Source: a virus (Duplodnaviria > Caudoviricetes). Taken from it: 64,000 bases of DNA. The translations under genes and the position numbers were made by a program. Location: positions 1,162 through 65,161 of the IMG/VR virus record IMGVR_UViG_3300047160_004775; one strand, given 5' to 3'. Within the stretch, counting starts at the first letter, position 1, and each line of letters starts with the position of its first letter. This document shows positions 1-64,000 of this stretch, piece by piece. The notes under the pieces are model-generated. The model ran no database searches. It was not told the origin of the DNA and saw nothing but the letters and a program-made list of their open reading frames with translations.

Positions 1-927
1 CCCGACAAGGCCGATTATCCTGACGCCCTCACCAACGAGGACAGCATCCGGATCGCGTTGCGCCAGGAGGGCATCGCGCTCTCAGGCACGAGCTCGTTCA
101 AGGTCGAGGACTGGCGCGACGCCGCCGAGGTCTACCTGCCCGACCGGCCCGTCTGGGCGAACGTCATGGCGGATTTCGAGCGCCGGTTGATCGGTCGCTC
201 CGCGATCACCGCCGAGGATGACTTCGCCATCCGGGCCATGCGCTCGATCGCCACGATGGACACGCCTGAGAACCAGGAGATGCGGGAGCTCCTGAGCGTG
301 GGCTCGAAGTTCCCGATCCTGTCGGAGGTCAGCGTGATCTACACCGACGACAACGGAATCCGGCACCGCGCGCGCTTCGACAAGCTGCTGCCGATCGTCA
401 CCGCAGACCTGAAGTCCATCCGCGAGTGGGAAGGTCGCACGTTGCAGAGCACGCTGGACGGCCAGATCAAGATGCTCGGCTACGATGTCCAGATGGCCGA
501 TTACCACGTGGCCCGGCAGGCCATGAACAACATGCTCCTTGAGGGCGAGCACAATCTTCACGGGGGCGCCCAGGAGGAACGAACCCACCTTCTCGCGACC
601 GCCGCATGGAACCAGACAAACCGATGGTCATGGGCGTGGGTGTGGTTCCAGAAGCCCACCAGCGCCGGCGCGGCACCGGTGCTGCTTCCCCAGCGCGAGG
701 CCTGGCAGGGCCCCTACCACATGGCGGGCTTCCGAAAGCGCCACGTCGCGCTCGAGCTCTACAAGCGCTGCATGAGGCACTTCGGCCCGGACGTGCCCTG
801 GGGACGCGTCGAGCCCGTGCACTGGCCTGATGAGGGCGCGGAGCACCGGATCCTGCTCGGCGACCGTGATTGGGGGCCGCACGACCCTGTGGCTGGCGAG
901 GCCGAGCACTTCGGCTACGCGCAATGA
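1..927 (+). CDS. PD-(D/E)XK exonuclease, RecE/ExoVIII-like (5' partial)
   Basis: Frame is open from base 1; RARFDKL...DLKS nuclease motif and YDVQMADY helix; lies upstream of a RecT-like gene. Confidence 0.7.
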   Translation, partial: PDKADYPDALTNEDSIRIALRQEGIALSGTSSFKVEDWRDAAEVYLPDRPVWANVMADFERRLIGRSAITAEDDFAIRAMRSIATMDTPENQEMRELLSVGSKFPILSEVSVIYTDDNGIRHRARFDKLLPIVTADLKSIREWEGRTLQSTLDGQIKMLGYDVQMADYHVARQAMNNMLLEGEHNLHGGAQEERTHLLATAAWNQTNRWSWAWVWFQKPTSAGAAPVLLPQREAWQGPYHMAGFRKRHVALELYKRCMRHFGPDVPWGRVEPVHWPDEGAEHRILLGDRDWGPHDPVAGEAEHFGYAQ

Positions 928-1082
928 GCAAGGACGCCGAACAACGCGCGCTGTGGCCGATCACGAGCGCCATGACCTCGTTTGCGCGAGGATCGGCTCT
1001 GTCGATCATCCTTGGCTCCCAGATGCGAGTCCGCCTTTACCCGGACGCCCAAGGCCGGATGCGAGTGCGGCTCGCCGAGTAG
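924..1082 (+). CDS. small hypothetical protein
   Basis: ATGA overlap with the upstream stop; 52 aa. Confidence 0.45.
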   Translation: MSKDAEQRALWPITSAMTSFARGSALSIILGSQMRVRLYPDAQGRMRVRLAE

Positions 1083-1086
1083 GCTC

Positions 1087-1114
1087 TTGCAACCTTCGCG
1101 CTATTCTCTACTGT
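1087..1114 (+). promoter_or_regulatory. putative sigma70 promoter
   Basis: TTGCAA-16nt-TACTGT upstream of the GGAG RBS of the 1144 ORF. Confidence 0.4.
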
Positions 1115-1143
1115 AGCGCTGGCCACGACAATGGAGACCCAGC

Positions 1144-2079
1144 ATGGACAGTGCGAACCCGCGTGAGGTGCTCGGCGGCAATCACCCGCCGCTCGATGCC
1201 CCCGACCAACTGGAGCCGCGCCTGGTCCGCGATTTCGCGCCGCTGGTCAGGGAGGCTGCGCAACTGGAACTTGATCGCTTCTCGCTCCCCGAAGCGCCGG
1301 CGACGGACGCCGAGAACGCCACGCTCAGCGACATGGTGCTGAAGCTCAAGAACCTGTCCAAGCGCATGGATGACCTGCGGATGGAGAGCGGCCGGCCCTA
1401 CCTGGACGGCCAGAAGATCGTGAACGCCTACGCCAAGACCCTGACCGAGCCGCTCGGCGCCGCAGCTGAGGAACTCACGAAGAAGGTCGGGATCTACAAC
1501 CGCGCCAAGGCCGAACGCGAAGCCGCCGAGCGCCGGGAGCAGGAGCGCCTGCAGCGTGAGGAAGCCGATCGCCTGGAGCGCGAGGCCAGGGCCAAACGCG
1601 AGGAAGCCGAAGCCCAGCAGCGCGCAGCGGACGAGGCCGCGCAGCGGATCCGGCAGGCCGCCAGCGCCGAGGAGCGCGCTGCGGCCGAGGCCGAGATGCG
1701 GCAGGCCGAAACCCACGCCGAGCTCGCCCGCGATGCTGCGGAGACGGCCTCCGAGGGCGCGGCCAAGGCCGACCGTCGGGCGGATGCCCACGGGCGGGCC
1801 GCTGACGGCGATGTGGGTAAGCTCTCGCGCGTTTCGGCTGGCGGCTCGACATCCACCATCACGACCGTCTGGGCGCACGCGATCAAGGACGCTGAAGCGC
1901 TGATGAAGAGCCTCGGACCCCTGGGGCCCTACATCTCCAACACCGAGATCAGCGCCGCGCTGAGCCGCGCCACGACCGAGCAGGCCCGCGCGGGTACGAT
2001 CGAGACCTTCGCAATCCCCGGTGTGGGCTTCCACCGCGACACCCGCACCAACATCCGTTCCGCCACGCGCGGCAAGTAG
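1144..2079 (+). CDS. coiled-coil phage protein of the recombination module
   Basis: 311 aa, long E/A/R helical region, RBS, biased codon usage. Confidence 0.75.
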   Translation: MDSANPREVLGGNHPPLDAPDQLEPRLVRDFAPLVREAAQLELDRFSLPEAPATDAENATLSDMVLKLKNLSKRMDDLRMESGRPYLDGQKIVNAYAKTLTEPLGAAAEELTKKVGIYNRAKAEREAAERREQERLQREEADRLEREARAKREEAEAQQRAADEAAQRIRQAASAEERAAAEAEMRQAETHAELARDAAETASEGAAKADRRADAHGRAADGDVGKLSRVSAGGSTSTITTVWAHAIKDAEALMKSLGPLGPYISNTEISAALSRATTEQARAGTIETFAIPGVGFHRDTRTNIRSATRGK

Positions 2080-2087
2080 GAGCCCCC

Positions 2088-3686
2088 ATGTCCGACGACG
2101 CCCATCAGACTTCGACCGCGCTCACGGTTGCGCAGCCGCGGCAGGTTCGCATCCCGGTCGAGGATGTCGTGCCGGTCTATGACACCGCGCGCTTCGAGCA
2201 GTACGGACGCATCGCCGCCGTCATGGCGCGCTCGTCCCTGGTGCCCGCCACCGTGCGCGAAGGCGACGGCGTGGCGAACTGCTTCCAGGTCGTGGAGCTC
2301 GCGGATCGTTGGGGCTACAGCCCCTTCGCCGTGGCGCAGTGCGCGAGCGTCGTGCACGGCAAGTTGATGCTCGAAGGAAAACTCGTAGCCGCAGTGCTGG
2401 AGTCGAAACTCGGCATCGAGCTTAACCACTACTACACCGGCGAGTGGGGCCAAGACGATTATCGGATCTTCGTCACGGACAGCGTTCTGACGCCAGAACA
2501 GATCGACGGCCTGAAGCCGCACATCAAGATCCCCGGCGTGAAGATCATCGACGGATCGGTAGGCGAGTGGAAGACCTGGGAAGGCAAGGGGCCGGAGAAG
2601 AAGGCCAAGGGCAACTGGCTCGCGCAGCCAGACGTGCAGCTCCAGTACCGCGGTGATCGCACCTGGGCCAGGCTGTTCAAGTCGGCCCTGATGCTCGGCG
2701 TGCTCACCGACGACGAGGTGGAGGACTTCGCCGATCGCCAGGAACCCCGGAAGCTCCTCACCGCCGGCCCTGACGTCGCCGCGCTGGACGCCGCCCGCCA
2801 GACGATGGTTCAGCCGATCACCGACCCCGCGCCCCCCAAGAGCCTGCCGGAGCCCGAACCACAGTCCGAGATCGCCGCGCCCAAACCTGCCAAAGAAGAG
2901 GCCCGTGAGGCCGATGCTGAACCTGATCCTCCCGGCGCCGCAGATGCGGAAAAGACGACCGCGCCCGCGGGCGAAGTCTATCTCCTGGCTGGCGAAGAGT
3001 CCGGCGAAGACGGCAAGCGCACCACCTACAAGAACGGCATTCCCTTCAGCCGGGCCTCCGACAAAGCCGCCGGGCGCCTGAAGACCTTCGACCTTCACGC
3101 GCCCGAGGTCGCCGAGGAAGCGCGCCCTACCGAGACGGGTTCTGCCCAAGCTGCGGAACCCCAACCGGCTACGTCGGCCTCTGCGGACCCTGTGTCCGCC
3201 GCTTCGCCGGATCCGGAGGGGTCTGGCCGGGAAGCCTCGGCCCCCGAGCCGCCGGCGCCGGAATCCGTTGAGGACGACGGGTCGGCCATGCTCGGTGGCG
3301 TGGAAGAGGAAGACGCCGTCCATCCGATGATCGCGGCGAAGATGGAGATCGACGGCGCGAACAGCGCACAGGAGATCATGGCCATCATCCAGCGCGTGGC
3401 CGCTAGCCAACCCTTCAGGGATACTGATGAAAAGGGCCGCATTCTGTTCCGCATGGCCGCGTGGGAACGGTACGTGGTGCTCAAGAACAAGGGCATCGAG
3501 GACGGCGTGGTCACGGGCAACGTGATCATCTTCGCCCTATGGGTCGAGTTCGGGGCGAAGACAAAGGCCGAGATCGACAACCTCTGGGCCACTTTCTACG
3601 TGAGCGAGGTCTACAAGGGCCTCAACGACGGCTGGAGGCGGGCTCTTGCTGTGACCATGACCAAGCGAAAGGCGGTGCTATCGTGA
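2088..3686 (+). CDS. RecT-like ssDNA annealing protein with long C-terminal extension
   Basis: ANCFQVVELADRWGYSPFAVAQ...VVHGKLMLEGKLVAAV resembles RecT-family N-termini; follows the exonuclease. Confidence 0.7.
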   Translation: MSDDAHQTSTALTVAQPRQVRIPVEDVVPVYDTARFEQYGRIAAVMARSSLVPATVREGDGVANCFQVVELADRWGYSPFAVAQCASVVHGKLMLEGKLVAAVLESKLGIELNHYYTGEWGQDDYRIFVTDSVLTPEQIDGLKPHIKIPGVKIIDGSVGEWKTWEGKGPEKKAKGNWLAQPDVQLQYRGDRTWARLFKSALMLGVLTDDEVEDFADRQEPRKLLTAGPDVAALDAARQTMVQPITDPAPPKSLPEPEPQSEIAAPKPAKEEAREADAEPDPPGAADAEKTTAPAGEVYLLAGEESGEDGKRTTYKNGIPFSRASDKAAGRLKTFDLHAPEVAEEARPTETGSAQAAEPQPATSASADPVSAASPDPEGSGREASAPEPPAPESVEDDGSAMLGGVEEEDAVHPMIAAKMEIDGANSAQEIMAIIQRVAASQPFRDTDEKGRILFRMAAWERYVVLKNKGIEDGVVTGNVIIFALWVEFGAKTKAEIDNLWATFYVSEVYKGLNDGWRRALAVTMTKRKAVLS

Positions 3687-3856
3687 GTGAAAAACCCGTC
3701 TGCTGGGGGCTCTGGGACGCCACCAACAAGAAGCTGGAGCATAAAATTTACCAACGGCAGGAAACCGCCGAGCGCGGCGCCTTGGAGCGCTCGAACCGCT
3801 GGAAGACCCTCGTTGCAGTGCCACTGTTCATGAAACCCGCGGAGCACGCGTCATGA
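3683..3856 (+). CDS. hypothetical protein
   Basis: GTGA-coupled start; 57 aa. Confidence 0.55.
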   Translation: MSEKPVCWGLWDATNKKLEHKIYQRQETAERGALERSNRWKTLVAVPLFMKPAEHAS

Positions 3857-4224
3857 GCGCCTCAGCAGCACACGCCGATGAAGCCGAGCGCCAAGCCCTG
3901 GCCGCCGCCGGGGCCGCGCTCTACGCCGCGATGGAGCGCATCGTGGATGCCAACCCGTTCTACGCCAACACGCCCCCAATCGAACGCGGGGCCTGCATCG
4001 GGCGCCTCGCGATCCAGGCCCTGGCCGACGCCGTTTGCGCCCACGTCGATGGCGGCCGACCGCAGACCTACGTGCTCGTGTCCAGCATGGGCCGCATCCT
4101 GGGCCAGATCATCTACGGGCAGCCGGGCGTGGATCCGGCTGGCGCCCTGCAGCTCCTGCAGACCGAAATGATGACCGGTCACCGGGATGTGGAAACACTA
4201 CTCAAACCCGTAGGACGGACATGA
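3853..4224 (+). CDS. hypothetical protein
   Basis: ATGA-coupled at both ends. Confidence 0.65.
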   Translation: MSASAAHADEAERQALAAAGAALYAAMERIVDANPFYANTPPIERGACIGRLAIQALADAVCAHVDGGRPQTYVLVSSMGRILGQIIYGQPGVDPAGALQLLQTEMMTGHRDVETLLKPVGRT

Positions 4225-4508
4225 TGGGTTCGACCTTCCACCGAACCTACGAGCGCGACGACCGCGACACTGAAGTCGAGGTCGAATTCTGCGTCGAGAC
4301 GTGGGGTTCGCCACCGAGCGGCGAGTTCGGCCCTCCGGAGGACTACGACCCAGGTGAAGGACCCCTCGTCGAACTCGTCCAGGCCCACACGCTGAGGCCG
4401 GACGGGAGCCACGCCGAGAAGGTCGATCTCACCCCGACCGAGATCAAGCGCATGACCGACCACTTCCTCGAAAACCCTCCGGAGCCTGCGTATCCCGATG
4501 ACGATTAA
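4221..4508 (+). CDS. acidic hypothetical protein
   Basis: ATGA-coupled start; GPPEDYDPGEG motif. Confidence 0.65.
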   Translation: MMGSTFHRTYERDDRDTEVEVEFCVETWGSPPSGEFGPPEDYDPGEGPLVELVQAHTLRPDGSHAEKVDLTPTEIKRMTDHFLENPPEPAYPDDD

Positions 4509-5178
4509 GGCGCGCCCGCTGCTCTTCAGCCGTCCGATGGTCCACGGGCTCCTCGAGGATCGCAAGACCCACACACGCCGCACGGTGAAGCACGCGGCCC
4601 TGGACTGCCTCGACAACTGCGGTTTCACGCCCGCGGACATCGCCGACCAGGCCAACGGCCTTTGCCCCTACGGATACGCCGGCGACCTGCTGTGGGTGCG
4701 CGAGACGGGCCTCCCAGCCTACAAGGCCACGCCGGCGGACTGCGGCTGGGTGTACCTCGCGGACTACGGCTACCAAGTCGGCCTGATCTCCGAGCAGGAG
4801 GCCCGGGGCTCGTGGACGTGGCGTCCGTCGATCCACATGCCGAGGATGGCATCGCGTTTGACGCTAGAGCTCGAGGAGGTCCGCATCGAGCGCCTGCAGG
4901 ACATCAGCGAGGACGACGCCAAGGCCGAAGGCATCAAACTCGACAAGGGCGTGGGGTGGTTCCAGATCCCCGGCACGCACGACTACGTCTCGACGGCGAA
5001 GAAGGCCTACGAGCTCCTATGGAGCAGGATCAACGGCCCCGAGTCATGGGCGGCCAATCCGTGGGTGTGGGTGCTGGTCTTCAAGGTCCACCACGCCAAC
5101 GTCGATACGGTGATCAAGGGGACGGCCGATCTCATCCGCGCGAAGGCCGACGCCCTGGAGGAGTTCGCGAAGCTTTAA
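4498..5178 (+). CDS. ASCH/PUA-like phage protein
   Basis: RPLLFSRPMV...KTHTRR, CPYG..GDLLWVRET, WRPSIHMPR.ASRLTLE, W.ANPWVWV motifs. Confidence 0.7.
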   Translation: MTIKARPLLFSRPMVHGLLEDRKTHTRRTVKHAALDCLDNCGFTPADIADQANGLCPYGYAGDLLWVRETGLPAYKATPADCGWVYLADYGYQVGLISEQEARGSWTWRPSIHMPRMASRLTLELEEVRIERLQDISEDDAKAEGIKLDKGVGWFQIPGTHDYVSTAKKAYELLWSRINGPESWAANPWVWVLVFKVHHANVDTVIKGTADLIRAKADALEEFAKL

Positions 5179-5235
5179 CCCCCCGTCAACCTTTCGCCGC
5201 CATTCTGCGGCCCGGTCAGCAAAGGAGCCACGACC

Positions 5236-5628
5236 ATGACCATCGACGAACAGATCGGCGCGAACCTGCGCCACCTCCGCGAGAGAGCCAAGATGAGCCA
5301 GACGGCGCTCGGCCAAGTGCTCGGCGTCACCTTCCAACAGGTCCAGAAGTACGAGGGCGGTCGCAACCGCCTGTCGCTCGCCAGCGCGCTCAAGATCGCC
5401 GGTGCGCTGGGGATCTCCATCCAGGCCCTGTCCGCCGGCGCCGCGCAGGGTTCGCAGACCTACGACGCCGGCTACCAGGACGGTTCGCGGGACGGGCGTG
5501 CGGAGGGTATCACCGAGGGCATCAGCCGGGCCCTCGCGCGTCTGCGACCTACGATCACGGAACTGGAGAAGTCGGCCTACGAGATCAAACCTGACGACAC
5601 CGTGGTGCCGATCCGGACGCACCGATAA
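5236..5628 (+). CDS. XRE-family HTH transcriptional regulator
   Basis: IGANLRHLRERAKMSQTALGQVLGVTFQQVQKYEGG.NR; AAGGAG RBS. Confidence 0.88.
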   Translation: MTIDEQIGANLRHLRERAKMSQTALGQVLGVTFQQVQKYEGGRNRLSLASALKIAGALGISIQALSAGAAQGSQTYDAGYQDGSRDGRAEGITEGISRALARLRPTITELEKSAYEIKPDDTVVPIRTHR

Positions 5629-5652
5629 TTTCGGTCGAATTTAAATTCCACG

Positions 5653-5687
5653 AAAAAGGGCCCGGAGCGCTCCGGGCCCTTTGCTTT
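5653..5687. terminator. bidirectional intrinsic terminator between the convergent arms
   Basis: Perfect 28-bp palindrome AAAGGGCCCGGAGCGCTCCGGGCCCTTT (5655-5682) flanked by A and T tracts. Confidence 0.8.
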
Positions 5688-5703
5688 GGCGCAGGAGCGG
5701 GGG

Positions 5704-6420
5704 CTACACGCCCGCGCCGCTGCCTCCCGCCCCATCCGCCCCGCCGGCAGGCGCGCCGGGCTCAGCGACCACCGGAGCGGCGGCGGCGACCACGGCGAGC
5801 GAATAGGCGCCCTGCCCCACGGTGTTGTTGGCGTCGTGGGCCTGGATCCCGAACTCGAAATCCCCGGCCGTGGTGGGCGTTCCGGAGATCGCGCCGCCAG
5901 AGCTCAGGCTCAGGCCGTCGGGCAGAGCGCCGGACAGCATCGAGAACGCCAGCGGGGCCACGCCGCCGGCGGCCGAGATCACGGCCGTGTAGGCGTCCCC
6001 GACGGTCGCCGTGGTCGGGGACAGGGCGCCGAGCACGATGGTGGTGGGATCGCCGCCGCTCGAACCACCGGGGTTCGGGTTCAGGACGCCGGCTGCGGAG
6101 TCGTCGGACGTGTTGCGGGTCTCCAGGGCCGTCACGCGGTCGGTCAGCGCCGTGAGGTCGACAGGCGCCGACGGCGCGCCCTCGAGGGCGGTCACGCGAG
6201 CCGTCAGGGAGGTCAGGTCGGACGCAGTGGCGAAGTGGGCGTCACCCTCCTCGATCGCGGTCACGCGGTCGGCCAAGGTCGTGGCGGCCTGTTCGTCGGT
6301 GGCGATCTTAGCCTCGTCGGCCTGGATCTCGGTCTTCAACTGCTGGAGCAGTTGTTGGGTCTCGGCGTCGTCACCGGCGACGCGCTCGAGCAGGTTCACG
6401 ATGATCGTGATGGCAGTCAT
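5704..6420 (-). CDS. coiled-coil plus putative Ig (He_PIG-like) domain protein
   Basis: Repeated L..RVTALE heptads; GGVAPLAFS..SGALPDGLSLSSGGAISGTPT Ig motif. Confidence 0.8.
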   Translation of the reverse strand: MTAITIIVNLLERVAGDDAETQQLLQQLKTEIQADEAKIATDEQAATTLADRVTAIEEGDAHFATASDLTSLTARVTALEGAPSAPVDLTALTDRVTALETRNTSDDSAAGVLNPNPGGSSGGDPTTIVLGALSPTTATVGDAYTAVISAAGGVAPLAFSMLSGALPDGLSLSSGGAISGTPTTAGDFEFGIQAHDANNTVGQGAYSLAVVAAAAPVVAEPGAPAGGADGAGGSGAGV

Positions 6421-6495
6421 GGGGTCTCCTTCGGATAGGCCAGCTTGGCCGGATCGGAGGAGACTACTGTTTCACGACGACAGCAAGACGCCGGA

Positions 6496-6696
6496 TCAGG
6501 AATCCAGTTGCTTCCGCAGCGCGGCGGTCTGGGCGTTCAAGGCATCCCATTCGGCCGCCGTCGGGTCGCGCCCTTCGGCCTGCATGGCCTGGAGTTGCGA
6601 CACCGTGGTGGTGATCAGGCTGCTCACCTCTTCGGTTGCCGTGATCAGCGTCGGGAGGGCCTGGAGCAGTGCGATGGCGAGCGCGAGGGCGTTCAT
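6496..6696 (-). CDS. small lysis-cassette protein with hydrophobic N-terminus
   Basis: MNALALAIALLQALPTL...GRDPTAAEWDAL; 66 aa. Confidence 0.7.
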   Translation of the reverse strand: MNALALAIALLQALPTLITATEEVSSLITTTVSQLQAMQAEGRDPTAAEWDALNAQTAALRKQLDS

Positions 6697-6698
6697 GG

Positions 6699-7073
6699 TC
6701 ACTTCACCTTGAGGGAGTTCGCGATGGTCTGGAAGGCGCTCACGGCGCTCTGCGCGGCCACGACGTCCGCCGCCAGCGTGCCGGCGTTCGTGCCGTTGCG
6801 GACCTGGGCCTGCGCGGCCTGGAGGGCGTCGTTGGCGGCCTGGTCCGCAGCCTGGATGCGCGTCACCGTCGCGGCATCGGAGCAAAGCACCGCGCCAGGG
6901 CACGGCGGCAGCATCTTGTACGCGATGGCGAGCGACAGAGCGGTGTCGTAGTCGCTCTGGATCGCGAAGACCTGCTGCGCCGGCGTGAGGGGTTTGGGCG
7001 CCGGCTGGCCGGGTTGCGTCGCGCAGGCCGCGAGGGCCGCGCAGGCGACGAAGATGAGGGCGTGGCGGATCAT
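6699..7073 (-). CDS. lipoprotein, candidate spanin component
   Basis: Signal peptide with lipobox LAAC; helical body; directly after the endolysin. Confidence 0.75.
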   Translation of the reverse strand: MIRHALIFVACAALAACATQPGQPAPKPLTPAQQVFAIQSDYDTALSLAIAYKMLPPCPGAVLCSDAATVTRIQAADQAANDALQAAQAQVRNGTNAGTLAADVVAAQSAVSAFQTIANSLKVK

Positions 7074-7082
7074 GTGGAGCTC

Positions 7083-7547
7083 CTAGCTCAGTTGGTAGTG
7101 CGGGCCATCGAGCAGCACCGGCGCGGCGTGCCGGGACTTGTAAGCCTGGACAGCAGCTTCGAGCCCCGCGGGATCGCCTGGCAGCGCGCTCATGAGGCGA
7201 TCCCACGAGCCCCCCCAAATGATCTGCACGCTCGCCTCGGCCGCCGCTTGGCGCATCGCCGCCGCGATGGGGTAGATCAGCGGCCAGTCCCAGGTCGCCG
7301 CGCCGTTCTCCCAGGGCACGAGGTCGACCGCGTGGCCGTAGCCGTCGGGCTGGACGAGGTGCTTGGAGTTCAGCGTCTTGCTCCGACCGGCGGCGACCGC
7401 AGCCTCCTCGTCCGCCAGCGTCCGCACCCCGCATGTGACGGTGAAGTCCTGCGTCGTGATCTCGATTGCGCGCTTGACCAGCGCTTCGAGGATCGGGTGG
7501 ACGCCGCCGAGGTTCCGGAGCGAAGTCGGGCCGAGGGCGAAGGTCAC
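7083..7547 (-). CDS. endolysin, M15-family (L-Ala-D-Glu-type) peptidase
   Basis: GVHP.L...GVRT...SKTLNSKHL...GHAVDL and DGPHYQL motifs; GTGA-coupled start. Confidence 0.88.
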   Translation of the reverse strand: MTFALGPTSLRNLGGVHPILEALVKRAIEITTQDFTVTCGVRTLADEEAAVAAGRSKTLNSKHLVQPDGYGHAVDLVPWENGAATWDWPLIYPIAAAMRQAAAEASVQIIWGGSWDRLMSALPGDPAGLEAAVQAYKSRHAAPVLLDGPHYQLS

Positions 7548-7735
7548 TGCGGCGGCGCCTTGCCGACCGGCGACACCAGTTGCCGGGTGATCAAACCCAG
7601 CACCGCGGCGCTGAAGGCCAGGGTCGCGCCAATCTGCTCGACGGTGAGGTGCGCCCCGAAGGCGCAGACCAGCGCGAGGCCGGCTTGGACCACCGCCTGC
7701 GCAGCGACAGGCTCGGAGCGGATGAAGGAGAGCAT
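7544..7735 (-). CDS. holin-like two-TM protein
   Basis: Two hydrophobic segments, GGAGG RBS, overlaps the endolysin start. Confidence 0.7.
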   Translation of the reverse strand: MLSFIRSEPVAAQAVVQAGLALVCAFGAHLTVEQIGATLAFSAAVLGLITRQLVSPVGKAPPQ

Positions 7736-7791
7736 GGACACCTCCGGCTCGGATATAGCCTGAGGTATGCTGCTTCGCCGTGGCGTGGCAA

Positions 7792-8076
7792 CTAGCTTCG
7801 CTGCAAGCGATCCTGCCTGAAGCGCACCGCCGGATCCGTGACGAGGGTCTCAACGAGCCGGGCCACGTCACCCCTCATGTCCCTGACGGCGGAGTCGGTG
7901 TTCCTCGTCCGCTCGTCGATCCTCGCGAGCTGCTCGCCGTAATCGGCGATCTTGGCCGTATCTTTTTCCACTTCCACGAGCCTCTGCTTGAGTTGGCCGT
8001 ATCCAATGGCCGCCCCCACCAAAGCTATAACGCCCGGCGCCGCCGTGAGGGTCATCACGATTTTCGTCCAGTCCAT
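7792..8076 (-). CDS. single-TM coiled-coil protein (holin/antiholin-like)
   Basis: N-terminal TM then LARIDERTRN coil; first gene of the lysis cassette. Confidence 0.6.
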   Translation of the reverse strand: MDWTKIVMTLTAAPGVIALVGAAIGYGQLKQRLVEVEKDTAKIADYGEQLARIDERTRNTDSAVRDMRGDVARLVETLVTDPAVRFRQDRLQRS

Positions 8077-8111
8077 TATTACCCCCGGCAGGATGGAAAA
8101 TGCCTCACGGC

Positions 8112-8291
8112 TCAACCCTCGGTCTTGCCGTAGATCAATGAAACCCGAGCGCGCCTCACGGGTGTGGGCGGCGGCGCGGGAGTGTTGGTGTTCACGATCG
8201 CGTAGATCACGAGTTTCGAGACCCCCACATCCCCCGTGGTTGTCCCCACGGCGACGAAGGGGATCATCTTGGTGACGTTTTCGGTGGCCAT
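8112..8291 (-). CDS. small virion-associated protein
   Basis: TGATG-coupled start; 59 aa. Confidence 0.55.
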   Translation of the reverse strand: MATENVTKMIPFVAVGTTTGDVGVSKLVIYAIVNTNTPAPPPTPVRRARVSLIYGKTEG

Positions 8292-9256
8292 CAGGCGATG
8301 CTCTTCATGCCGGCCTCGATCGTCGCGGCGGATGCGGGGTCCCACGTGGTCCCGGTGAACGGATTGACCGTCCAGCTGGCGCAGCAGGCCTGAAAGCCGA
8401 AATCCAGCGCGATGGTGGGGCTGAAATAGTTCGTCCCGTTGGTCCGAAGGGCGACCTGAAGATTGGCCGACGATCCGGAGGTCTTCTGCGCGCGCGCGCC
8501 GATCATGACGGCACGGACGTTGTAGGTCCCCAGGGATGCGCCGGTCTGGTAATAGGTTCCGACTTGGTTGGCCGCATCCGAAGTCACCGAAGTCGCGTCA
8601 CTGAGCACGATCTCGTTGATGTTCCCGACCGCGCCGAACCAGTCGTCATTGACCGCGCTCACCGCGTTCTCGGCAATCGTGACGAGCGAGTCTCCGATGT
8701 GGGATATCGTGTCGTGGATAATCTGTGACCAGCGCGTCGTAAAGCCCCCGATGGCGCCGAGGTACTGCACCTGGGTGATGCCGCTGAAGTCCGAGTGATC
8801 CAGGCCCGTGACCCGGAAGATGTTGGTGTTGGCCAGATAGCCTTCCGCGATGCCGGACGCGCCGGCCGCGATCCGGAATCCAAAATGGTTGAGCGTCGCG
8901 CTCACGAGGGTGAAGGACCCCACCGTGGTCATGACGCCGCCCTGCAGCGTCTGGAGGGTCCACGTCAGCGGGCCGGAGCTCACGACCTGAGCGACGACCG
9001 TCGCGCCGTTGTAGAAGAGGATCTGGTTCCCGCTGCCCCCGGAGCCGGGAAAGAAGACGCCCTGCTCCCAGAAATCCGGCGCGGCCGCCCAGGTCGGCGA
9101 CTTCATCCCCGCCGAACCCACGGACATCCCGATCGAGCACCGGGAGACCAAGGAATCGAAAGTGCCGCTCGTGGTATCTTCGATGCAGCCGTTGTCCTGC
9201 GGGTCGAAGCTGGAAAGCTCGCCGCCGCCGTGGGGAAGGACTGTATTCGCGCTCAT
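8291..9256 (-). CDS. tail/receptor-binding-associated protein (paralog of 27748-28770)
   Basis: G/S/T-rich beta protein; GGE..F N-terminus and W.VNPFTG..W C-terminus shared with the 27748 ORF. Confidence 0.7.
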   Translation of the reverse strand: MSANTVLPHGGGELSSFDPQDNGCIEDTTSGTFDSLVSRCSIGMSVGSAGMKSPTWAAAPDFWEQGVFFPGSGGSGNQILFYNGATVVAQVVSSGPLTWTLQTLQGGVMTTVGSFTLVSATLNHFGFRIAAGASGIAEGYLANTNIFRVTGLDHSDFSGITQVQYLGAIGGFTTRWSQIIHDTISHIGDSLVTIAENAVSAVNDDWFGAVGNINEIVLSDATSVTSDAANQVGTYYQTGASLGTYNVRAVMIGARAQKTSGSSANLQVALRTNGTNYFSPTIALDFGFQACCASWTVNPFTGTTWDPASAATIEAGMKSIA

Positions 9257-9951
9257 CCGACCACCAGCCCCGTGATGGTCCAGAAGGAGTTGATGAAGGT
9301 CGCGTCGACCGAGCTTTGCGCGGCGAAGACCAGATAGTCGTTGGCCGCCATGTTGATCGCGGCCGAGCCCACCGTGGAGAAGCTGAAGACGCCGGTGGTC
9401 TGCGCCACGGTGAGGGTGCCCACGTGGTCGCTCATGCCGTTCTGGTAGACGGTGATCGTGAAGGCGCCGGCCGTCGGAGCGCCTAGACAGAAGCCGGCCG
9501 CCTTGGCGAAGCCCGAACCCGTGCCGTCAAAGTTCGGGAAGACCTGGAGCGGCCGCACGGTGATGAACGTACCCATCACTTCGTTCGACGCCGGCGCGAC
9601 GCCGCCCAGGAATTCGAAGGGTTCGTCGAAGTAGACCGTGTTGGTGGCGTTCCACGATTCCACGACCGGGTCGGCGGTCCAGATCTCTTGCGGCGGGTTG
9701 ATGCCGTCGTCAGGGCCAGTCAGCACCACCTTGTAGGTGATGTCGGGGTCAAGGAAGATCGGGGGGAAGATGCCGCTGTCCAGGGCCACGACAGGGTTGG
9801 CGTTCGGCGTCGTGAGCCCATAGTCGCTGTAGGTATTCGCCCGGGTGTTCGTGCCGGTGACGTAGAAATTCAGGAGCGCGCCCGGAATGGGAGCGCCCGC
9901 CGCCGTGAACACGCTGGGGTATGGCAGATAGAACCGCGGCCCGCTGGCCAT
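9253..9951 (-). CDS. tail fibre/tailspike with P22-like head-binding N-terminal domain
   Basis: GAPIPGALLNFYVTGT...TYSD...NANPVVALDSG..P.IFL...YKVVL anchor motif. Confidence 0.75.
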   Translation of the reverse strand: MASGPRFYLPYPSVFTAAGAPIPGALLNFYVTGTNTRANTYSDYGLTTPNANPVVALDSGIFPPIFLDPDITYKVVLTGPDDGINPPQEIWTADPVVESWNATNTVYFDEPFEFLGGVAPASNEVMGTFITVRPLQVFPNFDGTGSGFAKAAGFCLGAPTAGAFTITVYQNGMSDHVGTLTVAQTTGVFSFSTVGSAAINMAANDYLVFAAQSSVDATFINSFWTITGLVVG

Positions 9952-9976
9952 CTCGCACTCCGATCAGAGAGAGGGA

Positions 9977-9993
9977 GGCGCGGTTCCTTCGCC
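9977..9993 (-). promoter_or_regulatory. 17-bp intergenic motif, copy 1 (GGCGAAGGAACCGCGCC)
   Basis: Identical to 26186-26202; both lie about 25-28 nt upstream of a tail gene start. Confidence 0.55.
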
Positions 9994-10032
9994 TGAGAGG
10001 GAACCTAATCCGGTTCGCGCTGTTGACGCAAC

Positions 10033-13000
10033 CTACTGCCCGGCACGAGCTGCCGTGGCCGCCCGGTCGCGGGCGAACTGCTGGCGCTGCTCGTCGTTGG
10101 CAAACCGCTCGAAGTCGCGCAACTGGCGCCCCGACATGCGCAGGCCGGGGTTCTGCGCCACCCTGACGTAGTAGTTCTGGAGGCCCGGCGCGATGCCGAG
10201 CTCGGTCATCTTCGCTCGAGCTCCAGCCACGTCCCCGGTCTTGATCTGCCTCTGGATTCCCGACATGGCCTGCTGAACCTGGAAGTCATGCTCGTCCTTG
10301 GCGGCGTAGTAGTCCCCGATCGCAGGGCCGCCGGGCGCGCCCTTGGAGACCGTGATGCCAGCCACCGGCAGGAAGGTCTGGAGCGCCGCAGTCTTGCGGT
10401 CCACGCCAGGGCCGCCGGCCATCATGTCCTTCGCGCCCTGGAGTTGGCCGGTCGGCGCGATGGACTCGAAGGTGTGGCCGATCACGCGCAGGACGTTCTT
10501 CCCGAAGCCCCCGAGCGTGTGGTCATAGGGATCGTAGACCTTGCGACCGAAGCCCTTGTCGTTGGAGATGATCTCGTCGGCGAGCTTCGCATAGGGCGAC
10601 ATCTTCTGCTTGAAGGTGGTGATCGGCTGCGTGACCCAATTCTCCAGATCCTCGATCGTCTTGCCGGTCGGAAGGCGCCCGTAGACCGCCGTGCCATCGG
10701 ACTGGTAGCGGAGCAGGAAGCGGTTCCGGTACTTCTCCTCGTTGTCCCACGGCGCCTGGAACTTCTGCTGTGTCAGCCACGCGACCGCGCCTGCGGCGAG
10801 CAGCCGGCCGGCGATGGAGAAGCCGAAGTCCAGGGCCAGCATCGCGATGGCTTTGCGTCTGGCGACCCCCTGGGCGTTCTGCAGTTGTTGCGCGCCAGCG
10901 TCGCGCTCGATCTGGCTGCGCACGTCCGACGGGAGGCCCTTCGTCAGATCCTTGTAGGCCGCGAGGTTCCCCAGGGTGAAGGACCGGCTGAACATCACAA
11001 TGTTGGCGAGTTGGCGCGCGACCTTGCTCATGCCCTCCATCGGGAGCGAGCCCGCGTAGCGGTTGGCGTAGTGCGCAGCGATGCGCTGGGCGGTCTGGTC
11101 GGTGATCCCGAACTGGTTGGCCTTTCGGCTCAGATCGTCGCGGATCTTGGTGTAGAGGCCCATCTGGAGGTCGCCGATGCGATCCCACAGGAAGGTGTTA
11201 TGCCAGAGGTCGCCGAACTCATCGACCTTGGCCTTGACCGCGTCGCCGGCCGCCTTATCGAACAGCCCCGGGATGTAGCCCAGCACCTGGGAGGTCCACG
11301 AGCGGCCGGGCGTGAAGGTCGCGCCGTTGTTGGCGATCGAGGCGGTGTCGATCTTGTCGAAGTGCCTCGTGATCGGCACCAGGCCGGCGTTGATCGCTTC
11401 GGCCATCGTCTCGGGATCCATCTTCGCCCGGAAGCCGCGGCGATAGGCCTCGAAGGTCGCGACGCCCACCGGATCGGCGGCGAGCGCCCGCCCCCAGATG
11501 ACGGCGTTGTGCATCAGCGGCGAGTACATGATCACGCCGAGGGCCTTGGACTTGAGTTCCATCAGGGGCCGGATGAAGGCTCGGTCGATGGCGCCCGGCG
11601 GCATCGTGAGCACGGCCTTCAGCGGCCCCTCGAACTCCTTCGAGATCCACAACGGGTTGGCCTCGAAGACCACGTCGCCGTTCTGGTCCACGGCGGTGGT
11701 GATCTTGCCCGTCTCGGCATCTTTGACGAATCGCGGGCGCCAGACCTGAAGCGCCGGATGGTCCATCGTGAAGTAGTTGTCCGACGGGCGCTGGCCCTCC
11801 ACGACCAGAGGCTCGCCGGTCTGGCTGGAGAGCTCCTTGATGCGATTGACCAGCGTGCGGCCCGCGATAGCGCGCTCCAGGCGCTGAGTGGCCAGGGGGA
11901 GGGTGCGGATGTTCCGGACCACCGTAGCCTTGTCGCCGAAAGCCTTCTGCGCCGCGGCCTCGGTCTCTGACGTGAGCTCATACTTGCGCTGCCGCAATTG
12001 GCCGGTGGTGGTCGAGAGATTGCCCCCTTGGCGTGTCTGGCGCGGCGTCGTGCGCTCCAGCACCTTGGGCCCGAAGGCCGTCATCTGGACGACCATGCGG
12101 GGCACGTAGGACTCCAACCCATCGCCTTTCACCATCCCCAAGGCCTGCGCTTCCTCGAAGGCGGCATCCGCCCGCCGTTGGAGCTCGAGCACCGCGGCGC
12201 GCTCGGCGTCATCCAGCCGGTTGAGGCCCTGGCCTGGGCCGGACTCTTCGCCGCGTCGGAGGATGACGCCCTCCTCGTCCGCGGCTTCCCACATGCGGCG
12301 CTGCTGCTCGTCGGTGAAGCGTCGGTCGAGCCACTTGTCGAGGCGCTCGTGCTGGAAGTCCGCGTTGCGCAGTGTGTTGGCGAAATCCTTGGCCGCCGCC
12401 TGGGCGCGCCCGGAGCCGGCCGCCATCGGGTTCACCGCCAGATTGACGGCGTCCTTCGTCTCGCTCAGGGCGTCGACCATCGGATCCGGCAGGGCCTTCG
12501 CGGCCGCACGCTGAAGCCGGCGTCCGGTGGCGCCAACGCCGCGCCCCAGGATGTTGTTGATATGGTCGCCTACCGCGCGCGCCTCGGGCGAGCGTTCCTC
12601 GTCGGCCGGCGGACGGGCGAACGCCGGCGTGTCGTGGTCGTCCACCCGGTTCACCGGGTAGGACTCGCGCCCGAGGCGCCGCCCGATCTCGCCGCTCTCC
12701 ATCCGGCTGAAGATGTCGGCCGCCGAGGCTTGTTGGCCGAAGGTCCGCTTGGCCATGTCCCTGATGGCGTCCAGCACCTTGGCGATCCGCTGGAAAATTG
12801 TCTGAACGAGGCCGGAGAGGCCGCGCTCGCCATCCCGGCGCCACTCGCGGAAGCGCTCGGCGATGGACTCCTCGAGCTGCTTGCCGCGCTCAAAGTCGCC
12901 GTAGCGCTCGGGAATCTGATAGCGCGACCGCCAGTCCTCGTCCGAGGCCGCGCGTTCCAGCGCCTCCCACTCTTCCGGACGGATGACGCCCGCACTCCGC

Positions 13001-16000
13001 AGCGCGTGCACGGCCTCATGTCGGCCGATCCCCACCGCATCCGGGCTCTCGATCGACCAGGCCACGAGATGGCGCAGCCCGTCGCGCCAGGAGACACCCA
13101 TTGCCCGCGCGCCGGTCGCGGTTTCGGTGATGCGCCGGGCCGGCACGACTTCGGCGAAGGGGGCGATCTTGTGGATGGCTGCGGCGATCCGATCGGTGAA
13201 GTCATTGTCGCTGCCCTGCTCGATCCTGACGCCGCGAGGCTGTGCGGCCGCTTCTCCGCGCTCGGTGCGCTTGAAGAGCGGCAGGCCGCCGGACGCGGCC
13301 TCGCGCATCGCGGGTGTGATGTCGAAGCCGGGTTGGGACAGGCCTTCCTGCGCCTCCTTGAGGCTTGCCAGATGGCGCACCTCTTCCTCTTTGGCGGCTT
13401 GGGCCACGTGCGGCCTTGTCTCGCGCCAGTTCGGGTCGATGGCATCGCGGCGGCGATTGGCGGCCTCCAAATCCACCAGTCCGCGACGGGCGTTGTATTC
13501 CATGTACTCGCCAGACGGGTTGGCGATCCGCTTCTCTTCGACCTTCGCCCCGTACTTCCTGATCAGGTCGTTTGTGATGTTGACAAGGTTGCGGTCGTAG
13601 AAGGCCTTCATGCCCTCGCCGCCGATCTTCACGTCAAGACCCTCGAGGTGGCGCTCGCGCTGTAGCCAACCGTGGCCACCGCGTCCTTCACGCGGGTCGG
13701 AGGCGAGGAGTCGATCAGCCAGCGGCTGTCCGATCAACTCGCGGAGTTCCTGTTCGCTCGCGAGTTCGCGGCGCATGACCTGATTTCCGGAGGGATCGCG
13801 GACGGTCAGTGTGCCGTGCCGGAACGGGCCCGTCATGTCGGCGCGGCCGATGCCGCCAGCAGCATTGTCCTCCAACGTCAATCGGCCGACGTGGTGCGAA
13901 AGGTCGTATCGCTCCGCTTGTTGATCCCCCGTGGTCCACGCCACCCGGTCGAAGTCGTGGTCGACGGCCCACTTGATCGCACGCTTCATCACGAGCGCGG
14001 GCCAGGAGGATTTGAAGGGGGCGTCGGGGATGCCGCCAGGATCCTTGGCGCGCTGAAGGGCCTGCTGCATTTCGTTTGCGTGCAGTCGTAGAGGCTGAAT
14101 TGGCGCGGCCTCTTGCCGAAGCTGGTCTCTCAACTCCGCGTTCGCGCCATCGCGGAAAGCGGGACTGCCAAATGCCAGGTTGAGGATGCCTAGCGACTCG
14201 TCGGGACTCATCGTGCGCCAGTTGTCGAGCACGTGCTGCACCGTGTTGTTGTTCAAGCTGGCACTGAGCTTCTGCCGCTCTTCCGCGACGACGTTGAGCC
14301 GGTGATATTCTTGGTAAAGGTCGGCGCTACCGCCGGAGCCCCCGCTGGCCCTATAGACGCCTAGGGCAGCGTCGCGCGCCTCCCGAGCCGCTGCGGCTTC
14401 GTTGGCCAGTACGTCGCGGCGCGACTCAATTAGCGGGACCGCGCGCTCGAGGAACGGCATCGCTGCGGCGCGCAATTCGGCTTGGGCCGCATCGTATTGT
14501 TCTTGGCGGAGGTCGATGGTCTTCTGATCGGGCGGCTGCCGATACCCCTGATCCCGTCCCTTCTGGTGCCAATCCGACTGGATCTCCTGCACGAACAGCA
14601 CCTTCTTGCCGTCCGGCGCCGTGCGGGTGTCAAAGCGCACGTGGGCCATGACGCCGGGCGTGTCCCAATGCGTGGCCGGCGGATTGGCCTCCTTGGGGAG
14701 GGTGAGGAGGAGCTCGCGGTAGTCTTCGCCGCCGGGGAGGGTCCAGTCGCCGAATTCCGTCTGGCCGCCGTAGCCCGAGCGCGCAATGGTCTCATCGACC
14801 ATCCGCCGATGTAGGTCGTCCTGCGCGGCGCCAGTGGCTCGGCTCCTTTCCCACGCCTCTTTGCCTTCGGCCGTTGTGCCATCGTAGTCCAGGCGCTCGA
14901 GTTCGGCCTTCGCGGCCTTGTTCTCCTCAACTAGGCGTTCCCACTCGTCGCCGTAATCCTTGATGGCCTCTTCGTCTGGGGGAATCTCCGACATGCGCTT
15001 GTCGCCGAGAATTCGCTCCTCGACCTTCACCCCATTGTCCCGCACAAACGCCTGCAGGGCTTCCTTAGGGACCTTCTCGCCCTTGAAGAGGTCCAGCCAG
15101 TCGTTGACGCCGGTCCACTCGAGCTCCTCCTTCTTCAGGCCGGGCGCGTTGCGGATGGTGGCTTTCCACTGCTCGGGCGTGGCGGCCTTCAGCGTCGAGG
15201 CGTCGATGTGGCGCTCAAGGGCGGAGTAGAACACCGGGGCCTTGGCGAACTTGGCGTCGGAGACGTCGCCCGCGTCGCGCAGGAAGGCGTCGCGCTGGGC
15301 CTCGCTCTTGAACTGGAAACCCGGGATCGCCCCGCGGCCGCGGAAGGACGAATAGTAGCCGCCGTTCTTCTTCGCCAGCCCGTTGAGGGCGTTGTATTCC
15401 TCCGGGCTCACGCGGAGTTTGGCGGTCGCGACATAGACGAGCTCGCCGGTCTTGCCGTGCAGGGTCTGGCCGAGGTCGAAGCCGCCATGCAGAGGCTTGC
15501 CAGGCTCGGCGGCCTGGGCCGCGGCGGGCGCCGGCTGCTGCTGGCGCGCGGTCTCCTCGGCCTCCTGCACCTTGGGCGCCAGGCGCTCCTTGATCGAGGC
15601 GTGCTCGAGCCGGTCGAACAGTTCGTTGATGTTCGAGGCGTCGGCGTAGTCCCGCTGGGTCTCCTGCAGGTGCTTGGCGAGATCCGGGGTGTTCTGGCGT
15701 TCCAGCACCACCACCCGGGCGCGGACCTTGGTCCCCGCGCGCTCGAAGGTCGACGTCGGCAGGTCGATGTCCGCGACCTTGTAGACGCCCTTGGCGGCGT
15801 CGGACTCCATCAGCTTGTCGAACTTGCCGTCGGTCGCCCCGCGAGGGATCAGGGCCACGATCCGGCCGCCGTCCCGCAGATGGTTCATCGCCTTCTCGAG
15901 GTGGTCGATGGCCGTGGCCCCGGCGTGGCCGAACGGCGGGTTCATCACGATGGCGTCGAACTTGTTGACCGGGTGGAGGTCCTCGAAGCGCTCCTGCAGC

Positions 16001-19000
16001 ACCCGCGCGCCCGGCGCGTGCAGGCCGGCTTTGGAGGCGAGTTCGGCCGACGGCTCGATCAGCGTGCGGTCGGCGGTCTCGGGGAAGAACCGCGCGATGG
16101 CGCCGTGGCCCGCGGAGGGCTCGAGCACCCGTTCGCCCGGCCGGATGTCCGCCCACTCGGCCATCTTGAGGCCCAGAGGCTCGGGCGTGGGGAAATAGTC
16201 CAGGCCTTCGCGCTGGTCGCGCCGGCCGGACTTCTTGGCCTCGGCGAAGTAGTACGAGCGCGCCTTCTGATAGGCCGTCACGGCCTTGGCGAGCTCGAAG
16301 TCCGCCTGCTTGCCGCCCTTGCCCTCGCCGGGTTGCGGCGGCAGGTCCGCGCTGTCCAGGAAGGCGTTGATGAAGGATTCCCGCAGGGTGCGGGCCTGCT
16401 CGCCGAGCGCGAGGTTCTCCGCCGTGCCAGCCCGCTCGGCGATTTTGGAGGCGAAGGCGTATCGCTCCCAGGCCGTGCCGGTGTTGAGGTAGCGCAGGAT
16501 CGCGTCGGACTTCTGGCCCAGACGGTAGATCCGCCCTTCCTGCTGGATGGCGGCGGTGGGGCGCACCGGCAGGCCGAGGTTGATCAGCGCCCGCTGATGC
16601 TTGCCGCTGGTGTCGTGCAGGCTGATGCCCGCCTGACCGGCGTCGGACTGCACGATGATGAGGTTGTGCGGCGATCCGTCGGCGTTGAACTGCGCCTTGG
16701 CCCGCTCGCGCATGCCCTTGGACACCGTGCCGTTGTAGATCAGCGCCTTGGGGAAGGCCTGGGTCAGCTGCGCGATCGGCGAGGGCAGGTTGGCCAGGTC
16801 GCGGTCGATCTGCTCCACATAGGGGTTCTTGGCGGCGAACTCCTCGTGCAGCTGCTTCATCTCGCCCGGTCGGCCGCCCCGCATCTCCATCTCGGGGTGG
16901 TAGGCGAACGGCGAGAAGCCCCCGCCTTCGTTGAAGTTGTGGAACACCACCACCTTGCGCCCGAGGGCCATGTGGGCGCGGATGATCGGGATGGCGGCCT
17001 TGGCCTTGATGGCCTCCAGAAGGCGCGCGCGGTTGAGGTAGTTGAAACGGCTGTCGATGGCGTCGGCGAGGTTGCGGTACTTGCCGTCCTCGGCCGAGCG
17101 CAGGAACTGCAGGGCCTGGTCGATCTTCTCGCCCACGCCGGCGTGCACCAGGGCGAACTTGCGGTCGTAGTCCTGGTCGACGTTGAGCACGCGGCCCGAG
17201 AGCGAACCGGAGCGGCGCAGCCACTCGTGGAACTGCCGCTCCATGATCTCGGACTCGACCGCCGCCTCGGGCTTGGTCAGCTTGTTGGACCTCATGCGGT
17301 AGCCGAAGTGCCGCATGAAGAACTGGTCTTTGGCCGAGCCGACGTTGTAGCCGCGGCTCTGCGGCTCCGGCCCCCAGTCGAACAGGTAGCCGTGGGCCCA
17401 CTCGATGGACTTGTCGTAGGCGAACGGGGTGGCGGACAGGAACGCGGCCTTGGGGCGGTCGAGCGCCTTGAGCTCCTCGACGCGGGCCTTGGCCTTCTCG
17501 TTGAACCGCTCGTAGGCCTCGCGCCAGCGCTGGTACATCGGGCCGGAATAGACGCCCTTGGGCGGCTGCAGGGCGTCGACCTTGGCCTTCTCCGCGCGCA
17601 TTTCCATCTCGGCGCGTCGGTAGAGGCGATTGGGGTGCAGCGTCAGGGCGCGGAAGCTCCGCAGGGCTTCGGTCTCCGAGCCCTTCTGGTCCGACGACAG
17701 GGTGTGGGCTTCGTCGGCGATGACGAGGTCCCAGGTGCGGTCCGCGAGGCTCTCGTTGGCCGCCAGGGCGGCGTAGGTCGTGCCCACCGGCCCCTTACCG
17801 GCGCCAGCGGTGTCCTCCAGCACGTGGAAGGGAACGCCGAGCTTCTCCATGGCCTCGGCCCAATGCGACAGGATGCCCTGGCTGGGCGCGATCACGAGGA
17901 TGTCGCGCTTGCCGGCGTCGTGAAACCGCTTCGCCAGTCCCCCTCCCGTGAAGGTCTTGCCGGTGCCGGTGCCGTTGGTGAACAGGACGCCGTGACCCTC
18001 CTTCTCGTCGAACCGCTTCTCCGCGAAGGCCACATCGCCACGCTGTTCCGGGAAGAGAAGCGGAAGGGCGCGCTCGAGCTCCGAGGAAACCGGCGGGGCG
18101 CCGACGCTCTCGGCGAACGGATGGGCGTCCGCAGCGACCGGCTCTACGTGGGCGGAGTCTGTAGAAGCCGCTGCAAGGTCTGCTGCTGGGAGCCGGTTAG
18201 GCTGAATTCCTTCGTCGCGAGCAGGGCCGCTTCCGCCGGGCTCCCCACGTCCGGCAGGCTGTCCTGCAGCCCGGGGTTCTGCCTCGCGTGCGCCTGGAGC
18301 GCCTGGTTCTCCCACAGGAGCGGCGCCACGGTCAGGTACGCCGAAGAGGTCTTGCGATCCACGCCCTGGGCCGACATTGCCCCCTCCCGGGCCTCCAGGG
18401 CCTCGTTGAGCTTGTCCTGGCTCAGCGGGAAGAGGGCCCTCGCCATAGGCGTTTGCAGCGGCTGGCTCGCCGCCACGTCGTTCCAGATCCTCGACGCCAC
18501 CTGATACATCGCTGCGGACTCCCGCCACGACCTGCGGCGTAATCGCCTCGGTCGGGGTCATGCCCTCGGGTTTGACGCCGGGGTAGTGACGGACGGACTC
18601 ATACCACATCTTCAGGTACGGTCGCGCGGCTTCGCCAAGGTCTTCGAGCATAGCCTTCGCGTAGTCGCCGAACAGGCGCGCGCCGGCTTCGATGTGGTAG
18701 CCCGCGAGCTCGACCCCGTCACGGATCAGGTCGGGATCGAGGCCAGCGTTCAGCTGGTTGCGCAGCTTGTCGCGCAGGCGCCGCCGGGCCTCGTCGGCTC
18801 GCTCCTTGGTGAAGATCGTGTTGTTCTCGCCGTAGCCTTTGGGCTGCGCCTCCGCGGTCGCCTGCTTGGCCTCCGGGGTGGGCGCGGTAGGCTTGAGGTC
18901 GAACAGGCCAGCCTCGGGCGGTGGTGCGAAGAGGCCCTCGTCCGCTTCCTTCTGCCGCATCTTGGCGCGGATCGGACCTTCGCCGCGGGCCTCGGCGGCC

Positions 19001-21804
19001 TGCTTGGCTGAGCGTTCGCCGCCGGGGATGAGAAGCTGGTCCGCAGGACCGTTGGCGAGATCGACGCGCTCGGATGGCGCTTGTCTGCCGTAACCCACCT
19101 CCGCTATGGCCGCTCTGATCTTGTCGATCACGGCGTTCATCCAGGGCGGCCGCGAGCCGTCACGAGTTTCGGCCTGCTCGGCTCTCCTCAGAATGTACGC
19201 AGCTACATCGGGGCGCCCATGTCGGATCGCAGTGCGAGCGTCGTCCGGCGCGTCGTCCACCGCAAAGCCGTGCCCGAGCGCTCGGCGCATAACTTCGCGC
19301 ATGGGATCATCAGGATCGGCGTGGTCGATGTCCCGATAGTCCGCCATCTCCTCGTCCGTCGCCGGACGCGGCAGTTCCCCTAGTTGATCCGGCCGAGGTA
19401 CTTCTTGCGGATTTCCACCACGGCCTGCTGCGCCCGGACCATGTTGTCCAAGATCTTCTTCCTCTCGGGCGATACGCCACTCATCTCCGCCAGGCGGCTC
19501 AAAAGGGAAAGGCGGGTCTGGCTCGCCTTCAGAGCGTCGGCCGGCTTCAGCGAGCCACTCGTGCTCTTCGGGGGTGAGGACATGGTCGATCCGATCTTCG
19601 TAGTGGTCGGCGGTCCAGCCGTCGGCTTCGCCTTGGATCGCTTCACGTTCTAGCACATCGGCGAGCAACTCGTCATGGGTCGCATCGGCGCGCGGTTGCA
19701 CTCCGAGTTCCTGCGCTCTGGCGCGCAAGGCCTCGGTCTCTACGGTGTGGCTCAATACCTCCTGACCGCGCCACGCCGCGAGCTTCGCCGCCGCAGTCTC
19801 AAGCGCATCGCGCGGTTGGATGCCCGCAGCTCCGAACTGCTCTTCAAGGTCCGCACGACGGGCGAGGACTTCTGGCAATTGAGATGTCGGATGGTAGACC
19901 CGCTGGCTTCGGTCGCCGCCGGCTGCGCGCTCGCGATCCATCAGGGCATAGAGGTCGTTGATGCTGTCGCCGGGGTTGGTTCCCGCGAGATCATCCGCGG
20001 CGCCGGCGCGTTCACCGAACCAGCCGCGCTGCTGCAGAAGTTCGCGCATCCCATCAGGCGACAGGCCGGACTTGTTGTTGCGCAGGCCGGGCAGGCGATA
20101 GCCCTCCAGCGCACGCTGGACCTCGCCGATCGGCGAACCGTCCGCCTCCTCGGTGCGAATGCCGCCGAGGTCCCGCATGGCCTGAAAGAGGCTGTAGTCC
20201 CTGGGCGCGGCGCTCCGGAACTCCTGCACGTCCGCGATAGCCTGCGGCATCTGCTCCAGGGACGCGCCGTGGGCCACTCGCTCGCCTTCGAAGGTCTTTG
20301 GCAGCGTGACCGTCTGATCGTTCGGCGTGACCACATCGCCCGCGGGGGTCTGCACCACGGCGTGGGAGCCGCTGGTGTCGATCACGACGCCCTTGGCGAG
20401 GCCCTCGGGGGTCTGGAACAGCACCGAGTCGCCCTCGGCCGGCGCCGCGCCGGGCGCACCCTGGCCCGCGTAGGCCCGGATGGCGTCGGTGCCCGGCATG
20501 GCCTCGGGCGACGGCGCTGACGCCGCCGGTTGCTCGCGCGGCCGCAGGAGGCCCTTGCCGACATTCCACGCCGCGCCGCCGACGTCGTGTCCCCCTCGGA
20601 TCAGCACATCCCCCACCGCGCCCTGCGCCATCGCCTGGGGCACTTGGTCCGCCCAGTCGCGGTCGGGGTCGTAGGTCTGCCGCGCGACCACGTTGCCTCC
20701 GACCCGCATGGCCCCCATCAGGGTGGCGTTGCCGGCCGCGCCGGCGGCGTAGCGCGCGCCCACCCGCACCGCAGTGTTCTCCACGCCCTTGACCAGGGCC
20801 CCCGCGGCATGGCCGACCGGAACCAGCCCGAGACCGCCCTGGATCTCGGCGTTGGCCGCCGCGGCCTGGCGGGCCACTTCCGGGGGGGCCCCGTGGGCGA
20901 TGGCGTCGTCATAGGCCTCGCCGTAGCCCTGAAGTGCGAACACGCCGGCTCCCGCCGCCGGGTTGACCATCGCGGCGCCGAACGCCGGCATCATCTCGCC
21001 GGCGCCGTGGGCGATGGACTCCGCGACGTTGCGGTTCTTGGGCGCGATCTCCTCGCCTGCGACCTGCCAGGCCTTGGCGGTCGGCTCGACCTGCGGGCCG
21101 ACGGTCTTGGAGTTGGTCGCGACCTCCTGCTGCGCCTCAGCGCGCTGCTCGGGGGTGAGTTTGATGATCGACTGCCCGAGGACGATGTAGCCGGTGTCCG
21201 CGCCCTGCTTGGCCGCCGCCTGCCCGGCCGCGTCGCCCCACACGCCAAAGTCGTGGATCAGGTCGCCGATGGTCTTGACCGCGCCGCCGGCGGTGGACAT
21301 GCCGAGGCGGATCACCGCCTGCTGGAAGCCGAGGTTGCCGGTGGGCTTGGCCGACGGTGTCGCCGCGCTACCGTCGCTGACGACGCCCCACGGATCGTCC
21401 GCGCCCTGCTGCGTCACCGCCCACGGATCATCGCCGGGCGTCATCCCCACGTGGACATGCGGCCCCTGGGTCCCACTGGCGCCCTCGGCGAACACGTGGC
21501 CGGTGGGCAGTCCGGCGCTCTGGAGCTTGGCCACGGCGGCGTCTTGGCTCATGCCCTTGACGGTGATGTCCCGGGCGCCCGGCGCTTCGATGTCGCCGGC
21601 GTTGTGCGGCGAATTCTGGCCGGGGGGAACCGTCTGCGCGCCCTGTGCGCGGAGCGCGTTCTCGCGGCTCTGCGAACGCCAGCCACCGGTCTGCGACCAG
21701 TTGCCGGGGCCGAAGGTCTGGTCCATCGCGGCGCCGAAGTCCGCGTCGTTCAGGTAGCCCGAACTCGCGCCGGGCCCGGCGACGACATCCCACCCATCGG
21801 CCAT
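10033..21804 (-). CDS. giant DarB-like polyvalent ejection protein (M15-like peptidase, SF2 helicase, N6-adenine MTase, zincin motif)
   Basis: 3923 aa; NGTGTGKT and DEAH; QQEGRIYRLGQ; VLEPSAGHG and NPPF; HEAVH; follows the gp7/gp20-like genes. Confidence 0.9.
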   Translation of the reverse strand: MADGWDVVAGPGASSGYLNDADFGAAMDQTFGPGNWSQTGGWRSQSRENALRAQGAQTVPPGQNSPHNAGDIEAPGARDITVKGMSQDAAVAKLQSAGLPTGHVFAEGASGTQGPHVHVGMTPGDDPWAVTQQGADDPWGVVSDGSAATPSAKPTGNLGFQQAVIRLGMSTAGGAVKTIGDLIHDFGVWGDAAGQAAAKQGADTGYIVLGQSIIKLTPEQRAEAQQEVATNSKTVGPQVEPTAKAWQVAGEEIAPKNRNVAESIAHGAGEMMPAFGAAMVNPAAGAGVFALQGYGEAYDDAIAHGAPPEVARQAAAANAEIQGGLGLVPVGHAAGALVKGVENTAVRVGARYAAGAAGNATLMGAMRVGGNVVARQTYDPDRDWADQVPQAMAQGAVGDVLIRGGHDVGGAAWNVGKGLLRPREQPAASAPSPEAMPGTDAIRAYAGQGAPGAAPAEGDSVLFQTPEGLAKGVVIDTSGSHAVVQTPAGDVVTPNDQTVTLPKTFEGERVAHGASLEQMPQAIADVQEFRSAAPRDYSLFQAMRDLGGIRTEEADGSPIGEVQRALEGYRLPGLRNNKSGLSPDGMRELLQQRGWFGERAGAADDLAGTNPGDSINDLYALMDRERAAGGDRSQRVYHPTSQLPEVLARRADLEEQFGAAGIQPRDALETAAAKLAAWRGQEVLSHTVETEALRARAQELGVQPRADATHDELLADVLEREAIQGEADGWTADHYEDRIDHVLTPEEHEWLAEAGRRSEGEPDPPFPFEPPGGDEWRIAREEEDLGQHGPGAAGRGGNPQEVPRPDQLGELPRPATDEEMADYRDIDHADPDDPMREVMRRALGHGFAVDDAPDDARTAIRHGRPDVAAYILRRAEQAETRDGSRPPWMNAVIDKIRAAIAEVGYGRQAPSERVDLANGPADQLLIPGGERSAKQAAEARGEGPIRAKMRQKEADEGLFAPPPEAGLFDLKPTAPTPEAKQATAEAQPKGYGENNTIFTKERADEARRRLRDKLRNQLNAGLDPDLIRDGVELAGYHIEAGARLFGDYAKAMLEDLGEAARPYLKMWYESVRHYPGVKPEGMTPTEAITPQVVAGVRSDVSGGVEDLERRGGEPAAANAYGEGPLPAEPGQAQRGPGGPGGGNVGPGRGSQDLFGVPDRGAAPVGEPGAPGAREAEPRAAGQPAGRGEPGGSGPARDEGIQPNRLPAADLAAASTDSAHVEPVAADAHPFAESVGAPPVSSELERALPLLFPEQRGDVAFAEKRFDEKEGHGVLFTNGTGTGKTFTGGGLAKRFHDAGKRDILVIAPSQGILSHWAEAMEKLGVPFHVLEDTAGAGKGPVGTTYAALAANESLADRTWDLVIADEAHTLSSDQKGSETEALRSFRALTLHPNRLYRRAEMEMRAEKAKVDALQPPKGVYSGPMYQRWREAYERFNEKAKARVEELKALDRPKAAFLSATPFAYDKSIEWAHGYLFDWGPEPQSRGYNVGSAKDQFFMRHFGYRMRSNKLTKPEAAVESEIMERQFHEWLRRSGSLSGRVLNVDQDYDRKFALVHAGVGEKIDQALQFLRSAEDGKYRNLADAIDSRFNYLNRARLLEAIKAKAAIPIIRAHMALGRKVVVFHNFNEGGGFSPFAYHPEMEMRGGRPGEMKQLHEEFAAKNPYVEQIDRDLANLPSPIAQLTQAFPKALIYNGTVSKGMRERAKAQFNADGSPHNLIIVQSDAGQAGISLHDTSGKHQRALINLGLPVRPTAAIQQEGRIYRLGQKSDAILRYLNTGTAWERYAFASKIAERAGTAENLALGEQARTLRESFINAFLDSADLPPQPGEGKGGKQADFELAKAVTAYQKARSYYFAEAKKSGRRDQREGLDYFPTPEPLGLKMAEWADIRPGERVLEPSAGHGAIARFFPETADRTLIEPSAELASKAGLHAPGARVLQERFEDLHPVNKFDAIVMNPPFGHAGATAIDHLEKAMNHLRDGGRIVALIPRGATDGKFDKLMESDAAKGVYKVADIDLPTSTFERAGTKVRARVVVLERQNTPDLAKHLQETQRDYADASNINELFDRLEHASIKERLAPKVQEAEETARQQQPAPAAAQAAEPGKPLHGGFDLGQTLHGKTGELVYVATAKLRVSPEEYNALNGLAKKNGGYYSSFRGRGAIPGFQFKSEAQRDAFLRDAGDVSDAKFAKAPVFYSALERHIDASTLKAATPEQWKATIRNAPGLKKEELEWTGVNDWLDLFKGEKVPKEALQAFVRDNGVKVEERILGDKRMSEIPPDEEAIKDYGDEWERLVEENKAAKAELERLDYDGTTAEGKEAWERSRATGAAQDDLHRRMVDETIARSGYGGQTEFGDWTLPGGEDYRELLLTLPKEANPPATHWDTPGVMAHVRFDTRTAPDGKKVLFVQEIQSDWHQKGRDQGYRQPPDQKTIDLRQEQYDAAQAELRAAAMPFLERAVPLIESRRDVLANEAAAAREARDAALGVYRASGGSGGSADLYQEYHRLNVVAEERQKLSASLNNNTVQHVLDNWRTMSPDESLGILNLAFGSPAFRDGANAELRDQLRQEAAPIQPLRLHANEMQQALQRAKDPGGIPDAPFKSSWPALVMKRAIKWAVDHDFDRVAWTTGDQQAERYDLSHHVGRLTLEDNAAGGIGRADMTGPFRHGTLTVRDPSGNQVMRRELASEQELRELIGQPLADRLLASDPREGRGGHGWLQRERHLEGLDVKIGGEGMKAFYDRNLVNITNDLIRKYGAKVEEKRIANPSGEYMEYNARRGLVDLEAANRRRDAIDPNWRETRPHVAQAAKEEEVRHLASLKEAQEGLSQPGFDITPAMREAASGGLPLFKRTERGEAAAQPRGVRIEQGSDNDFTDRIAAAIHKIAPFAEVVPARRITETATGARAMGVSWRDGLRHLVAWSIESPDAVGIGRHEAVHALRSAGVIRPEEWEALERAASDEDWRSRYQIPERYGDFERGKQLEESIAERFREWRRDGERGLSGLVQTIFQRIAKVLDAIRDMAKRTFGQQASAADIFSRMESGEIGRRLGRESYPVNRVDDHDTPAFARPPADEERSPEARAVGDHINNILGRGVGATGRRLQRAAAKALPDPMVDALSETKDAVNLAVNPMAAGSGRAQAAAKDFANTLRNADFQHERLDKWLDRRFTDEQQRRMWEAADEEGVILRRGEESGPGQGLNRLDDAERAAVLELQRRADAAFEEAQALGMVKGDGLESYVPRMVVQMTAFGPKVLERTTPRQTRQGGNLSTTTGQLRQRKYELTSETEAAAQKAFGDKATVVRNIRTLPLATQRLERAIAGRTLVNRIKELSSQTGEPLVVEGQRPSDNYFTMDHPALQVWRPRFVKDAETGKITTAVDQNGDVVFEANPLWISKEFEGPLKAVLTMPPGAIDRAFIRPLMELKSKALGVIMYSPLMHNAVIWGRALAADPVGVATFEAYRRGFRAKMDPETMAEAINAGLVPITRHFDKIDTASIANNGATFTPGRSWTSQVLGYIPGLFDKAAGDAVKAKVDEFGDLWHNTFLWDRIGDLQMGLYTKIRDDLSRKANQFGITDQTAQRIAAHYANRYAGSLPMEGMSKVARQLANIVMFSRSFTLGNLAAYKDLTKGLPSDVRSQIERDAGAQQLQNAQGVARRKAIAMLALDFGFSIAGRLLAAGAVAWLTQQKFQAPWDNEEKYRNRFLLRYQSDGTAVYGRLPTGKTIEDLENWVTQPITTFKQKMSPYAKLADEIISNDKGFGRKVYDPYDHTLGGFGKNVLRVIGHTFESIAPTGQLQGAKDMMAGGPGVDRKTAALQTFLPVAGITVSKGAPGGPAIGDYYAAKDEHDFQVQQAMSGIQRQIKTGDVAGARAKMTELGIAPGLQNYYVRVAQNPGLRMSGRQLRDFERFANDEQRQQFARDRAATAARAGQ
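18144..18509 (-). CDS. overprinted gene in the +1 frame of the giant protein (121 aa)
   Basis: GGGAG RBS 9 nt before ATG; third positions mostly G/C in this frame; helical protein-like sequence. Confidence 0.75.
   Translation of the reverse strand: MYQVASRIWNDVAASQPLQTPMARALFPLSQDKLNEALEAREGAMSAQGVDRKTSSAYLTVAPLLWENQALQAHARQNPGLQDSLPDVGSPAEAALLATKEFSLTGSQQQTLQRLLQTPPT
19380..19583 (-). CDS. second overprinted ORF in the +1 frame of the giant protein
   Basis: 31 of the last 34 codons end in G/C; amphipathic basic helix; start uncertain (19646, 19583 or 19484). Confidence 0.55.
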   Translation of the reverse strand: MSSPPKSTSGSLKPADALKASQTRLSLLSRLAEMSGVSPERKKILDNMVRAQQAVVEIRKKYLGRIN

Positions 21805-23268
21805 CTACGATACCCTGACGGGCTTGCCGTTCTTCCTGGTCCAGACCTGCCCGTTGCGGAAGGTGGTGTTGACCCCTTCCTTGAGGTTGCTCAGGGCGCG
21901 GGCGGGCGGCTGGGCGTTTGCGCCACCTGCGCCACCTTGCGCCACCCCACCTTGCGGTGGTGACGCAGAGTTGGCCGCAGTGAGCTCGCCCGCGATCTCG
22001 GTCTTGCGCTGCTGGATCCAGGCCTGCGCGGGCACAGGCTTGCCGTCCGGCCCCGCGGGCGGTCCGGAGAGGCTGACGGCGTTGTACTCGGTGGTCGCCT
22101 GCTTCTCGGCCGCGAGGTCGATCTGCGCCGCCGTCATGGTCTTGGATCCCGCGCCGCCCGCGTAGGCCAGGGCGCCGGAGTCGTCGCCAGGGTGCGTGGC
22201 GAGCCACGCCTGGCGCTTCTGCTCATAGACCGAACCCCGACCCGTACCCGGTCGCTGGAGGCCCTGCGGACCACCCTGCTGCATATCCCACTGGCCGGTC
22301 TTGGTGTTGAAGGACCACGCCTGCCCCTGGTTGTCCGTGTAGGTCTGGTAGCGCCCCGAACCCTGGGCAATCTCGGTCGCCTGAGGGGACGCCGGGTTGG
22401 ACTGGTTGACGGCGTAGAGATTGCCGCCCACGTCCCTGAGCTCGGCGGGGATCTGAGGGCTAGGGATTCCGGCCTGCGTGCGCCCGATGCGCGCCGTGAG
22501 GTAGTTTTCCACGGGCCCGTAGGTGGCCTTCACCTTCGCCAGGAGGTTCGGCACGTCCGAGGCCTGCACGCCGGCGACCTGCAACTGGCTGTAGCCGAGG
22601 TTCACGGCCTCCTGCTGGAGGGTCTGGAGGGGGTTGCTCGAGCTCTCCACACGCCGCGCCGCAGCCAGGTGCGCCGAGGCGTTGTTGAGGGCGTTCTGGA
22701 GCTGCTGCGGATTGGCCTGGGCGAAGAGGCGGTCGTACTGGCTGGCCTGCGCTCCGTCGCTCACGCCGGCGAAGTCCCCGTTGACGCCGGCGAGGCCGCT
22801 GCTCGGGGCGTTGCCGCCGTTGGCCATGTCGGTCATCGCCGCGCCTGGGGACTGCGCAGCGTAGGTGAGCGCCCACCGCTTGGCCATCTGCGGGTTGTAG
22901 CGGCCCTTGTACTGCGCGGCCTGTGGAGCACCGTTGTCCACCAACTGGTCGATCATCTTGTCCCAACGCCCGTGTGGATCCGGCGCGTCGGGATCGAAGG
23001 TCGCGAAGTCGTTGGCCATCATGGACTGTTGCGCGGCGGTGATGCGGCTGCGCTGCTGCGCCTGCTGGACTTGGAGGTCGAGGGCCGACCGGGTGTTGGA
23101 CAGGTTCAGTTGCTGAAGTTGGGACTGAAGCACCCCGATCCGCGCGGGGAGGGCCTCGCGATCGTACTCCGCGTTCGTCTGGTCCTGCTGCACGCGCGCG
23201 AGATCCGAGGCCACCTGAGTGGGCGTTTCGACCCCGAGTTGGGGAATGGAGGCCTCGAAGATCGCCAC
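21805..23268 (-). CDS. DNA ejection (pilot) protein, P22 gp20-like position
   Basis: Q/G/A-rich 487 aa; C-terminal NGQVWTRKNGKPVRV; lies between the gp7-like and giant genes. Confidence 0.7.
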   Translation of the reverse strand: MAIFEASIPQLGVETPTQVASDLARVQQDQTNAEYDREALPARIGVLQSQLQQLNLSNTRSALDLQVQQAQQRSRITAAQQSMMANDFATFDPDAPDPHGRWDKMIDQLVDNGAPQAAQYKGRYNPQMAKRWALTYAAQSPGAAMTDMANGGNAPSSGLAGVNGDFAGVSDGAQASQYDRLFAQANPQQLQNALNNASAHLAAARRVESSSNPLQTLQQEAVNLGYSQLQVAGVQASDVPNLLAKVKATYGPVENYLTARIGRTQAGIPSPQIPAELRDVGGNLYAVNQSNPASPQATEIAQGSGRYQTYTDNQGQAWSFNTKTGQWDMQQGGPQGLQRPGTGRGSVYEQKRQAWLATHPGDDSGALAYAGGAGSKTMTAAQIDLAAEKQATTEYNAVSLSGPPAGPDGKPVPAQAWIQQRKTEIAGELTAANSASPPQGGVAQGGAGGANAQPPARALSNLKEGVNTTFRNGQVWTRKNGKPVRVS

Positions 23269-23271
23269 GGC

Positions 23272-23505
23272 TTACTCTCCCATGTCACCGGGCGCAGCGC
23301 CGGTCGGCATACCCCCGGGCGGCGCCGACATGGCTTGGCCAGGGTCGTCCATCGGGCCGCCGCCGGGCGGGAAGGCCATCGGAGACTGCGGGAAGGCCCC
23401 GGCGGGCGCGGGCTTGAGGTGTCGCATCCTGATGTGAGGCTTGTCGGTCGAGCGACCGCCGACCTTCGGAATGGGAGTGGCCTTGCGGGCAGAGGGCTTC
23501 ATCAT
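23272..23505 (-). CDS. small P/G/M-rich protein
   Basis: AGGAG RBS; fills the gap in the operon. Confidence 0.6.
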   Translation of the reverse strand: MMKPSARKATPIPKVGGRSTDKPHIRMRHLKPAPAGAFPQSPMAFPPGGGPMDDPGQAMSAPPGGMPTGAAPGDMGE

Positions 23506-23511
23506 CTTCTC

Positions 23512-24237
23512 CTAGTAGAGACCGTCCCATGCGGCCTGAATATCCGCCGGCGCGTTGGCCATCGTCATGGTCGTGCCGGAACTTCCTCCGCCGGGCCACC
23601 ACTTGTTGGCCAGCGATCCCAGCTGCGAGAGGCCGGAGTTCAGAATGTTGCCCTGGGAGACGGCGTTCGCGGCGTTGACCGCGCCGGCGCTCGCGGTGGT
23701 CTGGGCGATGCCCTGCCCCGCCGAGACGCCGTTGTTGCCGAGGCCTGCGGCGGCGTTCTCCCCGAGGTTCGCGAAGCTCTGGAGCGTCGAGATGTAGGGT
23801 TGCCAGCCCTGCTGGAGCGCGTAGTTCGTGCCGTACTGCTGGGCGGCCTTGAGTTGCGCGCCGGAAAGAAGCAGCCCGGAGCTCGCCGCCGAGCGGTCCA
23901 GGGCCTGCTGCCCTTGCTGCAGGCCGAATTGGTAGCCCGGAAACTGCGTGAGCGCCGAAGTGATCGCCGAGGAGTTGGGAGCGCCGGAGCCGCCGGAGCC
24001 GAAGCCAAACAGGTTGGCGAGTTGCGACATGGCGCTGCCGCCGGTCGAGATGAACGGCGAGAGATCCGACCGGGTCTGGTTATACATCGCCATCTGGGTC
24101 GCGTTGGCCTGGTTGGCGGCATTCTGCGTCGCCTGCGCGGCGTTGCTGGACGCGTTGGAGGAGATCAGGGCGCTTCCGATGGAACCCGCCGCGCCGAGGC
24201 CCCCGGCAATGAGGGCCGGACCAGAAATCGACGGCAT
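23512..24237 (-). CDS. DNA transfer/ejection protein, P22 gp7-like
   Basis: GAAGSIGSALISS.A...PGYQFGLQQGQQALDRSAA..G.LLSG..LKA..QYG motif. Confidence 0.85.
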   Translation of the reverse strand: MPSISGPALIAGGLGAAGSIGSALISSNASSNAAQATQNAANQANATQMAMYNQTRSDLSPFISTGGSAMSQLANLFGFGSGGSGAPNSSAITSALTQFPGYQFGLQQGQQALDRSAASSGLLLSGAQLKAAQQYGTNYALQQGWQPYISTLQSFANLGENAAAGLGNNGVSAGQGIAQTTASAGAVNAANAVSQGNILNSGLSQLGSLANKWWPGGGSSGTTMTMANAPADIQAAWDGLY

Positions 24238-24710
24238 CAGCCCGCCTCCCCGATGAACAAGCTGTAGGTGACCTGCGTGGCCTCCGCGCCGCGGCGCTTG
24301 AAGAACCGCCCGATGTTCCAGCCGCGGCCGCGCAGGCGGTGATGCGGGAAGATCCACGAGACGCCGTAGTTGCGCAGCATCTCCACGCTGGCGTCAAACA
24401 TCTTGGCCGCGACGAGGGGGTGCTTGGGCAGCACGTACCACGCGCCCTGCTCGGCGATCTTGAGCCCCTTGGATTCCACGTCTGGGCCGGTCTGCCACGA
24501 CAGGTAGCCGATCACGTCGCCGCCCTTCCTGGCGATGATGACGTGCAGATGGCTCGACACCGCTGCTTGGCGCATGAGTTCGAGGTCGAGCTCAAAGGGG
24601 CGTCTCGGATCCGGGCCGTCCACTTCCGCCGAGTGGGCTTCGGCCAGAGCCTTGACCTCGCGCCACAGATGGGCCGTCCAGGGCTCTTCGCCGACGGTGA
24701 GCTCACGCAT
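24237..24710 (-). CDS. GNAT-like acetyltransferase-fold protein
   Basis: HVIIAR.GG.VIGYL...AEQGAWYV..KH; typical position upstream of gp7-like genes. Confidence 0.7.
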   Translation of the reverse strand: MRELTVGEEPWTAHLWREVKALAEAHSAEVDGPDPRRPFELDLELMRQAAVSSHLHVIIARKGGDVIGYLSWQTGPDVESKGLKIAEQGAWYVLPKHPLVAAKMFDASVEMLRNYGVSWIFPHHRLRGRGWNIGRFFKRRGAEATQVTYSLFIGEAG

Positions 24711-25326
24711 CTTGGAGCTCCTTCGCGACGATGGCCTTCAGCCCCTGGATCTGGCTCGCTCGGGCCTGGAGGAGCTTGAGTTGCTGAACCATATCGACCT
24801 GGATGTTGAGGCGGTGCATCGCCTCCCACCAGGCCGCGTCCATGTGCTCGCCGGTGCAGAACCGGTAGAGGCGCTCGCAGGAGCCCTGGAAGCGTAGCGC
24901 GCCCCACTCCAGGGTCATGGTTCCCGGTTGCCGGCTGATCTGGCGCAGGAGCTCATAGCGGAGCTGCATCTCGCTCTCGACGCCCGTCAGACCGAAGCGC
25001 GCGAGGCTGGCGCACACCTCATCGACCGGCCGCAGGATGACGGCGAACTTGGCCTCAGGCATCATCCGGCGTATCAGCCGCCACGCGAAGGCCGCGCCGG
25101 TTTCGCACGTGCCGGCGAGCTCGAGGTTCAGCCGCCACGCGAAATCCGCCGGTGTGTCACACGTGACACCGATATCGTGACCCACCACGCGGCCGGGCGC
25201 GCCCAGGAAGGCGCTGAGCCACGCCGAGCGAGAACGGGGCAGCGAAAACACCAAAAACGGCGGTTGCTCTGCGAGCCTATCGCGGCAAGATGCGACTACG
25301 TTTCTCACAAGAGATACCCATGGCAA
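24703..25326 (-). CDS. sulfotransferase-like P-loop protein (start uncertain)
   Basis: FLVFSLPRSRSAWLS PAPS-loop-like motif; AKFAVILRPVDEVCASL. Confidence 0.75.
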   Translation of the reverse strand: MPWVSLVRNVVASCRDRLAEQPPFLVFSLPRSRSAWLSAFLGAPGRVVGHDIGVTCDTPADFAWRLNLELAGTCETGAAFAWRLIRRMMPEAKFAVILRPVDEVCASLARFGLTGVESEMQLRYELLRQISRQPGTMTLEWGALRFQGSCERLYRFCTGEHMDAAWWEAMHRLNIQVDMVQQLKLLQARASQIQGLKAIVAKELQDA

Positions 25327-25820
25327 ACATTCCGACCGCAGACCGCTTTTGGGCTAAGGTCAAAAAAGGCGATCCAGGTGAGTACTGGCCGTTTATCGGG
25401 CACGTAGGACCTGGCGGCTACGGTGCCTTTTCGCTCAGCAGCAAACCGAAGAGGGCGCATCGGGTCGCGTGGCTGCTGACCTATGGCCCGATTCCCCAGG
25501 GCGAGGGCTACCATGGGATGTGCGTTCTGCACCGCTGCGATTTTCGTGCCTGCTGCAATCCAACTCATCTTTTTCTTGGTACGCAGGCACAAAACAACGC
25601 CGACAGATCGGCAAAAGGCAGAAGCAGCCGAGGACACCCCACGAGCGGCCCGCGCGCCAGGGCTAACTTGACCGAAGATCAAGTGCGAGCAGCCTTTGCG
25701 ATGAGGGCCAGCGGGATTTTGTGCCCAACGGTCGCAAGGCACTTTAGCATTACCGTCCACCAGATGCGGGACATCTGGCGCGGACGCTGCTGGGCACATC
25801 TGGGCCTGACGTCTAAATAG
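25320..25820 (+). CDS. HNH homing endonuclease, antisense to the virion operon
   Basis: RFWAKV, AHRVAW, VLHRCD..ACCNPTHLFLGT..QNNAD. Confidence 0.9.
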   Translation: MANIPTADRFWAKVKKGDPGEYWPFIGHVGPGGYGAFSLSSKPKRAHRVAWLLTYGPIPQGEGYHGMCVLHRCDFRACCNPTHLFLGTQAQNNADRSAKGRSSRGHPTSGPRARANLTEDQVRAAFAMRASGILCPTVARHFSITVHQMRDIWRGRCWAHLGLTSK

Positions 25821-25822
25821 TT

Positions 25823-26158
25823 TCATGGCGTCATCAGCCTTCCGGAGCCGAAAAACGCCAGCACGCCGTCGACAGACGCTGCGGCCTGGATGGTGTCGCC
25901 CACCCCCAGGGTGTGGCCGATCAGTTGCCAGACGTCCCACGACTCCAAAGGCTGCAACTGGCGGGTCGGGCTGATGTTGTTCGAGGGGCCGTCAGAGCCG
26001 CTCGCGGGCACCCACCAGATCTGCACCGAGTAGGGCGTTCCGGCCTGCGGATTGGAGACCGTGATCTTGTCGATCTGCGTTCTTGAGGTCGCGGTGTAGT
26101 AGACGACCGCGACCGCGGTGAGGAATTGGGGCGCCCAAAGAGGTTGGATTGTGACCAA
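25823..26158 (-). CDS. small virion protein
   Basis: 111-aa beta-rich ORF; TTG start with GGAG RBS. Confidence 0.7.
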   Translation of the reverse strand: MVTIQPLWAPQFLTAVAVVYYTATSRTQIDKITVSNPQAGTPYSVQIWWVPASGSDGPSNNISPTRQLQPLESWDVWQLIGHTLGVGDTIQAAASVDGVLAFFGSGRLMTP

Positions 26159-26185
26159 GGAACCAGGCTCCGAGAGTTCTCAGGC

Positions 26186-26202
26186 GGCGCGGTTCCTTCG
26201 CC
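26186..26202 (-). promoter_or_regulatory. 17-bp intergenic motif, copy 2
   Basis: Identical to 9977-9993. Confidence 0.55.
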
Positions 26203-26252
26203 GATGTCGCATCGCTATCACGGTTCGGTCGCGCAAGTCACGCCCAAGGCCA

Positions 26253-27068
26253 CTAGCCCCAGATGTAGCTCACGATCACGTCGTCCACGCCGACGAGGAA
26301 CGTGAGGGGATAGGTGTGGTCCATGTACTGCCGCGGCACGGTGAGGTAGCGATCGACGTAAGATCGCGCGCCCTGGGGCTCCTGATAGACCGGAAGGATG
26401 TTGGCAGGGTGGGCGAAGTCCTGCACGAAATGCGGCCGGCGCGTGAGACGCTCGGGAAAGACCTGCGCGCCGAACGGATGGTAGGGCGTCGTCTGCAGCG
26501 GAAGCGGTGGGCCGGAGTACCACTCCCGCAACTTCTGCCAGCGGCCGTCAGGGATCGGGAGCGGGTTCTCGTAGTGTCGGCGGACGTTGAAGGGCTGCGG
26601 GACGATGACCGCGTAGGCAATGAACTTCGATGTCGCGGAATAGCCCCCCACGGCGTAGATGCGGCTCGGCGTCTGCCAGATCCAACCGGTGCGCACGCCC
26701 ACTTCCCATCGCCAGGGCTGCGGGTTCGGGAAGTCGTAGTTGTACGCCGGCAGCGCGATGACGTTCGACGTACCGGAGACCGTGGCTGTCTGGGGCGTCG
26801 GCGACGTCGAGTCCGTCGCGGTCACGGACCAGTTGTACGTTCCGACCGTCGTGCAAGTGCCAGATACAACGCCCGTCGAAGTATTAAGTGACAGGCCGGT
26901 GGGTAAGCCTGTCGCGGAATACGTGTAGGGGGCAACTCCACCGAAGGCGACGAAGATAATATTTACGACTTCGCTTAATCGGAACGTGGCGGGCAGCGAA
27001 CCGCCCAGCGACATCCCCGTCGGGATGGCGGCGACCGGAGCCGATGCTACTGGACCAAAGACGGGCAT
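26253..27068 (-). CDS. virion protein with putative Ig (He_PIG-like) domain
   Basis: GGVAPYTYSATGLPTGLSLNTSTGVVSGT motif. Confidence 0.8.
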   Translation of the reverse strand: MPVFGPVASAPVAAIPTGMSLGGSLPATFRLSEVVNIIFVAFGGVAPYTYSATGLPTGLSLNTSTGVVSGTCTTVGTYNWSVTATDSTSPTPQTATVSGTSNVIALPAYNYDFPNPQPWRWEVGVRTGWIWQTPSRIYAVGGYSATSKFIAYAVIVPQPFNVRRHYENPLPIPDGRWQKLREWYSGPPLPLQTTPYHPFGAQVFPERLTRRPHFVQDFAHPANILPVYQEPQGARSYVDRYLTVPRQYMDHTYPLTFLVGVDDVIVSYIWG

Positions 27069-27069
27069 T

Positions 27070-27747
27070 TCAGGTCGATGATCTGACTACTAGGGTGCGG
27101 TATTGGAAATGCACAGTTGCAGAGCTGTCGTTCTTATACTTGGCGGTGAACGTATTTGAGCCCGGAGTAAGTCCGGTCATGATGATACACCGGGATAGCG
27201 GGGCGTAGGCATTGGCCAGGGCGTAGGCATAGGCCGAAGCGTTGACGTCGGCGGCGGCAATCGTCGTCGCGCCCGACACTGCTATCGTCATATAGGAAGT
27301 GGTGCCTGTCGAGTTCCGATAGGTTAGCGCGCTAAACCAAATCTCAGCCGTCGTACCAGTGACAAGGGTTACGCTTGGGCCAAAAGTCGCCAAGTCGGTA
27401 TATGATGAGCTCGCGGTAGTTTCATCTGGATTGGTCACCGCGCCTGCTGAGCAAAGACCGTCCGACGATCCCTGCTCAACCGCAATGGTGGCGCTTCCTG
27501 ACAGGTTCAAAAGGCTTCCCGTCGAACTCTGGCGAAGCGTGCGGGTCATCGTCCCGCCGCCGCTCGAATAGGTGCCGTAGCCGGTCTCCCAGGCCGAGCC
27601 GTCCTCGATCAGGTAGGGATAGACCGTGCCGTTGATCGCCCCGGCCGCCGACCACGTCTGGTAGGGCAGCACGGCGAGACCGAGCGTCACCGTCCCGGTC
27701 CCTGGGGTGCTGGTGAAGACCTTCGCGCGGTCGACCGTCTGCGTCAT
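27070..27747 (-). CDS. tail fibre-like protein
   Basis: DRAKVFTSTPGTGTVTLG...YLIEDG.AWETG.GTY N-terminal adaptor; S/T-rich C-terminus. Confidence 0.75.
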   Translation of the reverse strand: MTQTVDRAKVFTSTPGTGTVTLGLAVLPYQTWSAAGAINGTVYPYLIEDGSAWETGYGTYSSGGGTMTRTLRQSSTGSLLNLSGSATIAVEQGSSDGLCSAGAVTNPDETTASSSYTDLATFGPSVTLVTGTTAEIWFSALTYRNSTGTTSYMTIAVSGATTIAAADVNASAYAYALANAYAPLSRCIIMTGLTPGSNTFTAKYKNDSSATVHFQYRTLVVRSST

Positions 27748-28770
27748 TTATGCCGCCTTCAGACCGATGTTCACCGGGAGGTCCGACCAGGGCGCGCCGG
27801 TAGTGGGGTCGACTTCCCAGCTCTGGAAGTTGTTGTTCTGCCAGGTGTAGCCCATCGCGAAGGACGAGCCCCAGAAGTCCGTCGAGCCAGAACGCACCCC
27901 AGGCTGGAACAGCGGACCACCAAAGGCTGCGATCTCTGCCCTCGCGCGGATGCCCAGAGAAGTGATCTGCCAGGACCCGGCCGGAAGCGAACCGATGGTG
28001 TACTGGTCGATCAGGCCAGAGGCCGAGGCGCCGTCGTAGGTCGAGTCGTCGATGCTGATCTTGTTGACGTGCGAAGCGGCCGGCGAGCCCACGTCGAAAT
28101 TGTGGGTGTTGCCGTTGGCGACTGGAGCGAGGGTGACGAGGCCGGCCATCCCGCGCGTGTCGGAGTCACTGACGATCACCTCGGACCAATAGATGTTGAA
28201 GGAAGAATTAAGGTAGGAATTGGAGCCAAGCTGCAGCCCGTTAACGCCGACGGTCGTTCCATCTGTCGTCACGTCCCCGACGTAGGAGAAAATCAGGGTG
28301 TTATTCTGGTAGATGTTAAGCATTCCGGTCGTAGAGTAGATTAGCTGAACGTCCATTTTCGTAACAGCGTTAGCTGGAATCCACTCCTGTCCGATGGTCC
28401 CGAGCGACGTCGCGGCCCCGGCGGCGTTTTGCTTGTAAACCGTACAGAAGGCCGCGCCGGTAGAACTGGATTCCACGCGAATTCGCGGCACCGCGCCATC
28501 GCAGATGCGCAGGATGTCGTTGGCATTGTTGTGTCCCAGGAACTGCGTCCAACACTCTGCACTGAGCCACAAGCTGGACGCGTAGGACGTGAAACTGTCC
28601 AGGGCTGACCAGAAAGCGCCGTTATGCACGCCAGGGTCCGCGTAGCCCACCAGTGCGCAGCGCGCGACACCAGAGCGAAAGGTTCCCGCAGCGGTGCTGA
28701 CGAACGAGCCGCCAGACGCTGTGAAGTCCACATCCTCGCCGCCGTAGAAGTAGAAGACCGGCGTGCTCAC
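27748..28770 (-). CDS. tail/receptor-binding-associated protein (paralog of 8291-9256)
   Basis: GGEDVDF N-terminus; WEVDPTTGAPW C-terminus; lower-GC middle. Confidence 0.75.
   Translation of the reverse strand: MSTPVFYFYGGEDVDFTASGGSFVSTAAGTFRSGVARCALVGYADPGVHNGAFWSALDSFTSYASSLWLSAECWTQFLGHNNANDILRICDGAVPRIRVESSSTGAAFCTVYKQNAAGAATSLGTIGQEWIPANAVTKMDVQLIYSTTGMLNIYQNNTLIFSYVGDVTTDGTTVGVNGLQLGSNSYLNSSFNIYWSEVIVSDSDTRGMAGLVTLAPVANGNTHNFDVGSPAASHVNKISIDDSTYDGASASGLIDQYTIGSLPAGSWQITSLGIRARAEIAAFGGPLFQPGVRSGSTDFWGSSFAMGYTWQNNNFQSWEVDPTTGAPWSDLPVNIGLKAA
27961..28174. repeat. 214-bp segment with a diverged copy at 29321-29534
   Basis: 27 mismatches by manual alignment; first 57 bp identical. Confidence 0.95.
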
Positions 28771-28783
28771 GGAGCGCGAGCTC

Positions 28784-29287
28784 CTATAGTTGTTCGTAGA
28801 TCAGGTGGGAGCCGATCGCGCCGGGCGTCCCGCCAGTGTAGGCCGACAGGCTGATCTCGCCGAGCGACGCCGCGTTGCCGTACATCCAGATCTCCTCGTC
28901 CGGCGCCGAGACCCATCGGATGATGCCCCCGAAGGCGTTGAAACTCAGGGCGAGGAGCTTCGCCGAGGAGGAGCGCTGGGGAACGGTGGTGGCGCTGATG
29001 AACGGCTGCGGCGGGCTCGAGAAGGCCGATGCGTTGTCGGTCAAGGGCGCGTCGTTCGCTGAGCCCGAGAGCGCGCTCAGAGTCGCGCCCACGGTGGAGT
29101 CCCGGGCGACGGCCATGTTGCACGGCGTTGAGCTCGAGGCCTGGCCGCCGCAGTAGATTTCCATCAGGCGGATGCGCGCGGTCGAGGAGCCGCCCTGAAG
29201 CGCCATGTAGCCCGAGTTGGTCATGTTGGTGGTGTCGGCGACGCCGACGGGCGTCCACGTCTGGTTGGAGAACGCGCGCTTAGACAT
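28784..29287 (-). CDS. virion structural protein
   Basis: 167 aa; GAAGGAGG RBS. Confidence 0.8.
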   Translation of the reverse strand: MSKRAFSNQTWTPVGVADTTNMTNSGYMALQGGSSTARIRLMEIYCGGQASSSTPCNMAVARDSTVGATLSALSGSANDAPLTDNASAFSSPPQPFISATTVPQRSSSAKLLALSFNAFGGIIRWVSAPDEEIWMYGNAASLGEISLSAYTGGTPGAIGSHLIYEQL

Positions 29288-29322
29288 GGTCGACCTCCTT
29301 CAGCCGCGTCTCGGCATACCAG
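29246..29322. repeat. 77-bp perfect direct repeat, copy 1
   Basis: Identical to 29531-29607; contains the RBS and first 14 codons of the 28784 gene. Confidence 0.97.
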
Positions 29323-29572
29323 TGATCTGCCAGGACCCGGCCGGAAGCGAACCGATGGTGTACTGGTCGATCAGGCCCGGCGTCGTAGCGCCGTCGAACG
29401 TCGAATCGTTGATGATGATCTTATTCACGTTCGACGCGGCCGGTGTCCCTACGTCGAAGTTGTGGGTGTTGCCATTGGCGACCGGAGGGAGGGTGACGAG
29501 ACCTGCCATTCCGCGCGTGTCGGAGTCGCTGACGGGCGTCCACGTCTGGTTGGAGAACGCGCGCTTAGACAT
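29300..29572 (-). CDS. chimeric 90-aa ORF (duplicated start fused to a tail gene fragment)
   Basis: MSKRAFSNQTWTPV fused in frame to a 70-aa allele of the 27748 protein; has its own RBS. Confidence 0.7.
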   Translation of the reverse strand: MSKRAFSNQTWTPVSDSDTRGMAGLVTLPPVANGNTHNFDVGTPAASNVNKIIINDSTFDGATTPGLIDQYTIGSLPAGSWQITGMPRRG

Positions 29573-29607
29573 GGTCGACCTCCTTCAGCCGCGTCTCGGC
29601 ATACCAG
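29531..29607. repeat. 77-bp perfect direct repeat, copy 2
   Basis: Identical to 29246-29322. Confidence 0.97.
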
Positions 29608-29837
29608 CGCTTGTCGATCGCCTTGGAGGCTGTGAGGTCGCCCTGGCCTTCGAGGTGATCCTCGTCCAGCGCCAGGAGGCCGATGTCCTGATCCTTGTAG
29701 ACCAGGATCTGCGGCGCGCCGGCCGGCGGCTCGGGCGCCGAGTAGTCGATCTCCCGCACGCCGGACTTCACGTCCATGCAGGTCCCGACGACGCCGTGCA
29801 CTCCACAGCGGTACTTCGTGCCGATCTTCAGCGGCAT
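29565..29837 (-). CDS. hypothetical virion-module protein
   Basis: 90 aa from MPLKIGTKY; stop overlaps the next start. Confidence 0.65.
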   Translation of the reverse strand: MPLKIGTKYRCGVHGVVGTCMDVKSGVREIDYSAPEPPAGAPQILVYKDQDIGLLALDEDHLEGQGDLTASKAIDKRWYAETRLKEVDHV

Positions 29838-30157
29838 GGGATCGTCTCCAATGCTGGAAGCCCCTTCACGACGCGCTCGTGGGCATCGTCGATCAGTTGG
29901 GCAAAGGTCCGGCACGCGCCGCCGGAAGCGACCCGGATGGCCTCGCATCCGTCACAGATCAGGTGGTCGCACGTCGGGCAGTAGGCTCTGGCCCGGGTTC
30001 TCGCGGGGTTCATCACCACCACGCCATTGCAGTGCGAGCACGTGAAGGTCGGGCACTCGGCGACGGGCGCGCAGAACAGCGGGGCCGCGTCGGCCGGCGG
30101 CGGCGCGTGTCTGTTCTCGATGAACAGCCAGCCTTCCTTGGCGCGCTGCGTCTTCAC
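29828..30157 (-). CDS. Cys-rich zinc-finger protein
   Basis: FTCSHCN...YCPTCDHLICDGC; GTGA-coupled. Confidence 0.7.
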   Translation of the reverse strand: MKTQRAKEGWLFIENRHAPPPADAAPLFCAPVAECPTFTCSHCNGVVVMNPARTRARAYCPTCDHLICDGCEAIRVASGGACRTFAQLIDDAHERVVKGLPALETIPCR

Positions 30158-30789
30158 CAGGACCGATCTCCCACAACCGCGAGGCCGAAGGGCCCCTTCA
30201 TGCCGTTCAAGTTCGTCGGCGCCACGAGATCCAGGTAGTCGACCTGTCCGCGCAGGTAGGTGTTCGCCGTCATCGCGCACACTGCTGTGGTTTGCCCCGT
30301 GTGCCAAGTCGCCGTACCGACGGGGTTTCCGTCGATGGCCAGAGTGAAGACGGTATCGGCCCCCGGCGCGGTGCCGACGACGCCCCAGCTGCGGCCCGCG
30401 GTGATCGGGATACGCCAGTTCACCGGCGACGGCGCCCGCCCCATCGTCGCGCCGAGCGTCATGGTCGAGATGTCGCCCTTGGAGAACAGAACCCCAAAGG
30501 TGTGGTCCGGGGCCTGCCGCGGCGTCGTGTAGGCCCGCATGAGCGCCTGGTCGGCGGCGTCCTGGGCGATGGATTCCGCGCCCCCCGGACCGATGGTCGC
30601 GCCGCCCGGTTGCTCTTGGACGATGATGTCGATGATGCCGCCGCCGCCCTGGATAGCCGCCCACATCAACTGCAGGAATTCCATCGCCGCCGGCGTCAGC
30701 ATCCCGTTCGCGCCGGTGAAGGGGAAGTTGAAGACCGGCGGCGGGACTGGAAACGATGCGATGACGGGGTTCTGCGGGTTCTGAGGCAT
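30154..30789 (-). CDS. tail-associated protein
   Basis: TGATG-coupled to the gp10-like gene; C-terminal beta domain resembles that of the 9253 ORF. Confidence 0.7.
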   Translation of the reverse strand: MPQNPQNPVIASFPVPPPVFNFPFTGANGMLTPAAMEFLQLMWAAIQGGGGIIDIIVQEQPGGATIGPGGAESIAQDAADQALMRAYTTPRQAPDHTFGVLFSKGDISTMTLGATMGRAPSPVNWRIPITAGRSWGVVGTAPGADTVFTLAIDGNPVGTATWHTGQTTAVCAMTANTYLRGQVDYLDLVAPTNLNGMKGPFGLAVVGDRSW

Positions 30790-32198
30790 CAGGGAAGGCC
30801 CGAGATGTCGGCGTGCGCCGCGATGATCGTCCGCGGGACCGGGTCGGAGACGTTCAGCATCCACGACATCTGGAAACCCTGGCCCTGGCTCATCCACCGC
30901 AGCCGCCGCTGGTATTCGCCGATCTTGCCCATCGACCGCCAGGGCTGCTGCATCGACCACGTCATGCCGCCGTCCTTCGATCGCTGGAGCATGATCTGCG
31001 GATCCGACCCCTGGCCGTTCGGGAGGCCGACGCCGGCCTGCACATCGAGCTCGAAGCGCGAGCAGAAGATCCGCTTGCGGTCGTGGTGCTGATTGACGGT
31101 CTGGATCTGCCCGATGATCTGGTTGCCGTACTCAGTGTAGGTGGTCCAGTCCACCACTCCGATGTCGCCGCCCTGGGTATCGCCCACCAGGAGGGTGTTG
31201 TAGGCGGCCAGCGGATAGGCGCCGCGCCAGCCGCCCAGGCTCGCGAACCCGGCGTCGAAGCTGTCGCGCTCGTGCCACTTGCCCGTCGCGATGTCATAGC
31301 AGAACGTCGCCTGCGCGGTCGGCAGGTACATGAAGATGAGCTTGTGGCCCTGGATCGTCAGGTGCGTACACACGATCGCGCTGAGGTCTGTCTCGCCGGC
31401 CAGGATCGTCTCGATGGGATGGGTGGAGACCCGGATAGGCACGTTGGCCTGCAGGCGGTAGAAAATCCGGTCGTTGGCCAGGAAAAACAGGGCGGAGTCG
31501 GCGAGCAGGATGGTGTGCGGCGAAGAGCACCCGTAGGGGATCACGCCGCCGGCGTAGCGCTGGAAGGGGAAATTCGGTGTGCCGGCGTCGTACCAGAGCT
31601 CGATGTGCGAGGTCGTGAAGACGTAGAGCAGTTGCAGGTTCTGCGCGGTGGCGACCACCTCGCCAGGCATCGCTTCGGCGCTGGCGAAGTCCAAGGCATC
31701 GTAGGTGAGGCCATCGTATAGCGCCGACAGGAACCACTCGTTCGTGCCCTTGCGGTCGAAGATGAAGTACCCGTCCATGAACGTGACGGTGTTGCAGGGG
31801 TAGAAGGCCGAACTCGTAATCGGCTGGAGGCCCGAGCCGCTCGTGTAGATCCACCCGCCAATGCCGTTCACGATGCACATCTGCTGCCCGTTGTCGGACA
31901 TCGACACCGGACCCGCGCCGGTGATCCCCGTACCGACGCGCACCGCCGTGCCGCTCGCCGAGACGCTGTAAACCTCCGAACCCTGGACGTAGTACGCCAC
32001 GTCGTTGAAGAGCCGGGATCCGCGGCTTGGCGCGGAGCCCGCCGTTCCCAGCGCTCGGATGCCCGGCGTCGAGAAGAGGGGGGCCTGCGATTTGGCGTCG
32101 GGCGGCTGGCGCTCCGTCATGAAGTTGAGCAGCCGAGAGTTGATCAACTGCGGCGCCCGGCTGCGCGCGCTCTCGATCGCCAGGAGGATTTCCGCCAC
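30789..32198 (-). CDS. packaged DNA stabilization/tail hub protein, P22 gp10-like
   Basis: 469 aa; DGYFIF, FASAE..PG, FELDVQAGVG...DPQIML..S.DGG.TWS motifs. Confidence 0.88.
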   Translation of the reverse strand: MAEILLAIESARSRAPQLINSRLLNFMTERQPPDAKSQAPLFSTPGIRALGTAGSAPSRGSRLFNDVAYYVQGSEVYSVSASGTAVRVGTGITGAGPVSMSDNGQQMCIVNGIGGWIYTSGSGLQPITSSAFYPCNTVTFMDGYFIFDRKGTNEWFLSALYDGLTYDALDFASAEAMPGEVVATAQNLQLLYVFTTSHIELWYDAGTPNFPFQRYAGGVIPYGCSSPHTILLADSALFFLANDRIFYRLQANVPIRVSTHPIETILAGETDLSAIVCTHLTIQGHKLIFMYLPTAQATFCYDIATGKWHERDSFDAGFASLGGWRGAYPLAAYNTLLVGDTQGGDIGVVDWTTYTEYGNQIIGQIQTVNQHHDRKRIFCSRFELDVQAGVGLPNGQGSDPQIMLQRSKDGGMTWSMQQPWRSMGKIGEYQRRLRWMSQGQGFQMSWMLNVSDPVPRTIIAAHADISGLP

Positions 32199-32201
32199 GC
32201 C

Positions 32202-33173
32202 CTACTCCGTGTCGTACATCCACGAGTCCATGCCGAACTGAATCGGCTCGCTCTCGCGGTCGTAGGAGGTCAGGAGGTCGAAGTAGAAGCCGGCGCGTTC
32301 CTTGATCCGGTTGTACGTGGGCTCGGGCACCGATTTGCCCGGCGTGAGCTCGAGCGCTAGGTTCCAGAGGATCGCCGAGGCCCATTCCTGCGGGAAGTCC
32401 GAGGTGTTGGTGGGGTCCACGTAGTCTTGGATCGAGCGATAGCCCGTGAAGCGCACCGCCCACGCGCTGGTGTTGGCGACCGCCCACACGTAGAGCAGCC
32501 CGGTGTCGCGCCGCGGCGAGTAGAAGAACTGCGTGGGCGTCCCCGGTGCGGTGTTCTTCTGGGGCAGATCCTCATACTCCTGACGCGACATCACCGTCAT
32601 GGGGATCTCGGTCATGCTCGACAGCGTGAGCAGCCTGGCCTTCGGGAGCTTCAGCACCCGCGGGGCGATGGACGACGGCGGATAGGCCAGCACATAGGCG
32701 CCCGACACCGCCGCGCTCGGCAGATCGGCGGCGAGCGTCACGACGTTGCCGGCCGGCGCGCCGTTGGCGGTCGTCCAGAAGGTCGCGCCGTTGGATAGGA
32801 TGACGCCGAGGTTGATGCCGCTGGTCACGAAGGCGGCGTTCTCGAGCGTGATCGTGCCTGCGCCGGCGGCCGCCGGCTGCGCAAGCGTGAGCCGGGCCCA
32901 AGAATCCGCAAGGGAGCTCTGATCGAGGGTCGTGCCACCCAACTGGTACTCGGCCTGGAGCGGCTGGAGGAACTGGATGTACTCCTCTTCCGTCCAGACG
33001 TGCAGGCCGGTCGCCTCCCAGGCCTTCACCATCGCGTTGACGGTGAACTGGCCCTCCTCGTACATCGCGGCGGTGGGCTCTTCGTCCTCGGCGATTATGT
33101 CCATCTTGATCCACGCCATGCGGATCAAGGTGGTGATCGGGGGAGTGAAGTTCGCGACGCCGCTCGTGGCCAT
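32202..33173 (-). CDS. head-tail adaptor, P22 gp4-like
   Basis: GQFTVNAMVKAW, GTPTQFFY, DFPQEWASAILWNLALEL motifs. Confidence 0.8.
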   Translation of the reverse strand: MATSGVANFTPPITTLIRMAWIKMDIIAEDEEPTAAMYEEGQFTVNAMVKAWEATGLHVWTEEEYIQFLQPLQAEYQLGGTTLDQSSLADSWARLTLAQPAAAGAGTITLENAAFVTSGINLGVILSNGATFWTTANGAPAGNVVTLAADLPSAAVSGAYVLAYPPSSIAPRVLKLPKARLLTLSSMTEIPMTVMSRQEYEDLPQKNTAPGTPTQFFYSPRRDTGLLYVWAVANTSAWAVRFTGYRSIQDYVDPTNTSDFPQEWASAILWNLALELTPGKSVPEPTYNRIKERAGFYFDLLTSYDRESEPIQFGMDSWMYDTE

Positions 33174-33644
33174 CTAGGGCTCCTGCGAGGCGGGCACGTT
33201 CATCGTGTCACGCGTGACAATGTTGCCTGCGGCCGCCGAATAGGGCAGCGGAGACGCGAGGGTAATGGCCGTCGAACTCGGCGCGCCGGAGACGGTGGTG
33301 AAGAAGTTCACCCCGTTGTCCATCATGATGCTGATCTTCACGCCGGCGTAGAACGGCGACGTGTCCTCGAGTTCCAGCATCGTGGCCCGCGCCGCCGCAG
33401 CCTCGGAGGTCTGGACGAAGACCGGCCCGATAAACTGATTGGGGGCGAGCGGCCGGGGCTCGGGCACGGACTGCTTGTCCTGCACGCCCCTGACGAGATC
33501 CTGCGGCTGGCGGGGTTCCCAGCGGGCTTCGTCGACGATGAGCCCGGTCCATTCCTTCTTCGTCCGCTCGGCGCGCGTCGGGAAGCCCGTGCGGTCGTCC
33601 GTGCGGTAGAAGGAACCCGGTCGGTAGTGAAGGTCGCGGCCCAC
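33174..33644 (-). CDS. conserved podophage virion protein
   Basis: DDRTGF...WEPRQPQDLVRGV.D.QSVPEPRP; GGGGAG RBS. Confidence 0.7.
   Translation of the reverse strand: MGRDLHYRPGSFYRTDDRTGFPTRAERTKKEWTGLIVDEARWEPRQPQDLVRGVQDKQSVPEPRPLAPNQFIGPVFVQTSEAAAARATMLELEDTSPFYAGVKISIMMDNGVNFFTTVSGAPSSTAITLASPLPYSAAAGNIVTRDTMNVPASQEP
33207..33218. repeat. palindrome GTCACGCGTGAC
   Basis: Exact copy; extends to TGTCACGCGTGACA. Confidence 0.95.
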
Positions 33645-33652
33645 AGGCTCCC

Positions 33653-34081
33653 CTAGCTCTGCGGGACGTTCTTCCGCAGGTACAGCACCAGCGACATCGT
33701 GGCGTTCGCCACGGCGCCGACCGTGGTGAGCAGGATCGAGCCTGTCGCCCCGGCCAGTCCCGCCGGCACCCGCAGACCGCCCATCCGGGCCCACAGGAAG
33801 TCCTCGGGCGCGTTGCCGAGCACGAGGATGTCCTGGTTGGCCGTCGCCTCCCATTGGACGCGGACCTTCATGTCCTGGACGTCGTAGTCGATGTTCACCA
33901 GGGTGGTGTGGATCCCCGGGTAGAACATCTGATTGCCCTGGCTGACCCCGTAGTTGCCCGAGCTCGTGGCGTCGTAGACCTTGAACCCCGACAGGCCGGA
34001 GCCGTCGGAGACCAGCGTGACCGACAGAACGACGTTGCGGTAGCCGTTGTTCTGGACGGTGATCGTCGGCGTATCGACCAT
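33653..34081 (-). CDS. virion structural protein
   Basis: 142-aa beta-rich ORF in the head/tail block. Confidence 0.75.
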   Translation of the reverse strand: MVDTPTITVQNNGYRNVVLSVTLVSDGSGLSGFKVYDATSSGNYGVSQGNQMFYPGIHTTLVNIDYDVQDMKVRVQWEATANQDILVLGNAPEDFLWARMGGLRVPAGLAGATGSILLTTVGAVANATMSLVLYLRKNVPQS

Positions 34082-34114
34082 GTGGCCTCTCCCCGGTTAT
34101 CCCGGATCCAAGGG

Positions 34115-35059
34115 TTAAACCTGCGGCTGTCCGAAGAGGCCGGTGGTCGGGTTGGTGAGGAGGGCGCTCAGCGTCGGCGCGACGCTGATGATCAGGCGCT
34201 TGGTTCCGTCGGAGGCTGACTGCACCGCATAGGTCCCGCGCACGTCCCCGGTGGTGGTGGTCGCGGGGGTGGTGGTGTCAGCGGCGGTGAACCCCGTGTT
34301 GGCCGTGATCGCGGCGCTGTCCCAGTTGACGCTCACGTCCCCGAAGTAGGTCGCCAGGATCCCGAACCCGAAGATGTCCGCCGTGCCGACCGAATAGTTG
34401 TGCGCGTCGGAGAACTGCGGCGTCACCGAGGTGATGATCTTGAAGGCCTTGGTGGAATTCACCGTATTCGCGCCGGCCGCGACGGTGATCAGCTGCGACA
34501 TCGCGAAGCCGTAGCAGTCGTAGCCCTTCACGAGGAAGTTGCCGCCGGCGCCCCCGGACACGCCGGAGATCGAGACGCAGCGGCCCACGTTGGTCGACCG
34601 GCTGTAGAAGCCCGTCCAGAAGCCCTGCGAGGTGCTCGGGGGCCCGAACATATGCACCGAGGGCCGCCCCTCGATGCAGCACCCAGCAGAGAGGCTCAGG
34701 CCTGGCACAGGGAAGAACGCCGGCGCCGAGGTGCTCAGCACCGTGATACCCGAGCCCGTCGCGCTCACGAGGGTCATGGGCGTGCCGCTCACCGCGTTCG
34801 CCAGCGCGGCGATATTCGCGGTGGCCGCGGTGGAGGGCACGAAGTTGCAGACCATCGGGTCGGCGGCGCCGTACCAGCCGATGATGCCCGGCATCGTGGG
34901 GCTCGAGCCGCGCTTGTTGTAGGGCAGACGGTGGTCTTGGATGCCCGAGGCCAGGAAGTCGAGGCTCGGCGCGGCGTTCAGCGGGAAGCCCGACTCCGAA
35001 GAGGCGAGACGTTGCAGGGCGCGGTGCATTGGCGCCCAGAGAGTCGAAACAGCGCCCAT
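34115..35059 (-). CDS. virion structural (decoration-like) protein
   Basis: 314 aa, T/S/G-rich; first gene after the capsid terminator; AAGGAG RBS. Confidence 0.75.
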   Translation of the reverse strand: MGAVSTLWAPMHRALQRLASSESGFPLNAAPSLDFLASGIQDHRLPYNKRGSSPTMPGIIGWYGAADPMVCNFVPSTAATANIAALANAVSGTPMTLVSATGSGITVLSTSAPAFFPVPGLSLSAGCCIEGRPSVHMFGPPSTSQGFWTGFYSRSTNVGRCVSISGVSGGAGGNFLVKGYDCYGFAMSQLITVAAGANTVNSTKAFKIITSVTPQFSDAHNYSVGTADIFGFGILATYFGDVSVNWDSAAITANTGFTAADTTTPATTTTGDVRGTYAVQSASDGTKRLIISVAPTLSALLTNPTTGLFGQPQV

Positions 35060-35257
35060 GGCGCATCTCCTTCAGCTACACCAACTCGACGCGCGGCGCG
35101 CGCCCGGGTGGACCCAATGTCAGGAAATGCCGCGCCCTCTGCCTCGCGCGACTGGCGACGCCTGTTATGGGGCTGAACCGGGCTGGCTGGCAAGGGGGGG
35201 TTCCGACCTGATCCCGAGCCGCCGGCTCGATGCCTCGCGCGTAGGCGACGGTCAAGC

Positions 35258-35285
35258 AAAAGGGCCCTGGGTTGCCCCAAGGCCC
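35258..35285 (-). terminator. intrinsic terminator after the major capsid gene
   Basis: GGGCCTTGGG-GCAA-CCCAGGGCCC-TTTT on the - strand. Confidence 0.8.
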
Positions 35286-35335
35286 TCCTGCCAGAACCTG
35301 CGTGCGTTCGAAGCCCGCAGGATCAGCCTATCAGC

Positions 35336-36256
35336 TCAGACGCCGGGCGTCCCAAAATACGAGCGCCAGTCGGTCACACCGCAGCTGAAGCGCATGTATT
35401 GCGCGGCCTTGGCGTTCTTCGTGTCGAAGTCATTGTCGGTGTCGAACATCGGCTTGTCCCGCCACAGGAACCGCGCCCCGTAGGGGCAGTTCGTGTGGAT
35501 GAACCAGGCCGTCGCCGACAGCAGGTAGTGGTTGGTCACGATCCCCTTGGGGAACATGCCCGAGGCCTTGATGACGTTGATCGCGTTCGTCGAGGTGTCG
35601 TTCTGGAGCACCGAGTTGACGATCCGCTGGGCGTCGTACCAGAGGGCCGGAGGGATGTTCAGGGACTGCGGGATCAGGGCGATCTTGTTGCCCCGGTAAT
35701 CCTGGGCCTGCATGATCTGGATCCCGAGATCTTCGATCGCGGTTTCCGACAGGTCGGCCGAGCTGGTCAGGACGTTGGACTGGTTCCCCACCATGGTCGG
35801 GTGCGAGTTCGAGATGAGCGCGGCGCCGTCGCCGATGGGATAGGAGGTGTTGAAGGCCTGGTTGAAGACGTTCGCGCCCACGATCTCCTCGGTTTGCCGG
35901 CCGGCGAAGGCCAGGGCCGACGAACGACGCTTCGAGACGGCTTCGTAGAGATCGTCGCGGAGCTCTTCGTAGGTGACGATGTAGCCGCCGGCGTAGGCCA
36001 CGTGGGTGTACCGCGTGACGGAGCCCTGGACTTCGGTGTCGTAGTTCACCGAAGCGCCCTGGTCCTTCTCGCGAAGCACCGAGAAGCCGCTGATTTCCAC
36101 GTCCTCCTCGTAGGCCTTGTCGGAGGTCTCGATGTCGAACCACTCGGGGTATTCCTGAACGTGTTCGGCGTACTGACGCCCCCACCAAGTCTTGATGCCC
36201 GGCCACAGAGCCTTTGGGTGTGCGCCGGTAGTGATAACGCCGCCGAGAGCAGCCAT
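35336..36256 (-). CDS. major capsid protein
   Basis: TSDKAYEEDVEISGF, RYTHVAYAGG, DLYE...ALAFAGRQTEE, TDNDFDTKNAK; follows the scaffold/decoration genes. Confidence 0.9.
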   Translation of the reverse strand: MAALGGVITTGAHPKALWPGIKTWWGRQYAEHVQEYPEWFDIETSDKAYEEDVEISGFSVLREKDQGASVNYDTEVQGSVTRYTHVAYAGGYIVTYEELRDDLYEAVSKRRSSALAFAGRQTEEIVGANVFNQAFNTSYPIGDGAALISNSHPTMVGNQSNVLTSSADLSETAIEDLGIQIMQAQDYRGNKIALIPQSLNIPPALWYDAQRIVNSVLQNDTSTNAINVIKASGMFPKGIVTNHYLLSATAWFIHTNCPYGARFLWRDKPMFDTDNDFDTKNAKAAQYMRFSCGVTDWRSYFGTPGV

Positions 36257-36283
36257 TTGAGTGTTTCCCTTCTGCTCTGAGCC

Positions 36284-36898
36284 TTAGACGCCCGAGAGGC
36301 CCCAGATCTGCGGCAGGTTGAGGCGCACGACCCACACGGCGTAGTTCCCGATGGCGTTTTGCGCCCCACGCAGCAGACCCATGAGACGGACCTGATAGGT
36401 GGTGTTGGCGGATGAGGAGACGCTGGAGCTCTGAAGCTGCCAGGACGAGTAGCCCGTGACAGTCGAGCCGCCGCCTCCGGCGACGAGGTTGCCGTTCGCC
36501 CCAGGGCCCGTCCCGGCGGCGATGGCGCCCCCGCTGGAGTCCTCCTGGATGGCGAAAAGCTGGTTCGGGTCATCGGCGATCAGGCCGTAGGCCAGGACGC
36601 CGCTCTGCACGTAGACCGGGAGGTCGCGCGTGACCGTGAAGACCGCGTTGCCGTTCCCCTGCGGACCGTTGGTCAGCCCGATGAATGGCCCGGCGACCAC
36701 GTGGGTGGCGCCGGCGGTGGCGAGCCCGACGTTCGGGACACCGTTGGCGTCGCCGCCGCCGGTGTAGACGAGGGGATCACCCAGGAAGACGTTGGCGGCG
36801 ATCGCGGCGGGGAAGCACACCATGCGGCCTTGACCGCTGAATGGCGTCCCGTTGTCATTGATCGGCCGCAAGCCAAATGGAGCATTATTGTTCGACAT
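36284..36898 (-). CDS. capsid-associated (cement/decoration-like) protein
   Basis: NAPFGLRP, VFLGDPL, DDPNQLFAIQ; directly upstream of the MCP. Confidence 0.75.
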   Translation of the reverse strand: MSNNNAPFGLRPINDNGTPFSGQGRMVCFPAAIAANVFLGDPLVYTGGGDANGVPNVGLATAGATHVVAGPFIGLTNGPQGNGNAVFTVTRDLPVYVQSGVLAYGLIADDPNQLFAIQEDSSGGAIAAGTGPGANGNLVAGGGGSTVTGYSSWQLQSSSVSSSANTTYQVRLMGLLRGAQNAIGNYAVWVVRLNLPQIWGLSGV

Positions 36899-36900
36899 GC

Positions 36901-37425
36901 TCAGATCCTTGCGAAATCGCCGAAGTGCTCATGCGCGGCTTTAGAGTAGGCCGCATGCGCCTCGTCGGCTGTTGCGTAGTAGCCGAGGCTTTTCAGGTCG
37001 CCATCCACGCGGATCATCGCCCGGTAGGGCTTCGTGCGACGCGGATTGCTGCTGAGAAAGACGCCCTTGACGGCGAGTGCCTTGTTCCTATGCACGGCCC
37101 GGTTCCGCGAGTTTTCCTTGAAAGTCGCGGCGCGCAGGTTGCCCCAACGGTTGTTCGCCTTGTTGAGGTCTTCGTGGTCGATGCGGTCGGTCGGCCACTG
37201 GCCGGCCATGTAGAGCCACGCGAGGCGCGCGGCCTGATAGCGCTTACCGTTGATCTTGATCAGCCAGTAGCCAGTGCTGAGGCTCAGCGAGCCAGCCACG
37301 TCCCCGATCCTGACGCCATTCGGACGCGCCACGCGCCAACGGAACACTACGGTCTCCGGCTCGTAGACCAGGAGACGACGAAGTTCCTCGGCAGTGAGCG
37401 CTGTATGGCGATCTCGGGGCTGCAA
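36901..37425 (-). CDS. HNH-AP2 homing endonuclease
   Basis: ARLAWLYMAGQWP..RIDHEDLNKANNRWGNLR plus AP2-like C-terminus (YRAMIR...LGYY.TA.EAH.AY...HFGDFA). Confidence 0.9.
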   Translation of the reverse strand: MQPRDRHTALTAEELRRLLVYEPETVVFRWRVARPNGVRIGDVAGSLSLSTGYWLIKINGKRYQAARLAWLYMAGQWPTDRIDHEDLNKANNRWGNLRAATFKENSRNRAVHRNKALAVKGVFLSSNPRRTKPYRAMIRVDGDLKSLGYYATADEAHAAYSKAAHEHFGDFARI

Positions 37426-37508
37426 ACGCAGGCCTCCATCAAGGATTTGCGGGGATGCGCGGGTGCTGGCCGCGTGACTGCAAAGCCCTGACGGAATCGA
37501 AGTGCGGG

Positions 37509-38282
37509 TTAGCGCTCGGCGATCCGAAGCGGAGTGCCCGCCTCAGTGGGGTCGTAGAACTTCCCCGCGTCCGCGCGTTTCATCGCGCCCTTTTCGGCAT
37601 CGAAGGCTCGGTTCTTCAGGCCGTCCATGACGGCGTAGGCGGCGTCGTGCTTCGCATTCTGGTCTTCCTTCCAGAACACGAGCGGAAGCTCCATCGCGTA
37701 GGCCCAGAGAGCGTTCCTGTCTCTTCCGGTGCCGACGCAGCGCTTGATGGGTTTGCCGTCTGTGCCTCTGACGAACGCCCACCCAGCAGCCGTTGCTTCC
37801 TGAATACGGCCAGCCACGTTGTTGAACCAGTGCCTGTGATACCCGCGTCGGGTCGGAAGCGCAAGCTTCTGGCTCATCGCGCCGAGCGGCTTGCGGGTCT
37901 CGCGGATCCTGCGGATCTCTTCGGGGCTCGGGCCCTCGCCGTCGTCCTCGGCCGCTGCGGCCTCGGTGATGTCGTGGTCCGCCGACAGATCGACGCCCTC
38001 GAACTCGTCGGCCTCGTCGTGCAGGCCCTCGGTGAAGTCGACGTCGCCGAGTTGGGAGACGCGGGCGATGTGCTCCTCGAGCTCTGCGTCCAGCGCGCCG
38101 TCGTCGATGATGTCGTCGCCCGGATCGTACATCAGCGGCGGCGCGCTGCGGGACGCGGCGCTGTCGGGCACGCGCGGCCCCGTTCCGCGGGACTGGTTCT
38201 GCGGGCCAGCGGCGGCGCGCGGCGCGGCCTTCTTCGCAGCGGGCTTGGCGGCAGCGGGCGCCTTGCGATTACGCGTGACCAT
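37509..38282 (-). CDS. head-module protein
   Basis: Acidic N-terminus; RRGYHRHWFNN..GRI..A..AGWAFV motif. Confidence 0.75.
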   Translation of the reverse strand: MVTRNRKAPAAAKPAAKKAAPRAAAGPQNQSRGTGPRVPDSAASRSAPPLMYDPGDDIIDDGALDAELEEHIARVSQLGDVDFTEGLHDEADEFEGVDLSADHDITEAAAAEDDGEGPSPEEIRRIRETRKPLGAMSQKLALPTRRGYHRHWFNNVAGRIQEATAAGWAFVRGTDGKPIKRCVGTGRDRNALWAYAMELPLVFWKEDQNAKHDAAYAVMDGLKNRAFDAEKGAMKRADAGKFYDPTEAGTPLRIAER

Positions 38283-39307
38283 CAGGGCTTCCTCCGGCGA
38301 CGGAGCTCGAGGGCGTCCGCCTTGGGGTTGGTGTAGATCTCCATGTACTCCGCCGCCGTGAGGCCGGGATCCTGGCCGCGCAGGCGCTGATAGGTGGAGT
38401 GCGCCTCGGCGCGTTCCGCCGGATCCTCGATCACATCGAAGGGCGAGCGCTGGCGAGCTCCGCCAGGCGCGATCGGCGCGCGGGACGGGGCGGCGACAGA
38501 AGCGGCGCGCCTCGGCGCCGGCACGGCAGGGCGGCGTTCGGGCACTGGCGGTTCCTCTTCGAATTCATCATCCATCCCGGGCGCGGGCTGGAAGTCCTGG
38601 GGGTACATCTCGACGAGCCGACGCTTGGCCTCTTCGAGTTGCTCGGCGACATCAGTGAGCTCCCGCTCGGCGATCACCGCGCTGTGGAAGTTGATGATGC
38701 CCTGCTTGAGGTGCGGCCGCTTGGCGTCGAAGAACCAACGGTTGATGGGATCCCGCGTGAAGGCCAGGACCGCCGGGTCGATGCCGCCTTGCGCTGGTGC
38801 GGGGGTTGGGGGGGCGGCTGCGGGCGTCTCGGGCGCCTCCTCCGCAGCGGCCTGGGTGCGCTCTACTTCCATCGCGTCGATCTCGGCGCCGAGTTGGTCG
38901 AACGCCACCATGTCGCCCTGCTCGGCGGCCAGACGCTGCTTGCCCTTGAGTTCGCGCTTGGCGCGTTCGTAGCCCGCCTTCGAGGCGCCGCGGGCCAGTC
39001 GGAGGGCTTCCTTGACGGCCTGCGCCTGCTCGGCGCTGGTGCGGCGCATCGTCTCGAGCTGCTCGCTCATCCGCGTCACCTTGGTGCTCAGGCGGAAGTT
39101 CTGATCGCGCAGCACCGGGAGCTCCTCCATGCCCTTCTTGACGAAGTCCTCGGCGCTCATCTGGTGCCGCGGGTCGCCGCGGAACTCGCCGGGAGGCTTC
39201 CACCCCATCGCGCGGGCCTGGTCCTCGATGCTGATCGGCGGACCCTCGAGGTACTCGTCCGTCGGATCCATCTCGGAACCGATCTCGGAGTCGTGGATCG
39301 CGCTCAT
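38282..39307 (-). CDS. capsid scaffolding protein
   Basis: ARAMGWKP..EFRGD...SAEDFVKKG plus long coiled coil. Confidence 0.8.
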   Translation of the reverse strand: MSAIHDSEIGSEMDPTDEYLEGPPISIEDQARAMGWKPPGEFRGDPRHQMSAEDFVKKGMEELPVLRDQNFRLSTKVTRMSEQLETMRRTSAEQAQAVKEALRLARGASKAGYERAKRELKGKQRLAAEQGDMVAFDQLGAEIDAMEVERTQAAAEEAPETPAAAPPTPAPAQGGIDPAVLAFTRDPINRWFFDAKRPHLKQGIINFHSAVIAERELTDVAEQLEEAKRRLVEMYPQDFQPAPGMDDEFEEEPPVPERRPAVPAPRRAASVAAPSRAPIAPGGARQRSPFDVIEDPAERAEAHSTYQRLRGQDPGLTAAEYMEIYTNPKADALELRRRRKP

Positions 39308-39777
39308 GCGGCGTCTCCCTGCAAGTCGGCGAACTGCTCGTCGTCCGCGTAGCCGAAGTCCATCCGGGCGCCGATCATGTCGCACTCGATGAGGCGGTAG
39401 ACCATGTCGTCACGTCCTCGGCACTGGATGCCGGCGTACTTCTCGATGTAGATTCGATCACCGACCCTGAGGGCTTCGCCGGTCCACGCGCGTCCGTCGC
39501 GGTAGCTTTTGAAGGCGCCGGGCCCGAGGGCGTAGATGCACGCCGTCTCCGAGGCCTCGTTCATCGCGTCGATCTTGGCGTCCGGCAGGATCACCCCGCC
39601 CGCCGTCATGTTGGCCATCATGTCCATGCGGACGAGGATGTTGCGGCCGATGGGCGTGTAGCCGGACGTGTTCACCCCGGTCCAACGCGCCGGGATGAAG
39701 GTCCCCTGCATGTTCTGCAGGAGCCGTTGCGGCAGGCTCGACACTTCAGCGTCGGCCCCGCGGGGAGCTTTGGTCAC
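39304..39777 (-). CDS. GroES/Cpn10-like co-chaperonin
   Basis: PIGRNILVR...TAGGVILPD...ALGPG...VGDRI..EKYAG...YRLI. Confidence 0.85.
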   Translation of the reverse strand: MTKAPRGADAEVSSLPQRLLQNMQGTFIPARWTGVNTSGYTPIGRNILVRMDMMANMTAGGVILPDAKIDAMNEASETACIYALGPGAFKSYRDGRAWTGEALRVGDRIYIEKYAGIQCRGRDDMVYRLIECDMIGARMDFGYADDEQFADLQGDAA

Positions 39778-40100
39778 GTGCCTGGTTCCTCGTTTTCCTC
39801 AACGGCAGGCTCCTCGTGGAGCACGCCGTAGAACCTTTGGATGTCACTCAGACTGATTCCCCGCAACAGCCTTAGCGTTGCGAGCTTGCCGCGGACCACG
39901 TCGATGTTCTGGTCCTCGTGCTCCGCGCCGGGCTTCAGATGGCCATATTCCACGAGGTCGGCGGCGATCTCGCGCCAGTTCTCGTGCTGGTGGGACAGGA
40001 AGTCGAAAAAGGCCTTCGTGATGGGGCTGTGCATCCACTGCGCCCAGGACTCCTGGCCCATCTCTTCGAACAATTGTCTTGGGTCGAAGTCCACGCTCAA
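39774..40100 (-). CDS. hypothetical protein downstream of the portal
   Basis: Overlap-coupled at both ends; W..SPITKAFF motif. Confidence 0.7.
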   Translation of the reverse strand: MSVDFDPRQLFEEMGQESWAQWMHSPITKAFFDFLSHQHENWREIAADLVEYGHLKPGAEHEDQNIDVVRGKLATLRLLRGISLSDIQRFYGVLHEEPAVEENEEPGT

Positions 40101-42532
40101 CCCTCCATTGTCGGTCCGGCCGCGTCCGGCAACCCGCCACCGAGCGCATCAGCGCCCGGTGGTCCACCGGGCGCGGGCTTGGTGACTGCGGGCCCTGGGG
40201 TAGTGACGGGAGCCTGCGGGAACGGTCCTGTGGGCCCTGGCGTCGGCTGCGCGCCCGGTCCGGCGCTCGCGGTTTCCAGCGCGTTGAGCGCCATGTCGTG
40301 GGCGCGGTCCAGGGCGTTCTCGCGGGCCTCGTGCTGCCGGTCCATGTGGTCGCCGATCATGTCGGCCATGCCGGAGCGCCGCTGATGGTCGAGCGCCTGC
40401 GAACGGGTGTCGGCGTTCAGGGACTCGATGCTCAGGCGCAGGAAGTCAAGTTGGGCCTGGATAAAGGCCTCCTCGCCGGCGGTGGCGTTCTTGCGAGCGA
40501 GGGCCATGTTGAGGAAGGCCTGCGTCTGGTCCTTCATCTCCGCAGCCCGCATCTTGCCGAGTTCGGCTTGCTGCATGGCCATCGCGAACTGCGCCTGCTG
40601 GGCGTTCGGCTTGGAAAAGAGGTCGTCGATCCGGTCCATGCCAGCTGCGTCGAAAAGCCGGCGCCGGATCTCCACTTGGTCGATCAACGGGTCGCCGTTG
40701 AACTCCATGAGGATCTGCGCCCGCCCGAGCTTCTGCATGTCGGTGAGCATGGTCGGGTCGGCGATGGGCTCGACGCCGCCGCCCTTCTTGTAGTCGTCGG
40801 GCTCGATCTCCCGGTACTCGTCGCCGATGGTGTAGCCCTCGGCGGCCTGCACGTGGCGGCGGTTCAGGCGATAGAGCTTATCGAGCTCCGACTTCTCCGC
40901 GAGGAACACGCGCTTGTGGATCGCGGTGTAGATCTTCATGCCCTGTTCGATCAGGGCGAGCACGGTGGTGGGCGGTGCGTTGGCGATCGAGGCGTCGCCG
41001 GCCAGGATGTTGCCCGTGGAGGCGAGCTTCTCCGCAGCCTGGAGCAGCGTACCGAGGAGTTGGAACAGGACCGTCGAGGGGCCGGGGAACGGAATCGGGA
41101 ACACCGACGCCCGGATGTCCACGCCCTTGGTCGTTACCCTGGTGTAGCGACCGACCTGGAACAGCGTCTGTCCCGACGGAAGCCCTAGCTGGTCGGAGAC
41201 GAAGCCGCCCCCGGCGTTCTGCAGCGTGGCGGCGTCGAACATCTGGTTGACGGCCGTGTTGACGGCGGCGTTGAGGGGCTTGAGCAGGGTGCCGAAGCCG
41301 ACTGGATAACAGCCGTCGTCCATCGCCGGCAGGAAGCTGTAGAGCGTGTACTTCGGATCGGGCTCGATCCGCAGGATGGTTTCGCCGTCCTCGGAGGCAT
41401 GGACCCCGTCCTCGGCGTAGTTCGCGACAATGCGGACCGTCTTGGCCGACCGGAGGTGCACCGTGACGATGTAGGGCTCGGCGTAGCCATCGCCGTCGAG
41501 GTCCAGGCGGCGGTGTTGCTCGAGGTAGACGTGGGGCGAGTCCTCGTCTCCCTGGTCGGCCGACACCACGCTCTGGTTCCAACCCCAGGTTTCACCTTCT
41601 CCGCCGCCGCCCGGGCCATAGGTCTGCGGCAGGAACTCGTCCGCGCGTTCAGCCTCGACGATCTCATGCGGATACTTGAGGAGCTTCTCCGTGTGCCGCG
41701 GCGCGGCGTTGAACGAAGGCGCATGGTAGTTCCACACGATATTGGCCAGCGAAACGAGTTCGGAGCGGTTGCGGCCCTCCTTGCCGTCGTACCACGTCTT
41801 GCGCACCACCCCGCCGACGATGGGCAACTGGATCAGCAGCTGATCGGTCTGGTCCTGCCACTCCGGCATCTGGTGGAGCAACTGCCAGCTCATGTGCTCG
41901 CCGATGCGGTCGGCGCGCTTCCGCTTCGCGCCTGGCGGGACGAGCCAGTTTGGGATGGGCTGCCCGTCCGGCCCCGGGATCATCGGGAGCGGCCTGCCAT
42001 CGGGCTTGCCGTCCACGGTCGCCGGCTGGCCGTCGTCCGATCCCCAAACGATGCCTTTGACCACCTTGCGGTTCTGGATGATCGCGGGGAACAGGCGGGC
42101 GTTGAACTCGACGGCGCTCTGGGCGATCAGCGGGTAGATGACGTTCGAGGCTTTGGGCCACGGAAACTGCTTCTGCTCCGCGACCTGGGTGGCGAACTTC
42201 ACGGCCTTCTCGGCGCGGTCCCACCAGTCCTTCCGGCTGTTCTCGTCGATCTGAAAGTCCTCGACGATCGTAGCGCCGATCTGGTCGAGGATCTCGCCGT
42301 CAAGGTAGCGGGCGATGTTGGAATCGTCGATCTGCTCAACGAGCACTTCGTAGAGGCTGCCCTTGGGCCGCTTCAGCGCCGGTGAGCGGTCTTCAGGCTC
42401 GACCTCTGGGTCTTCCCCTTCGGGATCGAACTCCTCCTGATGCTCAGGCGCTTCCAGGCCGGTGGCGTTCTCGTAGTCGTCCTCGGGCCGGCTCACCATC
42501 GCGACCCGCGACAGGGAAGACTCGATTGCCAT
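40097..42532 (-). CDS. portal protein (podovirus type)
   Basis: 811 aa; FPWPKASNV.YPL, YPVGFGTLL.P.N.AVN..VNQM.DA, IHKR....EL motifs. Confidence 0.9.
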   Translation of the reverse strand: MAIESSLSRVAMVSRPEDDYENATGLEAPEHQEEFDPEGEDPEVEPEDRSPALKRPKGSLYEVLVEQIDDSNIARYLDGEILDQIGATIVEDFQIDENSRKDWWDRAEKAVKFATQVAEQKQFPWPKASNVIYPLIAQSAVEFNARLFPAIIQNRKVVKGIVWGSDDGQPATVDGKPDGRPLPMIPGPDGQPIPNWLVPPGAKRKRADRIGEHMSWQLLHQMPEWQDQTDQLLIQLPIVGGVVRKTWYDGKEGRNRSELVSLANIVWNYHAPSFNAAPRHTEKLLKYPHEIVEAERADEFLPQTYGPGGGGEGETWGWNQSVVSADQGDEDSPHVYLEQHRRLDLDGDGYAEPYIVTVHLRSAKTVRIVANYAEDGVHASEDGETILRIEPDPKYTLYSFLPAMDDGCYPVGFGTLLKPLNAAVNTAVNQMFDAATLQNAGGGFVSDQLGLPSGQTLFQVGRYTRVTTKGVDIRASVFPIPFPGPSTVLFQLLGTLLQAAEKLASTGNILAGDASIANAPPTTVLALIEQGMKIYTAIHKRVFLAEKSELDKLYRLNRRHVQAAEGYTIGDEYREIEPDDYKKGGGVEPIADPTMLTDMQKLGRAQILMEFNGDPLIDQVEIRRRLFDAAGMDRIDDLFSKPNAQQAQFAMAMQQAELGKMRAAEMKDQTQAFLNMALARKNATAGEEAFIQAQLDFLRLSIESLNADTRSQALDHQRRSGMADMIGDHMDRQHEARENALDRAHDMALNALETASAGPGAQPTPGPTGPFPQAPVTTPGPAVTKPAPGGPPGADALGGGLPDAAGPTMEG

Positions 42533-42669
42533 AGCGCGCTCCCAGCGAAGGCTGTTGTCCTGACTTGCGCGCGCTCGTGCGCCGTGTCAAACCAGCTACG
42601 CCGTGGTTCGGAGGCGAGCGCTCCGGTCTGCCCCCCATGCCTCGCCGGAGGCCTCGGGCCACGGCAACC

Positions 42670-42840
42670 CTACTTCCTGCGCTTGCGCCTCTTCACCACC
42701 GCGTTCGCTTCGCGGATGGCGCGGCCTTCATTCCCTGTCTTAGCCAGCACGCCGTTGGCGACATCGCGCCACTGCCTTCGTGCCTTCGCGCCTTTGGCCT
42801 TTTTGGTTTTCTTGGGGGCATCAGCCGGCGTCCAGGGCAT
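42670..42840 (-). CDS. small basic protein (ChaB-like)
   Basis: MPWTPADA.K.TKKA...RQW..VAN..L...G.EGRAIREANAVV. Confidence 0.65.
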   Translation of the reverse strand: MPWTPADAPKKTKKAKGAKARRQWRDVANGVLAKTGNEGRAIREANAVVKRRKRRK

Positions 42841-42917
42841 TGGGCGCTCCTGCTCCAAGTCGGCCGGGGCGACCCACCCTTGTGAAAACCCCGACCGACC
42901 CGGTTAGCGAAGCGAAG

Positions 42918-43139
42918 CTAGACGATCCGGCGCGCCTTGTGAACCGACTTGATCTTCGAGGTGAAGTAGCCGCCGACGGACTGCGCGCCCTTCATGGCTT
43001 CGACCTTCTCGATGGGCACGTCGCTGTAGGCGTGCACGGCTCCTCCGGGGAACTGGATGTGGAGCTCCCGCTTGTCCGGGTCGTAGGCATAGCCGGTCAT
43101 CGCCGAGGATTTGATGGGGGTGAGCTCGGGGTGCTTCAT
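42918..43139 (-). CDS. KTSC-domain protein
   Basis: SSAMTGYAYDPDKRELHIQF..G.V..Y.DVP......A.SVGGYF. Confidence 0.88.
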   Translation of the reverse strand: MKHPELTPIKSSAMTGYAYDPDKRELHIQFPGGAVHAYSDVPIEKVEAMKGAQSVGGYFTSKIKSVHKARRIV

Positions 43140-43142
43140 GGG

Positions 43143-43418
43143 TCAGTCCTTCCTGGAGCCGTCGGCGATCCCGTGCGTCGCGATGGCGAGGAGCCCGAGC
43201 GCCCGGCTCGATTCCTTGCTGGCGTTCCAGAAGCCGAAGTCGGTCCCGTCGTGCCAACAGACCACCACGTCCTGCAGCACGCAGCGGCCGGCGTCGTGCT
43301 CGCGCAGCATGTGGATCAGCAGATCACGAGGCGACCACTTGTCAGCGGCCTCAGCCTTGAGCGCGCGGCGTTCGCCTGGCGTCAGCGGCTCTTTACTGAA
43401 GTCGTGGTCATCGGCCAT
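43143..43418 (-). CDS. hypothetical protein
   Basis: 91 aa; GGGAGG RBS. Confidence 0.65.
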   Translation of the reverse strand: MADDHDFSKEPLTPGERRALKAEAADKWSPRDLLIHMLREHDAGRCVLQDVVVCWHDGTDFGFWNASKESSRALGLLAIATHGIADGSRKD

Positions 43419-43698
43419 TGAAGATCTCCTCCCAGGGTTTGTCGCCGTGGGCCTCGAGGCGCGCGCATTCCGCATCGAACCACTTCTTCATGCCCGGCCA
43501 GAGCATGTCAGGGTGGATCGACTGGGTGATGACCTTCGTCATGACGATCCCGGATTCGTCGGCGAGCGCGACGGCGGTAAAGTCCTCTCCCCCCGCGACG
43601 TCGACGGCCAGGACCATGGGCGAGCGCGACAGCGTGATCGCCGCAGGCGCGGCGGCGGCGGCGGCCAGCAGCCCCAGGAATCCACGGCGAGTCGTCAT
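43408..43698 (-). CDS. twin-arginine-signal protein with capsid N-arm-like segment
   Basis: TRRGFL plus hydrophobic h-region; VITQSIHPDMLWPGMKKWF matches the MCP N-terminus. Confidence 0.75.
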   Translation of the reverse strand: MTTRRGFLGLLAAAAAAPAAITLSRSPMVLAVDVAGGEDFTAVALADESGIVMTKVITQSIHPDMLWPGMKKWFDAECARLEAHGDKPWEEIFNGR

Positions 43699-44060
43699 GA
43701 GAACCTCCGTCGTCTGTGCGGCAGCCGGCGCGGGCCGTCGCCTTCATGCCCGAACCGCTCGGCGTACCAGGCGCGGAAGGTGCGGATCAGGAAGGCCTCG
43801 TCCTCGTGCTCGATGAGGAGGTCCAGCCAGACCACCGCGTTGATCTGGCGTTCCCATGTGACGATCAGCATCCGGCTGGCGGTCGGCACTTGGTCCAGGG
43901 CCAGGAGATCCGCCCGTTGGCCGCTGGGCTCCATGCGAAGGAGCGCCTCGAGCTGCAAGACGTGCAGATGCCGGCGCGGCTGGTTCTCGGGCGCGTAGTC
44001 GCTGGCCTTGCGCCCGCGCAGGGCTGCGATCCGGGCGATGTCGGCCTCAAGCGCGCTCAT
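43695..44060 (-). CDS. hypothetical protein
   Basis: Overlap-coupled ORF. Confidence 0.6.
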   Translation of the reverse strand: MSALEADIARIAALRGRKASDYAPENQPRRHLHVLQLEALLRMEPSGQRADLLALDQVPTASRMLIVTWERQINAVVWLDLLIEHEDEAFLIRTFRAWYAERFGHEGDGPRRLPHRRRRFS

Positions 44061-44265
44061 CAGCCCATCGGATTTGCATGGCTGGAAAATGCCAGCTGAT
44101 CGCGTTCCAGTTTCCCCATGTGATCCACGCTGTCGCCGGCGTATCATCCGTCGCTATCTGCCGGGCGAGCGCGAGGATTCGCACCTTTCCTTCTTCGTGG
44201 GTGAACCCGACGAAGTCGAAGGTGCGCCCGTCGGCCGTCTCGACGTAATAGCGGGCGGCGCTCAT
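44047..44265 (-). CDS. hypothetical protein
   Basis: ATGA-coupled; 72 aa. Confidence 0.6.
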   Translation of the reverse strand: MSAARYYVETADGRTFDFVGFTHEEGKVRILALARQIATDDTPATAWITWGNWNAISWHFPAMQIRWADERA

Positions 44266-44504
44266 GTGAACTCCGGCCCGACGACGCTGAAGGTCCCCTC
44301 GATCGTGACGGGGCGCACCAGGCGGTAACGCACCGCGCCGCACTCAGGGTCACGCGTGACATGGAGTTCGCACGAAGCCATCGCGTGCTTGTGCTGGTTG
44401 CCGATGACGAGCTCCTTCGTGCCGGTCGCCAGCATCGCCTCGATCAAAGCTCCCAGCCTGATGCGCTCGCGTTCATCGTTCCGGATCTCGTGCTGCGCGG
44501 TCAT
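44262..44504 (-). CDS. hypothetical protein
   Basis: 80 aa; GGGGG RBS. Confidence 0.6.
   Translation of the reverse strand: MTAQHEIRNDERERIRLGALIEAMLATGTKELVIGNQHKHAMASCELHVTRDPECGAVRYRLVRPVTIEGTFSVVGPEFT
44349..44360. repeat. palindrome GTCACGCGTGAC
   Basis: Exact copy inside a CDS. Confidence 0.95.
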
Positions 44505-44555
44505 GTCGCCCCCTGAGACGGCTACGCTAGCGTGAGCCGAGGCGACGGGAAAGCC

Positions 44556-44789
44556 CTACTCCAAAGCTTCTTCGATGCACTTCGCGACCCCCGAGAGCTT
44601 TTCGAGGCTGTCGTACTCGGTGGTGACGACGGCGCCGAGCAAGTGGAGCTCGAGTGAGTACCTGTCGGCTGATTTCCAGGTCTGCAGGGCGACGAACTTC
44701 GCCGGGTCGAAGATCAGGTGCGGTGCGCCGGCCAGTTCGATCACCACGCGCCCGTAGGCGATGCGGCGGCTAACTGTCACGCGTGACAT
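44556..44789 (-). CDS. hypothetical protein
   Basis: 77 aa from MSRVTV. Confidence 0.6.
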   Translation of the reverse strand: MSRVTVSRRIAYGRVVIELAGAPHLIFDPAKFVALQTWKSADRYSLELHLLGAVVTTEYDSLEKLSGVAKCIEEALE

Positions 44790-44991
44790 CGCGTGGTCCA
44801 AGCCCGAGCGCCCAAGCGCGCATGTCGAGCGCGGTGGCGAAGGTCTGCTGTTCGAACACTTCGCCGGATCCACGGCAGGTCGGGCACTCCCTGGCGACCA
44901 TCAGCACCATCGCGAAGTGGCCAGAGCCGTTGCACCAGGGACATGGCACAACGCGCAGGATAGGCTCTTCCAACAGCAGAGGACTGGCCAT
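44770..44991 (-). CDS. DnaJ-type zinc-finger small protein
   Basis: CPWCNGSG...CPTCRGSG. Confidence 0.7.
   Translation of the reverse strand: MASPLLLEEPILRVVPCPWCNGSGHFAMVLMVARECPTCRGSGEVFEQQTFATALDMRAWALGLGPRDVTRDS
44776..44787. repeat. palindrome GTCACGCGTGAC
   Basis: Exact copy overlapping the ATG at 44789. Confidence 0.95.
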
Positions 44992-44992
44992 C

Positions 44993-45241
44993 CTATCGCT
45001 CCCCGTCCTTCTTGGTGGTGGGGGCGTGCAGGACGCAGCCGAAGTCCGGGCCCACGATCATCCCCCAATCCTCGTCGTTCTCGACCAGCACCTCGTTTAG
45101 GGCCAGTTCATTCTGCTCCGCATAGGCTGGCCCATATCCGCGCTCCCATCGGGTGCAGGAGCCGTATGGCGGCCGGCGGTGGGGAGGTGAGCCGTCGCCC
45201 AGACGAAAGTGGCCGCAAGTGCTGCAGGTGGACGCCATCAC
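44993..45241 (-). CDS. small Cys-containing protein
   Basis: CSTCGHF...GSC...FGCVLH; ATGA-coupled. Confidence 0.6.
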   Translation of the reverse strand: MMASTCSTCGHFRLGDGSPPHRRPPYGSCTRWERGYGPAYAEQNELALNEVLVENDEDWGMIVGPDFGCVLHAPTTKKDGER

Positions 45242-45780
45242 CCCGCCTCCCCTTCACCCGTCTTGGCGCGGTAGGAGGCGAGGGCTTGGCGAAGGGCATC
45301 GTCGGCCTTGTGCAGAGCATCCGCTGCCAGCAGTTCGTCCCTGCCAGCGTAAATGAGCAGCTTCATGGCGGGAGGAATTGCAGCACGCGCCTTTTCAGCC
45401 GCCTCAACCAGCCCGGTCACGTCGGGTTGAGGTTGGGCCAGGGCGGCGAGGATACGGTCGATGCGGGCGTTCGTCTCCGCTGCGAGGTCAATCTGCTGTT
45501 CGGTGTGACAGTCTCCCTCGTCTGGACGCGCCTCTCCCAATTGCGTCGCCAGCCACGCCGCATCCTCCCCGCTCAACCCTCCCGCTGGAGAGGGGGTGCG
45601 GCGGTTCCAGAGACGCGCTGCACCTTCTGGCGTTGTATGTGTTGGGCCGCACGCCGCGCAGTCCTCGCACTCAACGAAGCGATGGCTGATGACGTTTTCC
45701 AAGTTGGTCGAATAGGAGAGACTTACATTGTCGCTCTCGCAATGAGGGCACGCCTCCAGCTTTTCGCCTTGGTCAGTCAT
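45238..45780 (-). CDS. Lar-like restriction alleviation domain protein
   Basis: LEACPHCES...FVECEDC.A.GP...AARLWNRR. Confidence 0.75.
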   Translation of the reverse strand: MTDQGEKLEACPHCESDNVSLSYSTNLENVISHRFVECEDCAACGPTHTTPEGAARLWNRRTPSPAGGLSGEDAAWLATQLGEARPDEGDCHTEQQIDLAAETNARIDRILAALAQPQPDVTGLVEAAEKARAAIPPAMKLLIYAGRDELLAADALHKADDALRQALASYRAKTGEGEAG

Positions 45781-46067
45781 TGATCAGTCTCGGAATTCAG
45801 GCGGATATGCCGAGTAATACCCGGCTCCTTCATCCGCTCAGGATGGTTGGCGCGAAACTCGGCGAACTCCTCTATCCGGTCTTGAACGGCCCGCCAGTGG
45901 TGGTCGTCTTTCACCAAGCTCTGGTAGTAGTTCAGCAGAGCTTGGGTATGCCGGTCGCGTGCTCGGAATAGGATCACGGGTTCATCGTCTGGGATCGCCT
46001 CACCGGACACGCGGTTGACAAAGGCCTTGCGCTCTTCGTCCCAGCGGAACTTACGGTCCTCGCTCAC
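45777..46067 (-). CDS. hypothetical protein
   Basis: IPDDEPVILFRARD motif; GTGA-coupled. Confidence 0.7.
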   Translation of the reverse strand: MSEDRKFRWDEERKAFVNRVSGEAIPDDEPVILFRARDRHTQALLNYYQSLVKDDHHWRAVQDRIEEFAEFRANHPERMKEPGITRHIRLNSETDQ

Positions 46068-46702
46068 GGCTTCGTCTCCTGTTGGGGCGGGGCGGGAAGG
46101 GGTTGCCAGTATTTCGGTCGTGCATAAACAGGAAATCTACTTTCCGCGCCACTAGGCACCGCGTTACCTAGGAGGTTGAGCAGTTGCCACGACTGCTCAA
46201 CATGATCGTAATATAGCACTTCCGGTATTTGGTGGAGACGGTCATAAAAACTACCGCCGTCACGCACCCAAAGTAGCCACCCCAATTGCTGCGAGCGCGA
46301 GCCGTGATCATTGTATTGATCAGCGTCGATATTTACTCGTGTACAAAGATACCACCCGCTTTTGCGCGGCAGCTTATGCGCCACACTTACCCAACCGTCA
46401 TTGCGAATTTGGTCTGCGTGGTAAGCATTAACTTGAGTTGGTGGGTGATAATGGGGTTGATCGAGTCCGCAGATTGGGCACTCAAACGTGCCTTGAGGCT
46501 CAGATTGAGCTAGCCCCTCGGCGCCCGCTGGTTTGGGCTTCGGCGCGCCCCCGAAAGCTTTCCGGTAAGCCTCCATGAAGTCGTCAGAGCCGGGCGCTCC
46601 GGGGAGCGGTATCCTTGGCCCCTTGCAGCGCCGGAAGTAGTATCGGACCTGGCCGTGCCGGTCGATGAAGCGGTCAACGTACTTCAAGCGGATCGTGGCC
46701 AT
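46064..46702 (-). CDS. integrase N-terminal arm fused to a DUF551-like domain (no catalytic domain)
   Basis: LKYVDRFIDRHGQVRYYFRR...RIPLPGAPGSDDFMEAY, then WVSV..KLP...WQPLPAPP; no R-H-R-Y residues. Confidence 0.7.
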   Translation of the reverse strand: MATIRLKYVDRFIDRHGQVRYYFRRCKGPRIPLPGAPGSDDFMEAYRKAFGGAPKPKPAGAEGLAQSEPQGTFECPICGLDQPHYHPPTQVNAYHADQIRNDGWVSVAHKLPRKSGWYLCTRVNIDADQYNDHGSRSQQLGWLLWVRDGGSFYDRLHQIPEVLYYDHVEQSWQLLNLLGNAVPSGAESRFPVYARPKYWQPLPAPPQQETKP

Positions 46703-46941
46703 TCCAGGGCTGCGTCCCAATCGCTTTCGCCGGGCGACTCTTGTCCCTGGCCGGCGAGGCTATCGAACGCCGCATCAAGTTGATAGCGGTCCCAGATCAC
46801 GAGGCGGTCAATGCGCTTGGGCTTGGGCATGACGCCACGGCTCACAAGCTCATCGAATTTGGATGGGGACACGCCGACATAGGCCGCCGCCATCTCACGG
46901 CGCAATCCGCGCGGCTCGACCTGGCGACCATGAGCGCTCAC
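46684..46941 (-). CDS. excisionase/AlpA-like HTH protein
   Basis: RGLRREMAAAYVGVSPSKFDELV..G.MPKPKRID..VIWDRYQLDAAF; overlaps the integrase-like start. Confidence 0.8.
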   Translation of the reverse strand: MSAHGRQVEPRGLRREMAAAYVGVSPSKFDELVSRGVMPKPKRIDRLVIWDRYQLDAAFDSLAGQGQESPGESDWDAALEWPRSA

Positions 46942-47342
46942 GGCTTCTCGGGCTCCCCGGTAGTGGGGTTGGCGAGGTCGAGGAGGACGTCGGCGTGACA
47001 TGGCGAGCCGGGCTTGCACCAGCAGGCGAGCGACTTGCCTTGGAGGAACGACGGGCTTGGCGGCGCACCAGGGCACAGGACCGCCTCAAACAGCGGGTGT
47101 CTGACGTGCTGGCCGATCTGATAGCCGAGTTCGCCACGCATCCAGCGACGGTAGCGGTCCACAGCGCCTTCGGCGGTGATCTCCGGGCCGATCTCCACAA
47201 CGTCGCCGCTGTGCAACTTCACGCGGCCAGGACCGACGAACCACGGATTGCCCCAGCCCGTCGCGCGATCCACCTTCACGGTGTTCGGCGGCATCTTCCA
47301 GCCGCGCTTTCGGCTGAGCTGTATCCTGACCGGCCTATCCAC
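46938..47342 (-). CDS. DUF4326-like protein
   Basis: VKVDRATGWGNP...LQGKSLACWC.PGSPCHADVL. Confidence 0.85.
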   Translation of the reverse strand: MDRPVRIQLSRKRGWKMPPNTVKVDRATGWGNPWFVGPGRVKLHSGDVVEIGPEITAEGAVDRYRRWMRGELGYQIGQHVRHPLFEAVLCPGAPPSPSFLQGKSLACWCKPGSPCHADVLLDLANPTTGEPEKP

Positions 47343-47931
47343 GATCTTCCTCCACTGAAGGAGGGGCGGGGAGGAGCGTCTTGCCGGGCTTGTTAGTGGG
47401 GCGCCAGCCGGCGAACTCGCCAGCGATCCCGTGCCACGTCCAGCCGCCGCCATTGTGGTCGATCCACTGGGCCAGCACCACCTCGACCCACCGCAATTTG
47501 TCGTCGCCCTTGGCGTAGCTGTAGTTTTGATGGACGCAGCGAGCCCAGATCGGCGTCCCGTCTCGCGGCGCTTCTGACATGGGCCGCCATCCCCCTTCCT
47601 TACAGACAGCCCGCGTGATTGTGTCTGTATTGGCCGACGTGAGAAGGGCGATGATGGCGAGCTTGGCGTAGTCTTGGCCGGTGAGGATCGCCCAATCGGA
47701 CGCATCGTCCCAAGGCTGACGACGCAGGCCGTCCATGAAGCCGTCGTGCCACGCTTGGGCCAGCGCCAGCGCTTCCTTCAGCATCGGGTCCTCAGGCTTC
47801 CAGCCTTCACGGGCCAAGCGAGCAGCTTCAGCGGCGATTTCCCTAATGACCTGCCGGTCCATCATACGGGCGCCCAGCTTGATCCGAGCGGCCTCGTCAG
47901 CTCGGGCTAGGTCCAGTTCGTCGTCGGTCAT
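47335..47931 (-). CDS. hypothetical protein with DUF551-like C-terminus
   Basis: WRPMSEAPRDGTPI...WRP; GAGGAGG RBS. Confidence 0.7.
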   Translation of the reverse strand: MTDDELDLARADEAARIKLGARMMDRQVIREIAAEAARLAREGWKPEDPMLKEALALAQAWHDGFMDGLRRQPWDDASDWAILTGQDYAKLAIIALLTSANTDTITRAVCKEGGWRPMSEAPRDGTPIWARCVHQNYSYAKGDDKLRWVEVVLAQWIDHNGGGWTWHGIAGEFAGWRPTNKPGKTLLPAPPSVEEDRG

Positions 47932-48572
47932 GGTTTCCTCCTCTTCGAAAACGGCCGGCTCTGCATGGGCCGGTGGCCCTGGTCGAAGCCTCGGGACGGG
48001 ATCTTGCGCCGCGGCTCCTTGCGCTCGGCGCCGACCCGCATGGTGGCCTGGCGCTTCTCCTTGGCGCGCTGGCCTGCTTCTCGGCGCGTCTTCGGCCCGT
48101 GACAGTCGGAGCATCGCAGGCGGAGGTTCGAGGGCCCGAAGTAGGCGCGGCGCTCAACCCAGGGCAAGTGCGTGGTGCGCCAGAGCGGGACGGTGTGCTC
48201 GAGCTCTACGCTCAGGCTGATCTCGACTTCGCACCAAGGGCCCACGCACTCGCCCACGATCGGGCCGCCCTTCGTGAACCAATCCCGCCAGGGATAGGTC
48301 TGGCACCGGCGGTTCATGACGTGCTGATTGCCGCGCACGTGGAGCGGCTGCTCCCTGCAGTCCCAGCACCAGGGCCCGTCGCGATCGAGCACGAAGGCGT
48401 ACTGCACCTCGCGGCGCGAGTGGAGCAGGATCTCAAAGGCGCAGTCGGGTTCGGCGCCGCGGCCATCGTGCTTGGTGCGGTCCTTGCGGCCCTCGGTGAT
48501 CGGGTTCGCGCACCAGCGGCAATGGCGGTCAGGGACAGCCGGAAGGCGGAAGGAGCGAATGTTGGTCGTCAT
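47928..48572 (-). CDS. HNH endonuclease
   Basis: CRWC, CWDC, ELEHTVPLW...NLRLRCSDCHGPKT. Confidence 0.8.
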   Translation of the reverse strand: MTTNIRSFRLPAVPDRHCRWCANPITEGRKDRTKHDGRGAEPDCAFEILLHSRREVQYAFVLDRDGPWCWDCREQPLHVRGNQHVMNRRCQTYPWRDWFTKGGPIVGECVGPWCEVEISLSVELEHTVPLWRTTHLPWVERRAYFGPSNLRLRCSDCHGPKTRREAGQRAKEKRQATMRVGAERKEPRRKIPSRGFDQGHRPMQSRPFSKRRKP

Positions 48573-48589
48573 GAAGGTCCGTGGCTGAC

Positions 48590-50953
48590 CTAGTAGCCAG
48601 TGTGATCGTCCCGGCTTTCAACTCCACCGTAGTCGGGGCGCTCCCAGAAGTCATCTTCGTTCTGCTGGATGTCGACCAGCGCAGGCGCGAAGTACTCCAC
48701 CATGCCGTATTGAAGGGCGTCGTGAATGTGGCTGTACTCGTTCTTCTCGGGCTTTTCGCTGTAGCGCTCGGGGCCCGCCACCTGGAGCCGCCGGCGGTGA
48801 TAGCCGCCCATGAAGCCCTTGCGGAGCATCCTGCAGCGCGGGTGCAGGATGAAGCTCGGTTCGCCGCCTGGTGCGAGGCGCAGCGGGCGGCGCACCGATT
48901 CCTGGCGCAGCGTGGGCTCTTGTGAGCGCGCGGCCTGGATGTTGATCCCCTTGGCCTGGAGGATGTCGAAGGCGCTGCGCTTGTCGGTCTCGTGGCGGTT
49001 CTCGCCCGCCGGATCGCCCCAATCCTCGATCTGAACCTGTCCCTTGAAGGCCCGGGCACAGTGATCCAGCACCACGTCCCCGAATTCGTCGACGCTCATG
49101 TTGTCGGAGGTGAGCTCGTCGAAAGTCAGCCATTGCCCTGTCGGAAGAATCTGGCTGAAGGCGCAGGCAGGGGTGAGACCGAAATCCCATGAGCGGATCA
49201 CCGGACGTCCCGGCACCGGGTCGGCCTTCCGGCAATGGAACGCGTCGTTGTACTCGGGGTAGACGAGCTTGCCCTCGACGATGAAGCCATACTTCCCGTC
49301 GACGTAGATCTTGTTCCACTCGGCCGCCTTGCCGGTCGAGAGGTTGGTGTAGTAGCGCCGGCCGCCAGGAAGGTTGCTCAGGTTCTCAGCGCCCGCCTCC
49401 AGGCCCCCTGGCTGCTTGAACAGCCGCGCGAAGCCCTTGGGGTGCTTCATCTCCTCGAAGAATTTGTACCACTTCGAGTCCGCATCCGGCGGGTTGGTGT
49501 CCATCCACAGGCCGTACCAGAAGGGCATGACGCAATCGCGCTTGGCGGGGTAGCGCCCCACGCGGCCCTGGAAGGCGTCGATCACCGCCCAGGGCACCTC
49601 GCGGGCCTCGTTGATCCAGCCGCCGGTGAGCTCGAGCGACAGGAGCTTCTTCACGTCGTCGGGCCGGTCCAGGGCCAGGAAGACGAGTTCGATCTCGGTC
49701 TTGTCGAAGGCCTTGATGACGTAGCTGTGCTTGTTCTCGACGTAGCGGCCGAAGTACTGCGGCGGGAACCATTGGAAGATGGTCTTGATCGTGGTGTCGC
49801 GGAGTTCCGGGTAGGTGTTCCGCACGACGCCCCAGCGGGATCTGCGCCAGCCATCGACGCCCACCGGATGGGCGAGCCCGCGGTTCACGATCTCGACGAC
49901 GCAGCCCGACGACTTGCCGCTGTTGCCGGTGATGAAGATCGTGTCCGCGCATCGGGCGACAAAGAACCCCGTCGGCACGATGAAGCAGTACTTCAGGCCG
50001 TCGTAGGCGCCGAAGCGGCTGATCTTGGTGGTATCGACACGCACTTGAGCGCGGTTCTTCGGGTTGTCCGAGGTCCGGATGTTGACCGAATAGCTGTCGC
50101 GCCACTCCTCGTTCTCATATTCCGTCCGGTGGATCGCTGCGCGGCGGCCGGTGGCGTGCGCCGCGTACTGGATGAAATCCGCATCGGCCTTGTGAGTGGT
50201 GAAGTAGCGAACCTCCTCGTGGTCAGCCAGGCCGTCCCAATGGGACATCTCGTCGAGCACGACGCTCAATTCTCGGCGAGAAGCGGTCCACCAGCGTTCG
50301 TCGAAACGTTTGCCTCGGTAGGGCGGATAGAACACGAACAGCGTCTCGTCTGGCCGGCGGGGATAGACGCGCTCGGCGAATTCGATCCCGAGGCGTCGGA
50401 GAAGAGCGCGGCCGCGCTCCTTCTTTCGCTCTTTCCGCAACGTCACCACCGCCTGATTGCCCTGGCGCGTGTAGTGCCCATCCGCGTGCATCATGACGGC
50501 GAAGCGGATCAGGTCGTCGCTCATGCCCAGCCCGTGCCCATCCGGTCCGACGAAGGTGGTGGGAATCGTCCGCTTAGAAGGGTGGCGCGCGATCTCAGCA
50601 GCCGTGCTCACGCTGAAGCGACCGGTCCAGTTGTAGTGGGGCACGCGATGCTCACCTGACAACTGCATGACGAGCGAGCCGCTGTCGAACTCGATGAACT
50701 CGGTGCAGGGGAGCACGATGTGTTTTGTCGGTTCGACGAACTCGATACGTCCGTCCTCGTGCCACTGCGCAACACGGTCGCCAGACTGGTAGTCGCACAT
50801 GCGCTTCCACCCCGCCGGCGTCAGGAACTCGGTGTCGAACGGCAGGCATCCAAAGGGGCCCATCAGCCCGCGGATGAAGCTGTCGTCCTCGCTGAACCGC
50901 TCGATGGTCGGGCAGTCGCGGTAGTCGTAGCGGACGTAGTGCGGTTCGGTCAT
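48590..50953 (-). CDS. terL: terminase large subunit (intein-containing)
   Basis: GPFG|SGKS Walker A, VVRNTYPEL, LSLELTGGWINEARE, WDFGLTPAC, HIHDALQY. Confidence 0.95.
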   Translation of the reverse strand: MTEPHYVRYDYRDCPTIERFSEDDSFIRGLMGPFGCLPFDTEFLTPAGWKRMCDYQSGDRVAQWHEDGRIEFVEPTKHIVLPCTEFIEFDSGSLVMQLSGEHRVPHYNWTGRFSVSTAAEIARHPSKRTIPTTFVGPDGHGLGMSDDLIRFAVMMHADGHYTRQGNQAVVTLRKERKKERGRALLRRLGIEFAERVYPRRPDETLFVFYPPYRGKRFDERWWTASRRELSVVLDEMSHWDGLADHEEVRYFTTHKADADFIQYAAHATGRRAAIHRTEYENEEWRDSYSVNIRTSDNPKNRAQVRVDTTKISRFGAYDGLKYCFIVPTGFFVARCADTIFITGNSGKSSGCVVEIVNRGLAHPVGVDGWRRSRWGVVRNTYPELRDTTIKTIFQWFPPQYFGRYVENKHSYVIKAFDKTEIELVFLALDRPDDVKKLLSLELTGGWINEAREVPWAVIDAFQGRVGRYPAKRDCVMPFWYGLWMDTNPPDADSKWYKFFEEMKHPKGFARLFKQPGGLEAGAENLSNLPGGRRYYTNLSTGKAAEWNKIYVDGKYGFIVEGKLVYPEYNDAFHCRKADPVPGRPVIRSWDFGLTPACAFSQILPTGQWLTFDELTSDNMSVDEFGDVVLDHCARAFKGQVQIEDWGDPAGENRHETDKRSAFDILQAKGINIQAARSQEPTLRQESVRRPLRLAPGGEPSFILHPRCRMLRKGFMGGYHRRRLQVAGPERYSEKPEKNEYSHIHDALQYGMVEYFAPALVDIQQNEDDFWERPDYGGVESRDDHTGY
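49922..50848 (-). mobile_element. 309-aa intein with LAGLIDADG-like endonuclease in the terL Walker A
   Basis: Begins CLPFDTEFLT; ends YCFIVPTGFFVAR...ITGN followed by Ser; internal MMHADG and HWDG blocks. Confidence 0.93.
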
Positions 50954-51345
50954 GAGCGCCGCGCCCAGCGCCGCGCCTTGCGCTTGCCGTTGCGGCTCAG
51001 TGGGGCCCCGGGTTTGGCGTAGATCGACGCGAGATAGATCACCTCGCAGGGGTACGGCCAGCGGTCGCCCTTGAGGTTGTTGCAGCTCTTGTGCGCCAGC
51101 AGGATGTTGGCGTCCGCGCGGCCGCCCTGGACACGGGGGAAGACGTGGTCGCGTGATGGCGCGCCCGAGTTGGAACCGTGGAGCTCCAGCGCGCCGCGCG
51201 CGAAGCGATCATCGCACAGGTAGCACCCATGGTCCTGGCGGTGGAAGATCTGGCTCTTGGACAGATTGACCGCCATTCCGATCATGTCACACGTGACAAT
51301 GCGCCAGGCGTCGAGCGCCCGTTGCGCAGCCGTGTTGAAGGTCAT
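50950..51345 (-). CDS. HNH endonuclease adjacent to terL
   Basis: CYLC...SRDHVFPRVQGG...NILLAHKSCNNLKG. Confidence 0.88.
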   Translation of the reverse strand: MTFNTAAQRALDAWRIVTCDMIGMAVNLSKSQIFHRQDHGCYLCDDRFARGALELHGSNSGAPSRDHVFPRVQGGRADANILLAHKSCNNLKGDRWPYPCEVIYLASIYAKPGAPLSRNGKRKARRWARRS

Positions 51346-51388
51346 GCGGACAGTCAGGGGAAGGGCTCCAGATCTTCCACCGGTGGGC

Positions 51389-51820
51389 TCAGAGCGCCTC
51401 GGTCAACAGAGGCTCGAAACACAGGCGCATGTATAGCGTGCCGTCCTCCTCGAAGGCCGGCGTGCAGCGCCAGATGAGCGCAGCTGGTCCATTGATCTCC
51501 GCGCGCATGCGTCTGGCGAACCGGATGCTGTCAGCCACCATGTCGAGCGGGGCGACAGGGGGCCAGCCCTTTTCGCCTTCGACTTTCGGCACGCCGTTTC
51601 TGATCACCGTGAAGGCGGTATGGTTCGGCGTGAAGGCCGTCAAGGAATAGAGGGGAGGCCCTTCGACCAACTCTTCGATCGCCTCTTGGCACCACTTCGC
51701 CAAGCTGGCGAGCTTGGCGTGGCGAACCTGATTGCTCTCCCCGTATGCGGTATTAGCCGACCGATGAGCAGTACCGTCGCGATCTCGGTAGTCCCGAGTG
51801 GGCGGAAATCCTTGGCTCAT
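51389..51820 (-). CDS. hypothetical protein
   Basis: 143-aa ORF in the operon. Confidence 0.65.
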   Translation of the reverse strand: MSQGFPPTRDYRDRDGTAHRSANTAYGESNQVRHAKLASLAKWCQEAIEELVEGPPLYSLTAFTPNHTAFTVIRNGVPKVEGEKGWPPVAPLDMVADSIRFARRMRAEINGPAALIWRCTPAFEEDGTLYMRLCFEPLLTEAL

Positions 51821-51823
51821 GGA

Positions 51824-52093
51824 TCACCCGTTGATGATGGTGGGCTTCTTGCGGTGCAGGGCGCAGCCGGCCTCGGAGCGGGGCAGCCGCGGGCGCAGGA
51901 CCGCAATGGCGGGGCCATTCGGTCCCATGCCGACGATGGCGGGCGTGGGGGGCAGGCCCCGGCACTCGATGACCTTGAAGTCCTCCGGGACCATGTGGGC
52001 GAACTCGCAGTTGCCGCAGGCGACCGCCGGGATGGGCGCCTCGGGCTTGCCGGCGAGGGAGGAGTGGTTCAGCGCGGTGGTCTTGGTGTTCAT
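51824..52093 (-). CDS. small Cys-containing protein
   Basis: CGNCEF...CRGLPP...GCALH. Confidence 0.65.
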   Translation of the reverse strand: MNTKTTALNHSSLAGKPEAPIPAVACGNCEFAHMVPEDFKVIECRGLPPTPAIVGMGPNGPAIAVLRPRLPRSEAGCALHRKKPTIING

Positions 52094-52104
52094 CGGATCT
52101 CCGA

Positions 52105-52326
52105 TCAGAAGGGGCGCCGCTTTTCCCGGCGCCGCGGCGGGTTCTCGGTGTCACGCGTGACAGGGTGTGACGCGCGCCAGAGTTCGTGACGGACGATGCC
52201 CTCCATCGCGAAGGCGAGGGCGATGGTGGCCAGGGCGACGCACGCGCCGATCCCAACGCTGTTCCAGAACTGCGCGGTGCCGCTGAAGGCCGCAAGGCCA
52301 TAGAGGACGCCGGCGACGTATCTCAT
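52105..52326 (-). CDS. small membrane protein
   Basis: Two hydrophobic segments; ATGA-coupled. Confidence 0.6.
   Translation of the reverse strand: MRYVAGVLYGLAAFSGTAQFWNSVGIGACVALATIALAFAMEGIVRHELWRASHPVTRDTENPPRRREKRRPF
52150..52161. repeat. palindrome GTCACGCGTGAC
   Basis: Exact copy; extends to TGTCACGCGTGACA. Confidence 0.95.
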
Positions 52327-52547
52327 AGCCGCACCACCGTGTCGTAGAGCGCCCAGGACGCGTCCAGAGCCGCGCGCCATTTGCTCGCGAGCGCTTGGTC
52401 GCCCTTTTCCAGCGCTCGGGCATAGAAGGTCGCCGCGCCCTCGATCTGGGTTCGTGACATGGGGAGATCCGCCTTGATCGGCTCGAGCGCCGCGATGGCG
52501 CGCCGGCGGCGAGTTCGATAGGCGGCTTGGCGCTCTGCGTTCGTCAT
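52323..52547 (-). CDS. hypothetical protein
   Basis: MTNAERQAAYR motif; ATGA-coupled. Confidence 0.7.
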   Translation of the reverse strand: MTNAERQAAYRTRRRRAIAALEPIKADLPMSRTQIEGAATFYARALEKGDQALASKWRAALDASWALYDTVVRL

Positions 52548-53074
52548 CCTGCGCCCCTCTTCGTACCGGATCTGATGACCTGAAACACCACCGGCTGCGT
52601 GGGATCGCCCGCGTGCTCGATACGGTCCTGCCAGGGGAGCGAACCCTTGGCCTGCCCGCGGCGCCGATTGGTGAGCCAGATCTTCGACGCGCCCGGTTCA
52701 GGAGGATAGTGCTCGGTGAAGCGGGCGCGGATGATCTTGCCCTCGTGCTGGAAGATCTTCTCGGCCGAGTGTGAGTAGCCGATCGCGCGCTGATAGAGGC
52801 CGTGGGCGACATCAGCGTCCGCCTCGGTCTTCCCGCGCGCGAGTTCCCGGCCAAAATGCGGGTGCTCGCTCTTCCATCCGTTGAGCGTCGCCTCGTCGAT
52901 GCCGATGACCTCGGCCATCTCGGACTCGGTGCATCCGAGGAGGGCCATCTTGAACACGGCGAAGGGGAGGCCGTCGTGATAGAGGGGCGGACGGCCTGGT
53001 CCTGAGGGACCGCCGGTGCCGGGCGTTTTGGGTCGCAGTAGTCCCGGGCCTGAGGTTTTACGCTTCGTGACCAT
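52544..53074 (-). CDS. terS: terminase small subunit (start could be 53140)
   Basis: GRPPLY...LLGCTESEMAEVIGIDEATLNGWK...ADADVAHGLYQRAIGY...HYPP...KIWLTNR. Confidence 0.88.
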   Translation of the reverse strand: MVTKRKTSGPGLLRPKTPGTGGPSGPGRPPLYHDGLPFAVFKMALLGCTESEMAEVIGIDEATLNGWKSEHPHFGRELARGKTEADADVAHGLYQRAIGYSHSAEKIFQHEGKIIRARFTEHYPPEPGASKIWLTNRRRGQAKGSLPWQDRIEHAGDPTQPVVFQVIRSGTKRGAG

Positions 53075-53208
53075 GTTCCTGCGTGCCTGGTTCCTGGGCG
53101 CGATGGAGCCGTGGTGACATAGTTCGCCGAGATCGTCCACGGCGGAGGCTGTTGATCTTTACAGCTAAGCCGCTCATGGTGGGCGCGCCATGCTAGAGGA
53201 GACGCTCC

Positions 53209-53355
53209 ATGGGTCGGTCTGGACACAATGCGCTGGTCGGGATGGTCGGCGCCGCGGTGTTGCTGGTCTTCGTGCCGATCGCCGGCGCGGTGGGCGCCCT
53301 GATCAAGGCCGAGGCCGTTCACATGGCCCGGAGCATCGCGGCGGCGCACCGCTGA
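53209..53355 (+). CDS. 48-aa single-TM protein (antisense cassette)
   Basis: GAGGAG RBS, ATG, hydrophobic core LVGMVGAAVLLVFVPIAGAVGAL; not in the supplied ORF track. Confidence 0.6.
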   Translation: MGRSGHNALVGMVGAAVLLVFVPIAGAVGALIKAEAVHMARSIAAAHR

Positions 53356-53549
53356 TGGCCGTCGAGGAACGGCTCGATCTGACGCTGCGTATCTACCAGG
53401 AGGGCGTGATGGTGGCGCACCGCCTCGTCAGCCGGGAGACCGCCGCCGAGCAATTGCTCGCGCTGGTGAAGGAGCAGATCAGTGGTGACCTGTTCGTGCC
53501 GCTCGTGATCCGGGTGGATCCGGTCCAGCGCGTCACGATCCAGGACTGA
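53355..53549 (+). CDS. 64-aa protein coupled to the TM peptide
   Basis: TGATG overlap. Confidence 0.6.
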   Translation: MAVEERLDLTLRIYQEGVMVAHRLVSRETAAEQLLALVKEQISGDLFVPLVIRVDPVQRVTIQD

Positions 53550-53551
53550 CG

Positions 53552-53563
53552 GTCACGCGTGAC
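53552..53563. repeat. palindrome GTCACGCGTGAC (intergenic)
   Basis: Exact copy between convergent stop codons. Confidence 0.95.
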
Positions 53564-53568
53564 GGGGC

Positions 53569-53769
53569 CTAATTCAGCCCACCCCGGACCACGAAGTCAC
53601 GCGTGACATCCGACATCCACGTGCCATCGGGGAGGGGGCCGGCGACGAACCGCGCGGCGTCTTCCCAGCGGTGCACCGCGTTGCCGAACTCATCGAAGAG
53701 GTTGGTGACGGAGACGGTGACGTCGTCGAGCACGATCTTGTAGTGCGCAGCGAGATCCGGATCCGTCAC
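53569..53769 (-). CDS. hypothetical protein
   Basis: GTGA-coupled; 66 aa. Confidence 0.6.
   Translation of the reverse strand: MTDPDLAAHYKIVLDDVTVSVTNLFDEFGNAVHRWEDAARFVAGPLPDGTWMSDVTRDFVVRGGLN
53596..53607. repeat. palindrome GTCACGCGTGAC
   Basis: Exact copy 44 bp from the previous one. Confidence 0.95.
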
Positions 53770-53975
53770 GACGCGCGCTTCTTGCGCTTGCCCTTCCGGA
53801 GCTTCGCGCGGGCTGCGGCCTTGATCTTGTCTTCGACGCCCTTGGAGATGTTGCCGGCGCGGAAGCTGCGTGTCGCCCCGCCGATCGCGAGGCGCGCGTG
53901 CTTCTTGTCGCCGATCGGGAAGGACTTGTTGGGCCCGGCTTTCTTGCCCGGCACCTTGGACGGACGGAGGGCCAT
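53766..53975 (-). CDS. small basic protein
   Basis: K/R-rich; SFPIGDKKHARLA motif. Confidence 0.75.
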   Translation of the reverse strand: MALRPSKVPGKKAGPNKSFPIGDKKHARLAIGGATRSFRAGNISKGVEDKIKAAARAKLRKGKRKKRAS

Positions 53976-54158
53976 CTACTTCCCCTTTTTCTTCCGCTTC
54001 TTGCCCTTGCGGTCGAGGGCGCGCTGGCCGGCGACATCGGCCTTTCTGTCCTGCGGCGAGCGCTCGTACTGCTTGAGCGACATGCCGAGGCGCTTCGAGT
54101 TCTTGCGGTCCTCGCGCTGGTCAGCCTTGGACCCCTCGAAGCGCCTGGCTTTCGCCAT
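53976..54158 (-). CDS. small basic protein
   Basis: FEGSKAD..ED...YERSPQDRKAD; K-rich tail. Confidence 0.75.
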   Translation of the reverse strand: MAKARRFEGSKADQREDRKNSKRLGMSLKQYERSPQDRKADVAGQRALDRKGKKRKKKGK

Positions 54159-54436
54159 CAGAGCTTGCCTTCCCGGCGGTGGTGGTCGTGGCCTCTCGGG
54201 CCGTGGTCGGGGGCGGCCTGGCGGGCGTGGGAGCCCTTTCCGCCGCCCATGCCCGGCGGGATCCCCCGGGCGCTGTCCTCGAGCTCCGGCTTGCGCCCCG
54301 TGTGCGCCACGGCGTCGGGGTGCATGGCGTCGCGGGTGGGATACGGATCCACGCCGAAGTTGCCCTTCTCCCCGGCGCCGGCCATCTGCTTGTGCTGGCG
54401 GATCGCCGGCTGCTCCACCTTCTTGCCACCGAACAT
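54158..54436 (-). CDS. small G/H-rich protein, first gene of the late transcript
   Basis: AGGAGG RBS; TGATG-coupled to the next gene. Confidence 0.7.
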   Translation of the reverse strand: MFGGKKVEQPAIRQHKQMAGAGEKGNFGVDPYPTRDAMHPDAVAHTGRKPELEDSARGIPPGMGGGKGSHARQAAPDHGPRGHDHHRREGKL

Positions 54437-54561
54437 AGCTTGACCTCCTGAAGTGAGCGTGAGCGCTCGGTCCGCTGGCGATTCGATAGCACGATTTGCG
54501 GGTTTCCTCGCCTGCCGGTGCGCGCTAGCGTAGCCGTGCTGGCTAGCCACGGAGGAACAGC

Positions 54562-54915
54562 ATGGCCCAGGTGATCAGGAACGAAGACCTCGAAGCTCTG
54601 GAGGCGGCGGGCAAGGAGCTCTTCGACCTCGCGATGTCGATGGCGGAGCGCTACACGCTGCTGGACGTGTCGGTGGCGCCTGAGGCCAACGAGGTCGCCG
54701 TGAAGGTCCAGGCGCTGGTGCTGGCCGCGAACGGGCTGCTCACCGGCGCGGCCCAGTCCGAGGGCATCACCATTGTGGGCCTCGGAGCCGCCTGTGGCTG
54801 CGCACTCGGCAAGTGCATCGGCGACCGCCGCGTGCTCTTCGCCGGCTTTCAGGATCAGTTCAAGCGGGCGTTGGACGAGGTGCGGGAGGCCGACAGGCCC
54901 AAAGGCACGGCTTGA
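54562..54915 (+). CDS. hypothetical protein
   Basis: GGAGGA RBS; 117 aa. Confidence 0.7.
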
Positions 54916-54939
54916 CCTCCGGTTGTGGCGTGCTACGGT
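54912..54939 (+). promoter_or_regulatory. putative sigma70 promoter
   Basis: TTGACC-16nt-TACGGT with extended TG; upstream of the HNH gene. Confidence 0.5.
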
Positions 54940-55048
54940 CAAGCTGCCACGACGACTCTGGTGCCTATGCTTAGCAATGCGACGCGGCGGCCGGACTGTC
55001 TCCATACCTCGGCGACGATGGCCGCGTGTATTTGAAGGGGGCGGCTCA

Positions 55049-55516
55049 ATGAAACGTTGGCCACGCTATGCGCGGTGGATCGCTCAGGCAAAGTTGGAAC
55101 GCCTTTATGACCTATGGGCAGCTATGCGCGGCCGCTGCCAAAGGCCAACTGACGCAGCTTTTCACAATTACGGGGGTCGCGGTATTCGCATATGCGAGGC
55201 GTGGTCTGATTTTCGCCAGTTTTCGGTGTGGGCGCTCGCCCATGGTTACGCGAGAGGGCTTACGCTGGAGAGAGAAGACAACAGCGGCAATTACGAACCG
55301 GAAAACTGCCGTTGGGCAAGTCGACGAGACCAAGCCAGAAACCGTCGCAACAACCATCGCCAGCTCGACGGAAGCCTTTGGATTGATGTCGCTTCCGCCA
55401 ACGGAATCATACCCGAAACCTTTCATTCTCGCGTATCGCGGGGATGGACGGCAGAGCGTGCGGCAACCGCGCCATTGCGGCCAGTAGGCGCGGCCCTAAA
55501 GCGGGAGGGCGCGTGA
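55049..55516 (+). CDS. HNH homing endonuclease
   Basis: RLYDLW.AMRGRC...[13 protein letters not shown]...[18 protein letters not shown]...QARNRR. Confidence 0.88.
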
Positions 55517-55746
55517 TGGCCCATGGGCGTCGAACCGGCCGAGGCACCACGTTCTCCGACGTGCGCCGGGGCAACGTCACGCGTGACGATCCGCAGATCG
55601 GCTATTCGCGTTCGGCCGGCGCTAGCTCGCGCCTGACGCAAGCCGAGTTGATCGCGCTGCAGATGCGGGGTGACCGAAAGCGCGACGCAACACCCGAGCG
55701 CAAGCCGACGCTTCGGCGCTTTTCGTGGGAGGACAGTGATGCGTGA
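55516..55746 (+). CDS. hypothetical protein
   Basis: TGATG-coupled. Confidence 0.6.
   Translation: MAHGRRTGRGTTFSDVRRGNVTRDDPQIGYSRSAGASSRLTQAELIALQMRGDRKRDATPERKPTLRRFSWEDSDA
55576..55587. repeat. palindrome GTCACGCGTGAC
   Basis: Exact copy; extends to CGTCACGCGTGACG. Confidence 0.95.
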
Positions 55747-55861
55747 GCCTCGGTGGTTGCGACAGACTCGGGCTATGCTTTCGGCAGAGGGATGGGCGCT
55801 CGTCGCCGTCGCCCTCGGCGTGGTCTCGGTCGTTCTGGCTCTGTGGAGGTCCTACGGATGA
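55739..55861 (+). CDS. 40-aa single-TM peptide
   Basis: Hydrophobic WALVAVALGVVSVVLALW; overlap-coupled. Confidence 0.55.
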   Translation: MREPRWLRQTRAMLSAEGWALVAVALGVVSVVLALWRSYG

Positions 55862-56154
55862 GGGAAGACGATCCTCTGTGGTGGACGGCCGGCGCGTGGA
55901 AGCACACGGGCCGGATCCTGATGTGCTTCGCGCCGGACATCTTCGTGGCGTGCCAGCGCCTTCGGGCAGCTCCCTGCTACGTGCACCAATGCTCGACGCC
56001 CTACCTCCTCAAGCTGGCCGGCGAGCGCGGCGACGATGAGGTGTGGGAGCAGCACGTCGAGACCTTCCCGAGCGTCTACGACCAGTTCCGTCGTCCCGGC
56101 TTCACGGGGTGGGACTATCAAGCGATGGAAGACATGGGGTTCGACGTAAGCTAA
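55858..56154 (+). CDS. hypothetical protein
   Basis: ATGA-coupled; 98 aa; followed by a terminator. Confidence 0.65.
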   Translation: MREDDPLWWTAGAWKHTGRILMCFAPDIFVACQRLRAAPCYVHQCSTPYLLKLAGERGDDEVWEQHVETFPSVYDQFRRPGFTGWDYQAMEDMGFDVS

Positions 56155-56187
56155 GTTGCTCGCGCACCACCTCCTGGGACACCCCTT

Positions 56188-56218
56188 AGCCCGACCTCAA
56201 CGGTCGGGCTTTTCTTTT
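56188..56218 (+). terminator. intrinsic terminator
   Basis: AGCCCGACC-TCAAC-GGTCGGGCT-TTTCTTTT. Confidence 0.85.
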
Positions 56219-56256
56219 GATCCGCAGGCGCCGGCAGCTTGGCGTCGCGCAGCGCT

Positions 56257-56877
56257 TCACGCGCGCTTCGGGGCGAAGAGATCTGGTTGGCGGCGCCAGC
56301 GCTCTAAGCGCGGGATGGTGTCCGCGAACCTAGAGGCGCTGGATCCGTCGATGCTCGTGGCGCCGGCCGCGTGCGCCATCCGGAACCGCCGGCGGGTGTT
56401 GACTCGGGCGACGTGATACCAGCAGCCAACCTCCGCGCAGAACGCGCCCCAATCGCTCATGCGGCCCTCTTTCCAGGCCGTCGAGCCACCAAGGAAGATG
56501 CCGACGTTGCCGCCGACGTAGGGTCGCAAATCCTCTGGCTCCATGCCGTCCTGCACGGCGATCAGCACCAGATCGCAGATTGAACGCACGCGGTTGGCCC
56601 AGCGCAGCGAGAGTTCGAGGCTCGCGCGGCCGCCGGCGACGATATCAGGGAGGACGATCCAGTCCGCGCCGGCGCCGAGGCGCTCGATCAAGCGCTCATA
56701 GGCCTGGTCGTCGAAGCGCTCGCCTTTCTGGAAATCGCTCCACGCCCCGGAGTCCAGGCAGTACCTGAAGCCCTCGGTGCGCCATTCGCCGGCGCGGCTC
56801 ACCAGCAGTCGCCAGCCGGCGGCGCGGAGGGCGGCGAGGTTACGCCGCGTGCCTGTGCGGCTGGCATAGCAGATCAT
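56257..56877 (-). CDS. queuine tRNA-ribosyltransferase/DpdA-like TIM-barrel protein
   Basis: CLDSGAWS, DWIVLPDIV, AVQDG, IFLGGST.WK, YHVARVNT, SIDGS; ATGA-coupled. Confidence 0.65.
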   Translation of the reverse strand: MICYASRTGTRRNLAALRAAGWRLLVSRAGEWRTEGFRYCLDSGAWSDFQKGERFDDQAYERLIERLGAGADWIVLPDIVAGGRASLELSLRWANRVRSICDLVLIAVQDGMEPEDLRPYVGGNVGIFLGGSTAWKEGRMSDWGAFCAEVGCWYHVARVNTRRRFRMAHAAGATSIDGSSASRFADTIPRLERWRRQPDLFAPKRA

Positions 56878-57182
56878 CGCCAGAACTCGGCGCCCATTCC
56901 CTCGGCTGCCCGCTCGAGCACGATCCCGATGCACTGCGGGCCCAGGGCGGTGAGGAAGGCCTTGGCCATGTTCTCCGAGGACCAGAGCTCCGGCGGCAGG
57001 TCGTAGCCACGGTGCGGCTCCAGTACGTGCCACAAGCGCTTCTTCAGGTCACGAGCGTCAACGAAGGCCGCGGCGCTGAAGTAGGCCGTCACCTTCCAAA
57101 CGTGGGAATGGCGACCTTCCTGCCCGGCCGGATCGGTGTGGAAGGCGAACAAGCTATCCGTGACGAAGACCCGGGGCGTCAT
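56874..57182 (-). CDS. short QueD/PTPS-like protein
   Basis: F.F.H...RHSHVWKVT His triad as in QueD; S.ENMAK; 102 aa. Confidence 0.6.
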   Translation of the reverse strand: MTPRVFVTDSLFAFHTDPAGQEGRHSHVWKVTAYFSAAAFVDARDLKKRLWHVLEPHRGYDLPPELWSSENMAKAFLTALGPQCIGIVLERAAEGMGAEFWR

Positions 57183-57412
57183 TCGAAGAGCTCCAGTTGG
57201 GGCCGGGCGCCAACGGTGCGCAGTCGGGGCAGGCGACCGACGAGGTGCTCGATCGCGGCTTCGATCTCGAGCATCTCGAGATCCAGGCGGTCGAGCAGAG
57301 TCTGGGCCATGCCGACTGGCACGCGCTCATTGGAGAGTTCCTTCACGGCGTTGTACCGCGCGGCCTCGAGCCAGCTGAGTTCCTCGCGGAGGATGCGGAG
57401 GGCGCTGTTCAT
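57179..57412 (-). CDS. small helical protein
   Basis: ATGA-coupled at both ends. Confidence 0.65.
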   Translation of the reverse strand: MNSALRILREELSWLEAARYNAVKELSNERVPVGMAQTLLDRLDLEMLEIEAAIEHLVGRLPRLRTVGARPQLELFE

Positions 57413-58266
57413 GCCACGTCACCCGCGCACCAGAGGCCGCATTCGGCGTCGTGCTCGTCGTCGTTGAGTTCATCGAACAGGTGGGGCTGCTGGGCGACCT
57501 CGCGCGCCAGATCGGCGTAGCTGTATTCGGTGACGAAGCGGGAGCCGGTGGCCGTGGCCTTACCTAGCGCGCCGATTGCGCCCTCTTGTTGCTCCCACCA
57601 CTCGGACATTCCCGGGTTTTCGCGGATCAACGCTGAGCGTTTGGCGCGAGACTTGAGGAAGCAAAGGTCGCAATTGCCCTCATAGGATCGCAGGTCCAGG
57701 TCGAAGGGCTGCTCGCGCCAAAAGGCCAGAACGTCGCGCTCGGTCGCCCCCGCTTTCGCGAGCGGCATGGCCGTCCTCCAACGCTCTTTTCCGGTATCGT
57801 TAGCGGCGAGCGCTTTCCACACGCGCCACATCTCGTCGGCTCGCAATCCAACGGCGCTGATCCAGTGATCCCAGCCCAATGAGCGCGCGAAGTCCCGCAT
57901 CACACGCACCTTCAATTCCAGGGTGCAGAAGCGAGTTACGGCGTTCGGCAGGTAGCCCTTTTTGGCGATCAGGCCCGCGAAGGGCTCGCCGGATCGCGCT
58001 GCGGAGTTGAAGCCGACTTCCTCGAAACAAGGCCTGGCGTCGCGCCACTCCAGCCAGTGGACCTTGACGCCCCAGCGGCTCCCGCACTCATGCACGAACC
58101 GCAGCGTTTCCTCGCGCTCCTTGCCGGTGTTGGCGAAGGCCACGACCACGTCGGGCGGAAGCTCGCCGCCATGCGCCTGGAGGATGCGCCAGAGCATGTA
58201 GGCTGAGGTCCGGCCGCCGCTGAAGCTGATCAGCGCCGGGCCTTCGATCAGGAACGGATCGCTCAC
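57409..58266 (-). CDS. PAPS-reductase-family PP-loop protein
   Basis: ISFSGGRTSAYML, FANTGKE.EETL.FV, RFCT.ELK, GLRADE, GNCDLCFLK. Confidence 0.88.
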   Translation of the reverse strand: MSDPFLIEGPALISFSGGRTSAYMLWRILQAHGGELPPDVVVAFANTGKEREETLRFVHECGSRWGVKVHWLEWRDARPCFEEVGFNSAARSGEPFAGLIAKKGYLPNAVTRFCTLELKVRVMRDFARSLGWDHWISAVGLRADEMWRVWKALAANDTGKERWRTAMPLAKAGATERDVLAFWREQPFDLDLRSYEGNCDLCFLKSRAKRSALIRENPGMSEWWEQQEGAIGALGKATATGSRFVTEYSYADLAREVAQQPHLFDELNDDEHDAECGLWCAGDVA

Positions 58267-59066
58267 GAAAACGCCTCCGGGTCGATCTCGCCTTCCTCGG
58301 CCGGCCAGATCGTCGGCCCCCCCTTGTCGCGCGCATCGAAGTCCGGATTCTGGCGGCGCAGATGGTCGACCATCGTCGCAGTGATGTGCAGACCAGGCGC
58401 GAAGGTCACAGGGTTCGGCGGGAGCGCCGCGCGCTCGGGCTTCGAGGCCTGCACGTGCTCGGCGAACTGCGCGGCCATGTTGCGGACGCTTTGGCGGGAC
58501 GCTTCGGACGGAATCGCGCGGGCCGCGATCTGCGGCAGAGCGAGGATCTCGTGCCTCGCAAGCTGCGGGCGAGCGTCGATGAGGGCGCGCTCCTCGGCGG
58601 CGCGGATCGCCTTCATGGCGATGTAGTAGGCCGTCACCGCCGGGTTGGCCACGGTGCGGGCGAGTTCGCGGAGCTTCCCGGGTTTGGGCAGGAATTCGCT
58701 ATCCGGCATCGCGGCCCACACTCGCATACCCATCTCCAGCGCCGGCAGCGGCACGTCGGCCAGGGACTCGACGTAGGGCGCCCAGAACATCGCCCACTGG
58801 CCCTGGCTGCGCTCGGGCTGCGGATAGACCTCGGTGTAGGCCAGGATCACGCGCCGGATGCCCTCCTCGCCGGCCGGCTCGCTCGCCTCCCGCTTCAGGC
58901 GCTCAAGATGGCCCTGAACCTGTTCGACCATCAGCGGGTTTGCGGCGATCTCGGCGATTGCCGAGTCCTCGTCACGTGGGGCGGCGGACAGAAGCGAGTG
59001 TAGGCGCGGCGACAGCGCGCCGGAGGTTGTCAAGGCGGCTGTCGGACTTAGGGGTTGGTCGTCCAT
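58263..59066 (-). CDS. replication protein P-like helicase loader
   Basis: Follows the O-like gene; YVESLADVP..AL..GMR.W....DSEFLPKPGKLRE. Confidence 0.6.
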   Translation of the reverse strand: MDDQPLSPTAALTTSGALSPRLHSLLSAAPRDEDSAIAEIAANPLMVEQVQGHLERLKREASEPAGEEGIRRVILAYTEVYPQPERSQGQWAMFWAPYVESLADVPLPALEMGMRVWAAMPDSEFLPKPGKLRELARTVANPAVTAYYIAMKAIRAAEERALIDARPQLARHEILALPQIAARAIPSEASRQSVRNMAAQFAEHVQASKPERAALPPNPVTFAPGLHITATMVDHLRRQNPDFDARDKGGPTIWPAEEGEIDPEAFS

Positions 59067-59904
59067 CGCGGGTCTCCGTCGTGGCAAGGTGCGTGTAGTG
59101 GCCTTCGAGAAGGCGCTGATAGGATTTCGGCTGCAGCATGAAGTCCAGGTCCGCCCGCCACCGGCGGTCGTTGTAGCCGTGGCACCAGGGCGAAGCCCGC
59201 AACCGGTCGAGCGCCCTGTACCAGCGGTCCGGCGTCCCGTTCAGCCGCAGCTTGAGCTTCCGGCGCCGCTCGTCCGTCAGCGCATTGGCGATCGGGAGGC
59301 CGAGCTCGGCGGCGAGTTTGTTGTACGCCTCGAAGGCGTCGCGGACAGGATCTGGCGTCGGCAGAAGCGCCGTGAGCTCCAAGGGCGTTCGTTCGGGTTC
59401 CTCGGCCCCAGGGTCGCCGTACATCGCATAGGCCAACGCGCTGTCGTCGGCGAACGCCGAGGACTGAGCAGACTCCGAAGGAGGCTGCGATAAATCTTCC
59501 GGAGGAAGAGGTGAAGGTGAAGGTGAAGACGCGCCCGCGTGTGTTTCGTTTTGCTTTCCATTTGGTTTTTTCGGACGACCGCCTTTTGCACCAGCAGCGG
59601 TCCGCGTCGCGCTAAGGCTACGGGCCTTTTCCAATTCAGAAACAACGCGCTGGTGATAGAGGCCCGCCTCATCCTGGCGGAAGAACGGGAGGATCAATGG
59701 CCCGATTTTTCGACGCCAAATCGTGCGAGAAACTTTCGCTGTCCGCGCAAGAAAATCTTCATCGGCGGGAAGCCTTCCGCCTCTTATCCAGCAGGCCATG
59801 ATCAGCAGGAGGTAAGCCCCGTGTTCCGCTGCTTCGAGGTGCATGGTGTCCCGCAGGTAGTCCGCGACGTAGAACGGCATCCACATGTCCGAGCGGCGCG
59901 CCAT
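58972..59904 (-). CDS. replication initiator (DUF1376/YdaU-type, lambda O-like)
   Basis: WMPFYVADYLRDT.HL.AAEHGAYLLLIMACW..GG.LP; C-terminal W.ADLDFML.PK....LLEG.Y. Confidence 0.85.
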   Translation of the reverse strand: MARRSDMWMPFYVADYLRDTMHLEAAEHGAYLLLIMACWIRGGRLPADEDFLARTAKVSRTIWRRKIGPLILPFFRQDEAGLYHQRVVSELEKARSLSATRTAAGAKGGRPKKPNGKQNETHAGASSPSPSPLPPEDLSQPPSESAQSSAFADDSALAYAMYGDPGAEEPERTPLELTALLPTPDPVRDAFEAYNKLAAELGLPIANALTDERRRKLKLRLNGTPDRWYRALDRLRASPWCHGYNDRRWRADLDFMLQPKSYQRLLEGHYTHLATTETRDGRPTPKSDSRLDNLRRAVAAPTLASVRRPT

Positions 59905-60109
59905 CAGGCCACAAGCCTGTGGGCAACGTCGCTTCGGAAATCAAATGTCTTGGAACCGCAACGGTGGCGGATTACTTTACCCACAGATGTCCCCTCTGCA
60001 TCAGGGTGATGTCGTGGACCTCCGCGTGTTTCGACGCTTCGGTCATGGCGGGTTGGGGATGGCTGTTCCCGACCCGCCAACCTACTAATCCTCCCGACCC
60101 GAGTCACCG

Positions 60110-60745
60110 TCAAGCCTGTTCGGCTCCTTGGACTTTCCGGCGCGCGATGGTAGGGGTTGGCCGTCGGTTGGGCGCGGGTCTCCCCCCACCGGCCGGGCCC
60201 GCGGGGGTGTCGTGGCAGACGCCCGCGGGCCCACCTTCGGCCGGGAAATTCAGCCTCGCGAACTCTCCGAAATGCATCTTCGCCGCTTCGTCATACGCAA
60301 CTCCAGCTTCAGCCTCCGTTGCGAACAGCCCGAGTCCGATGCGGCGTCCATCGACCGTGATCCGCGCTCGCCATCCCGAGCCGTGCTTGCCGACGCCCTT
60401 CATGGGCACCTTGGGGCGCACGTTCTGTGAATTTTGGCGAGCGGTGGCGACCCGGATATTTGCCCGGCGATTGTTGAGCCCGTCACCGTCACGATGGTCA
60501 TGGAAAACACCGGGGGCGGCACCGGTGAGGAACTGGTGAAGACGCTTCTTCACGTTCCCGCCGTTGTAAGCGTACACCAGGCCCGAGTCCGCTTTGACGG
60601 CGCACCAGTTCAGACCTTCGACTAGCGGAACGTCTGCCGCGTCAATCACCGCCGAATAGCCCTGGGTCAGTGGGCTATACGCCACGTCGCCGTCGATCCT
60701 GATGGGGCGGATTTTCTTGGTCCACGTCCGCTTTTTGAGCTTCAT
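60110..60745 (-). CDS. HNH-AP2 homing endonuclease
   Basis: PLTQGY.AVID..D...V...W, DHRDGDGLNNRRANIR, WRARI.V.G....LGLF.TE.EA..AYDEAA..HFGEFARLNF. Confidence 0.9.
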   Translation of the reverse strand: MKLKKRTWTKKIRPIRIDGDVAYSPLTQGYSAVIDAADVPLVEGLNWCAVKADSGLVYAYNGGNVKKRLHQFLTGAAPGVFHDHRDGDGLNNRRANIRVATARQNSQNVRPKVPMKGVGKHGSGWRARITVDGRRIGLGLFATEAEAGVAYDEAAKMHFGEFARLNFPAEGGPAGVCHDTPAGPAGGGRPAPNRRPTPTIARRKVQGAEQA

Positions 60746-61292
60746 TGAACTTCTCCACTTCGTCGCCCCAGGAATCCCAACCGGACCGCTTCTGGCGAGC
60801 AAAAAGTTCCAGCCGCGGAGCGGCCGCGAGGCGCTCGATCATCTCGACGACGCAATCGGGCTTTCTGGAGTGCTCGCGGATCGGCGCGAGCCAGACGTTC
60901 CGCTCCGAGCGGCTCAACCAGGCCGGATGGCCGCGCGTGCCCACCAGGAGGATCTCGGCCGCGCCGCGGAAAATGTAGCCGGGCCCGAAGGCGAGCTTGC
61001 GGCCGGTGCTGGACTGCTTCGCCCAGGCGCCGCCGGTCTTGTACTCGAACCCCCACGCGGCCATGAGCTCGAGGGCCTCGGGCAGCATGGGGAAGGTCGC
61101 CCACATGAAGATGGCGCTATTCGCGCCGGCCAGCTGCGCCACCGGCATGGCCTTCAACTCCGCCAGGGTCATGCAGGGGTAGTGCGCCACGGGGTTCTTG
61201 GCCTCGCCCTTGGCGCTGTAGTTCATGAACCGCCAGGGCGGGTCGGCGTAGAGCGTCGCCCAGCCGCCGAGGGGGCGCTCGGGAAGGCTCAC
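60675..61292 (-). CDS. MT-A70-family N6-adenine DNA methyltransferase
   Basis: YADPPW, IFMWATFPMLPEALELM.AWGFEYKT, GYIFRG.AE.LLVGTRG, REHSRKP, RLELFARQ. Confidence 0.92.
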   Translation of the reverse strand: MSLPERPLGGWATLYADPPWRFMNYSAKGEAKNPVAHYPCMTLAELKAMPVAQLAGANSAIFMWATFPMLPEALELMAAWGFEYKTGGAWAKQSSTGRKLAFGPGYIFRGAAEILLVGTRGHPAWLSRSERNVWLAPIREHSRKPDCVVEMIERLAAAPRLELFARQKRSGWDSWGDEVEKFNEAQKADVDQENPPHQDRRRRGV

Positions 61293-62938
61293 AGGGCATC
61301 CACGATGGCGATCATCTCGCCGATGTCCTCGACCACCGGCACAGCCATGGAGTTGCCGAGCGCCTTGTAGCGGGGTCCGTCCGGAGCCATGCCGCTGCGC
61401 CAGGGGATCAGGGTGTAGGACCGTGGGAACCCTTGAAGGGCCTCACATTCCTCGACGGTCAGTCGACGGACCGCGCTACCGCCCGATGCTGATTGAGCTT
61501 CACCGCAAGTGGATCGCCGTGCTTCTTGAAGCGCTGATAGTGCTTCTCGCAGAAGCCGAGCCCCTTCGCTGGCGCCCCACAGATCGTGCAGAAACCTTTC
61601 GGCCGGTGATGGCGAATATGGCAACTCCGACAGATACGCTCCAAGTTGCCGAGCGAGTTGTTCGTGTGGTTGCCATCCCTGTGGTGAACGTCCGTCGCTC
61701 CCGGCTTCCCACAGGTCTTGCACGGACCAGGAGGAACCAGCTTGCGAGCGTGATAGTGCGACGTTGACCAGCCCTCGCTGCGGGAAGGCCGCGCATCGAA
61801 TGCGGCGGCCATGCACTTCTGATCGCAGAACTTCCGTCGGCCAAAATGCAGCAAGGATTCCAAAACCCCACTCGCAAAACGCTTCCTCTCCAGAAGCTTG
61901 GAGCAGTGCTCGCAGTGCTTTATGGGGTCCGGCTTGCGAAGAATTGGCATGGTTCACACCATATACTGATTTGCCGGTTCCAGTGATTAAATCCCCGCCG
62001 CGCGCGCTCGGGCGATTGCCGCCAGCCGTGACAGCCTGCGCGCGGTCACTCTCGCGGGCGTTGTAGTCCTTGTTGCTGTTCGACGGCGTGATGTTGAAAG
62101 CGACCGCCTGGTCATTCACGCCGGCGACGCCATGGCCGCGCGTGGTCGCGCCGGATTGGAGCGCGCCGACCACGAAAGTTTCGCTTGCAAAGTCGGTGCG
62201 GCCGTGCGGTCCACCATGCGCAGCGAGCGCAGCGGCCACGTCCACCGGCCCCGAGGTGCGGTTGCCGCCGAAAGCTTCGATCAGTCCTCCGTCGCAGTCG
62301 AAGTCGGTTCCGAGCCCGCCGCCTGCAGAGCTGCGGCTAGGGAGGGTGGGAGCGCTTTTCCCCGCTTCTCGGCGCGGCGCAGGATGCCCCTGCAGGCTGT
62401 GGCGCTCAAAAAGAACCGCTGCGGCACGTCGCCAGTCTCCAAGGTGTCCGACAACGAACACACGGCGGCGTCGCTGGGCCACTCCAAAGAACTGAGCGTC
62501 AAGCACTCGGTAGGCGAACCCATACCCGAGTTCGACCATGCCCCCGAGAATGGCTCCAAAGTCCCGTCCTCCGTTCGACGACAGGACGCCGGGGACGTTC
62601 TCCCAAACCAGCCAGCGGGGCCGCAGGCGGTCAGCCAGGAGAATATACTCGAGGGCCAAGTTGCCACGGTGATCAGCCAGTCCTTTTCGGAGGCCGGCGA
62701 CGCTGAAGGACTGGCAGGGGGTTCCCCCAACGAGAAGGTCGATTGGCTCATAGTCCCCCGCTTGAATGGTGGTGAAGTCGCCGTGGAGCGGCACGTGCGC
62801 GTAGTGGTGGGTCAGCACCGCCCGCGGAAAGGCGTCGATCTCGGACATGAAGGCGCAGCGCCAGTTGCGCTTGCGAAAGGCGTACTCGGGCGCGCCAATG
62901 CCCGAGCACACGGTCCCGTAGGTGAACGGTCGATCCAT
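61289..62938 (-). CDS. C5-cytosine DNA methyltransferase with expanded variable region
   Basis: Motifs I (VCSGIG), IV (GGTPCQSFS), VI (WENVPG), VIII (QRRRRVF), IX-X (RRLT.EECEALQGFP, KALGNSMAV). Confidence 0.93.
   Translation of the reverse strand: MDRPFTYGTVCSGIGAPEYAFRKRNWRCAFMSEIDAFPRAVLTHHYAHVPLHGDFTTIQAGDYEPIDLLVGGTPCQSFSVAGLRKGLADHRGNLALEYILLADRLRPRWLVWENVPGVLSSNGGRDFGAILGGMVELGYGFAYRVLDAQFFGVAQRRRRVFVVGHLGDWRRAAAVLFERHSLQGHPAPRREAGKSAPTLPSRSSAGGGLGTDFDCDGGLIEAFGGNRTSGPVDVAAALAAHGGPHGRTDFASETFVVGALQSGATTRGHGVAGVNDQAVAFNITPSNSNKDYNARESDRAQAVTAGGNRPSARGGDLITGTGKSVYGVNHANSSQAGPHKALRALLQASGEEAFCEWGFGILAAFWPTEVLRSEVHGRRIRCAAFPQRGLVNVALSRSQAGSSWSVQDLWEAGSDGRSPQGWQPHEQLARQLGAYLSELPYSPSPAERFLHDLWGASEGARLLREALSALQEARRSTCGEAQSASGGSAVRRLTVEECEALQGFPRSYTLIPWRSGMAPDGPRYKALGNSMAVPVVEDIGEMIAIVDAL
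61459..61950 (-). CDS. HNH endonuclease nested in the +1 frame of the C5 MTase
   Basis: CEHC, FCDQKC, CKTC, VHHRDGNHTNNSLGNLERICRSCHIRHH, CTIC. Confidence 0.9.
   Translation of the reverse strand: MPILRKPDPIKHCEHCSKLLERKRFASGVLESLLHFGRRKFCDQKCMAAAFDARPSRSEGWSTSHYHARKLVPPGPCKTCGKPGATDVHHRDGNHTNNSLGNLERICRSCHIRHHRPKGFCTICGAPAKGLGFCEKHYQRFKKHGDPLAVKLNQHRAVARSVD
62281..62751 (-). CDS. alternative-frame ORF inside the C5 MTase (M.EcoHK31I beta-like)
   Basis: WSNSGM...SLSDTLET...FLS...GILRRAEKRGKALP; similarity is from recall. Confidence 0.55.
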   Translation of the reverse strand: MSQSTFSLGEPPASPSASPASEKDWLITVATWPSSIFSWLTACGPAGWFGRTSPASCRRTEDGTLEPFSGAWSNSGMGSPTECLTLSSLEWPSDAAVCSLSDTLETGDVPQRFFLSATACRGILRRAEKRGKALPPSLAAALQAAGSEPTSTATED

Positions 62939-62953
62939 CCGGCGTGGCTCCGG

Positions 62954-63232
62954 CTAAATGAGGACCGACGCCTTGGCCCCCCAGAGGGCAGCGTCGTAGC
63001 GTGAAGCTATAGCGGGCGACCTTTGTCGTAGCAAGCACATCCAGACGCCCACGCCGTCGGCCGCATCCTTCCTGCCGTCCGCGTCGGTGGTCGGCAATGC
63101 GACACCGAGCCGCTCGCCGTCATAAACGGCGACGGAGAACTTGTGGCCCCGCGGCGGCTTGTTGTGCCGGTGGTGCTGGGCGATGAAGGCCGCGGCCGCG
63201 CGGAGGGTGATGGGGCGGATCTCGAGGCTCAC
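62954..63232 (-). CDS. XF1762-like protein, apparently truncated
   Basis: RPITLRAAAAFIAQHHRHNKPPRGHKFSV N-terminus; the expected downstream motifs are absent. Confidence 0.55.
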   Translation of the reverse strand: MSLEIRPITLRAAAAFIAQHHRHNKPPRGHKFSVAVYDGERLGVALPTTDADGRKDAADGVGVWMCLLRQRSPAIASRYDAALWGAKASVLI

Positions 63233-63910
63233 GCGACCTCAGCGACGGGCTTGTAGACGCGGGCGACGTGACTGCTGAGCACGAACGGGATTTTGGCGAT
63301 AGCGGCACTGGCGGCCTTGCGCTTCGGCCCGCGTGACGAACACGACGCCACCGGATCGCGCGACCAGTTGCGGCCATCGGGGTTCTGGTTCGTGACCTTC
63401 TGACCGGGCGACCCGATCTTGAACCATGAACCGCCCGCGCTCTTGCGGCCCTCCAAGACGTGGCGTTCGACGCTCTCGCTCTGGAACGAGCGGCCCGAAC
63501 CGTCGAACCGGAAGCCGGGGTTCTTGCGTGCCCGCTTGATGATCTGCGGCATCAGCGCGGGGACATCACCCCAGAGATAGAACGAGCCGTAGGACCACGC
63601 CGCCGGCCCGACCCACGGCTGGGCGCCGCGGACGTTCTCGACTACCATGGGAATGCGCTTCCCCTTGGCGGCGCTGGCTTCCCGCTGGATGCGGAATTGC
63701 GCGTCGAACAGGGCGTTGAGCGTGCGCAGCGCCTCGCCGGTCTCGTCTGCCCGGATCGCCGCCGCCTTGGCCTTCGCCCGCGTCCACGGCATCGCCATGT
63801 AGCTGTATTCGGTGCAGGGCGAGCTGCTGACGATCAGGTCGGCGTCCTTGAGCTCGGCGCCGTCGATCGTGAGCACGTCGCGCAGAAGCAGGCTATAGTG
63901 CTCGGGAAGC
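63229..63910 (-). pseudogene. C5-MTase-like protein lacking motif I (5' truncated)
   Basis: SSPCTEYSYMAMPW, VVENVRGAQ, YLWGDVPALMP, IAKIPF; no FxGxGG motif in the open frame up to base 64000. Confidence 0.55.
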
Positions 63911-63926
63911 CCAAGGAGTTTCCGCA

Positions 63927-64000
63927 GTGGACGAGTCCGAACCCAGCGAAATCGAAGTGACGCCCGGGATGATTGCGGCGGGGATAGAGGCCTACTACGC
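63927..64000 (+). CDS. small protein (3' partial)
   Basis: AAGGAG RBS, GTG, EIEVTPGMIAAGIEAYY. Confidence 0.5.
   Translation, partial: MDESEPSEIEVTPGMIAAGIEAYY

What the first reader, a model, noticed from the sequence alone, without database searches (positions are those of the whole stretch)
18144..18509. Gene overprinted inside the giant ejection protein
Seen: a 121-aa ORF on the same strand in the +1 frame, with a GGGAG RBS. Its codons end mostly in G/C and it reads as a helical globular protein (YLTVAPLLWENQAL...LPDVGSPAEAALLATKEF). Over the same span the giant frame stays open but degenerates to a G/P/A/E/R low-complexity linker just before the helicase. Inference: a real gene embedded without breaking the 3923-aa frame, possibly a chaperone, inhibitor or antitoxin of the adjacent helicase-MTase. 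Pipelines that keep only the longest ORF would miss it.
Basis: partly seen in the sequence, partly recalled or inferred. Interest (0 to 1): 0.8.

Follow-up and report, generated by a model that had tools for sequence, protein, structure and literature searches.

The report
Hidden gene inside giant phage gene
A real, unannotated gene for a small folded protein is written one base out of step inside the flexible linker of a 3,923-residue phage "polyvalent" protein gene. The same two-proteins-from-one-DNA layout is kept in every comparable relative examined, across many bacterial phyla.

Summary
The 121-codon ORF at 18144-18509 (- strand, +1 frame of the giant gene 10033-21804) is not remarkable by length in this 67% GC window. 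Comparative evidence shows it is a genuine gene.

- **Conservation.** Homologues sit in the same +1 frame, just upstream of the helicase domain, in 7 cultured phages, 10 IMG/VR contigs and 69 of 70 assessable fused giant genes in bacterial assemblies (GC 0.37-0.69).
- **Translation signals.** 83 of 85 ORFs start with ATG, and 15 of 15 checked have an SD-like site.
- **Selection.** Substitutions follow the small frame's codon positions (647/501/964). The small frame is the better conserved in 21 of 22 independent pairs.
- **Both frames kept.** The giant frame stays open in 85 of 85 loci, although chance predicts a median of about 0.3%.
- **Structure.** AlphaFold gives a confident seven-helix globule (pLDDT 96) with no known fold or family. 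The overlapped giant-frame stretch is predicted disordered.
- **Annotation.** None of the 8 GenBank phage records annotates it.

Function is unresolved. My best guess is a co-expressed partner of the polyvalent protein.

This scan has found the same kind of layout before on other DNA: TnpV nested in Firmicute conjugative-element genes, and cases in Bacteroidales phages. This family is not detectably related to TnpV.

The parts
18144..18509 (-). Nested gene (121 aa plus TAG stop) in the +1 frame of the giant gene. It encodes a seven-helix globular protein of an unnamed family.
   Evidence: Family of 326 clusters at E<=1e-3. AF2 pLDDT 96.4, pTM 0.89. Nested in the same frame in 85 relatives.
18519..18523 (-). 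Shine-Dalgarno-like GGGAG, 9 nt upstream of the nested ATG.
   Evidence: Anti-SD duplex energy -6.9 kcal/mol. All 15 loci tested have such a site, at a median 2nd percentile of background positions.
10033..21804 (-). Host gene: a 3923-aa polyvalent (DarB-like/PLxRFG-type) protein lying in the late, P22-like ejection-protein region.
18511..18855 (-). Conserved helical domain of the giant protein (here called X, about aa 985-1098), immediately upstream of the overlap.
   Evidence: phrog_10089 and phrog_10691 matches. AF2 pLDDT 93-97.
18106..18507 (-). Giant-frame low-complexity linker, predicted disordered. This is the part that is dual-coding with the nested gene.
   Evidence: residues 117-250 of the modelled segment have pLDDT 41-52 and no secondary structure. 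Giant-frame GC3 is 0.46-0.56 here.
16405..18078 (-). SF2 (ResIII / strawberry-notch-type) helicase domain of the giant protein. It starts about 20 codons after the nested stop.
   Evidence: PF04851 at 1263-1373, PF13871 at 1714-1792. (phrog_5143 at 1243-2074).
15646..16209 (-). N6-adenine DNA methyltransferase domain of the giant protein.
   Evidence: phrog_15406 at 1866-2053. (PF05175).

Best explanation
Window 18144-18509 (-) is a genuine protein-coding gene nested on the same strand, one base out of frame, inside the gene for a giant polyvalent protein.

Ribosomes start independently at its own SD-ATG inside the giant mRNA and make a 121-residue all-helical globular protein. The same nucleotides, read in the giant frame, give only a disordered tether between a helical domain and the helicase. 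Selection acts mainly on the small frame and merely keeps the giant frame free of stops.

The arrangement is old. It goes with the domain X-linker-helicase form of these giant genes in phages and prophages of many phyla.

Inferred, not shown:
- The small protein is made together with the giant protein and acts with or on it, for example in folding, packaging or keeping it in check in the producing cell (about 35%).
- The small gene is the older partner, and the linker arose by read-through across it (about 60%).
For: - **Homologues in cultured phages.** tblastn of the 121-aa protein hits 8 phage records (E 5e-15 to 3e-8). In all six records whose frame I computed, the hit lies in the +1 frame of the annotated giant CDS; the other two are RefSeq copies of two of those phages.
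- **Samples chosen by helicase only.** 10 of 10 close IMG/VR loci and 69 of 80 loci from bacterial assemblies carry the family ORF in +1 with the giant frame open through it. Of the other 11, 7 are unfused helicase genes, 3 lack upstream DNA and 1 is odd.
- **Start and length.** The 85 ORFs are 116-144 aa, with ATG in 83 and GTG in 2. An SD-like site is present in 15 of 15 tested. A +1 stop lies within 5 codons upstream of the start in 33 of 85.
- **Selection.** In 22 independent pairs, substitutions at small-frame positions 1/2/3 are 647/501/964. Small-frame amino-acid identity exceeds giant-frame identity in 21 of 22 pairs (p = 1.4e-6). Changes that are silent in the small frame but replace a residue in the giant frame are 1.76-fold enriched; the reverse class is at 0.72-fold.
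- **Giant frame also kept.** It is open in 85 of 85 loci, against a median chance of 0.003.
- **Family size.** HMMER finds 326 clusters at 50% identity, 116 of them at E<=1e-10.
- **Structure.** AF2 gives pLDDT 96.4 for the small protein. The overlapped giant-frame stretch has pLDDT 41-52.
- **Stand-alone or fused homologues.** They occur next to SNF2 helicase genes, upstream of a type I R-M operon, and directly after an LPD38 polyvalent gene.
Against: There is no direct evidence of translation: no RNA, ribosome-profiling or peptide data were available.

Within this window alone, the ORF's openness is expected by chance.

The function has no support beyond gene neighbourhood. There is no family, fold or motif match. 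Three of six non-nested homologues have no helicase or polyvalent neighbour.
Confidence: 0.85

Rival explanations
1. The small domain is not made as a separate protein. It is joined by programmed ribosomal frameshifting to the N-terminal 1,100 residues (+1 shift in) or to the helicase-methylase part (-1 shift out).
For: In some bacterial homologues (P0016, P0037) the small domain is fused in frame to a stretch resembling the tail of domain X (blastp E 8e-7 and 6e-6 in a 15-sequence set). In the fused bacterial forms opened the small domain mostly lies at the N-terminus, followed by other domains.
Against: An ATG or GTG sits at the homologous first position in 85 of 85 loci, with an SD-like site in 15 of 15 tested. 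A +1-frame stop lies 0-5 codons upstream of the start in 33 of 85 loci and directly adjacent in 10, which leaves no room for a shift in. Slippery X XXY YYZ heptamers in the last 40 codons occur in 2 of 85 loci, the same as the out-of-phase controls at 3 and 2.
Confidence: 0.06
2. It is a chance open frame of GC-rich DNA, not a gene.
For: The +1 frame stays open here in 69% of synonymous shuffles. The giant gene holds 33 other alternative-frame ORFs of 80 aa or more.
Against: The ORF is conserved at protein level down to 0.37 GC, where the chance of openness is about 1e-3 per locus. It also shows a small-frame substitution pattern, a confident fold and stand-alone homologues.
Confidence: 0.02
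3. It is an in-frame domain of the giant protein put out of frame by two compensating indels, either real or sequencing errors, in this contig.
For: The coding-type composition switches from frame 0 to +1 and back exactly at the ORF's ends.
Against: The same +1 layout, with its own start and stop, is present in 85 independent records, including finished genomes of cultured phages. Contigs of other soil runs reproduce 18082-18489 exactly, with no indels.
Confidence: 0.02
4. The conservation reflects an RNA or DNA element in the linker, such as a regulatory structure, and not a second protein.
For: None specific.
Against: Substitutions concentrate at the third codon position of the small frame. 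Amino-acid similarity persists at 28-40% identity where the DNA is no longer alignable. The AF2 confidence rests on the protein alignment.
Confidence: 0.02

Closest known systems
Rz/Rz1 embedded spanin genes of phage lambda (own knowledge, not tested here)
   Same: A complete gene with its own start lies inside another gene, on the same strand, in the +1 frame, in a phage late region. Both products are needed.
   Different: Rz1 is a 60-residue lipoprotein inside a 153-codon gene, and both products form one complex of known function. Here a 121-residue soluble helical protein lies inside an 11.8-kb gene, over a disordered linker. Its function is unknown, and the layout is kept across phyla.
comS inside srfAB of Bacillus subtilis (own knowledge, not tested here)
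   Same: A small gene nested out of frame in a giant multidomain gene and co-transcribed with it.
   Different: comS has 46 codons, is restricted to a narrow taxon, and overlaps an enzymatic domain instead of a linker.
TnpV (PF14198) nested in the +1 frame of Firmicute conjugative-element polyvalent methylase-helicase genes
   Same: The same kind of host gene, a linker location, the +1 frame and a similar size (about 115-125 aa). I confirmed that 7 of 15 TnpV loci in Bacillota genomes lie inside a frame of 867 codons or more.
   Different: There is no detectable relationship. No member of the family matches PF14198, and hhalign gives a probability of 0.2%. This family is all-helical and is found in phage and prophage genes, mainly of Proteobacteria and Negativicutes.
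Polyvalent proteins of phages and conjugative elements (Iyer et al. 2017, PMC5512222); P1 DarB
   Same: The host gene has the defining build: a giant polypeptide with an SF2 helicase, an N6-methylase and LPD-type domains. Relatives carry PF18857, PF18823 and PF18760.
   Different: A term search of that paper's main text ('overlapping', 'frameshift', 'embedded', 'reading frame', 'low-complexity', 'linker') found no passage about a gene in a second reading frame.

Membership tests
Same-strand nested (embedded) overlapping gene pair, Rz/Rz1-type architecture | A complete ORF with start and stop lies wholly inside another gene, on the same strand, in another frame | tested here: met
   85 of 85 relatives.
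Same-strand nested (embedded) overlapping gene pair, Rz/Rz1-type architecture | Own translation start signals | tested here: met
   ATG in 83 and GTG in 2 of 85. SD-like site in 15 of 15. Sequence-level evidence only.
Same-strand nested (embedded) overlapping gene pair, Rz/Rz1-type architecture | Both frames maintained by selection | tested here: met
   Small frame. Giant frame: open in 85 of 85 against a median chance of 0.003.
Same-strand nested (embedded) overlapping gene pair, Rz/Rz1-type architecture | Both proteins detected in cells | not testable with these tools
   No RNA-holding run was listed. No proteomics data were available.
TnpV (Pfam PF14198) | Match to the family profile | tested here: not met
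   No hit for P0001 or any of the 90 members at E<=1. No hit in the whole record. hhalign probability 0.2%.
Polyvalent protein (host gene) | Giant multidomain polypeptide of a phage or conjugative element combining a helicase, a methylase and LPD domains | tested here: met
Polyvalent protein (host gene) | Packaged in the virion and delivered into the host | not testable with these tools
   Only position supports it. The gene lies two genes downstream of a phrog_598 'DNA ejection' gene (a 487-aa ORF between them) and next to a tail-fibre-like gene, in a P22-like late module.
Programmed-frameshift product | Conserved slippery site in phase at the frame junction | tested here: not met
   2 of 85 loci against controls of 3 and 2. 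Stops lie directly upstream of the start.
Ocr/ArdA-type DNA-mimic anti-restriction protein | Strongly acidic surface (pI about 4, large negative charge) | tested here: not met
   Family median pI 5.15 and net charge -4. The window protein has pI 5.24 and net charge -2.
Ocr/ArdA-type DNA-mimic anti-restriction protein | Fold similarity | tested here: inconclusive
   No PDB match above noise: Foldseek best E 3, VIA best Z 4.7.

The most novel reading that the evidence does not exclude
The disordered linkers of polyvalent proteins are a general dual-coding niche. Unrelated small proteins have been captured there repeatedly, always in the +1 frame. Examples are this helical family in phages of Proteobacteria and Negativicutes, TnpV in Firmicute conjugative elements, and other ORFs in Bacteroidales phages and in loci L022-L028. 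The reason would be that each is an obligate, stoichiometrically coupled partner of the giant protein (assembly chaperone, export or packaging adaptor, or inhibitor in the producer cell). Nested small genes would then be a defining, overlooked component of these anti-defence systems.
Probability: 0.35. Interest if true: 0.9.

Novelty: new variant of a known kind. Interest (0 to 1): 0.8.

Why it matters
Long, deeply conserved same-strand overlapping genes are very rare in bacteria and their phages. Annotation pipelines forbid them by design, and none of the 8 GenBank phage records annotates this one.

Here a whole protein family is hidden inside one of the largest and most widespread classes of phage and prophage anti-defence genes. 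The family has at least 326 clusters at 50% identity, no name, no Pfam, PHROG or NCBIfam model, and no known fold. Phages under study for therapy, such as Klebsiella phage vB_KpnP_ZX1, carry it.

It is a clean natural example of an ordered protein overprinted with a disordered linker. Several carriers are cultured, so it can be tested directly. It may be a missing component needed to understand how polyvalent proteins are made, packaged or controlled.

Tried and rejected
- **Complex prediction.** Small protein against giant residues 985-1850: no verdict, score 0.00, controls not run. This is no evidence either way.
- **RNA evidence.** No RNA holder was listed. Only soil DNA contigs were found.
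- **Fold searches.** Foldseek on PDB (best E 3), VIA-align wide (best Z 4.7) and BFVD viral (best E 1.8) gave nothing above noise.
- **Sequence against PDB.** Nothing below E 0.16.
- **Family libraries.** Pfam, PHROGs and NCBIfam found no family for the small protein or for its longer fused relatives.
- **ESM Atlas.** Best score 0.78, uninformative.
- **Pattern scans.** The search for related loci with the small protein alone found no relatives. The 90-sequence alignment was too diverse for it.
- **Search for longer fused forms with the profile.** One hit only.
- **Contig of the 63%-identical homologue P0158.** No DNA was served, and the gene calls were fragmented.
- **TnpV relationship.** Rejected.
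- **DNA-mimic idea.** Not supported by charge.
- **Frameshift product.** Rejected.
- **Fusion check.** P0016's N-terminal extension against the window's own giant protein was not significant by BLASTP. It did match the giant-frame tail in L013 and L002.

Full report
**1. The observation**

The window is 64,000 bases of a 65,161-base viral record rated 99% complete, with 63-73% GC. On the - strand, 10033..21804 is one ORF of 3923 codons. Inside it, 18144..18509 (-) is a 121-codon ATG-to-TAG ORF in the +1 frame. GGGAG lies 9 nt upstream of its ATG.

Codon-position GC in the small frame is 0.67/0.48/0.90, indistinguishable from the giant gene as a whole (0.71/0.48/0.86). The giant frame over the same bases reads 0.90/0.68/0.48. 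In the giant frame the span is a G/P/A/E/R-rich stretch directly before the helicase Walker A motif.

**2. Is it more than chance in this window?**

Not by length. The giant gene contains 33 other alternative-frame ORFs of 80 aa or more, among them a 728-aa same-strand ORF and a 1098-aa antisense ORF. The +1 frame stays open over these very 121 codons in 69% of synonymous shuffles. The unusual feature in the window itself is the switch of the coding-type composition to the +1 frame exactly over the ORF.

**3. Relatives decide the matter**

- **Cultured phages.** tblastn of the 121-aa protein against GenBank phages gave 8 records (E 5e-15 to 3e-8) infecting Klebsiella, Serratia, Pseudomonas, Vibrio and Ruegeria. 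Each match lies under a single annotated giant CDS and nothing else.
- **Frame in those phages.** In all six records I opened, the match is in the +1 frame of that CDS. It is an ATG-started ORF of 120-131 codons with a conserved N-terminus (M-Y/F/H-Q-V/A-P ... W-N). The giant frame runs through it as a low-complexity stretch.
- **IMG/VR, chosen by helicase only.** To avoid selecting on the ORF, I fetched loci with the helicase segment alone. In IMG/VR, all 10 loci with 43-55% identical helicases (GC 0.43-0.66) carry the family ORF in +1, ending a few codons before the helicase, with the giant frame open over the whole 5.4-kb locus.
- **Bacterial assemblies.** Of 80 loci from one-genome-per-species assemblies, 69 are nested in +1 with the giant frame open. 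They come from Alpha-, Beta- and Gammaproteobacteria, Negativicutes, Verrucomicrobiota, Planctomycetota, Campylobacterota, Bacteroidota and others.
- **The other 11 loci.** Three have too little upstream DNA and one is odd. Seven have no family ORF, and in those seven the helicase is a separate gene that starts just upstream of the match, without domain X or a linker.
- **Pooled figures.** Over the 85 ORFs, length is 116-144 aa, with 83 ATG and 2 GTG starts.

**4. Which frame is under selection?**

In 22 phylogenetically disjoint pairs, substitutions at small-frame codon positions 1/2/3 are 647/501/964. That is the normal coding pattern for the small frame and the reverse of normal for the giant frame, whose third position is the least variable. 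Position 3 of the small frame is the most variable in 21 of 22 pairs. Amino-acid identity on the same nucleotides is higher in the small frame in 21 of 22 pairs (means 0.69 against 0.52, Wilcoxon p = 1.4e-6).

Single-base changes that are silent in the small frame but replace a residue in the giant frame are 1.76-fold over-represented. The reverse class is at 0.72-fold.

The giant frame is nevertheless kept. It is open in 85 of 85 loci, whereas back-translating each small protein with local codon usage leaves it open with a median probability of 0.003. This is true dual coding.

The invariant Leu-Glu of the giant-frame linker (E1108 in 37 of 37 giant proteins) is the shadow of the nearly invariant Trp9-Asn10 of the small protein.

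**5. How it is expressed (inferred from sequence)**

All 15 loci tested have an SD-like site 4-20 nt upstream of the ATG, at a median 2nd percentile of background positions in the same genes. A +1-frame stop lies within 5 codons upstream of the start in 33 of 85 loci and directly adjacent in 10. No in-phase slippery heptamer is enriched at the 3' end: 2 of 85 against controls of 3 and 2.

Independent initiation inside the giant mRNA is therefore far more likely than a frameshift fusion.

**6. The protein**

HMMER against 1.84 billion cluster representatives finds 326 clusters at E<=1e-3, of which 116 are at E<=1e-10. Most are 120-130 aa and align from residue 1.

An alignment of 90 members has E67 invariant, and M1, W9, N10, A13, P63, L64, A70, E93, A94, L112 and L116 nearly so. 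AlphaFold2 on it gives pLDDT 96.4 and pTM 0.89, with seven helices.

There is no match above noise in the PDB or BFVD. No Pfam, PHROG or NCBIfam family matches. The family is mildly acidic, with a median pI of 5.15.

By contrast, the giant-frame segment modelled with 64 relatives shows domain X at pLDDT 93-97. Residues 117-250, the overlapped stretch together with the next dozen or so residues, sit at pLDDT 41-52 without secondary structure. The helicase N-terminus is at 85-94.

**7. The host gene and its context**

The giant protein has ResIII/strawberry-notch helicase and N6-methylase domains. It matches DarB-like PHROGs. Its more than 1,100 relatives carry 'large polyvalent protein-associated' domains such as LPD38. 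It is thus a polyvalent protein in the sense of Iyer et al. 2017 (PMC5512222).

A term search of that paper's main text for 'overlapping', 'frameshift', 'embedded', 'reading frame', 'low-complexity' and 'linker' found no passage about a second reading frame. My other literature searches found no description of such a nested gene.

In the window the gene lies in a P22-like late module. Portal is at 40097-42532, a head-closure gene at 30789-32198 and a 'DNA ejection' gene at 23512-24357. A 487-aa ORF follows, then the giant gene, then a tail-fibre-like gene. 'Ejection protein' is a fair inference from position.

**8. Non-nested relatives**

The same domain also occurs in ordinary, non-overlapping genes, mostly at the N-terminus:
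- a 288-aa protein beside SNF2 and Helicase_C genes;
- a 557-aa protein directly upstream of hsdR-hsdS-hsdM in an integrase-bearing element;
- a 402-aa protein with a multi-pass membrane tail directly after a 1702-aa LPD38 polyvalent gene;
- a 539-aa membrane-tailed protein beside an XRE regulator;
- two with uninformative neighbours.

In P0016 and P0037 the domain is preceded, in frame, by a stretch resembling the tail of domain X.

Three observations fit this history: the genome-like composition of the small frame, the disordered character of the giant frame, and these stand-alone forms. The small gene existed first, and two flanking genes fused by reading across it. This is an inference, at about 60%.

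**9. Function**

Nothing tested gives a function. The one complex prediction, small protein against giant residues 985-1850, returned no verdict and counts for nothing.

The constant position in the mRNA of the giant protein, and the helicase or polyvalent neighbours of half of the non-nested forms, make a partner role the best guess, at about 35%. The role could be an assembly or packaging helper, or a regulator in the producing cell. A DNA-mimic role is not supported by charge.

**10. Relation to earlier notes of this scan**

The scan has reported TnpV (PF14198) genes nested in +1 in polyvalent methylase-helicase genes of Firmicute conjugative elements, and nested ORFs in Bacteroidales phage polyvalent genes.

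I checked part of this. Seven of 15 TnpV loci drawn from 201 Bacillota genomes lie inside a same-strand frame of 867 codons or more. The present family is not TnpV: no Pfam hit and hhalign probability 0.2%.

A more distant group of giant genes (L022-L028) has yet another, unrelated 73-codon +1 ORF at the same spot, with a +1-type substitution pattern of 10/6/17. Unrelated small genes thus appear to occupy the same niche repeatedly.

**11. Verdict**

This is a real, ancient and unannotated nested gene of an unnamed family. It is a new variant of a known kind (embedded same-strand genes such as Rz1 in Rz and comS in srfAB, cited from my own knowledge). Its function is open and directly testable in cultured phages.

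Noticed in passing
window 19380-19649 (- strand): A second +1-frame open stretch (89 codons; 88-aa GTG ORF) where the giant frame again has high GC1 and low GC3 (0.38-0.5). The closest relative, L037, has a 90-codon +1 ORF with the same boundaries (384-656) and 46% identity. Substitutions are spread evenly over codon positions (34/37/37), and there is no hit in GenBank phages. It may be a second nested gene or only shared DNA.
   Followed up: partly
L022-L028 (e.g. L022:2169-2387, L024:2172-2390): More distant giant genes (helicase 31% identical) lack this family. They carry a different 73-codon +1 ORF in the low-complexity linker just before the helicase. It is 82% identical in +1 against 70% in the giant frame, with substitutions of 10/6/17 and coding-type GC in +1.
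   Followed up: partly
L124, L125, L126, L128, L131, L134, L136: TnpV (PF14198) ORFs in Bacillota genomes lie inside a same-strand frame of 867-918 open codons (shifted by one base). This agrees with earlier notes of this scan on TnpV nested in polyvalent genes. Eight other TnpV loci are not nested.
   Followed up: partly
L118:1645-8209; L032:8001-15565; L034:256-2341: Non-nested homologues carry extra C-terminal parts. One, with a multi-pass membrane tail, lies directly after an LPD38 polyvalent gene. One, with two acidic repeats, lies upstream of a type I R-M operon and near a HEPN AbiU2 gene. One, with a membrane tail, lies beside an XRE regulator. These may be host or prophage proteins that use the same domain against incoming elements.
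   Followed up: partly
window 15215-17401 (-) and 15208-18504 (+): There is a 728-aa same-strand +2 ORF and a 1098-aa antisense ORF across the helicase-methylase region. Long alternative-frame ORFs of this kind are expected at 67% GC. I did not test them further.
   Followed up: no
85 nested ORFs (window and loci L001-L116): Stop codon use of the nested genes is TAG 41, TAA 41 and TGA 3, a marked shortage of TGA. The constraint from the giant frame is a possible cause.
   Followed up: no
giant protein residue E1108 (window about 18481-18483): The invariant Leu-Glu in the otherwise unalignable giant-frame linker is forced by the conserved Trp-Asn (TGGAAC) of the nested protein. The nested gene can therefore be recognised from giant protein sequences alone (37 of 37 in alignment A2).
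   Followed up: partly
window 17600-19200: Parts of this stretch occur in contigs of many soil metagenome runs. The closest helicase relative (67% identity) is on a Rhodospirillales MAG contig from a palsa sample (L037). The phage is probably a soil phage of Alphaproteobacteria.
   Followed up: partly

Follow-up and report, generated by a model that had tools for sequence, protein, structure and literature searches.

A palindrome scattered over the late genes of a phage is identical to an array element of replication-organizer genes in other phages

The question raised by this locus is what reads a short palindrome that recurs over some 30 kb of a phage genome. The window, i.e. the whole stretch of DNA that was analyzed (64,000 nucleotides), belongs to a record of 65,161 bp that is listed as "linear" and 99% complete and whose ends fall inside genes. 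As would be expected of dispersed operators (many copies of one site genome-wide), the 12-base palindrome GTCACGCGTGAC, with the half-site GTCAC/GTGAC, was present in seven exact and three one-mismatch copies, all between 25.1 and 55.6 kb (Table 1). The positions given in a preliminary description were reproduced in full, as was its statement that 1–25 kb and 56–64 kb are devoid of copies; none with up to one mismatch was found elsewhere in the window or in the remaining 1,161 bases of the record. The copies at 25156 and 51286 carry the same variant, GTCACACGTGAC, as had been described, and that at 36623 may be a chance near-match. Several copies were said to extend further, and the 14-mer TGTCACGCGTGACA was indeed located at 33206, 44775, and 52149.

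The palindrome was confirmed, and chance cannot account for its frequency, as had been claimed. In 100 dinucleotide shuffles, the mean numbers of exact and one-mismatch copies of GTCACGCGTGAC were 0.00 and 0.38, respectively, and a codon-preserving shuffle reduced the four coding copies to a mean of 0.26. No other 12-mer of the phage genome is repeated as often. The confinement of all ten sites to 30.4 of 64 kb has a P of ca. 0.007, as calculated by us from the span of the sites.

Table 1. Palindromic sites and genes discussed in the text
Feature	Position	Strand	Remarks
XRE/HTH_3 regulator	5236–5628	+	Alternative binder
One-mismatch copy, GTCACACGTGAC	25156–25167		In gene 24703–25326(-)
Exact palindrome	33207–33218		Coding, VTRD; last 11 codons of ORF ~33641–33174(-); 34 bp before ATG of gene 32202–33173(-)
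One-mismatch copy	36623–36634		Coding strand GTCACGCGCGAC; VTRD with common CGC codon
Exact palindrome	44349–44360		Within small ORF 44262–44504(-), VTRD frame
Exact palindrome	44776–44787		ORF 44556–44873(-), SRVT frame; directly behind in-frame ATG 44789
One-mismatch copy, GTCACACGTGAC	51286–51297		5' end of HNH gene 50950–51345(-); directly before in-frame ATG 51285
Exact palindrome and two GTGAC half-sites	52150–52190		Non-coding; between 74-aa ORF and 89-aa gene (start 52093); GC-rich hairpin next
Orphan 74-aa ORF	52323–52547	-	Opens with basic stretch AERQ..YR.RRRR; half-site at MSR codons
Terminase small subunit, terS	52544–53140	-	phrog_309, E 1e-27; alternative binder
Densest GTCAC/GTGAC cluster of window	53532–53722		Half-site 53532; full sites 53552 (non-coding) and 53596 (VTRD, last codons of 66-aa ORF); (GGTGAC)x3 at 53704–53722
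Exact palindrome	55576–55587		Non-coding, in + strand island; 60 bp past HNH/AP2-like gene
Replication-organizer gene P0121	58972–59904	-	DUF1376 N-domain; C-domain matches "replication initiation O-like / DnaD-like loader" families

Apart from those in the cluster at 53532, the sites were solitary. The preliminary description counted one intergenic copy; three of the seven exact copies proved to be non-coding after the assignment of 33207 was corrected, a modest enrichment. One copy, 44776, is read in the other frame, behind an in-frame ATG. Several sites lie 0–60 bp ahead of start codons. A consensus promoter scan placed no promoter beside the sites and yielded nothing usable in this GC-rich DNA.

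Three lines of evidence uphold the earlier proposal that the signal resides in the DNA rather than in a peptide. Genes can accommodate GTCACGCGTGAC in only two frames, as the third has a TGA on either strand, and both are used: VTRD and SRVT occur here (Table 1), and in genes of other phages that carry motif pairs the 12-mer is read 84 times as VTRD and 63 times as SRVT. The palindrome forces the rare arginine codon CGT, which accounts for 8% of the Arg codons in this phage. The distances between neighboring sites follow a period of about 11 bp: in 89 of 113 distinct pairs the spacing deviates from a multiple of 11 bp by no more than 1–2 bp, and the full sites at 53552 and 53596 are 44 bp apart. 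Also supported is the suggestion that this DNA-level signal serves a symmetric (dimeric) binding protein.

The motif also occurs outside this phage. The same 14-mer was found in at least 119 IMG/VR loci, whose flanks (±100 bp) held 3.0 further half-sites on average vs. 0.39 for the background, with three or more in 58 of the 119. Motif pairs were present in 58 genome loci, ranging from Actinomycetota to Pseudomonadota, Acidobacteriota, and Planctomycetota. In more than 70 phage or prophage loci from many phyla, replication-organizer genes (DUF1376/YdaU-like, "O-like") have the layout of lambda O: the half-sites are arrayed in helical phase within the region coding for the linker. These arrays mostly lie 120–170 codons into an ORF of 250–430 aa that has a DUF1376 or related N-domain. 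This placement in the initiator-gene linker was seen in the majority of 77 other pair-bearing loci. A DUF1376-type N-domain was recognized in 25 of the 77 by our own HMM and in 12 of 35 by Pfam, which also gave one DnaB_2 match; one of nine downstream genes scanned by Pfam was DnaC/IstB-like. This link to the iteron/operator element of replication-organizer genes, absent from the preliminary description, is the best-supported one.

N-domain similarity is not predictive of the motif, which is entirely absent from two loci (L287 and L295) whose organizers have N-domains much like those of the array-bearing ones, and from Bradyrhizobium ppBeUSDA76-2, the named phage that comes nearest, with an N-domain identity of 44%. 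Conservation in relatives, which the preliminary description had called for, could not be shown, as 80 loci related by the portal protein (up to 60% identity) were without the motif.

A dispersed pattern was encountered in five of 21 phage records examined (this phage included), which have 5–7 spread copies; a sixth has four. The others with 4–7 spread copies are G005, G002, G001, G021, and G011. Four of the seven copies in G005 are non-coding and lie 18–106 bp ahead of gene starts (P 0.003). In both G005 and G021, the early control region retains an array, and the linker of the organizer has one site; the two organizers are 38% identical. Mosaicism was also seen between these two phages. No organizer was found in G002 or G011, both of which are incomplete records. 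The flanks of the motif are phage-specific, which points to a phage-encoded binder.

The one organizer encoded in the window, P0121, is the first candidate for this role. It matched Pfam DUF1376 (E 3.7e-22) and the PHROG annotations "primosomal protein" and "replication initiation O-like", and it is 28% identical, over both domains, to the organizer of an array-carrying Novosphingobium prophage. The model of its N-domain has a winged-helix topology, with block-mean pLDDT values of 87–96 over residues 21–100. No exact or one-mismatch copy was found within the P0121 gene or adjoining it; the linker instead features an A-rich stretch and (TCACCT)x3. In the profiled region (51.5–60.5 kb), GC content was lowest in this gene and just upstream (0.55–0.56), with 0.55 in the motif-free linker. 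The 74-aa ORF at 52323 is a second, weak candidate, suggested by its sequence: a basic stretch like the one with which it opens precedes the motif arrays in the organizer genes of other phages.

We favor, at a probability that we would place slightly below even, the notion that a protein of the initiator/iteron class, encoded by the phage, docks at these sites, which would act as operators or roadblocks. GTCACGCGTGAC would be a protein-recognition element of the iteron/operator class. In this phage it is missing from the organizer gene and forms one small cluster 0.4 kb upstream of terS; the solitary perfect palindromes, distributed across the packaging and head genes and in several cases located at gene boundaries, would serve as dimer sites. 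We infer that a phage-encoded dimer, possibly P0121 or else the small basic protein of the 74-aa ORF, binds them. Binding would shut off or pace late-gene transcription, comparable to dimeric iteron-binding Rep proteins at inverted-repeat operators. Alternatively, bound sites might constitute a roadblock or a secondary initiator site, comparable to gp38 at oriR of SPP1, a phage in which late-region initiator sites are already on record (PMC6316719).

The readings of the palindrome as a packaging, partition, or XRE-repressor signal, all raised in the preliminary description, are less likely than additional docking sites for a phage DNA-binding protein, which is the most likely of these, and all rivals are weaker. 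Recognition by TerS, with the 53552/53596 pair as a pac- or cosB-like assembly site and the remaining copies as secondary sites, is unlikely. Five of the ten copies do lie within 2.5 kb of terS, as had been pointed out, the pair is 0.41–0.46 kb upstream of it (in a stretch with uncertain coding), and an HNH gene adjoining the terminase fits cos-type packaging. Nevertheless, TerS, TerL, and portal of the window have no homologue in the five other phages with 4–7 copies, and most copies are far from terS (five here at distances of 7–28 kb; elsewhere mostly inside a replication gene). Known pac/cos sites of TerS are local and mostly asymmetric; the motif is neither local to terS nor tied to the TerS family. 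An operator network of the XRE/CI-type regulator seems quite improbable. Such a network would resemble the dispersed repressor sites of phiC31 (conserved inverted repeats) or of the cluster A mycobacteriophages (stoperators), which likewise comprise many copies of one short site, partly in genes, and an HTH_3 dimer would suit a palindrome of 12–14 bp. In those systems the sites belong to the immunity repressor, and stoperators are oriented, asymmetric elements; the XRE regulator here does not track the motif. Its family, with the TFQQVQKYE helix identical, also occurs in G005 and G001, both with spread copies, but this helix is common in alphaproteobacterial XRE proteins. Exact copies were missing within 10 kb in 78 of 80 IMG/VR loci of the family, none of the few copies adjoins the XRE gene, and the nearest site in this phage is 20 kb off. 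In G005 and G021, other, AT-rich palindromes occupy the early promoters beside the XRE operon. The least probable of all, to be entertained with great reserve, is a dispersed partition centromere of a plasmid prophage, akin to N15 sopC or the KorB OB sites of RK2. Short palindromes scattered over a mobile genome are the pattern of both N15 and RK2, and the loss of the integrase mentioned in the preliminary description would fit. However, no ParA-, ParB-, or ParM-type protein (nor a KorB homologue) was detected with Pfam or PHROGs in the ca. 80 proteins scanned, which cover the 99% complete record except for a few small ORFs; the motif is tied to replication genes elsewhere, and its copies are also spread in integrated proviruses and in G005, a phage with direct terminal repeats.

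Three further possibilities concern who encodes the binder and whether there is one. A host protein that phages of many phyla recruit to their origins, and here to late genes, is improbable. It would account for an identical 12-mer across phyla next to diverse N-terminal domains of the carrying gene, and no phage protein family was found that is common to all phages with spread copies. Against it, five high-GC bacterial genomes of 4–9 Mb had 2–4 copies each, mostly in a prophage array, leaving them nearly without copies outside prophages, and the phage-specific flanks also speak for a binder of phage origin. Among universal bacterial proteins, none is known to us to have such a specificity; neither the DnaA box nor parS matches the 12-mer. 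Still somewhat less credible is that the solitary copies are functionless relics of recombination with array phages, tolerated where VTRD/SRVT peptides or spacers allow. Consistent with this are the copies in genes without obvious logic (e.g. 44349), the imperfect ones at 25156 and 36623, the relatives without copies, and the mosaicism between G005 and G021. Seven perfect copies vs. zero expected, the rare CGT codon kept in coding copies, and the non-coding excess here and in G005 argue against relics, and the solitary copies have no common flank beyond 14 bp, as would mark copied segments. An outside chance, no better than that given to TerS, is accorded to a self-encoding module that crosses phyla. 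In such a module, the half-site TGAC/GTCAC would be recognized by a conserved basic helix (ca. AERQRRxRER, sharing N-x7-R with bZIP basic regions), and the array would be the very DNA that codes for the segment just behind this helix; arrays do contain the CRE-like GTGACGTCAC. This phage would belong to a minority in which the module is split, here into the 74-aa ORF and solitary dimer sites over late genes that form a replication-coupled switch: as the DNA is copied, the growing number of sites would titrate the binder, or the bound protein would stall forks and lead to concatemer synthesis.

If the organizer or a partner occupies the solitary palindromes, an initiator-type protein would act genome-wide, as DnaA does on the chromosome, and DNA replication would be linked to late-gene expression or to the concatemer switch. 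Independently of this phage, one exact 12-mer is an array element of organizer genes from Actinomycetota to Pseudomonadota. It provides a concrete, testable DNA target for the very large family of DUF1376/YdaU and its relatives, which still bear the label of unknown function; in metagenomes, it also offers a simple sequence marker of phage origins.

Among known systems, the lambda origin lies inside gene O, and the phased arrays in the organizer linkers of more than 70 other phages, often followed by simple repeats, resemble it; the organizer of the window shares an O-like C-domain. This phage differs in that its organizer gene has no copy, and therefore no array in the initiator linker, and in that mostly solitary perfect palindromes are distributed over 30 kb of late genes; there is also no AT-rich stretch beside the cluster at 53532 (GC 0.61–0.69 around 53.1–53.8 kb). 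The initiators of iteron plasmids (pPS10 RepA, R6K pi, F RepE) bind iterons as monomers and inverted-repeat operators as dimers. The likeness is that the half-site occurs both in arrays (at the origin) and as a perfect inverted repeat near gene starts; those plasmids have a single operator that controls rep itself, whereas here there is none at the organizer gene and many elsewhere. The gp38 protein of SPP1 binds two origins, oriL within gene 38 and oriR among moron genes of the late region; the bound initiator has been proposed to stall forks and to bring about the switch to the concatemer mode with an exonuclease and an annealing protein (PMC6316719). The two origins of SPP1 are compact and comprise direct repeats and AT-rich DNA, in contrast to ten scattered sites and only one small cluster here. 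Common to both are repeats outside the initiator gene, in the late region and beside small inserted genes, with binding putative in the present case, and this phage likewise encodes an exonuclease and an annealing protein, RecT (1144–3686).

All seven exact copies of the palindrome GTCACGCGTGAC that the preliminary description had placed in the window were recovered at the same positions. Three (52150, 53552 and 55576) are non-coding; of the four coding copies, those at 33207, 44349 and 53596 encode VTRD and the one at 44776 encodes SRVT. This frame pattern has a trivial cause, because the remaining frame yields TGA on both strands. The one-mismatch copies at 25156, 36623 and 51286 were likewise found, and the rest of the 65,161-bp record held no further exact or one-mismatch copy. 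The palindrome is the most repeated 12-mer in the phage genome. Dinucleotide shuffles gave means of 0.00 exact and 0.38 near copies. A codon-preserving shuffle, which had been proposed as a check of enrichment, left on average 0.26 of the four coding copies (the three non-coding copies are retained by construction). The codon CGT, needed for the VTRD reading, accounts for only 8% of Arg codons in this phage. Two other readings of the repeat were discarded. An RNA hairpin or terminator would have a stem of 4 bp, no T-run follows, and the sites were not picked by a terminator scan. A bias for MluI sites (ACGCGT) was also rejected: 14 copies are present versus about 22 expected by our own arithmetic, and seven of the 14 lie inside the motif.

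The virus record is single, classed as linear and 99% complete, and the window spans its bases 1162-65161. The window has a GC content of about 66%, and between 5.7 and 64 kb the minus strand carries almost every gene. Only one place in the window resembles an array: seven half-site pentamers (GTCAC/GTGAC) fall within 200 bp at 53532-53722. This stretch lies where a 66-aa ORF ends, 0.4 kb upstream of terS, and has no AT-rich DNA next to it. The full-site pair in this cluster (53552/53596) is spaced by 44 bp. A weaker cluster (52150-52190) follows a 74-aa ORF, and the remaining copies of the palindrome are all solitary. The palindrome pair may mark the exact ends of two small plus-strand ORFs of uncertain coding status (48 aa, membrane-like, and 64 aa). 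Elsewhere, the half-site 8-mer GTCACGCG occurs three times inside the Ig-domain gene (6131, 6191 and 6260; 60-69 bp spacing), and CGTGAC occurs three times near 63.3 kb (63267, 63332 and 63391).

Several other features of the gene map were recorded. The PhoH-like ATPase is the N-terminal part of a fused large terminase, with the PhoH-like match at residues 32-348 and terminase homology from about 330 to 752. At least five HNH-type endonuclease genes are present in this 65-kb phage, and two of them flank the terminase gene. The plus-strand island, which lies inside the minus-strand block and has a lower GC content (0.57-0.59 at 55.0-55.4 kb), is probably an inserted moron block.

Coordinates of genes and other features in the window
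Feature	Position	Strand	Remarks
Exonuclease and RecT	1144-3686	+	
XRE/HTH_3 regulator	5236-5628		
Ig-domain gene	5704-6420		
Helicase/methylase gene	10033-21804		giant; 3,923 aa
Head-closure gene	30789-32198		
Capsid-like gene	35336-36256		
Portal	40097-42532		
HNH-type gene	47928-48572		
PhoH-like::TerL fusion	48590-50953	-	one 787-aa ORF
HNH gene	50950-51345		
74-aa ORF	52323-52547		
TerS	52544-53140		phrog_309, E 1e-27
Two small ORFs	53209-53549	+	
Gene island	54562-56154	+	strong terminator at 56188-56210
HNH-type gene	~55045-55516	+	
P0121, the window's one organizer	58972-59904		Pfam DUF1376, E 3.7e-22
P0121 linker	59509-59600	-	
HNH-type gene	60110-60802		
DNA methylases (n = 2)	60675-62938		
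HNH-type gene	61459-61950		

The longer, 14-bp form of the palindrome was found at 119 or more loci in IMG/VR, and about 40 of the 119 loci listed have extra copies 20-70 bp away. Their ±100-bp flanks contain a mean of 3.0 extra GTCAC/GTGAC pentamers, versus 0.39 in the background. When 185,579 species genomes were scanned, copy pairs 8-38 bp apart were detected at 58 loci, among them loci of Streptomyces, Microbacterium, Bifidobacterium, Stenotrophomonas, Caulobacter, Novosphingobium, Pandoraea, Acidobacteriota and Planctomycetota. Arrays, i.e. several full and half-sites in helical phase within the linker-coding part of a replication-organizer gene (DUF1376/YdaU-like, O-like), are mixtures of full palindromes, single half-sites and GTGACGTCAC, and hexamer tandem repeats often come after them. 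Neighbour spacings deviated by no more than 1-2 bp from a multiple of 11 bp in 89 of 113 distinct pairs (21-24, 33-36, 43-47 and 57-58 bp), as would be expected if proteins bound cooperatively along one helical face. Full sites in arrays are read 84 times as VTRD and 63 times as SRVT; since both readings are used, the DNA is conserved rather than the peptide, in line with the preliminary description's reading of a DNA motif. The palindrome is real and DNA-level and belongs to a widespread origin/iteron element. A literature search for the 12-mer returned one unrelated primer paper only.

At most loci, the array is located 120-170 codons into an ORF of 250-430 aa. The N-terminal domain is followed by a basic stretch of the type AERQRRxRER and then by the VT-rich linker that the array encodes. 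Canonical DUF1376 was recognized in this domain in 25 of 77 ORFs by our own HMM and in 12 of 35 by Pfam, which gave one DnaB_2 match besides. The downstream gene was DnaC/IstB-like in one of nine cases scanned, and no experimental replication paper on DUF1376/YdaU was found in the literature searched. A phage of 43% GC (L174, 7160-7290) has the same GC-rich 12-mer with half-sites in its organizer gene; the motif is therefore held against base composition. Organizers of the same subfamily at two loci (L293, 9383-10420; L294, 8340-9377) use GTGACATGTCAC, with the half-site order reversed, twice per locus.

Copies were counted in 20 other records, none of them close kin of the window phage. Five have spread copies: G005 (locus L268) has seven, G002 and G001 six each, G021 (L380) five and G011 (L297) four. 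The remaining 15 have one to three, essentially the array alone. In G005, four of the seven copies are non-coding, at distances of 18-106 bp ahead of gene starts (P 0.003); the non-coding share in the window, after correction of 33207, is three of seven. G005 and G021 have only the early module in common. In both, the early control region retains an array and the organizer linker a single full site; their organizers are 38% identical. A tblastx match between the G005 organizer and the window gene at 24703-25326 proved to be out of frame. In G005 and G021 alike, the leftward early operon is separated from the GTCAC array by AT-rich palindromes, probably CI/Cro-type operators (GTACAA-N5-TTGTAC in G021, 7260-7330; ACTGAAT-type in G005, 16540-16600). 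The G011 sites share the 20-bp palindrome CCGTGTCACGCGTGACACGG, and at 620-720 a 15-bp perfect inverted repeat, immediately ahead of a gene start, has one copy in its loop. The flanks of the motif are phage-specific (cct...ag in G005, ccgt...acgg in G011), which favours a binder encoded by the phage.

Five bacterial genomes of 4-9 Mb with such a prophage contain two to four copies each, mostly the array itself, and zero to one copy of a reversed control pattern. The motif is not a host signature in these genomes, which are carriers of the prophage array and perhaps not hosts of the window phage. In the search for close relatives, no GenBank phage matched by megablast. Portal-based scans of IMG/VR and metagenome contigs returned relatives of at most 60% identity only; P0022, a partial portal, is 77% identical. 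Eighty portal loci (1.2 Mb) contained one motif copy and no analogous palindrome.

The palindrome is almost certainly a protein site, as the preliminary description held in proposing a dimeric protein, but an initiator-class binder is more likely than any of the three functions it offered. For a pac/TerS organiser, homologues of the window's TerS, TerL and portal are absent from the other phages with spread copies, and for a dispersed partition centromere no partition genes were found among about 80 proteins scanned with Pfam or PHROGs. An operator network for the XRE regulator would fit the XRE family common to the window, G005 and G001; however, 78 of 80 loci of this family lack an exact copy within 10 kb, and the early promoters of G005 and G021 carry the other, AT-rich palindromes. 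Of the protein classes, only organizer-type proteins go with the motif across loci, and this association is loose: the organizers of L287 and L295, with N-domains much like the array-bearing ones, are without the motif, as is the nearest named phage, Bradyrhizobium ppBeUSDA76-2.

The P0121 gene contains no motif copy, and the protein is without the basic stretch that precedes arrays elsewhere. It is 28% identical, over both domains, to the organizer of an array-carrying Novosphingobium prophage. PHROG labels the N-domain "primosomal protein" and residues 186-272 "replication initiation O-like / DnaD-like loader". The N-domain was modelled with a winged-helix topology (block-mean pLDDT 87-96, residues 21-100). 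Its best PDB matches were generic winged helices (ORC2, Cdc6 and DnaD-N; Z 4.3-5.6) and Foldseek gave E 0.2 or worse, so that the model indicates fold class, not family. The linker DNA has an A-rich stretch and (TCACCT)x3.3, with a GC content (0.55) among the lowest in the 51.5-60.5 kb profile; it is a candidate for an unwinding element, or for a true origin that lacks recognisable iterons. The basic stretch opens the orphan 74-aa ORF, the best window match to an HMM of that stretch (E 0.048), for which 1.8 billion representatives yielded a single small relative. The small proteins adjoining sites had no match in Pfam, PHROGs or the ESM Atlas. We estimate that P0121 ranks first among candidate binders and the 74-aa protein second.

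The element itself is widespread, and its dispersal is what is new here. In other phages, an array inside the linker-coding part of the organizer gene reproduces the layout of lambda O. For Rep-type initiators, the dimer (operator) form of the site is classically a perfect inverted repeat of an iteron half-site, and the solitary palindromes would be this form of the initiator's site. Alternatively, bound initiator might stall forks and thereby lead to concatemer synthesis, in the manner proposed for SPP1. An operator or a fork-stalling effect would each fit sites confined to the packaging and head region. The SPP1 initiator binds among moron genes of the late region, where it has been proposed to stall forks and to set off the synthesis of concatemers, in which an exonuclease and an annealing protein take part (PMC6316719); the window phage, too, encodes an exonuclease and RecT.

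Follow-up and report, generated by a model that had tools for sequence, protein, structure and literature searches.

The question raised by this locus is how a fragment of a structural gene came to lie a second time in the same gene cluster, enclosed by a perfect direct repeat, and whether this arrangement was left by recombination, represents a functional element or originated during assembly.

Genomic context of the locus

The IMG/VR record has a length of 65,161 nt and is classed as linear; the window, i.e., the stretch analysed here and to which positions refer, comprises 64 kb of it. The estimated completeness of the record is about 99% (CheckV) and its GC content about 65%. It consists of one metagenome-assembled contig, and the insertion structure is known from this contig alone. 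At the ends of the 65,161-nt record neither a terminal overlap, including one of k length, nor a terminal inverted repeat was found. No match to cultured GenBank phages was obtained for the region on the protein or the DNA level, and all of its relatives stem from metagenome or IMG/VR records. The Ga-style names of these records look like those of soil samples, and the virus is presumably an uncultured soil phage.

All genes around the insertion are located on the minus strand. In coding order, a gene for a head-closure/connector-like protein of 469 aa (phrog_578) is followed by a 268-aa ORF, a gene encoding a small Cys-rich protein (29828-30130) and an intact 90-aa gene (29565-29837, product MPLKIG...EVDHV), hereafter the upstream gene, whose stop overlaps a start codon inside the repeat. 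This start opens a second ORF of 90 aa (29300-29572), the hybrid ORF, situated between the upstream gene and the intact, conserved 167-aa gene gp167 (28784-29287), which in the relatives always adjoins a homologue of gp340. The 340-aa gene gp340 (27748-28770, phrog_6368) is followed by two further genes: the product of the first, 225 aa in length, matches a minor tail protein family in its C-terminus, and that of the second, 271 aa in length, contains a He_PIG Ig domain.

Anatomy of the repeat, the insert and the hybrid ORF

The direct repeat (29246-29322 and 29531-29607) is exact over 77 nt and not extendable by one base on either side. It brackets 208 inserted nt (29323-29530), which together with overlaps of AG (29321-29322) and GACG (29531-29534) shared between copy and repeat constitute a 214-nt copy (29321-29534, minus strand) of gp340 codons 200-270. 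Its resident counterpart (27961-28174, minus strand) lies inside the gp340 gene, 1.36 kb from the insert. Both segments align without gaps and differ at 27 positions (87% identity), with 18 differences at the third, 7 at the first and 2 at the second codon position; on the protein level 9 of 71 residues are changed. In the whole 65,161-nt record, exact repeats of at least 25 nt are limited to the 77-mer and a 57-mer situated within the copy, and chance is thus excluded. The repeat, the bracketed copy and the 27 nucleotide differences had been reported in a preliminary description of this DNA and were confirmed in the sequence, as were the nine amino acid changes.

On the coding strand the repeat contains the 3'-terminal 41 nt of the upstream gene, the ribosome-binding site GAAGGAGG and the gp167 ATG with 13 further codons (MSKRAFSNQTWTPV). 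In case of the first repeat copy in coding order (29531-29607, minus strand), the upstream gene portion is the genuine 3' end of this gene, and the ribosome-binding site, the ATG and the first codons now open the hybrid ORF. The second copy (29246-29322, minus strand) carries the ribosome-binding site and the true start of gp167, whereas its portion of the upstream gene, a duplicate of the tail, is translated in another frame and provides the last six codons of the hybrid ORF and its TGA. The hybrid ORF accordingly encodes 14 aa of gp167 (MSKRAFSNQTWTPV), 70 aa of foreign gp340 core and GMPRRG, and terminates six codons into the second repeat copy, just ahead of the second ribosome-binding site. 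The in-frame duplication of a strong ribosome-binding site together with the first 14 codons of the next gene, and the resulting 90-aa hybrid ORF, agree with the preliminary description. Both neighbours of the hybrid ORF, i.e., the upstream gene and gp167, are intact.

Predicted structure and conservation of gp340

The AlphaFold (AF2) model of gp340, computed with 32 homologues, reached a pLDDT of 86.6 and a pTM of 0.86. In the model a ConA/LamG-like jelly roll (approximately residues 1-203) is followed by a second, C-terminal beta domain. Among predicted structures, gp340 comes closest to an Achromobacter phage protein annotated as "virion structural protein" and to uncharacterised podophage proteins of comparable length, e.g., those of VpV262 and Roseovarius phage 1; matches in the PDB are generic ConA-like jelly rolls. 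Based on the phrog_6368 match and the predicted fold, gp340 is assigned as a putative virion structural protein.

According to the model, the part represented in the insert (residues 200-270) comprises the end of the last strand of the N-terminal domain, a linker and, from the C-terminal domain, only the first two out of approximately nine strands. This block is the most conserved one of the family, with 17 of the 25 invariant alignment columns, and relatives share 54-69% identity in it compared to 33-42% over the whole of gp340.

Allelic origin of the insert

A search of 5.8 billion protein clusters yielded a metagenomic homologue of 341 aa, P0003, which is 91% identical to the hybrid protein over the aligned part, compared to 83% for resident gp340. 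Counted column by column, the insert matches P0003 at 64 of 71 positions and the resident at 62 of 71; for the first 52 residues the numbers are 48 and 43, respectively. Eight of the nine residues differing from the resident correspond to states found in other homologues, the ninth, P251, occurring in none of them. Among these differences, Asn234 is present in the insert and in all 31 other aligned homologues, whereas the resident has His (28069-28071). With regard to residue 234 it is the resident allele that is unusual.

These residue patterns indicate that the insert represents a different natural allele of gp340 and not a decayed copy of the resident gene. P0003 is itself not the donor. 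Outside the core block it is only 42% identical to resident gp340, which makes the closest carrier known for an allele of this kind another phage and not a strain variant. A donor allele, which the preliminary description had proposed to look for in related phages, was not found in scans of IMG/VR, metagenomes and GTDB genomes; these scans, which covered the empty site in close relatives as well, gave only distant relatives with at most 69% amino acid identity in the core.

All 27 differences are confined to 157 nt, while the final 57 nt of the insert in coding order (29321-29377) are identical to resident positions 27961-28017 (permutation p = 0.003). The same contrast is seen for third codon positions, of which 18 of 53 differ in the divergent part and 0 of 19 in the identical tract (Fisher p = 0.002). 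Due to the presence of a 57-nt identical tract beside 157 divergent nt, the insert itself is a mosaic. The tract could derive from a further homologous switch onto the resident gene or from later gene conversion, or the donor could already have shared it.

The differences are mostly synonymous, as would be expected from divergence between two working full-length alleles before copying took place, and are hence uninformative with respect to selection on the hybrid ORF. Reading the low number of amino acid changes as a sign of such selection is therefore not supported.

Two other origins of the insert were considered. Divergence in situ of an old internal duplication was rejected, since the insert shows 13% divergence and residues typical of the family that are absent from the resident, although the repeats are identical at 77 of 77 positions. 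The insert might instead be a relic of a former resident allele, left when the 5' part of gp340 was exchanged at a later time; this reading, though conceivable, was not supported: as judged by eye, the resident resembles P0006 both before and after the block. P0006 is the closest full-length homologue of the resident overall (71% identity over the whole protein and 69% outside the block homologous to the insert).

Occurrence in related loci

In all 22 related loci that were fetched, the gp340 core occurs once per locus. Neither a second copy of the segment nor a comparable small gene was present in the relatives examined, and gp167 comes immediately after the upstream gene in every relative whose sequence shows both. 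The hybrid protein forms a cluster with one member, from one contig, among approximately 15 billion proteins. True stand-alone homologues were not found in this set. Only two short matches were obtained. One is a gene call lacking the N-terminus that opens with the same VSDSDT motif; the other was predicted on a contig of 1,085 nt, whose end probably truncates it. The exact junction pattern gave 0 matches in IMG/VR.

From the single core per related locus and the singleton status of the hybrid protein, we infer that the insertion is derived and private to this record. The identity of the repeats at 77 of 77 positions suggests that it is also recent. The gene order of the related loci indicates that the junction of the upstream gene and gp167 was rearranged more than once within the family.

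Junction homology and candidate mechanism

The two junctions of the insert differ in the extent of shared sequence. At junction Jb only AG (2 nt) is shared. At junction Ja the GACG microhomology is part of a longer patch in which the end of the insert (29517-29534) matches native gp167 (29232-29249) at 15 of 18 positions. Outside the exact repeat this patch still contains 11 matches in 14 positions, a similarity reached with a frequency of 1.9e-4 by random pairs from the genome, and no other patch in 28784-29620 reaches 13 of 18. The microhomologies GACG and AG of the preliminary description were thus recovered, the former within a 15/18 patch of microhomeology. The position of Ja in the best local homeology favours a real template switch guided by homology, or an unequal crossover followed by a deletion.

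Judged from the sequence, it is fairly probable that the locus bears a recent scar of illegitimate recombination in the tail module, into which the allele of a related phage was copied. The setting would be a cell in which a related phage or prophage was present as well; during replication, part of the relative's gp340 allele would have been copied into the junction of the upstream gene and gp167. In a single step, the growing strand would leave its template after gp167 codon 14, at the 18-nt patch of imperfect homology, copy approximately 210 nt of the foreign gp340 core, and finally be re-primed on the original template 77 nt upstream of the point of exit by means of a 2-nt match, as in MMBIR/FoSTeS. 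In two steps, an unequal crossover of co-infecting genomes at the AG junction would first generate a heteroallelic duplication of 1,647 bp (27961-29607), and a deletion of 1,070 bp between the 15/18 imperfect repeats would then remove most of the first copy. Both routes lead to the same product and are not separated by the data. The 57-nt tract identical to the resident would be explained by a further homologous switch or by gene conversion between insert and resident.

The double template switch onto a related allele given in the preliminary description thus stands as far as a templated insertion from a related allele with duplication of the target is concerned, whereas the switching itself is one of two routes of equal outcome. 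The duplication of 77 nt preserves the end of the upstream gene as well as the ribosome-binding site and start of gp167 with their overlapping stop and start, which accounts for the viability of the rearranged genome. Presumably only products in which this overlapping stop/start junction was preserved would survive.

A role of a RecT-like protein, which had also been considered, found no support: six-frame searches of the whole record with the Pfam families RecT, ERF, Rad52 and YqaJ gave no match. The lack of a RecT, ERF or Rad52 family recombinase in the record argues to some extent against a real event.

Assembly artefact as an alternative

As 77 is the largest default k of SPAdes for 150-nt reads and is also used as an intermediate value by multi-k pipelines, the length of the repeat deserves attention. 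An arrangement of repeat, insert and repeat could have been produced by an assembler or scaffolder, or by chimeric library molecules, and be absent from any phage genome. For example, a short edge of low coverage from a co-occurring relative could have been set between edges adjacent in the graph, with the 77-mer vertex shared by them printed twice. We regard such an origin as possible, though less probable than a real rearrangement.

If the event is real, a duplication of exactly 77 nt is an uncomfortable coincidence with a common SPAdes k. Moreover, the structure is present in a single IMG/VR metagenome contig, the inserted sequence corresponds to a variant form of a gene located 1.36 kb away, just as a co-occurring relative would supply it, and a set of 15 billion proteins contains neither the hybrid protein nor the insert allele a second time. 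Since an exact 77-nt repeat with copies 208 nt apart should vanish fast, its presence in a real genome requires either recency or selection.

However, insert and repeat share exactly only 2 and 4 nt. Joining them in a de Bruijn graph would therefore have required reads that contain the junctions; otherwise the join was made outside the graph. There is also no reason for a breakpoint determined by a k-mer vertex to hit the only 15/18 patch of the region, the chance of which is about 2e-4, and conversely, artefact routes that exploit the homology patch do not predict a length of 77. Furthermore, the product is an in-frame fusion that leaves the genes on either side undamaged, and the record as a whole is free of Ns and of other odd repeats. 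Since the closest known allele shares only 42% identity with the resident beyond the core, the insert may stem from another phage and not from a strain able to tangle the graph. In case of library chimeras, two compatible junctions would have been needed at a coverage sufficient for assembly. If the arrangement is nevertheless an artefact, it serves as a warning that exact repeats of k length flanking fragments of variant alleles can mimic recombination in metagenome-assembled viral genomes.

Coding potential of the hybrid ORF

Returning to the recombination scar as the favoured interpretation, the in-frame 90-aa hybrid ORF is probably a by-product without function. No PHROG or Pfam match was obtained for it. 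Folded alone, its product gave a pLDDT of 47 and no confident structure (AF2), which is weak evidence, since the prediction was based on a single sequence. The preliminary description had offered gene birth in progress as one interpretation, which is not borne out by a partial domain, the low pLDDT, the singleton status among 15 billion proteins and the lack of true stand-alone homologues in this set.

That the hybrid ORF is a selected small gene, e.g., one encoding a fragment of a rival's virion core that poisons the assembly of co-infecting relatives, or that the insert is a donor cassette for conversion of gp340, is improbable. The ORF is in frame, its strong ribosome-binding site and start are identical to those of a structural gene, and the 57-nt tract identical to the resident shows that exchange took place between the two copies or their templates. 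On the other hand, the protein is a singleton that lacks stand-alone homologues, has only two strands of a C-terminal domain that comprises about nine, and adopts no confident fold alone. The insert covers the most conserved and not a variable part of the family, it is a single cassette that is not silent, and the exact repeats argue that the event is too recent for selection. Selection on the hybrid ORF for high expression of a rival-core fragment from the copied start of a structural gene, interfering with the assembly of relatives, or for service as a conversion donor, is thus to be viewed with strong scepticism. If it were nevertheless selected, the locus would show the birth of a gene from a templated insertion, caught in the act.

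The second interpretation of the preliminary description, a silent allele cassette for conversion of the tail protein, is unlikely as well. Gene conversion from silent cassettes of the pilS or vls type was rejected due to the presence of only one copy, which has its own ribosome-binding site and ATG and corresponds to the most conserved block (17/25 invariant columns). Precise excision by means of the repeats, as suggested in the same description, would be permitted by the direct-repeat geometry.

Relation to known mutational processes

The event is most likely a new instance of a known, ordinary kind of mutation and not a new gene or a new system. Of the features of a templated insertion, the locus shows a copy of a template located elsewhere, microhomology or microhomeology at both junctions, and return to the original template with a duplication. 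In MMBIR, templated insertions show microhomologies of 2-12 bp that are often extended by interrupted "microhomeology" (PMC8421209), and both junctions of the insert are within this range. The present locus resembles the MMBIR/FoSTeS insertions (MMB-TI; Osia et al. 2021, PMC8421209) with regard to the copied segment and the microhomology or microhomeology at both of its junctions; in addition, synthesis returning upstream of the point of departure results in a flanking duplication. However, those insertions were described in yeast and human and are mostly short, with templates within about 100 bp (PMC8421209), whereas here a phage genome carries an insert of 208 nt, the homologous position is 1.36 kb off, and the template was another allele. 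The latter implies that a second genome was involved.

Phage mosaicism offers a second point of comparison (Martinsohn, Radman and Petit 2008, PMC2327257). Co-infecting relatives exchange sequence at short or diverged homologies, the junctions coincide with the borders of genes or lie close to them, and products that are not viable are lost. Recombination by lambda Red is efficient between sequences that are 22% diverged (PMC2327257), and the 57-nt identical tract is compatible with recombination of diverged phage sequences. In contrast to a typical mosaic joint, which swaps modules, a gene fragment was added ectopically here and the fresh duplication is intact. A further difference to the mosaicism described in PMC2327257 is that no Red-like recombinase was detected in this record.

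A pair of diverged tail-module gene segments approximately 1.4 kb apart is also reminiscent of the template and variable repeats of a diversity-generating retroelement (DGR). This candidate was rejected, as the differences are not A-specific and mostly synonymous, the segment is conserved and not variable, and a six-frame search of the 65-kb record gave no match to a reverse transcriptase (RVT_1). Likewise, an IS element or transposon with target-site duplication was rejected due to the absence of inverted repeats at the insert ends and of coding capacity, the nature of the insert as a gene fragment, and the length of the duplication of 77 nt. False duplications and chimeric joins of short-read assemblies share with this locus an exact repeat of k-mer-like length flanking the sequence of a co-occurring relative in a single draft; they differ from it in that its junctions lack shared k-mers for a graph join and one of them lies in a significant homology patch.

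If real, the locus captures cleanly, in nature, the way in which phages acquire mosaic joints and small chimeric ORFs. Its freshness lies in the exact duplication of the target, the legible homology at the breakpoints and a donor that is visibly another allele, which makes it illustrative and not new in kind.

Minor observations on gene order and repeats

The protein encoded at 29828-30130 carries the motifs CxxC...CxxC...CDGC and could be assigned to neither a Pfam nor a PHROG family over the stretch tested. Its gene is found a short distance upstream of the gp167-gp340 pair, both in this phage and in the four distinct relatives with a match (L003/L009, L004, L005, and L012/L019). The 90-aa gene follows the Cys-rich gene here and precedes it in L005 (29565-30130 compared to L005:4264-4832; 30.7% identity, E = 2e-5), and no such gene separates the Cys-rich gene from gp167 in L003. 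Elsewhere in the window, at 25074-25177, two imperfect direct repeats of 50 nt, 54 nt apart, are 74% identical.

Follow-up and report, generated by a model that had tools for sequence, protein, structure and literature searches.

ORF96, a Small Phage Accessory Gene with a Tat-Type Leader and a Putative Mimic of the Capsid N-Terminal Arm

The Locus and Its Genome Setting

The window, i.e., the whole stretch of DNA that was analyzed, is 64,000 nucleotides long and covers nearly the whole of a 65,161-bp record of an uncultured virus (~99% complete, 62-73% GC). Its packaging and head genes are encoded on the minus strand in the order small terminase, terminase-like gene, small ORFs, portal, two head-module genes, HNH gene, 204-aa gene, and major capsid protein (MCP). 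The small ORFs constitute an accessory cluster, and one of them, ORF96, is the subject of this report (Table 1). Its minus-strand orientation was absent from an earlier, sequence-only reading of the same DNA.

Table 1. Features of the packaging and head region, with the parts of ORF96 and of the MCP that are discussed in the text
Feature	Position	Strand	Basis or remark
Small terminase gene	52544-53140	-	
Terminase-like gene, 787 aa	48590-50953	-	
Accessory cluster of small ORFs, including ORF96, between large terminase and portal, ~5 kb	42670-47910	-	
ORF96, leader-plus-capsid-arm protein, 96 aa	43408-43698	-	ORF translation, coding GC3, ribosome-binding site
Tat-type leader, ORF96 residues 1-24 (MTTRRGFLGLLAAAAAAPAAITLS)	43627-43698	-	TIGR01409; aligns with family RRGFLG..AP
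Post-leader module, ORF96 residues 25-41 (RSPMVLAVDVAGGEDF)	43576-43626	-	Matches family xSLMRIKPILLPGEDF stretch
Capsid N-arm copy, ORF96 residues 53-80	43459-43542	-	BLASTP E 8e-7 vs. own MCP
Portal protein	40097-42532	-	phrog_1216, E 4.9e-19; weak SU10_portal match
Two head-module genes, 257 aa and 367 aa; candidate scaffold proteins, possible arm partners	37509-39385	-	Position only
MCP, 306 aa, HK97 fold	35336-36256	-	PF25209, PHROG major-head families, Foldseek
MCP N-arm, residues 4-31, template of the copy	36164-36247	-	BLASTP alignment; AF2 helix 14-31, pLDDT 75-92

Identification of the MCP is based on a match of the 306-aa ORF to Pfam Phage_capsid_4 (43.3 bits, with a cutoff of 27) and on an AF2 model (pLDDT 85.5) for which Foldseek matches HK97, D3, and encapsulin shells. 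In this model, the stretch that recurs in ORF96 corresponds to the N-arm, where residues 14-31 form a helix. The N-arm of HK97-fold shells is an interior element that meets scaffold or cargo. A solved structure for the window's capsid family was sought by sequence, and none was found. The two head-module genes between portal and MCP have no family match, and their position is kept in relatives.

Several features mark ORF96 as a coding sequence. Its GC content by codon position is 0.65/0.51/0.86, like that of the window's known genes, and the pattern holds in all three parts of ORF96 and is lacking in the alternative frames that overlap it. A GGAGG ribosome site lies 5 nt upstream of the ATG, the start codon and the stop of the upstream ORF are merged as ATGA, and the end of ORF96 shares 11 nt with the start of the downstream ORF. 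When the flanks were searched for a promoter or terminator belonging to ORF96, no site above chance separated it from its neighbors. Judged by its coding-type GC3, its GGAGG, and its start and stop overlaps with adjacent genes, ORF96 is a real gene. The protein has no Pfam match, and its AF2 model (five sequences) is unstructured, with a pLDDT of 44.7.

A Copy of the Capsid N-Terminal Arm

In an all-against-all BLASTP comparison that took in the window's GC3-plausible ORFs, ORF96 and the MCP were one of the few non-overlapping ORF pairs to match (E 5e-5 to 2e-4). The core of the match is between VITQSIHPDMLWPGMKKWF, residues 56-74 of ORF96 (43477-43533), and VITTGAHPKALWPGIKTWW, residues 7-25 of the MCP (36182-36238), which are identical at 11 of 19 positions without gaps, exactly as counted in the sequence-only reading. 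Over a slightly longer span (ORF96 residues 56-79 and MCP residues 7-30), 12 of 24 residues are identical, with a pairwise BLASTP E-value of 8e-7. The similarity is significant when set against shuffled sequences: its ungapped BLOSUM62 score is 71, compared with 26.5 on average and at most 56 after shuffling, so that none of 20,000 shuffles reaches the observed value, and a Gumbel fit gives p ~2e-7.

The arm had also been proposed to be under selection as protein, and the codons bear this out. Of the 12 identical residues within ORF96 residues 53-80, five are specified by different codons, and two of the other seven are Trp, for which no alternative codon exists; copy and template are identical at 41/84 nucleotides (49%). 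The low nucleotide identity and the codon differences thus place the similarity at the protein level, and the arm copy is, on these comparisons, an old duplication kept at the level of protein, not a DNA repeat.

What has been copied is limited to the arm. ORF96 residues 53-80 carry the signature I..HP.xLWPGxKxW of the HK97-fold MCP N-arm (Phage_capsid_4, PF25209), and 8 of the 11 columns that are invariant or near-invariant in a 28-member MCP alignment are retained. Three positions that are invariant in MCPs (A16, G26, and Y29) differ in ORF96. The alignment covers only 28 residues, the P-domain, A-domain, and E-loop are absent, and ORF96 does not have the complete capsid fold (spine helix, P- and A-domains). 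When ORF96 was compared with GenBank phages by tblastn, the only matches were N-termini of related capsid proteins, to query residues 53-93.

The Leader and Its Protein Family

The N-terminus of ORF96, which reads MTTRRGFLGLLAAAAAAPAA in translation, was described as Tat-like in the sequence-only reading, and the label is justified by the TIGR01409 standard: residues 2-22 match TAT_signal_seq at 20.0 bits, above the curated cutoff of 16.7. A twin-arginine motif of the S/T-R-R-x-F-L-K type is present as T-T-R-R-G-F-L-G (residues 2-9), the h-region has a mean Kyte-Doolittle hydropathy of 2.07, and residues 22-24 (T-L-S) could fit the -3/-1 rule of a signal-peptidase site. The second Tat model, PF10518, has no match in ORF96 and weaker, sub-cutoff matches in relatives.

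A word-based search with ORF96 recovered ORF96 alone. An exhaustive search produced three small orthologs (P0004, P0007, and P0010) that are 34-41% identical to ORF96 and share its layout, namely an RR leader, a variable linker, a ..LWPG.K.WW.. motif, and a short tail. A fourth small ortholog of this layout, P0013, came from a viral contig. Another relative, the 93-aa P0008 (loci L006-L008), has its first 47 residues in common with ORF96 at 53% identity, after which comes a stretch with a weak match to the Phage_portal model (E 1.4e-5, under the Pfam cutoff). This switch behind a common front suggests that tails have been exchanged behind a shared leader and linker.

A profile search with the orthologs opened onto a large family of proteins of 80-190 aa, in which the leader is strongly conserved and the tails are very diverse. 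The leader consensus is MNRRGFLGxxLAAAAAPAIVRAxSLM, and a profile built on ORF96 plus its orthologs recovers these canonical family leaders. Viral contigs contributed 44 further family loci. The ORF96 leader is divergent by comparison, with RRGFLG present, AP at +13/+14, Met at +24 rather than the +23 of the family, and VRA absent. Some family tails resemble pieces of tailspike or portal proteins, and others resemble nothing known. In the favored reading, each member pairs a conserved twin-arginine-type leader with a short copy of some virion-protein segment, the most frequent source being the N-terminal arm of the MCP of the same phage.

The leader has the hallmarks of known Tat signal peptides (TIGR01409, PF10518). 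In ORF96 these are T-R-R-G-F-L followed by an Ala-rich hydrophobic stretch of 15-16 residues, to which the family consensus adds a basic residue and small residues before the likely cleavage site (VRA). Two differences stand out, however. The passenger of ORF96 is a fragment of ~70 residues without a predicted fold, whereas Tat passengers are folded and often cofactor-bearing enzymes, and the family leader is conserved well past the Tat consensus. Among 39 different DNA versions, taken from loci with 45-69% GC, synonymous change in the leader is saturated (pS 0.70, versus a pN of 0.26), and the leader is therefore old and under purifying selection. Its invariant residues are two R, F, A, P, and, beyond the predicted cleavage site, a Met. 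Tat recognition alone is not known to need this much. Conservation of the AP in the hydrophobic core and of the Met suggests a constraint other than Tat recognition.

An internal start at the invariant Met, which would yield a leaderless isoform as in dual-start holins, was considered and rejected, as SD-like motifs lie upstream of it in 2 of 40 genes, compared with 23 of 40 for the annotated start. The middle segment of ORF96, VLAVDVAGGEDFTAVA, has structural look-alikes at low confidence only. It was also considered as a possible copy of a terminase nuclease motif, and the segment proved to be unmatched in the phage's own terminase and in the rest of the genome. The equivalent stretch of P0008 falls within the weak Phage_portal match.

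Longer forms, or leaders fused to full-length virion proteins, were sought and none were found; a single 244-aa match was unrelated (weak evidence). Searches of 50,697 GenBank phage records by tblastn with ORF96 and with a second family member (P0047) returned no ortholog, a result in which the low-complexity filter may hide short leaders. A full-text literature search gave no description of leader-plus-virion-piece genes, and this family of small phage accessory proteins is apparently undescribed.

Correspondence of Tails and Capsid Proteins

In all six phages in which both genes could be read, the tail of the small protein copies the N-terminus of the phage's own MCP, even though three unrelated capsid-protein families are involved (Table 2).

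Table 2. Tails of leader proteins compared with the MCP of the same phage
Phage	MCP	Tail vs. own MCP
This window	Phage_capsid_4	E 8e-7
G001 (carries P0013)	55% identical to the window's MCP	58% identity over MCP residues 8-31, E 5e-6
L089	P22_CoatProtein	E 5e-7
L094	P22_CoatProtein	E 1e-6
L095	P22_CoatProtein	E 3e-4
L106	PHROG 9953 major head protein (phrog_9953)	E 6e-7

The correspondence does not extend to finer scale. Within the Phage_capsid_4 family, the ORF96 arm ranks its own MCP 23rd of 29 and is closer to an MCP subclade with the motif 'HPDALWPGVK.WF', while P0013 ranks its own MCP eighth of 29. The small proteins retain a core of aLWPG(V/I)KxxW, mostly with Tyr, and the H-P pair that is invariant in capsid proteins is relaxed. 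The copy therefore follows the capsid-protein family, not the phage's own lineage within Phage_capsid_4. The co-variation with the cognate MCP envisaged in the sequence-only reading is accordingly found between capsid families (6/6 phages) and breaks down within one, and a strictly self-directed role is not indicated, since the arm does not track its own MCP.

A variation on this theme is seen in L095, where the leader protein (L095:10001-10303) matches its own P22-type coat protein (L095:16186-17403) twice, once at N-arm residues 3-23 and again internally at residues 196-262 (E 4e-5). It resembles a spliced, miniature coat protein.

Distribution of the Gene

The closest relative of the window's phage, L082, has an MCP, terminase, and portal that are 71%, 55%, and 54% identical, respectively. 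Its terminase-portal gap is only 0.8 kb and contains none of the ORFs of the window's accessory cluster, ORF96 included. A leader-type ORF was also sought in 79 related capsid loci (~1 Mb in total) and found in none (0/79). ORF96 is an optional gene inside a dispensable terminase-portal insertion. Elsewhere, leader genes are often located between the large terminase and portal, and they occur in other modules as well. A search for a conserved partner gene beside them revealed none, with terminase and portal neighbors alone recurring.

Possible Roles

By its sequence features, ORF96 is a translated-looking, optional small gene that joins a Tat-type leader to a selected mimic of the capsid N-arm helix. 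We lean, at somewhat better than even confidence, toward regarding it as a divergent member of the leader-plus-virion-piece family in which the arm copy would be a mimic and the leader would provide delivery. Most of that weight falls on identity and architecture, and less on mechanism.

The best guess as to mechanism is an accessory bait or mimic that would engage the arm's usual partner and be directed by its leader to the membrane or to the Tat machinery. The arm copy would occupy a site on whatever usually binds the N-arm helix, be it scaffold, a neighboring capsid subunit, or an internal protein, and the shared leader would supply a common second function, namely bringing the protein to the inner membrane or the Tat machinery. 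Leader and arm together might then remove the bound partner from circulation, or the piece might be exported. A membrane-targeted capsid-arm mimic had been put forward in the sequence-only reading; its architectural half stands, since a Tat-type leader joined to a selected N-arm copy recurs in orthologs and, with other capsid families, in unrelated phages, while the targeting, like the suggested procapsid tethering, decoy action on capsid sensors, and poisoning of related phages, would be the more tentative half. Against the mechanism, a protein with normal Tat topology would have its arm copy in the periplasm, a compartment from which scaffold and capsid proteins are absent, and the predicted model of ORF96 is unstructured. 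Moreover, a partner of the capsid arm is not a general target of the family, given that some tails are tailspike-like, portal-like, or unrecognizable.

From its rarity, patchy distribution, and variable tails, we infer that ORF96 fits better as a conflict gene (phage versus phage, or phage versus host sensor) than as a core assembly factor. Small proteins of this general kind are known. For example, CpmB of SaPI is a satellite protein that competes for capsid or scaffold sites. Like CpmB, ORF96 is small, optional, and encoded by a mobile element, and its putative aim is likewise at virion building blocks. The same can be said of Tab, a virion-assembly blocking protein of the Pseudomonas prophage JBD26 (PMC10884400), and of the Tai systems of virion-assembly interference (PMC11364771). 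In contrast to ORF96, none of the three has an export-type leader or copies part of a virion protein of its own element, and none is related to it in sequence.

A broader version of the delivery idea, to which we give a rather low probability, is that many tailed phages use one conserved Tat-type leader as a handle for short copies that mimic pieces of their own virions (capsid arm, portal, or tailspike), with whatever binds these copies being pulled to the membrane or Tat machinery, or expelled. Such a binder could be an assembly protein of a competitor phage or a host sensor of virion proteins, and if this is true, the family would represent a modular bait-and-dispose weapon of a previously undescribed kind. 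Should the proteins act as they look, the modular principle would itself be new, with one leader as the activity and swappable virion-piece mimics as the target. It would bear on competition during co-infection, on how phages handle host sensors of structural proteins, and on exploitation of the Tat pathway during infection, and would offer a practical rule by which to annotate thousands of small phage genes now called 'hypothetical'. As a divergent family member from a single lineage, ORF96 contributes two facts, namely that the arm copy follows capsid family rather than own lineage and that the gene lies in a dispensable terminase-portal insertion.

Among the alternatives, an immunity decoy is unlikely but fares best. 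Here, a host sensor would recognize a conserved capsid N-terminal motif, and ORF96 would soak up or remove that sensor. The copy keeps family-invariant residues (LWPG, K, and W) and not lineage-specific ones, as expected for a sensor of a conserved epitope, and the gene is optional and fast-evolving. Capsid-sensing defenses also exist, one being CapRel SJ46, as summarized in PMC13728456. On the other hand, there is no known sensor for the window's capsid family, no defense gene is linked to the leader family, and a cytoplasmic decoy would have no need of an export leader.

Two further roles are each improbable. In the first, the protein would be an assembly helper, held by its leader in the inner membrane, where the arm copy would dock portal, scaffold, or capsid to start procapsid assembly. 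The T4 proteins gp40 and gp20 provide a precedent for membrane-associated prohead initiation, and gp40 is needed for assembly. The likeness lies in the idea of a membrane-bound factor, encoded next to a portal gene, that engages head proteins; ORF96 is indeed in the head module by the portal, and leader genes are often directly upstream of portal. There is no homology with the T4 proteins, however, and unlike gp40 the gene is dispensable in relatives: its absence from L082 and the 79 related capsid loci means that it is not needed for assembly. In addition, a proline-containing hydrophobic stretch of 15-16 residues is probably short for a stable anchor, and an N-in signal would place the arm outside the cytoplasm.

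The second, of comparably slim probability, is periplasmic superinfection exclusion, by which an exported piece would mimic the docking site of the inner capsid and bind ejected internal proteins of incoming related phages. It would explain why an export leader is combined with pieces of inner-facing virion parts, and the ORF96 arm is more like the capsid proteins of other subclades than its own. The idea is nonetheless purely speculative, with no internal protein known to bind the window's capsid arm, and the tailspike-like tails of the family do not fit it. Finally, a recombination scar or chance ORF, i.e., a functionless leftover from partial duplication of the 5′ end of the capsid gene, might be imagined in a genome with three HNH endonuclease genes and other partial duplications, where ORF96 has no close ortholog, but it is highly improbable in view of the coding GC3, ribosome site, and translational coupling, and of a layout kept in distant orthologs and across capsid families with synonymous change saturated.

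Other Features of the Window

The three HNH-type endonuclease genes are scattered in the packaging and head module (36901-37425, 47928-48572, and 50950-51345, all on the minus strand). Of these, the copy located upstream of the 204-aa gene is also present in L082.

The terminase-like protein contains an apparent intein within its Walker A loop. It reads ..GPFG|CLPFDTEFLTPAGW ... FITGN|SGKSSG.., and joining of the flanks gives GPFGSGKS. The putative intein includes an endonuclease-like stretch, LIRFAVMMHADG, and the same layout is found in L082.

A giant minus-strand ORF (10033-21804) encodes 3,923 aa with ResIII, helicase-C, and methyltransferase domains. We take it to resemble the large, virion-borne anti-restriction 'polyvalent' proteins, such as DarB of P1.

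Directly after the portal gene is a 108-aa ORF (39774-40100, minus strand) with no Pfam match. At this position, related phages (MW202785 and the P0013 contig) have a GroES/Cpn10-like gene.

Lastly, a 90-aa ORF (29300-29572, minus strand) is 83% identical over 76 residues to the inside of a 340-aa tail-region ORF (27748-28770, minus strand), and its first 22 residues match the start of a neighboring 167-aa ORF. Judging from these matches, it is a chimeric ORF that arose by recent partial duplication.
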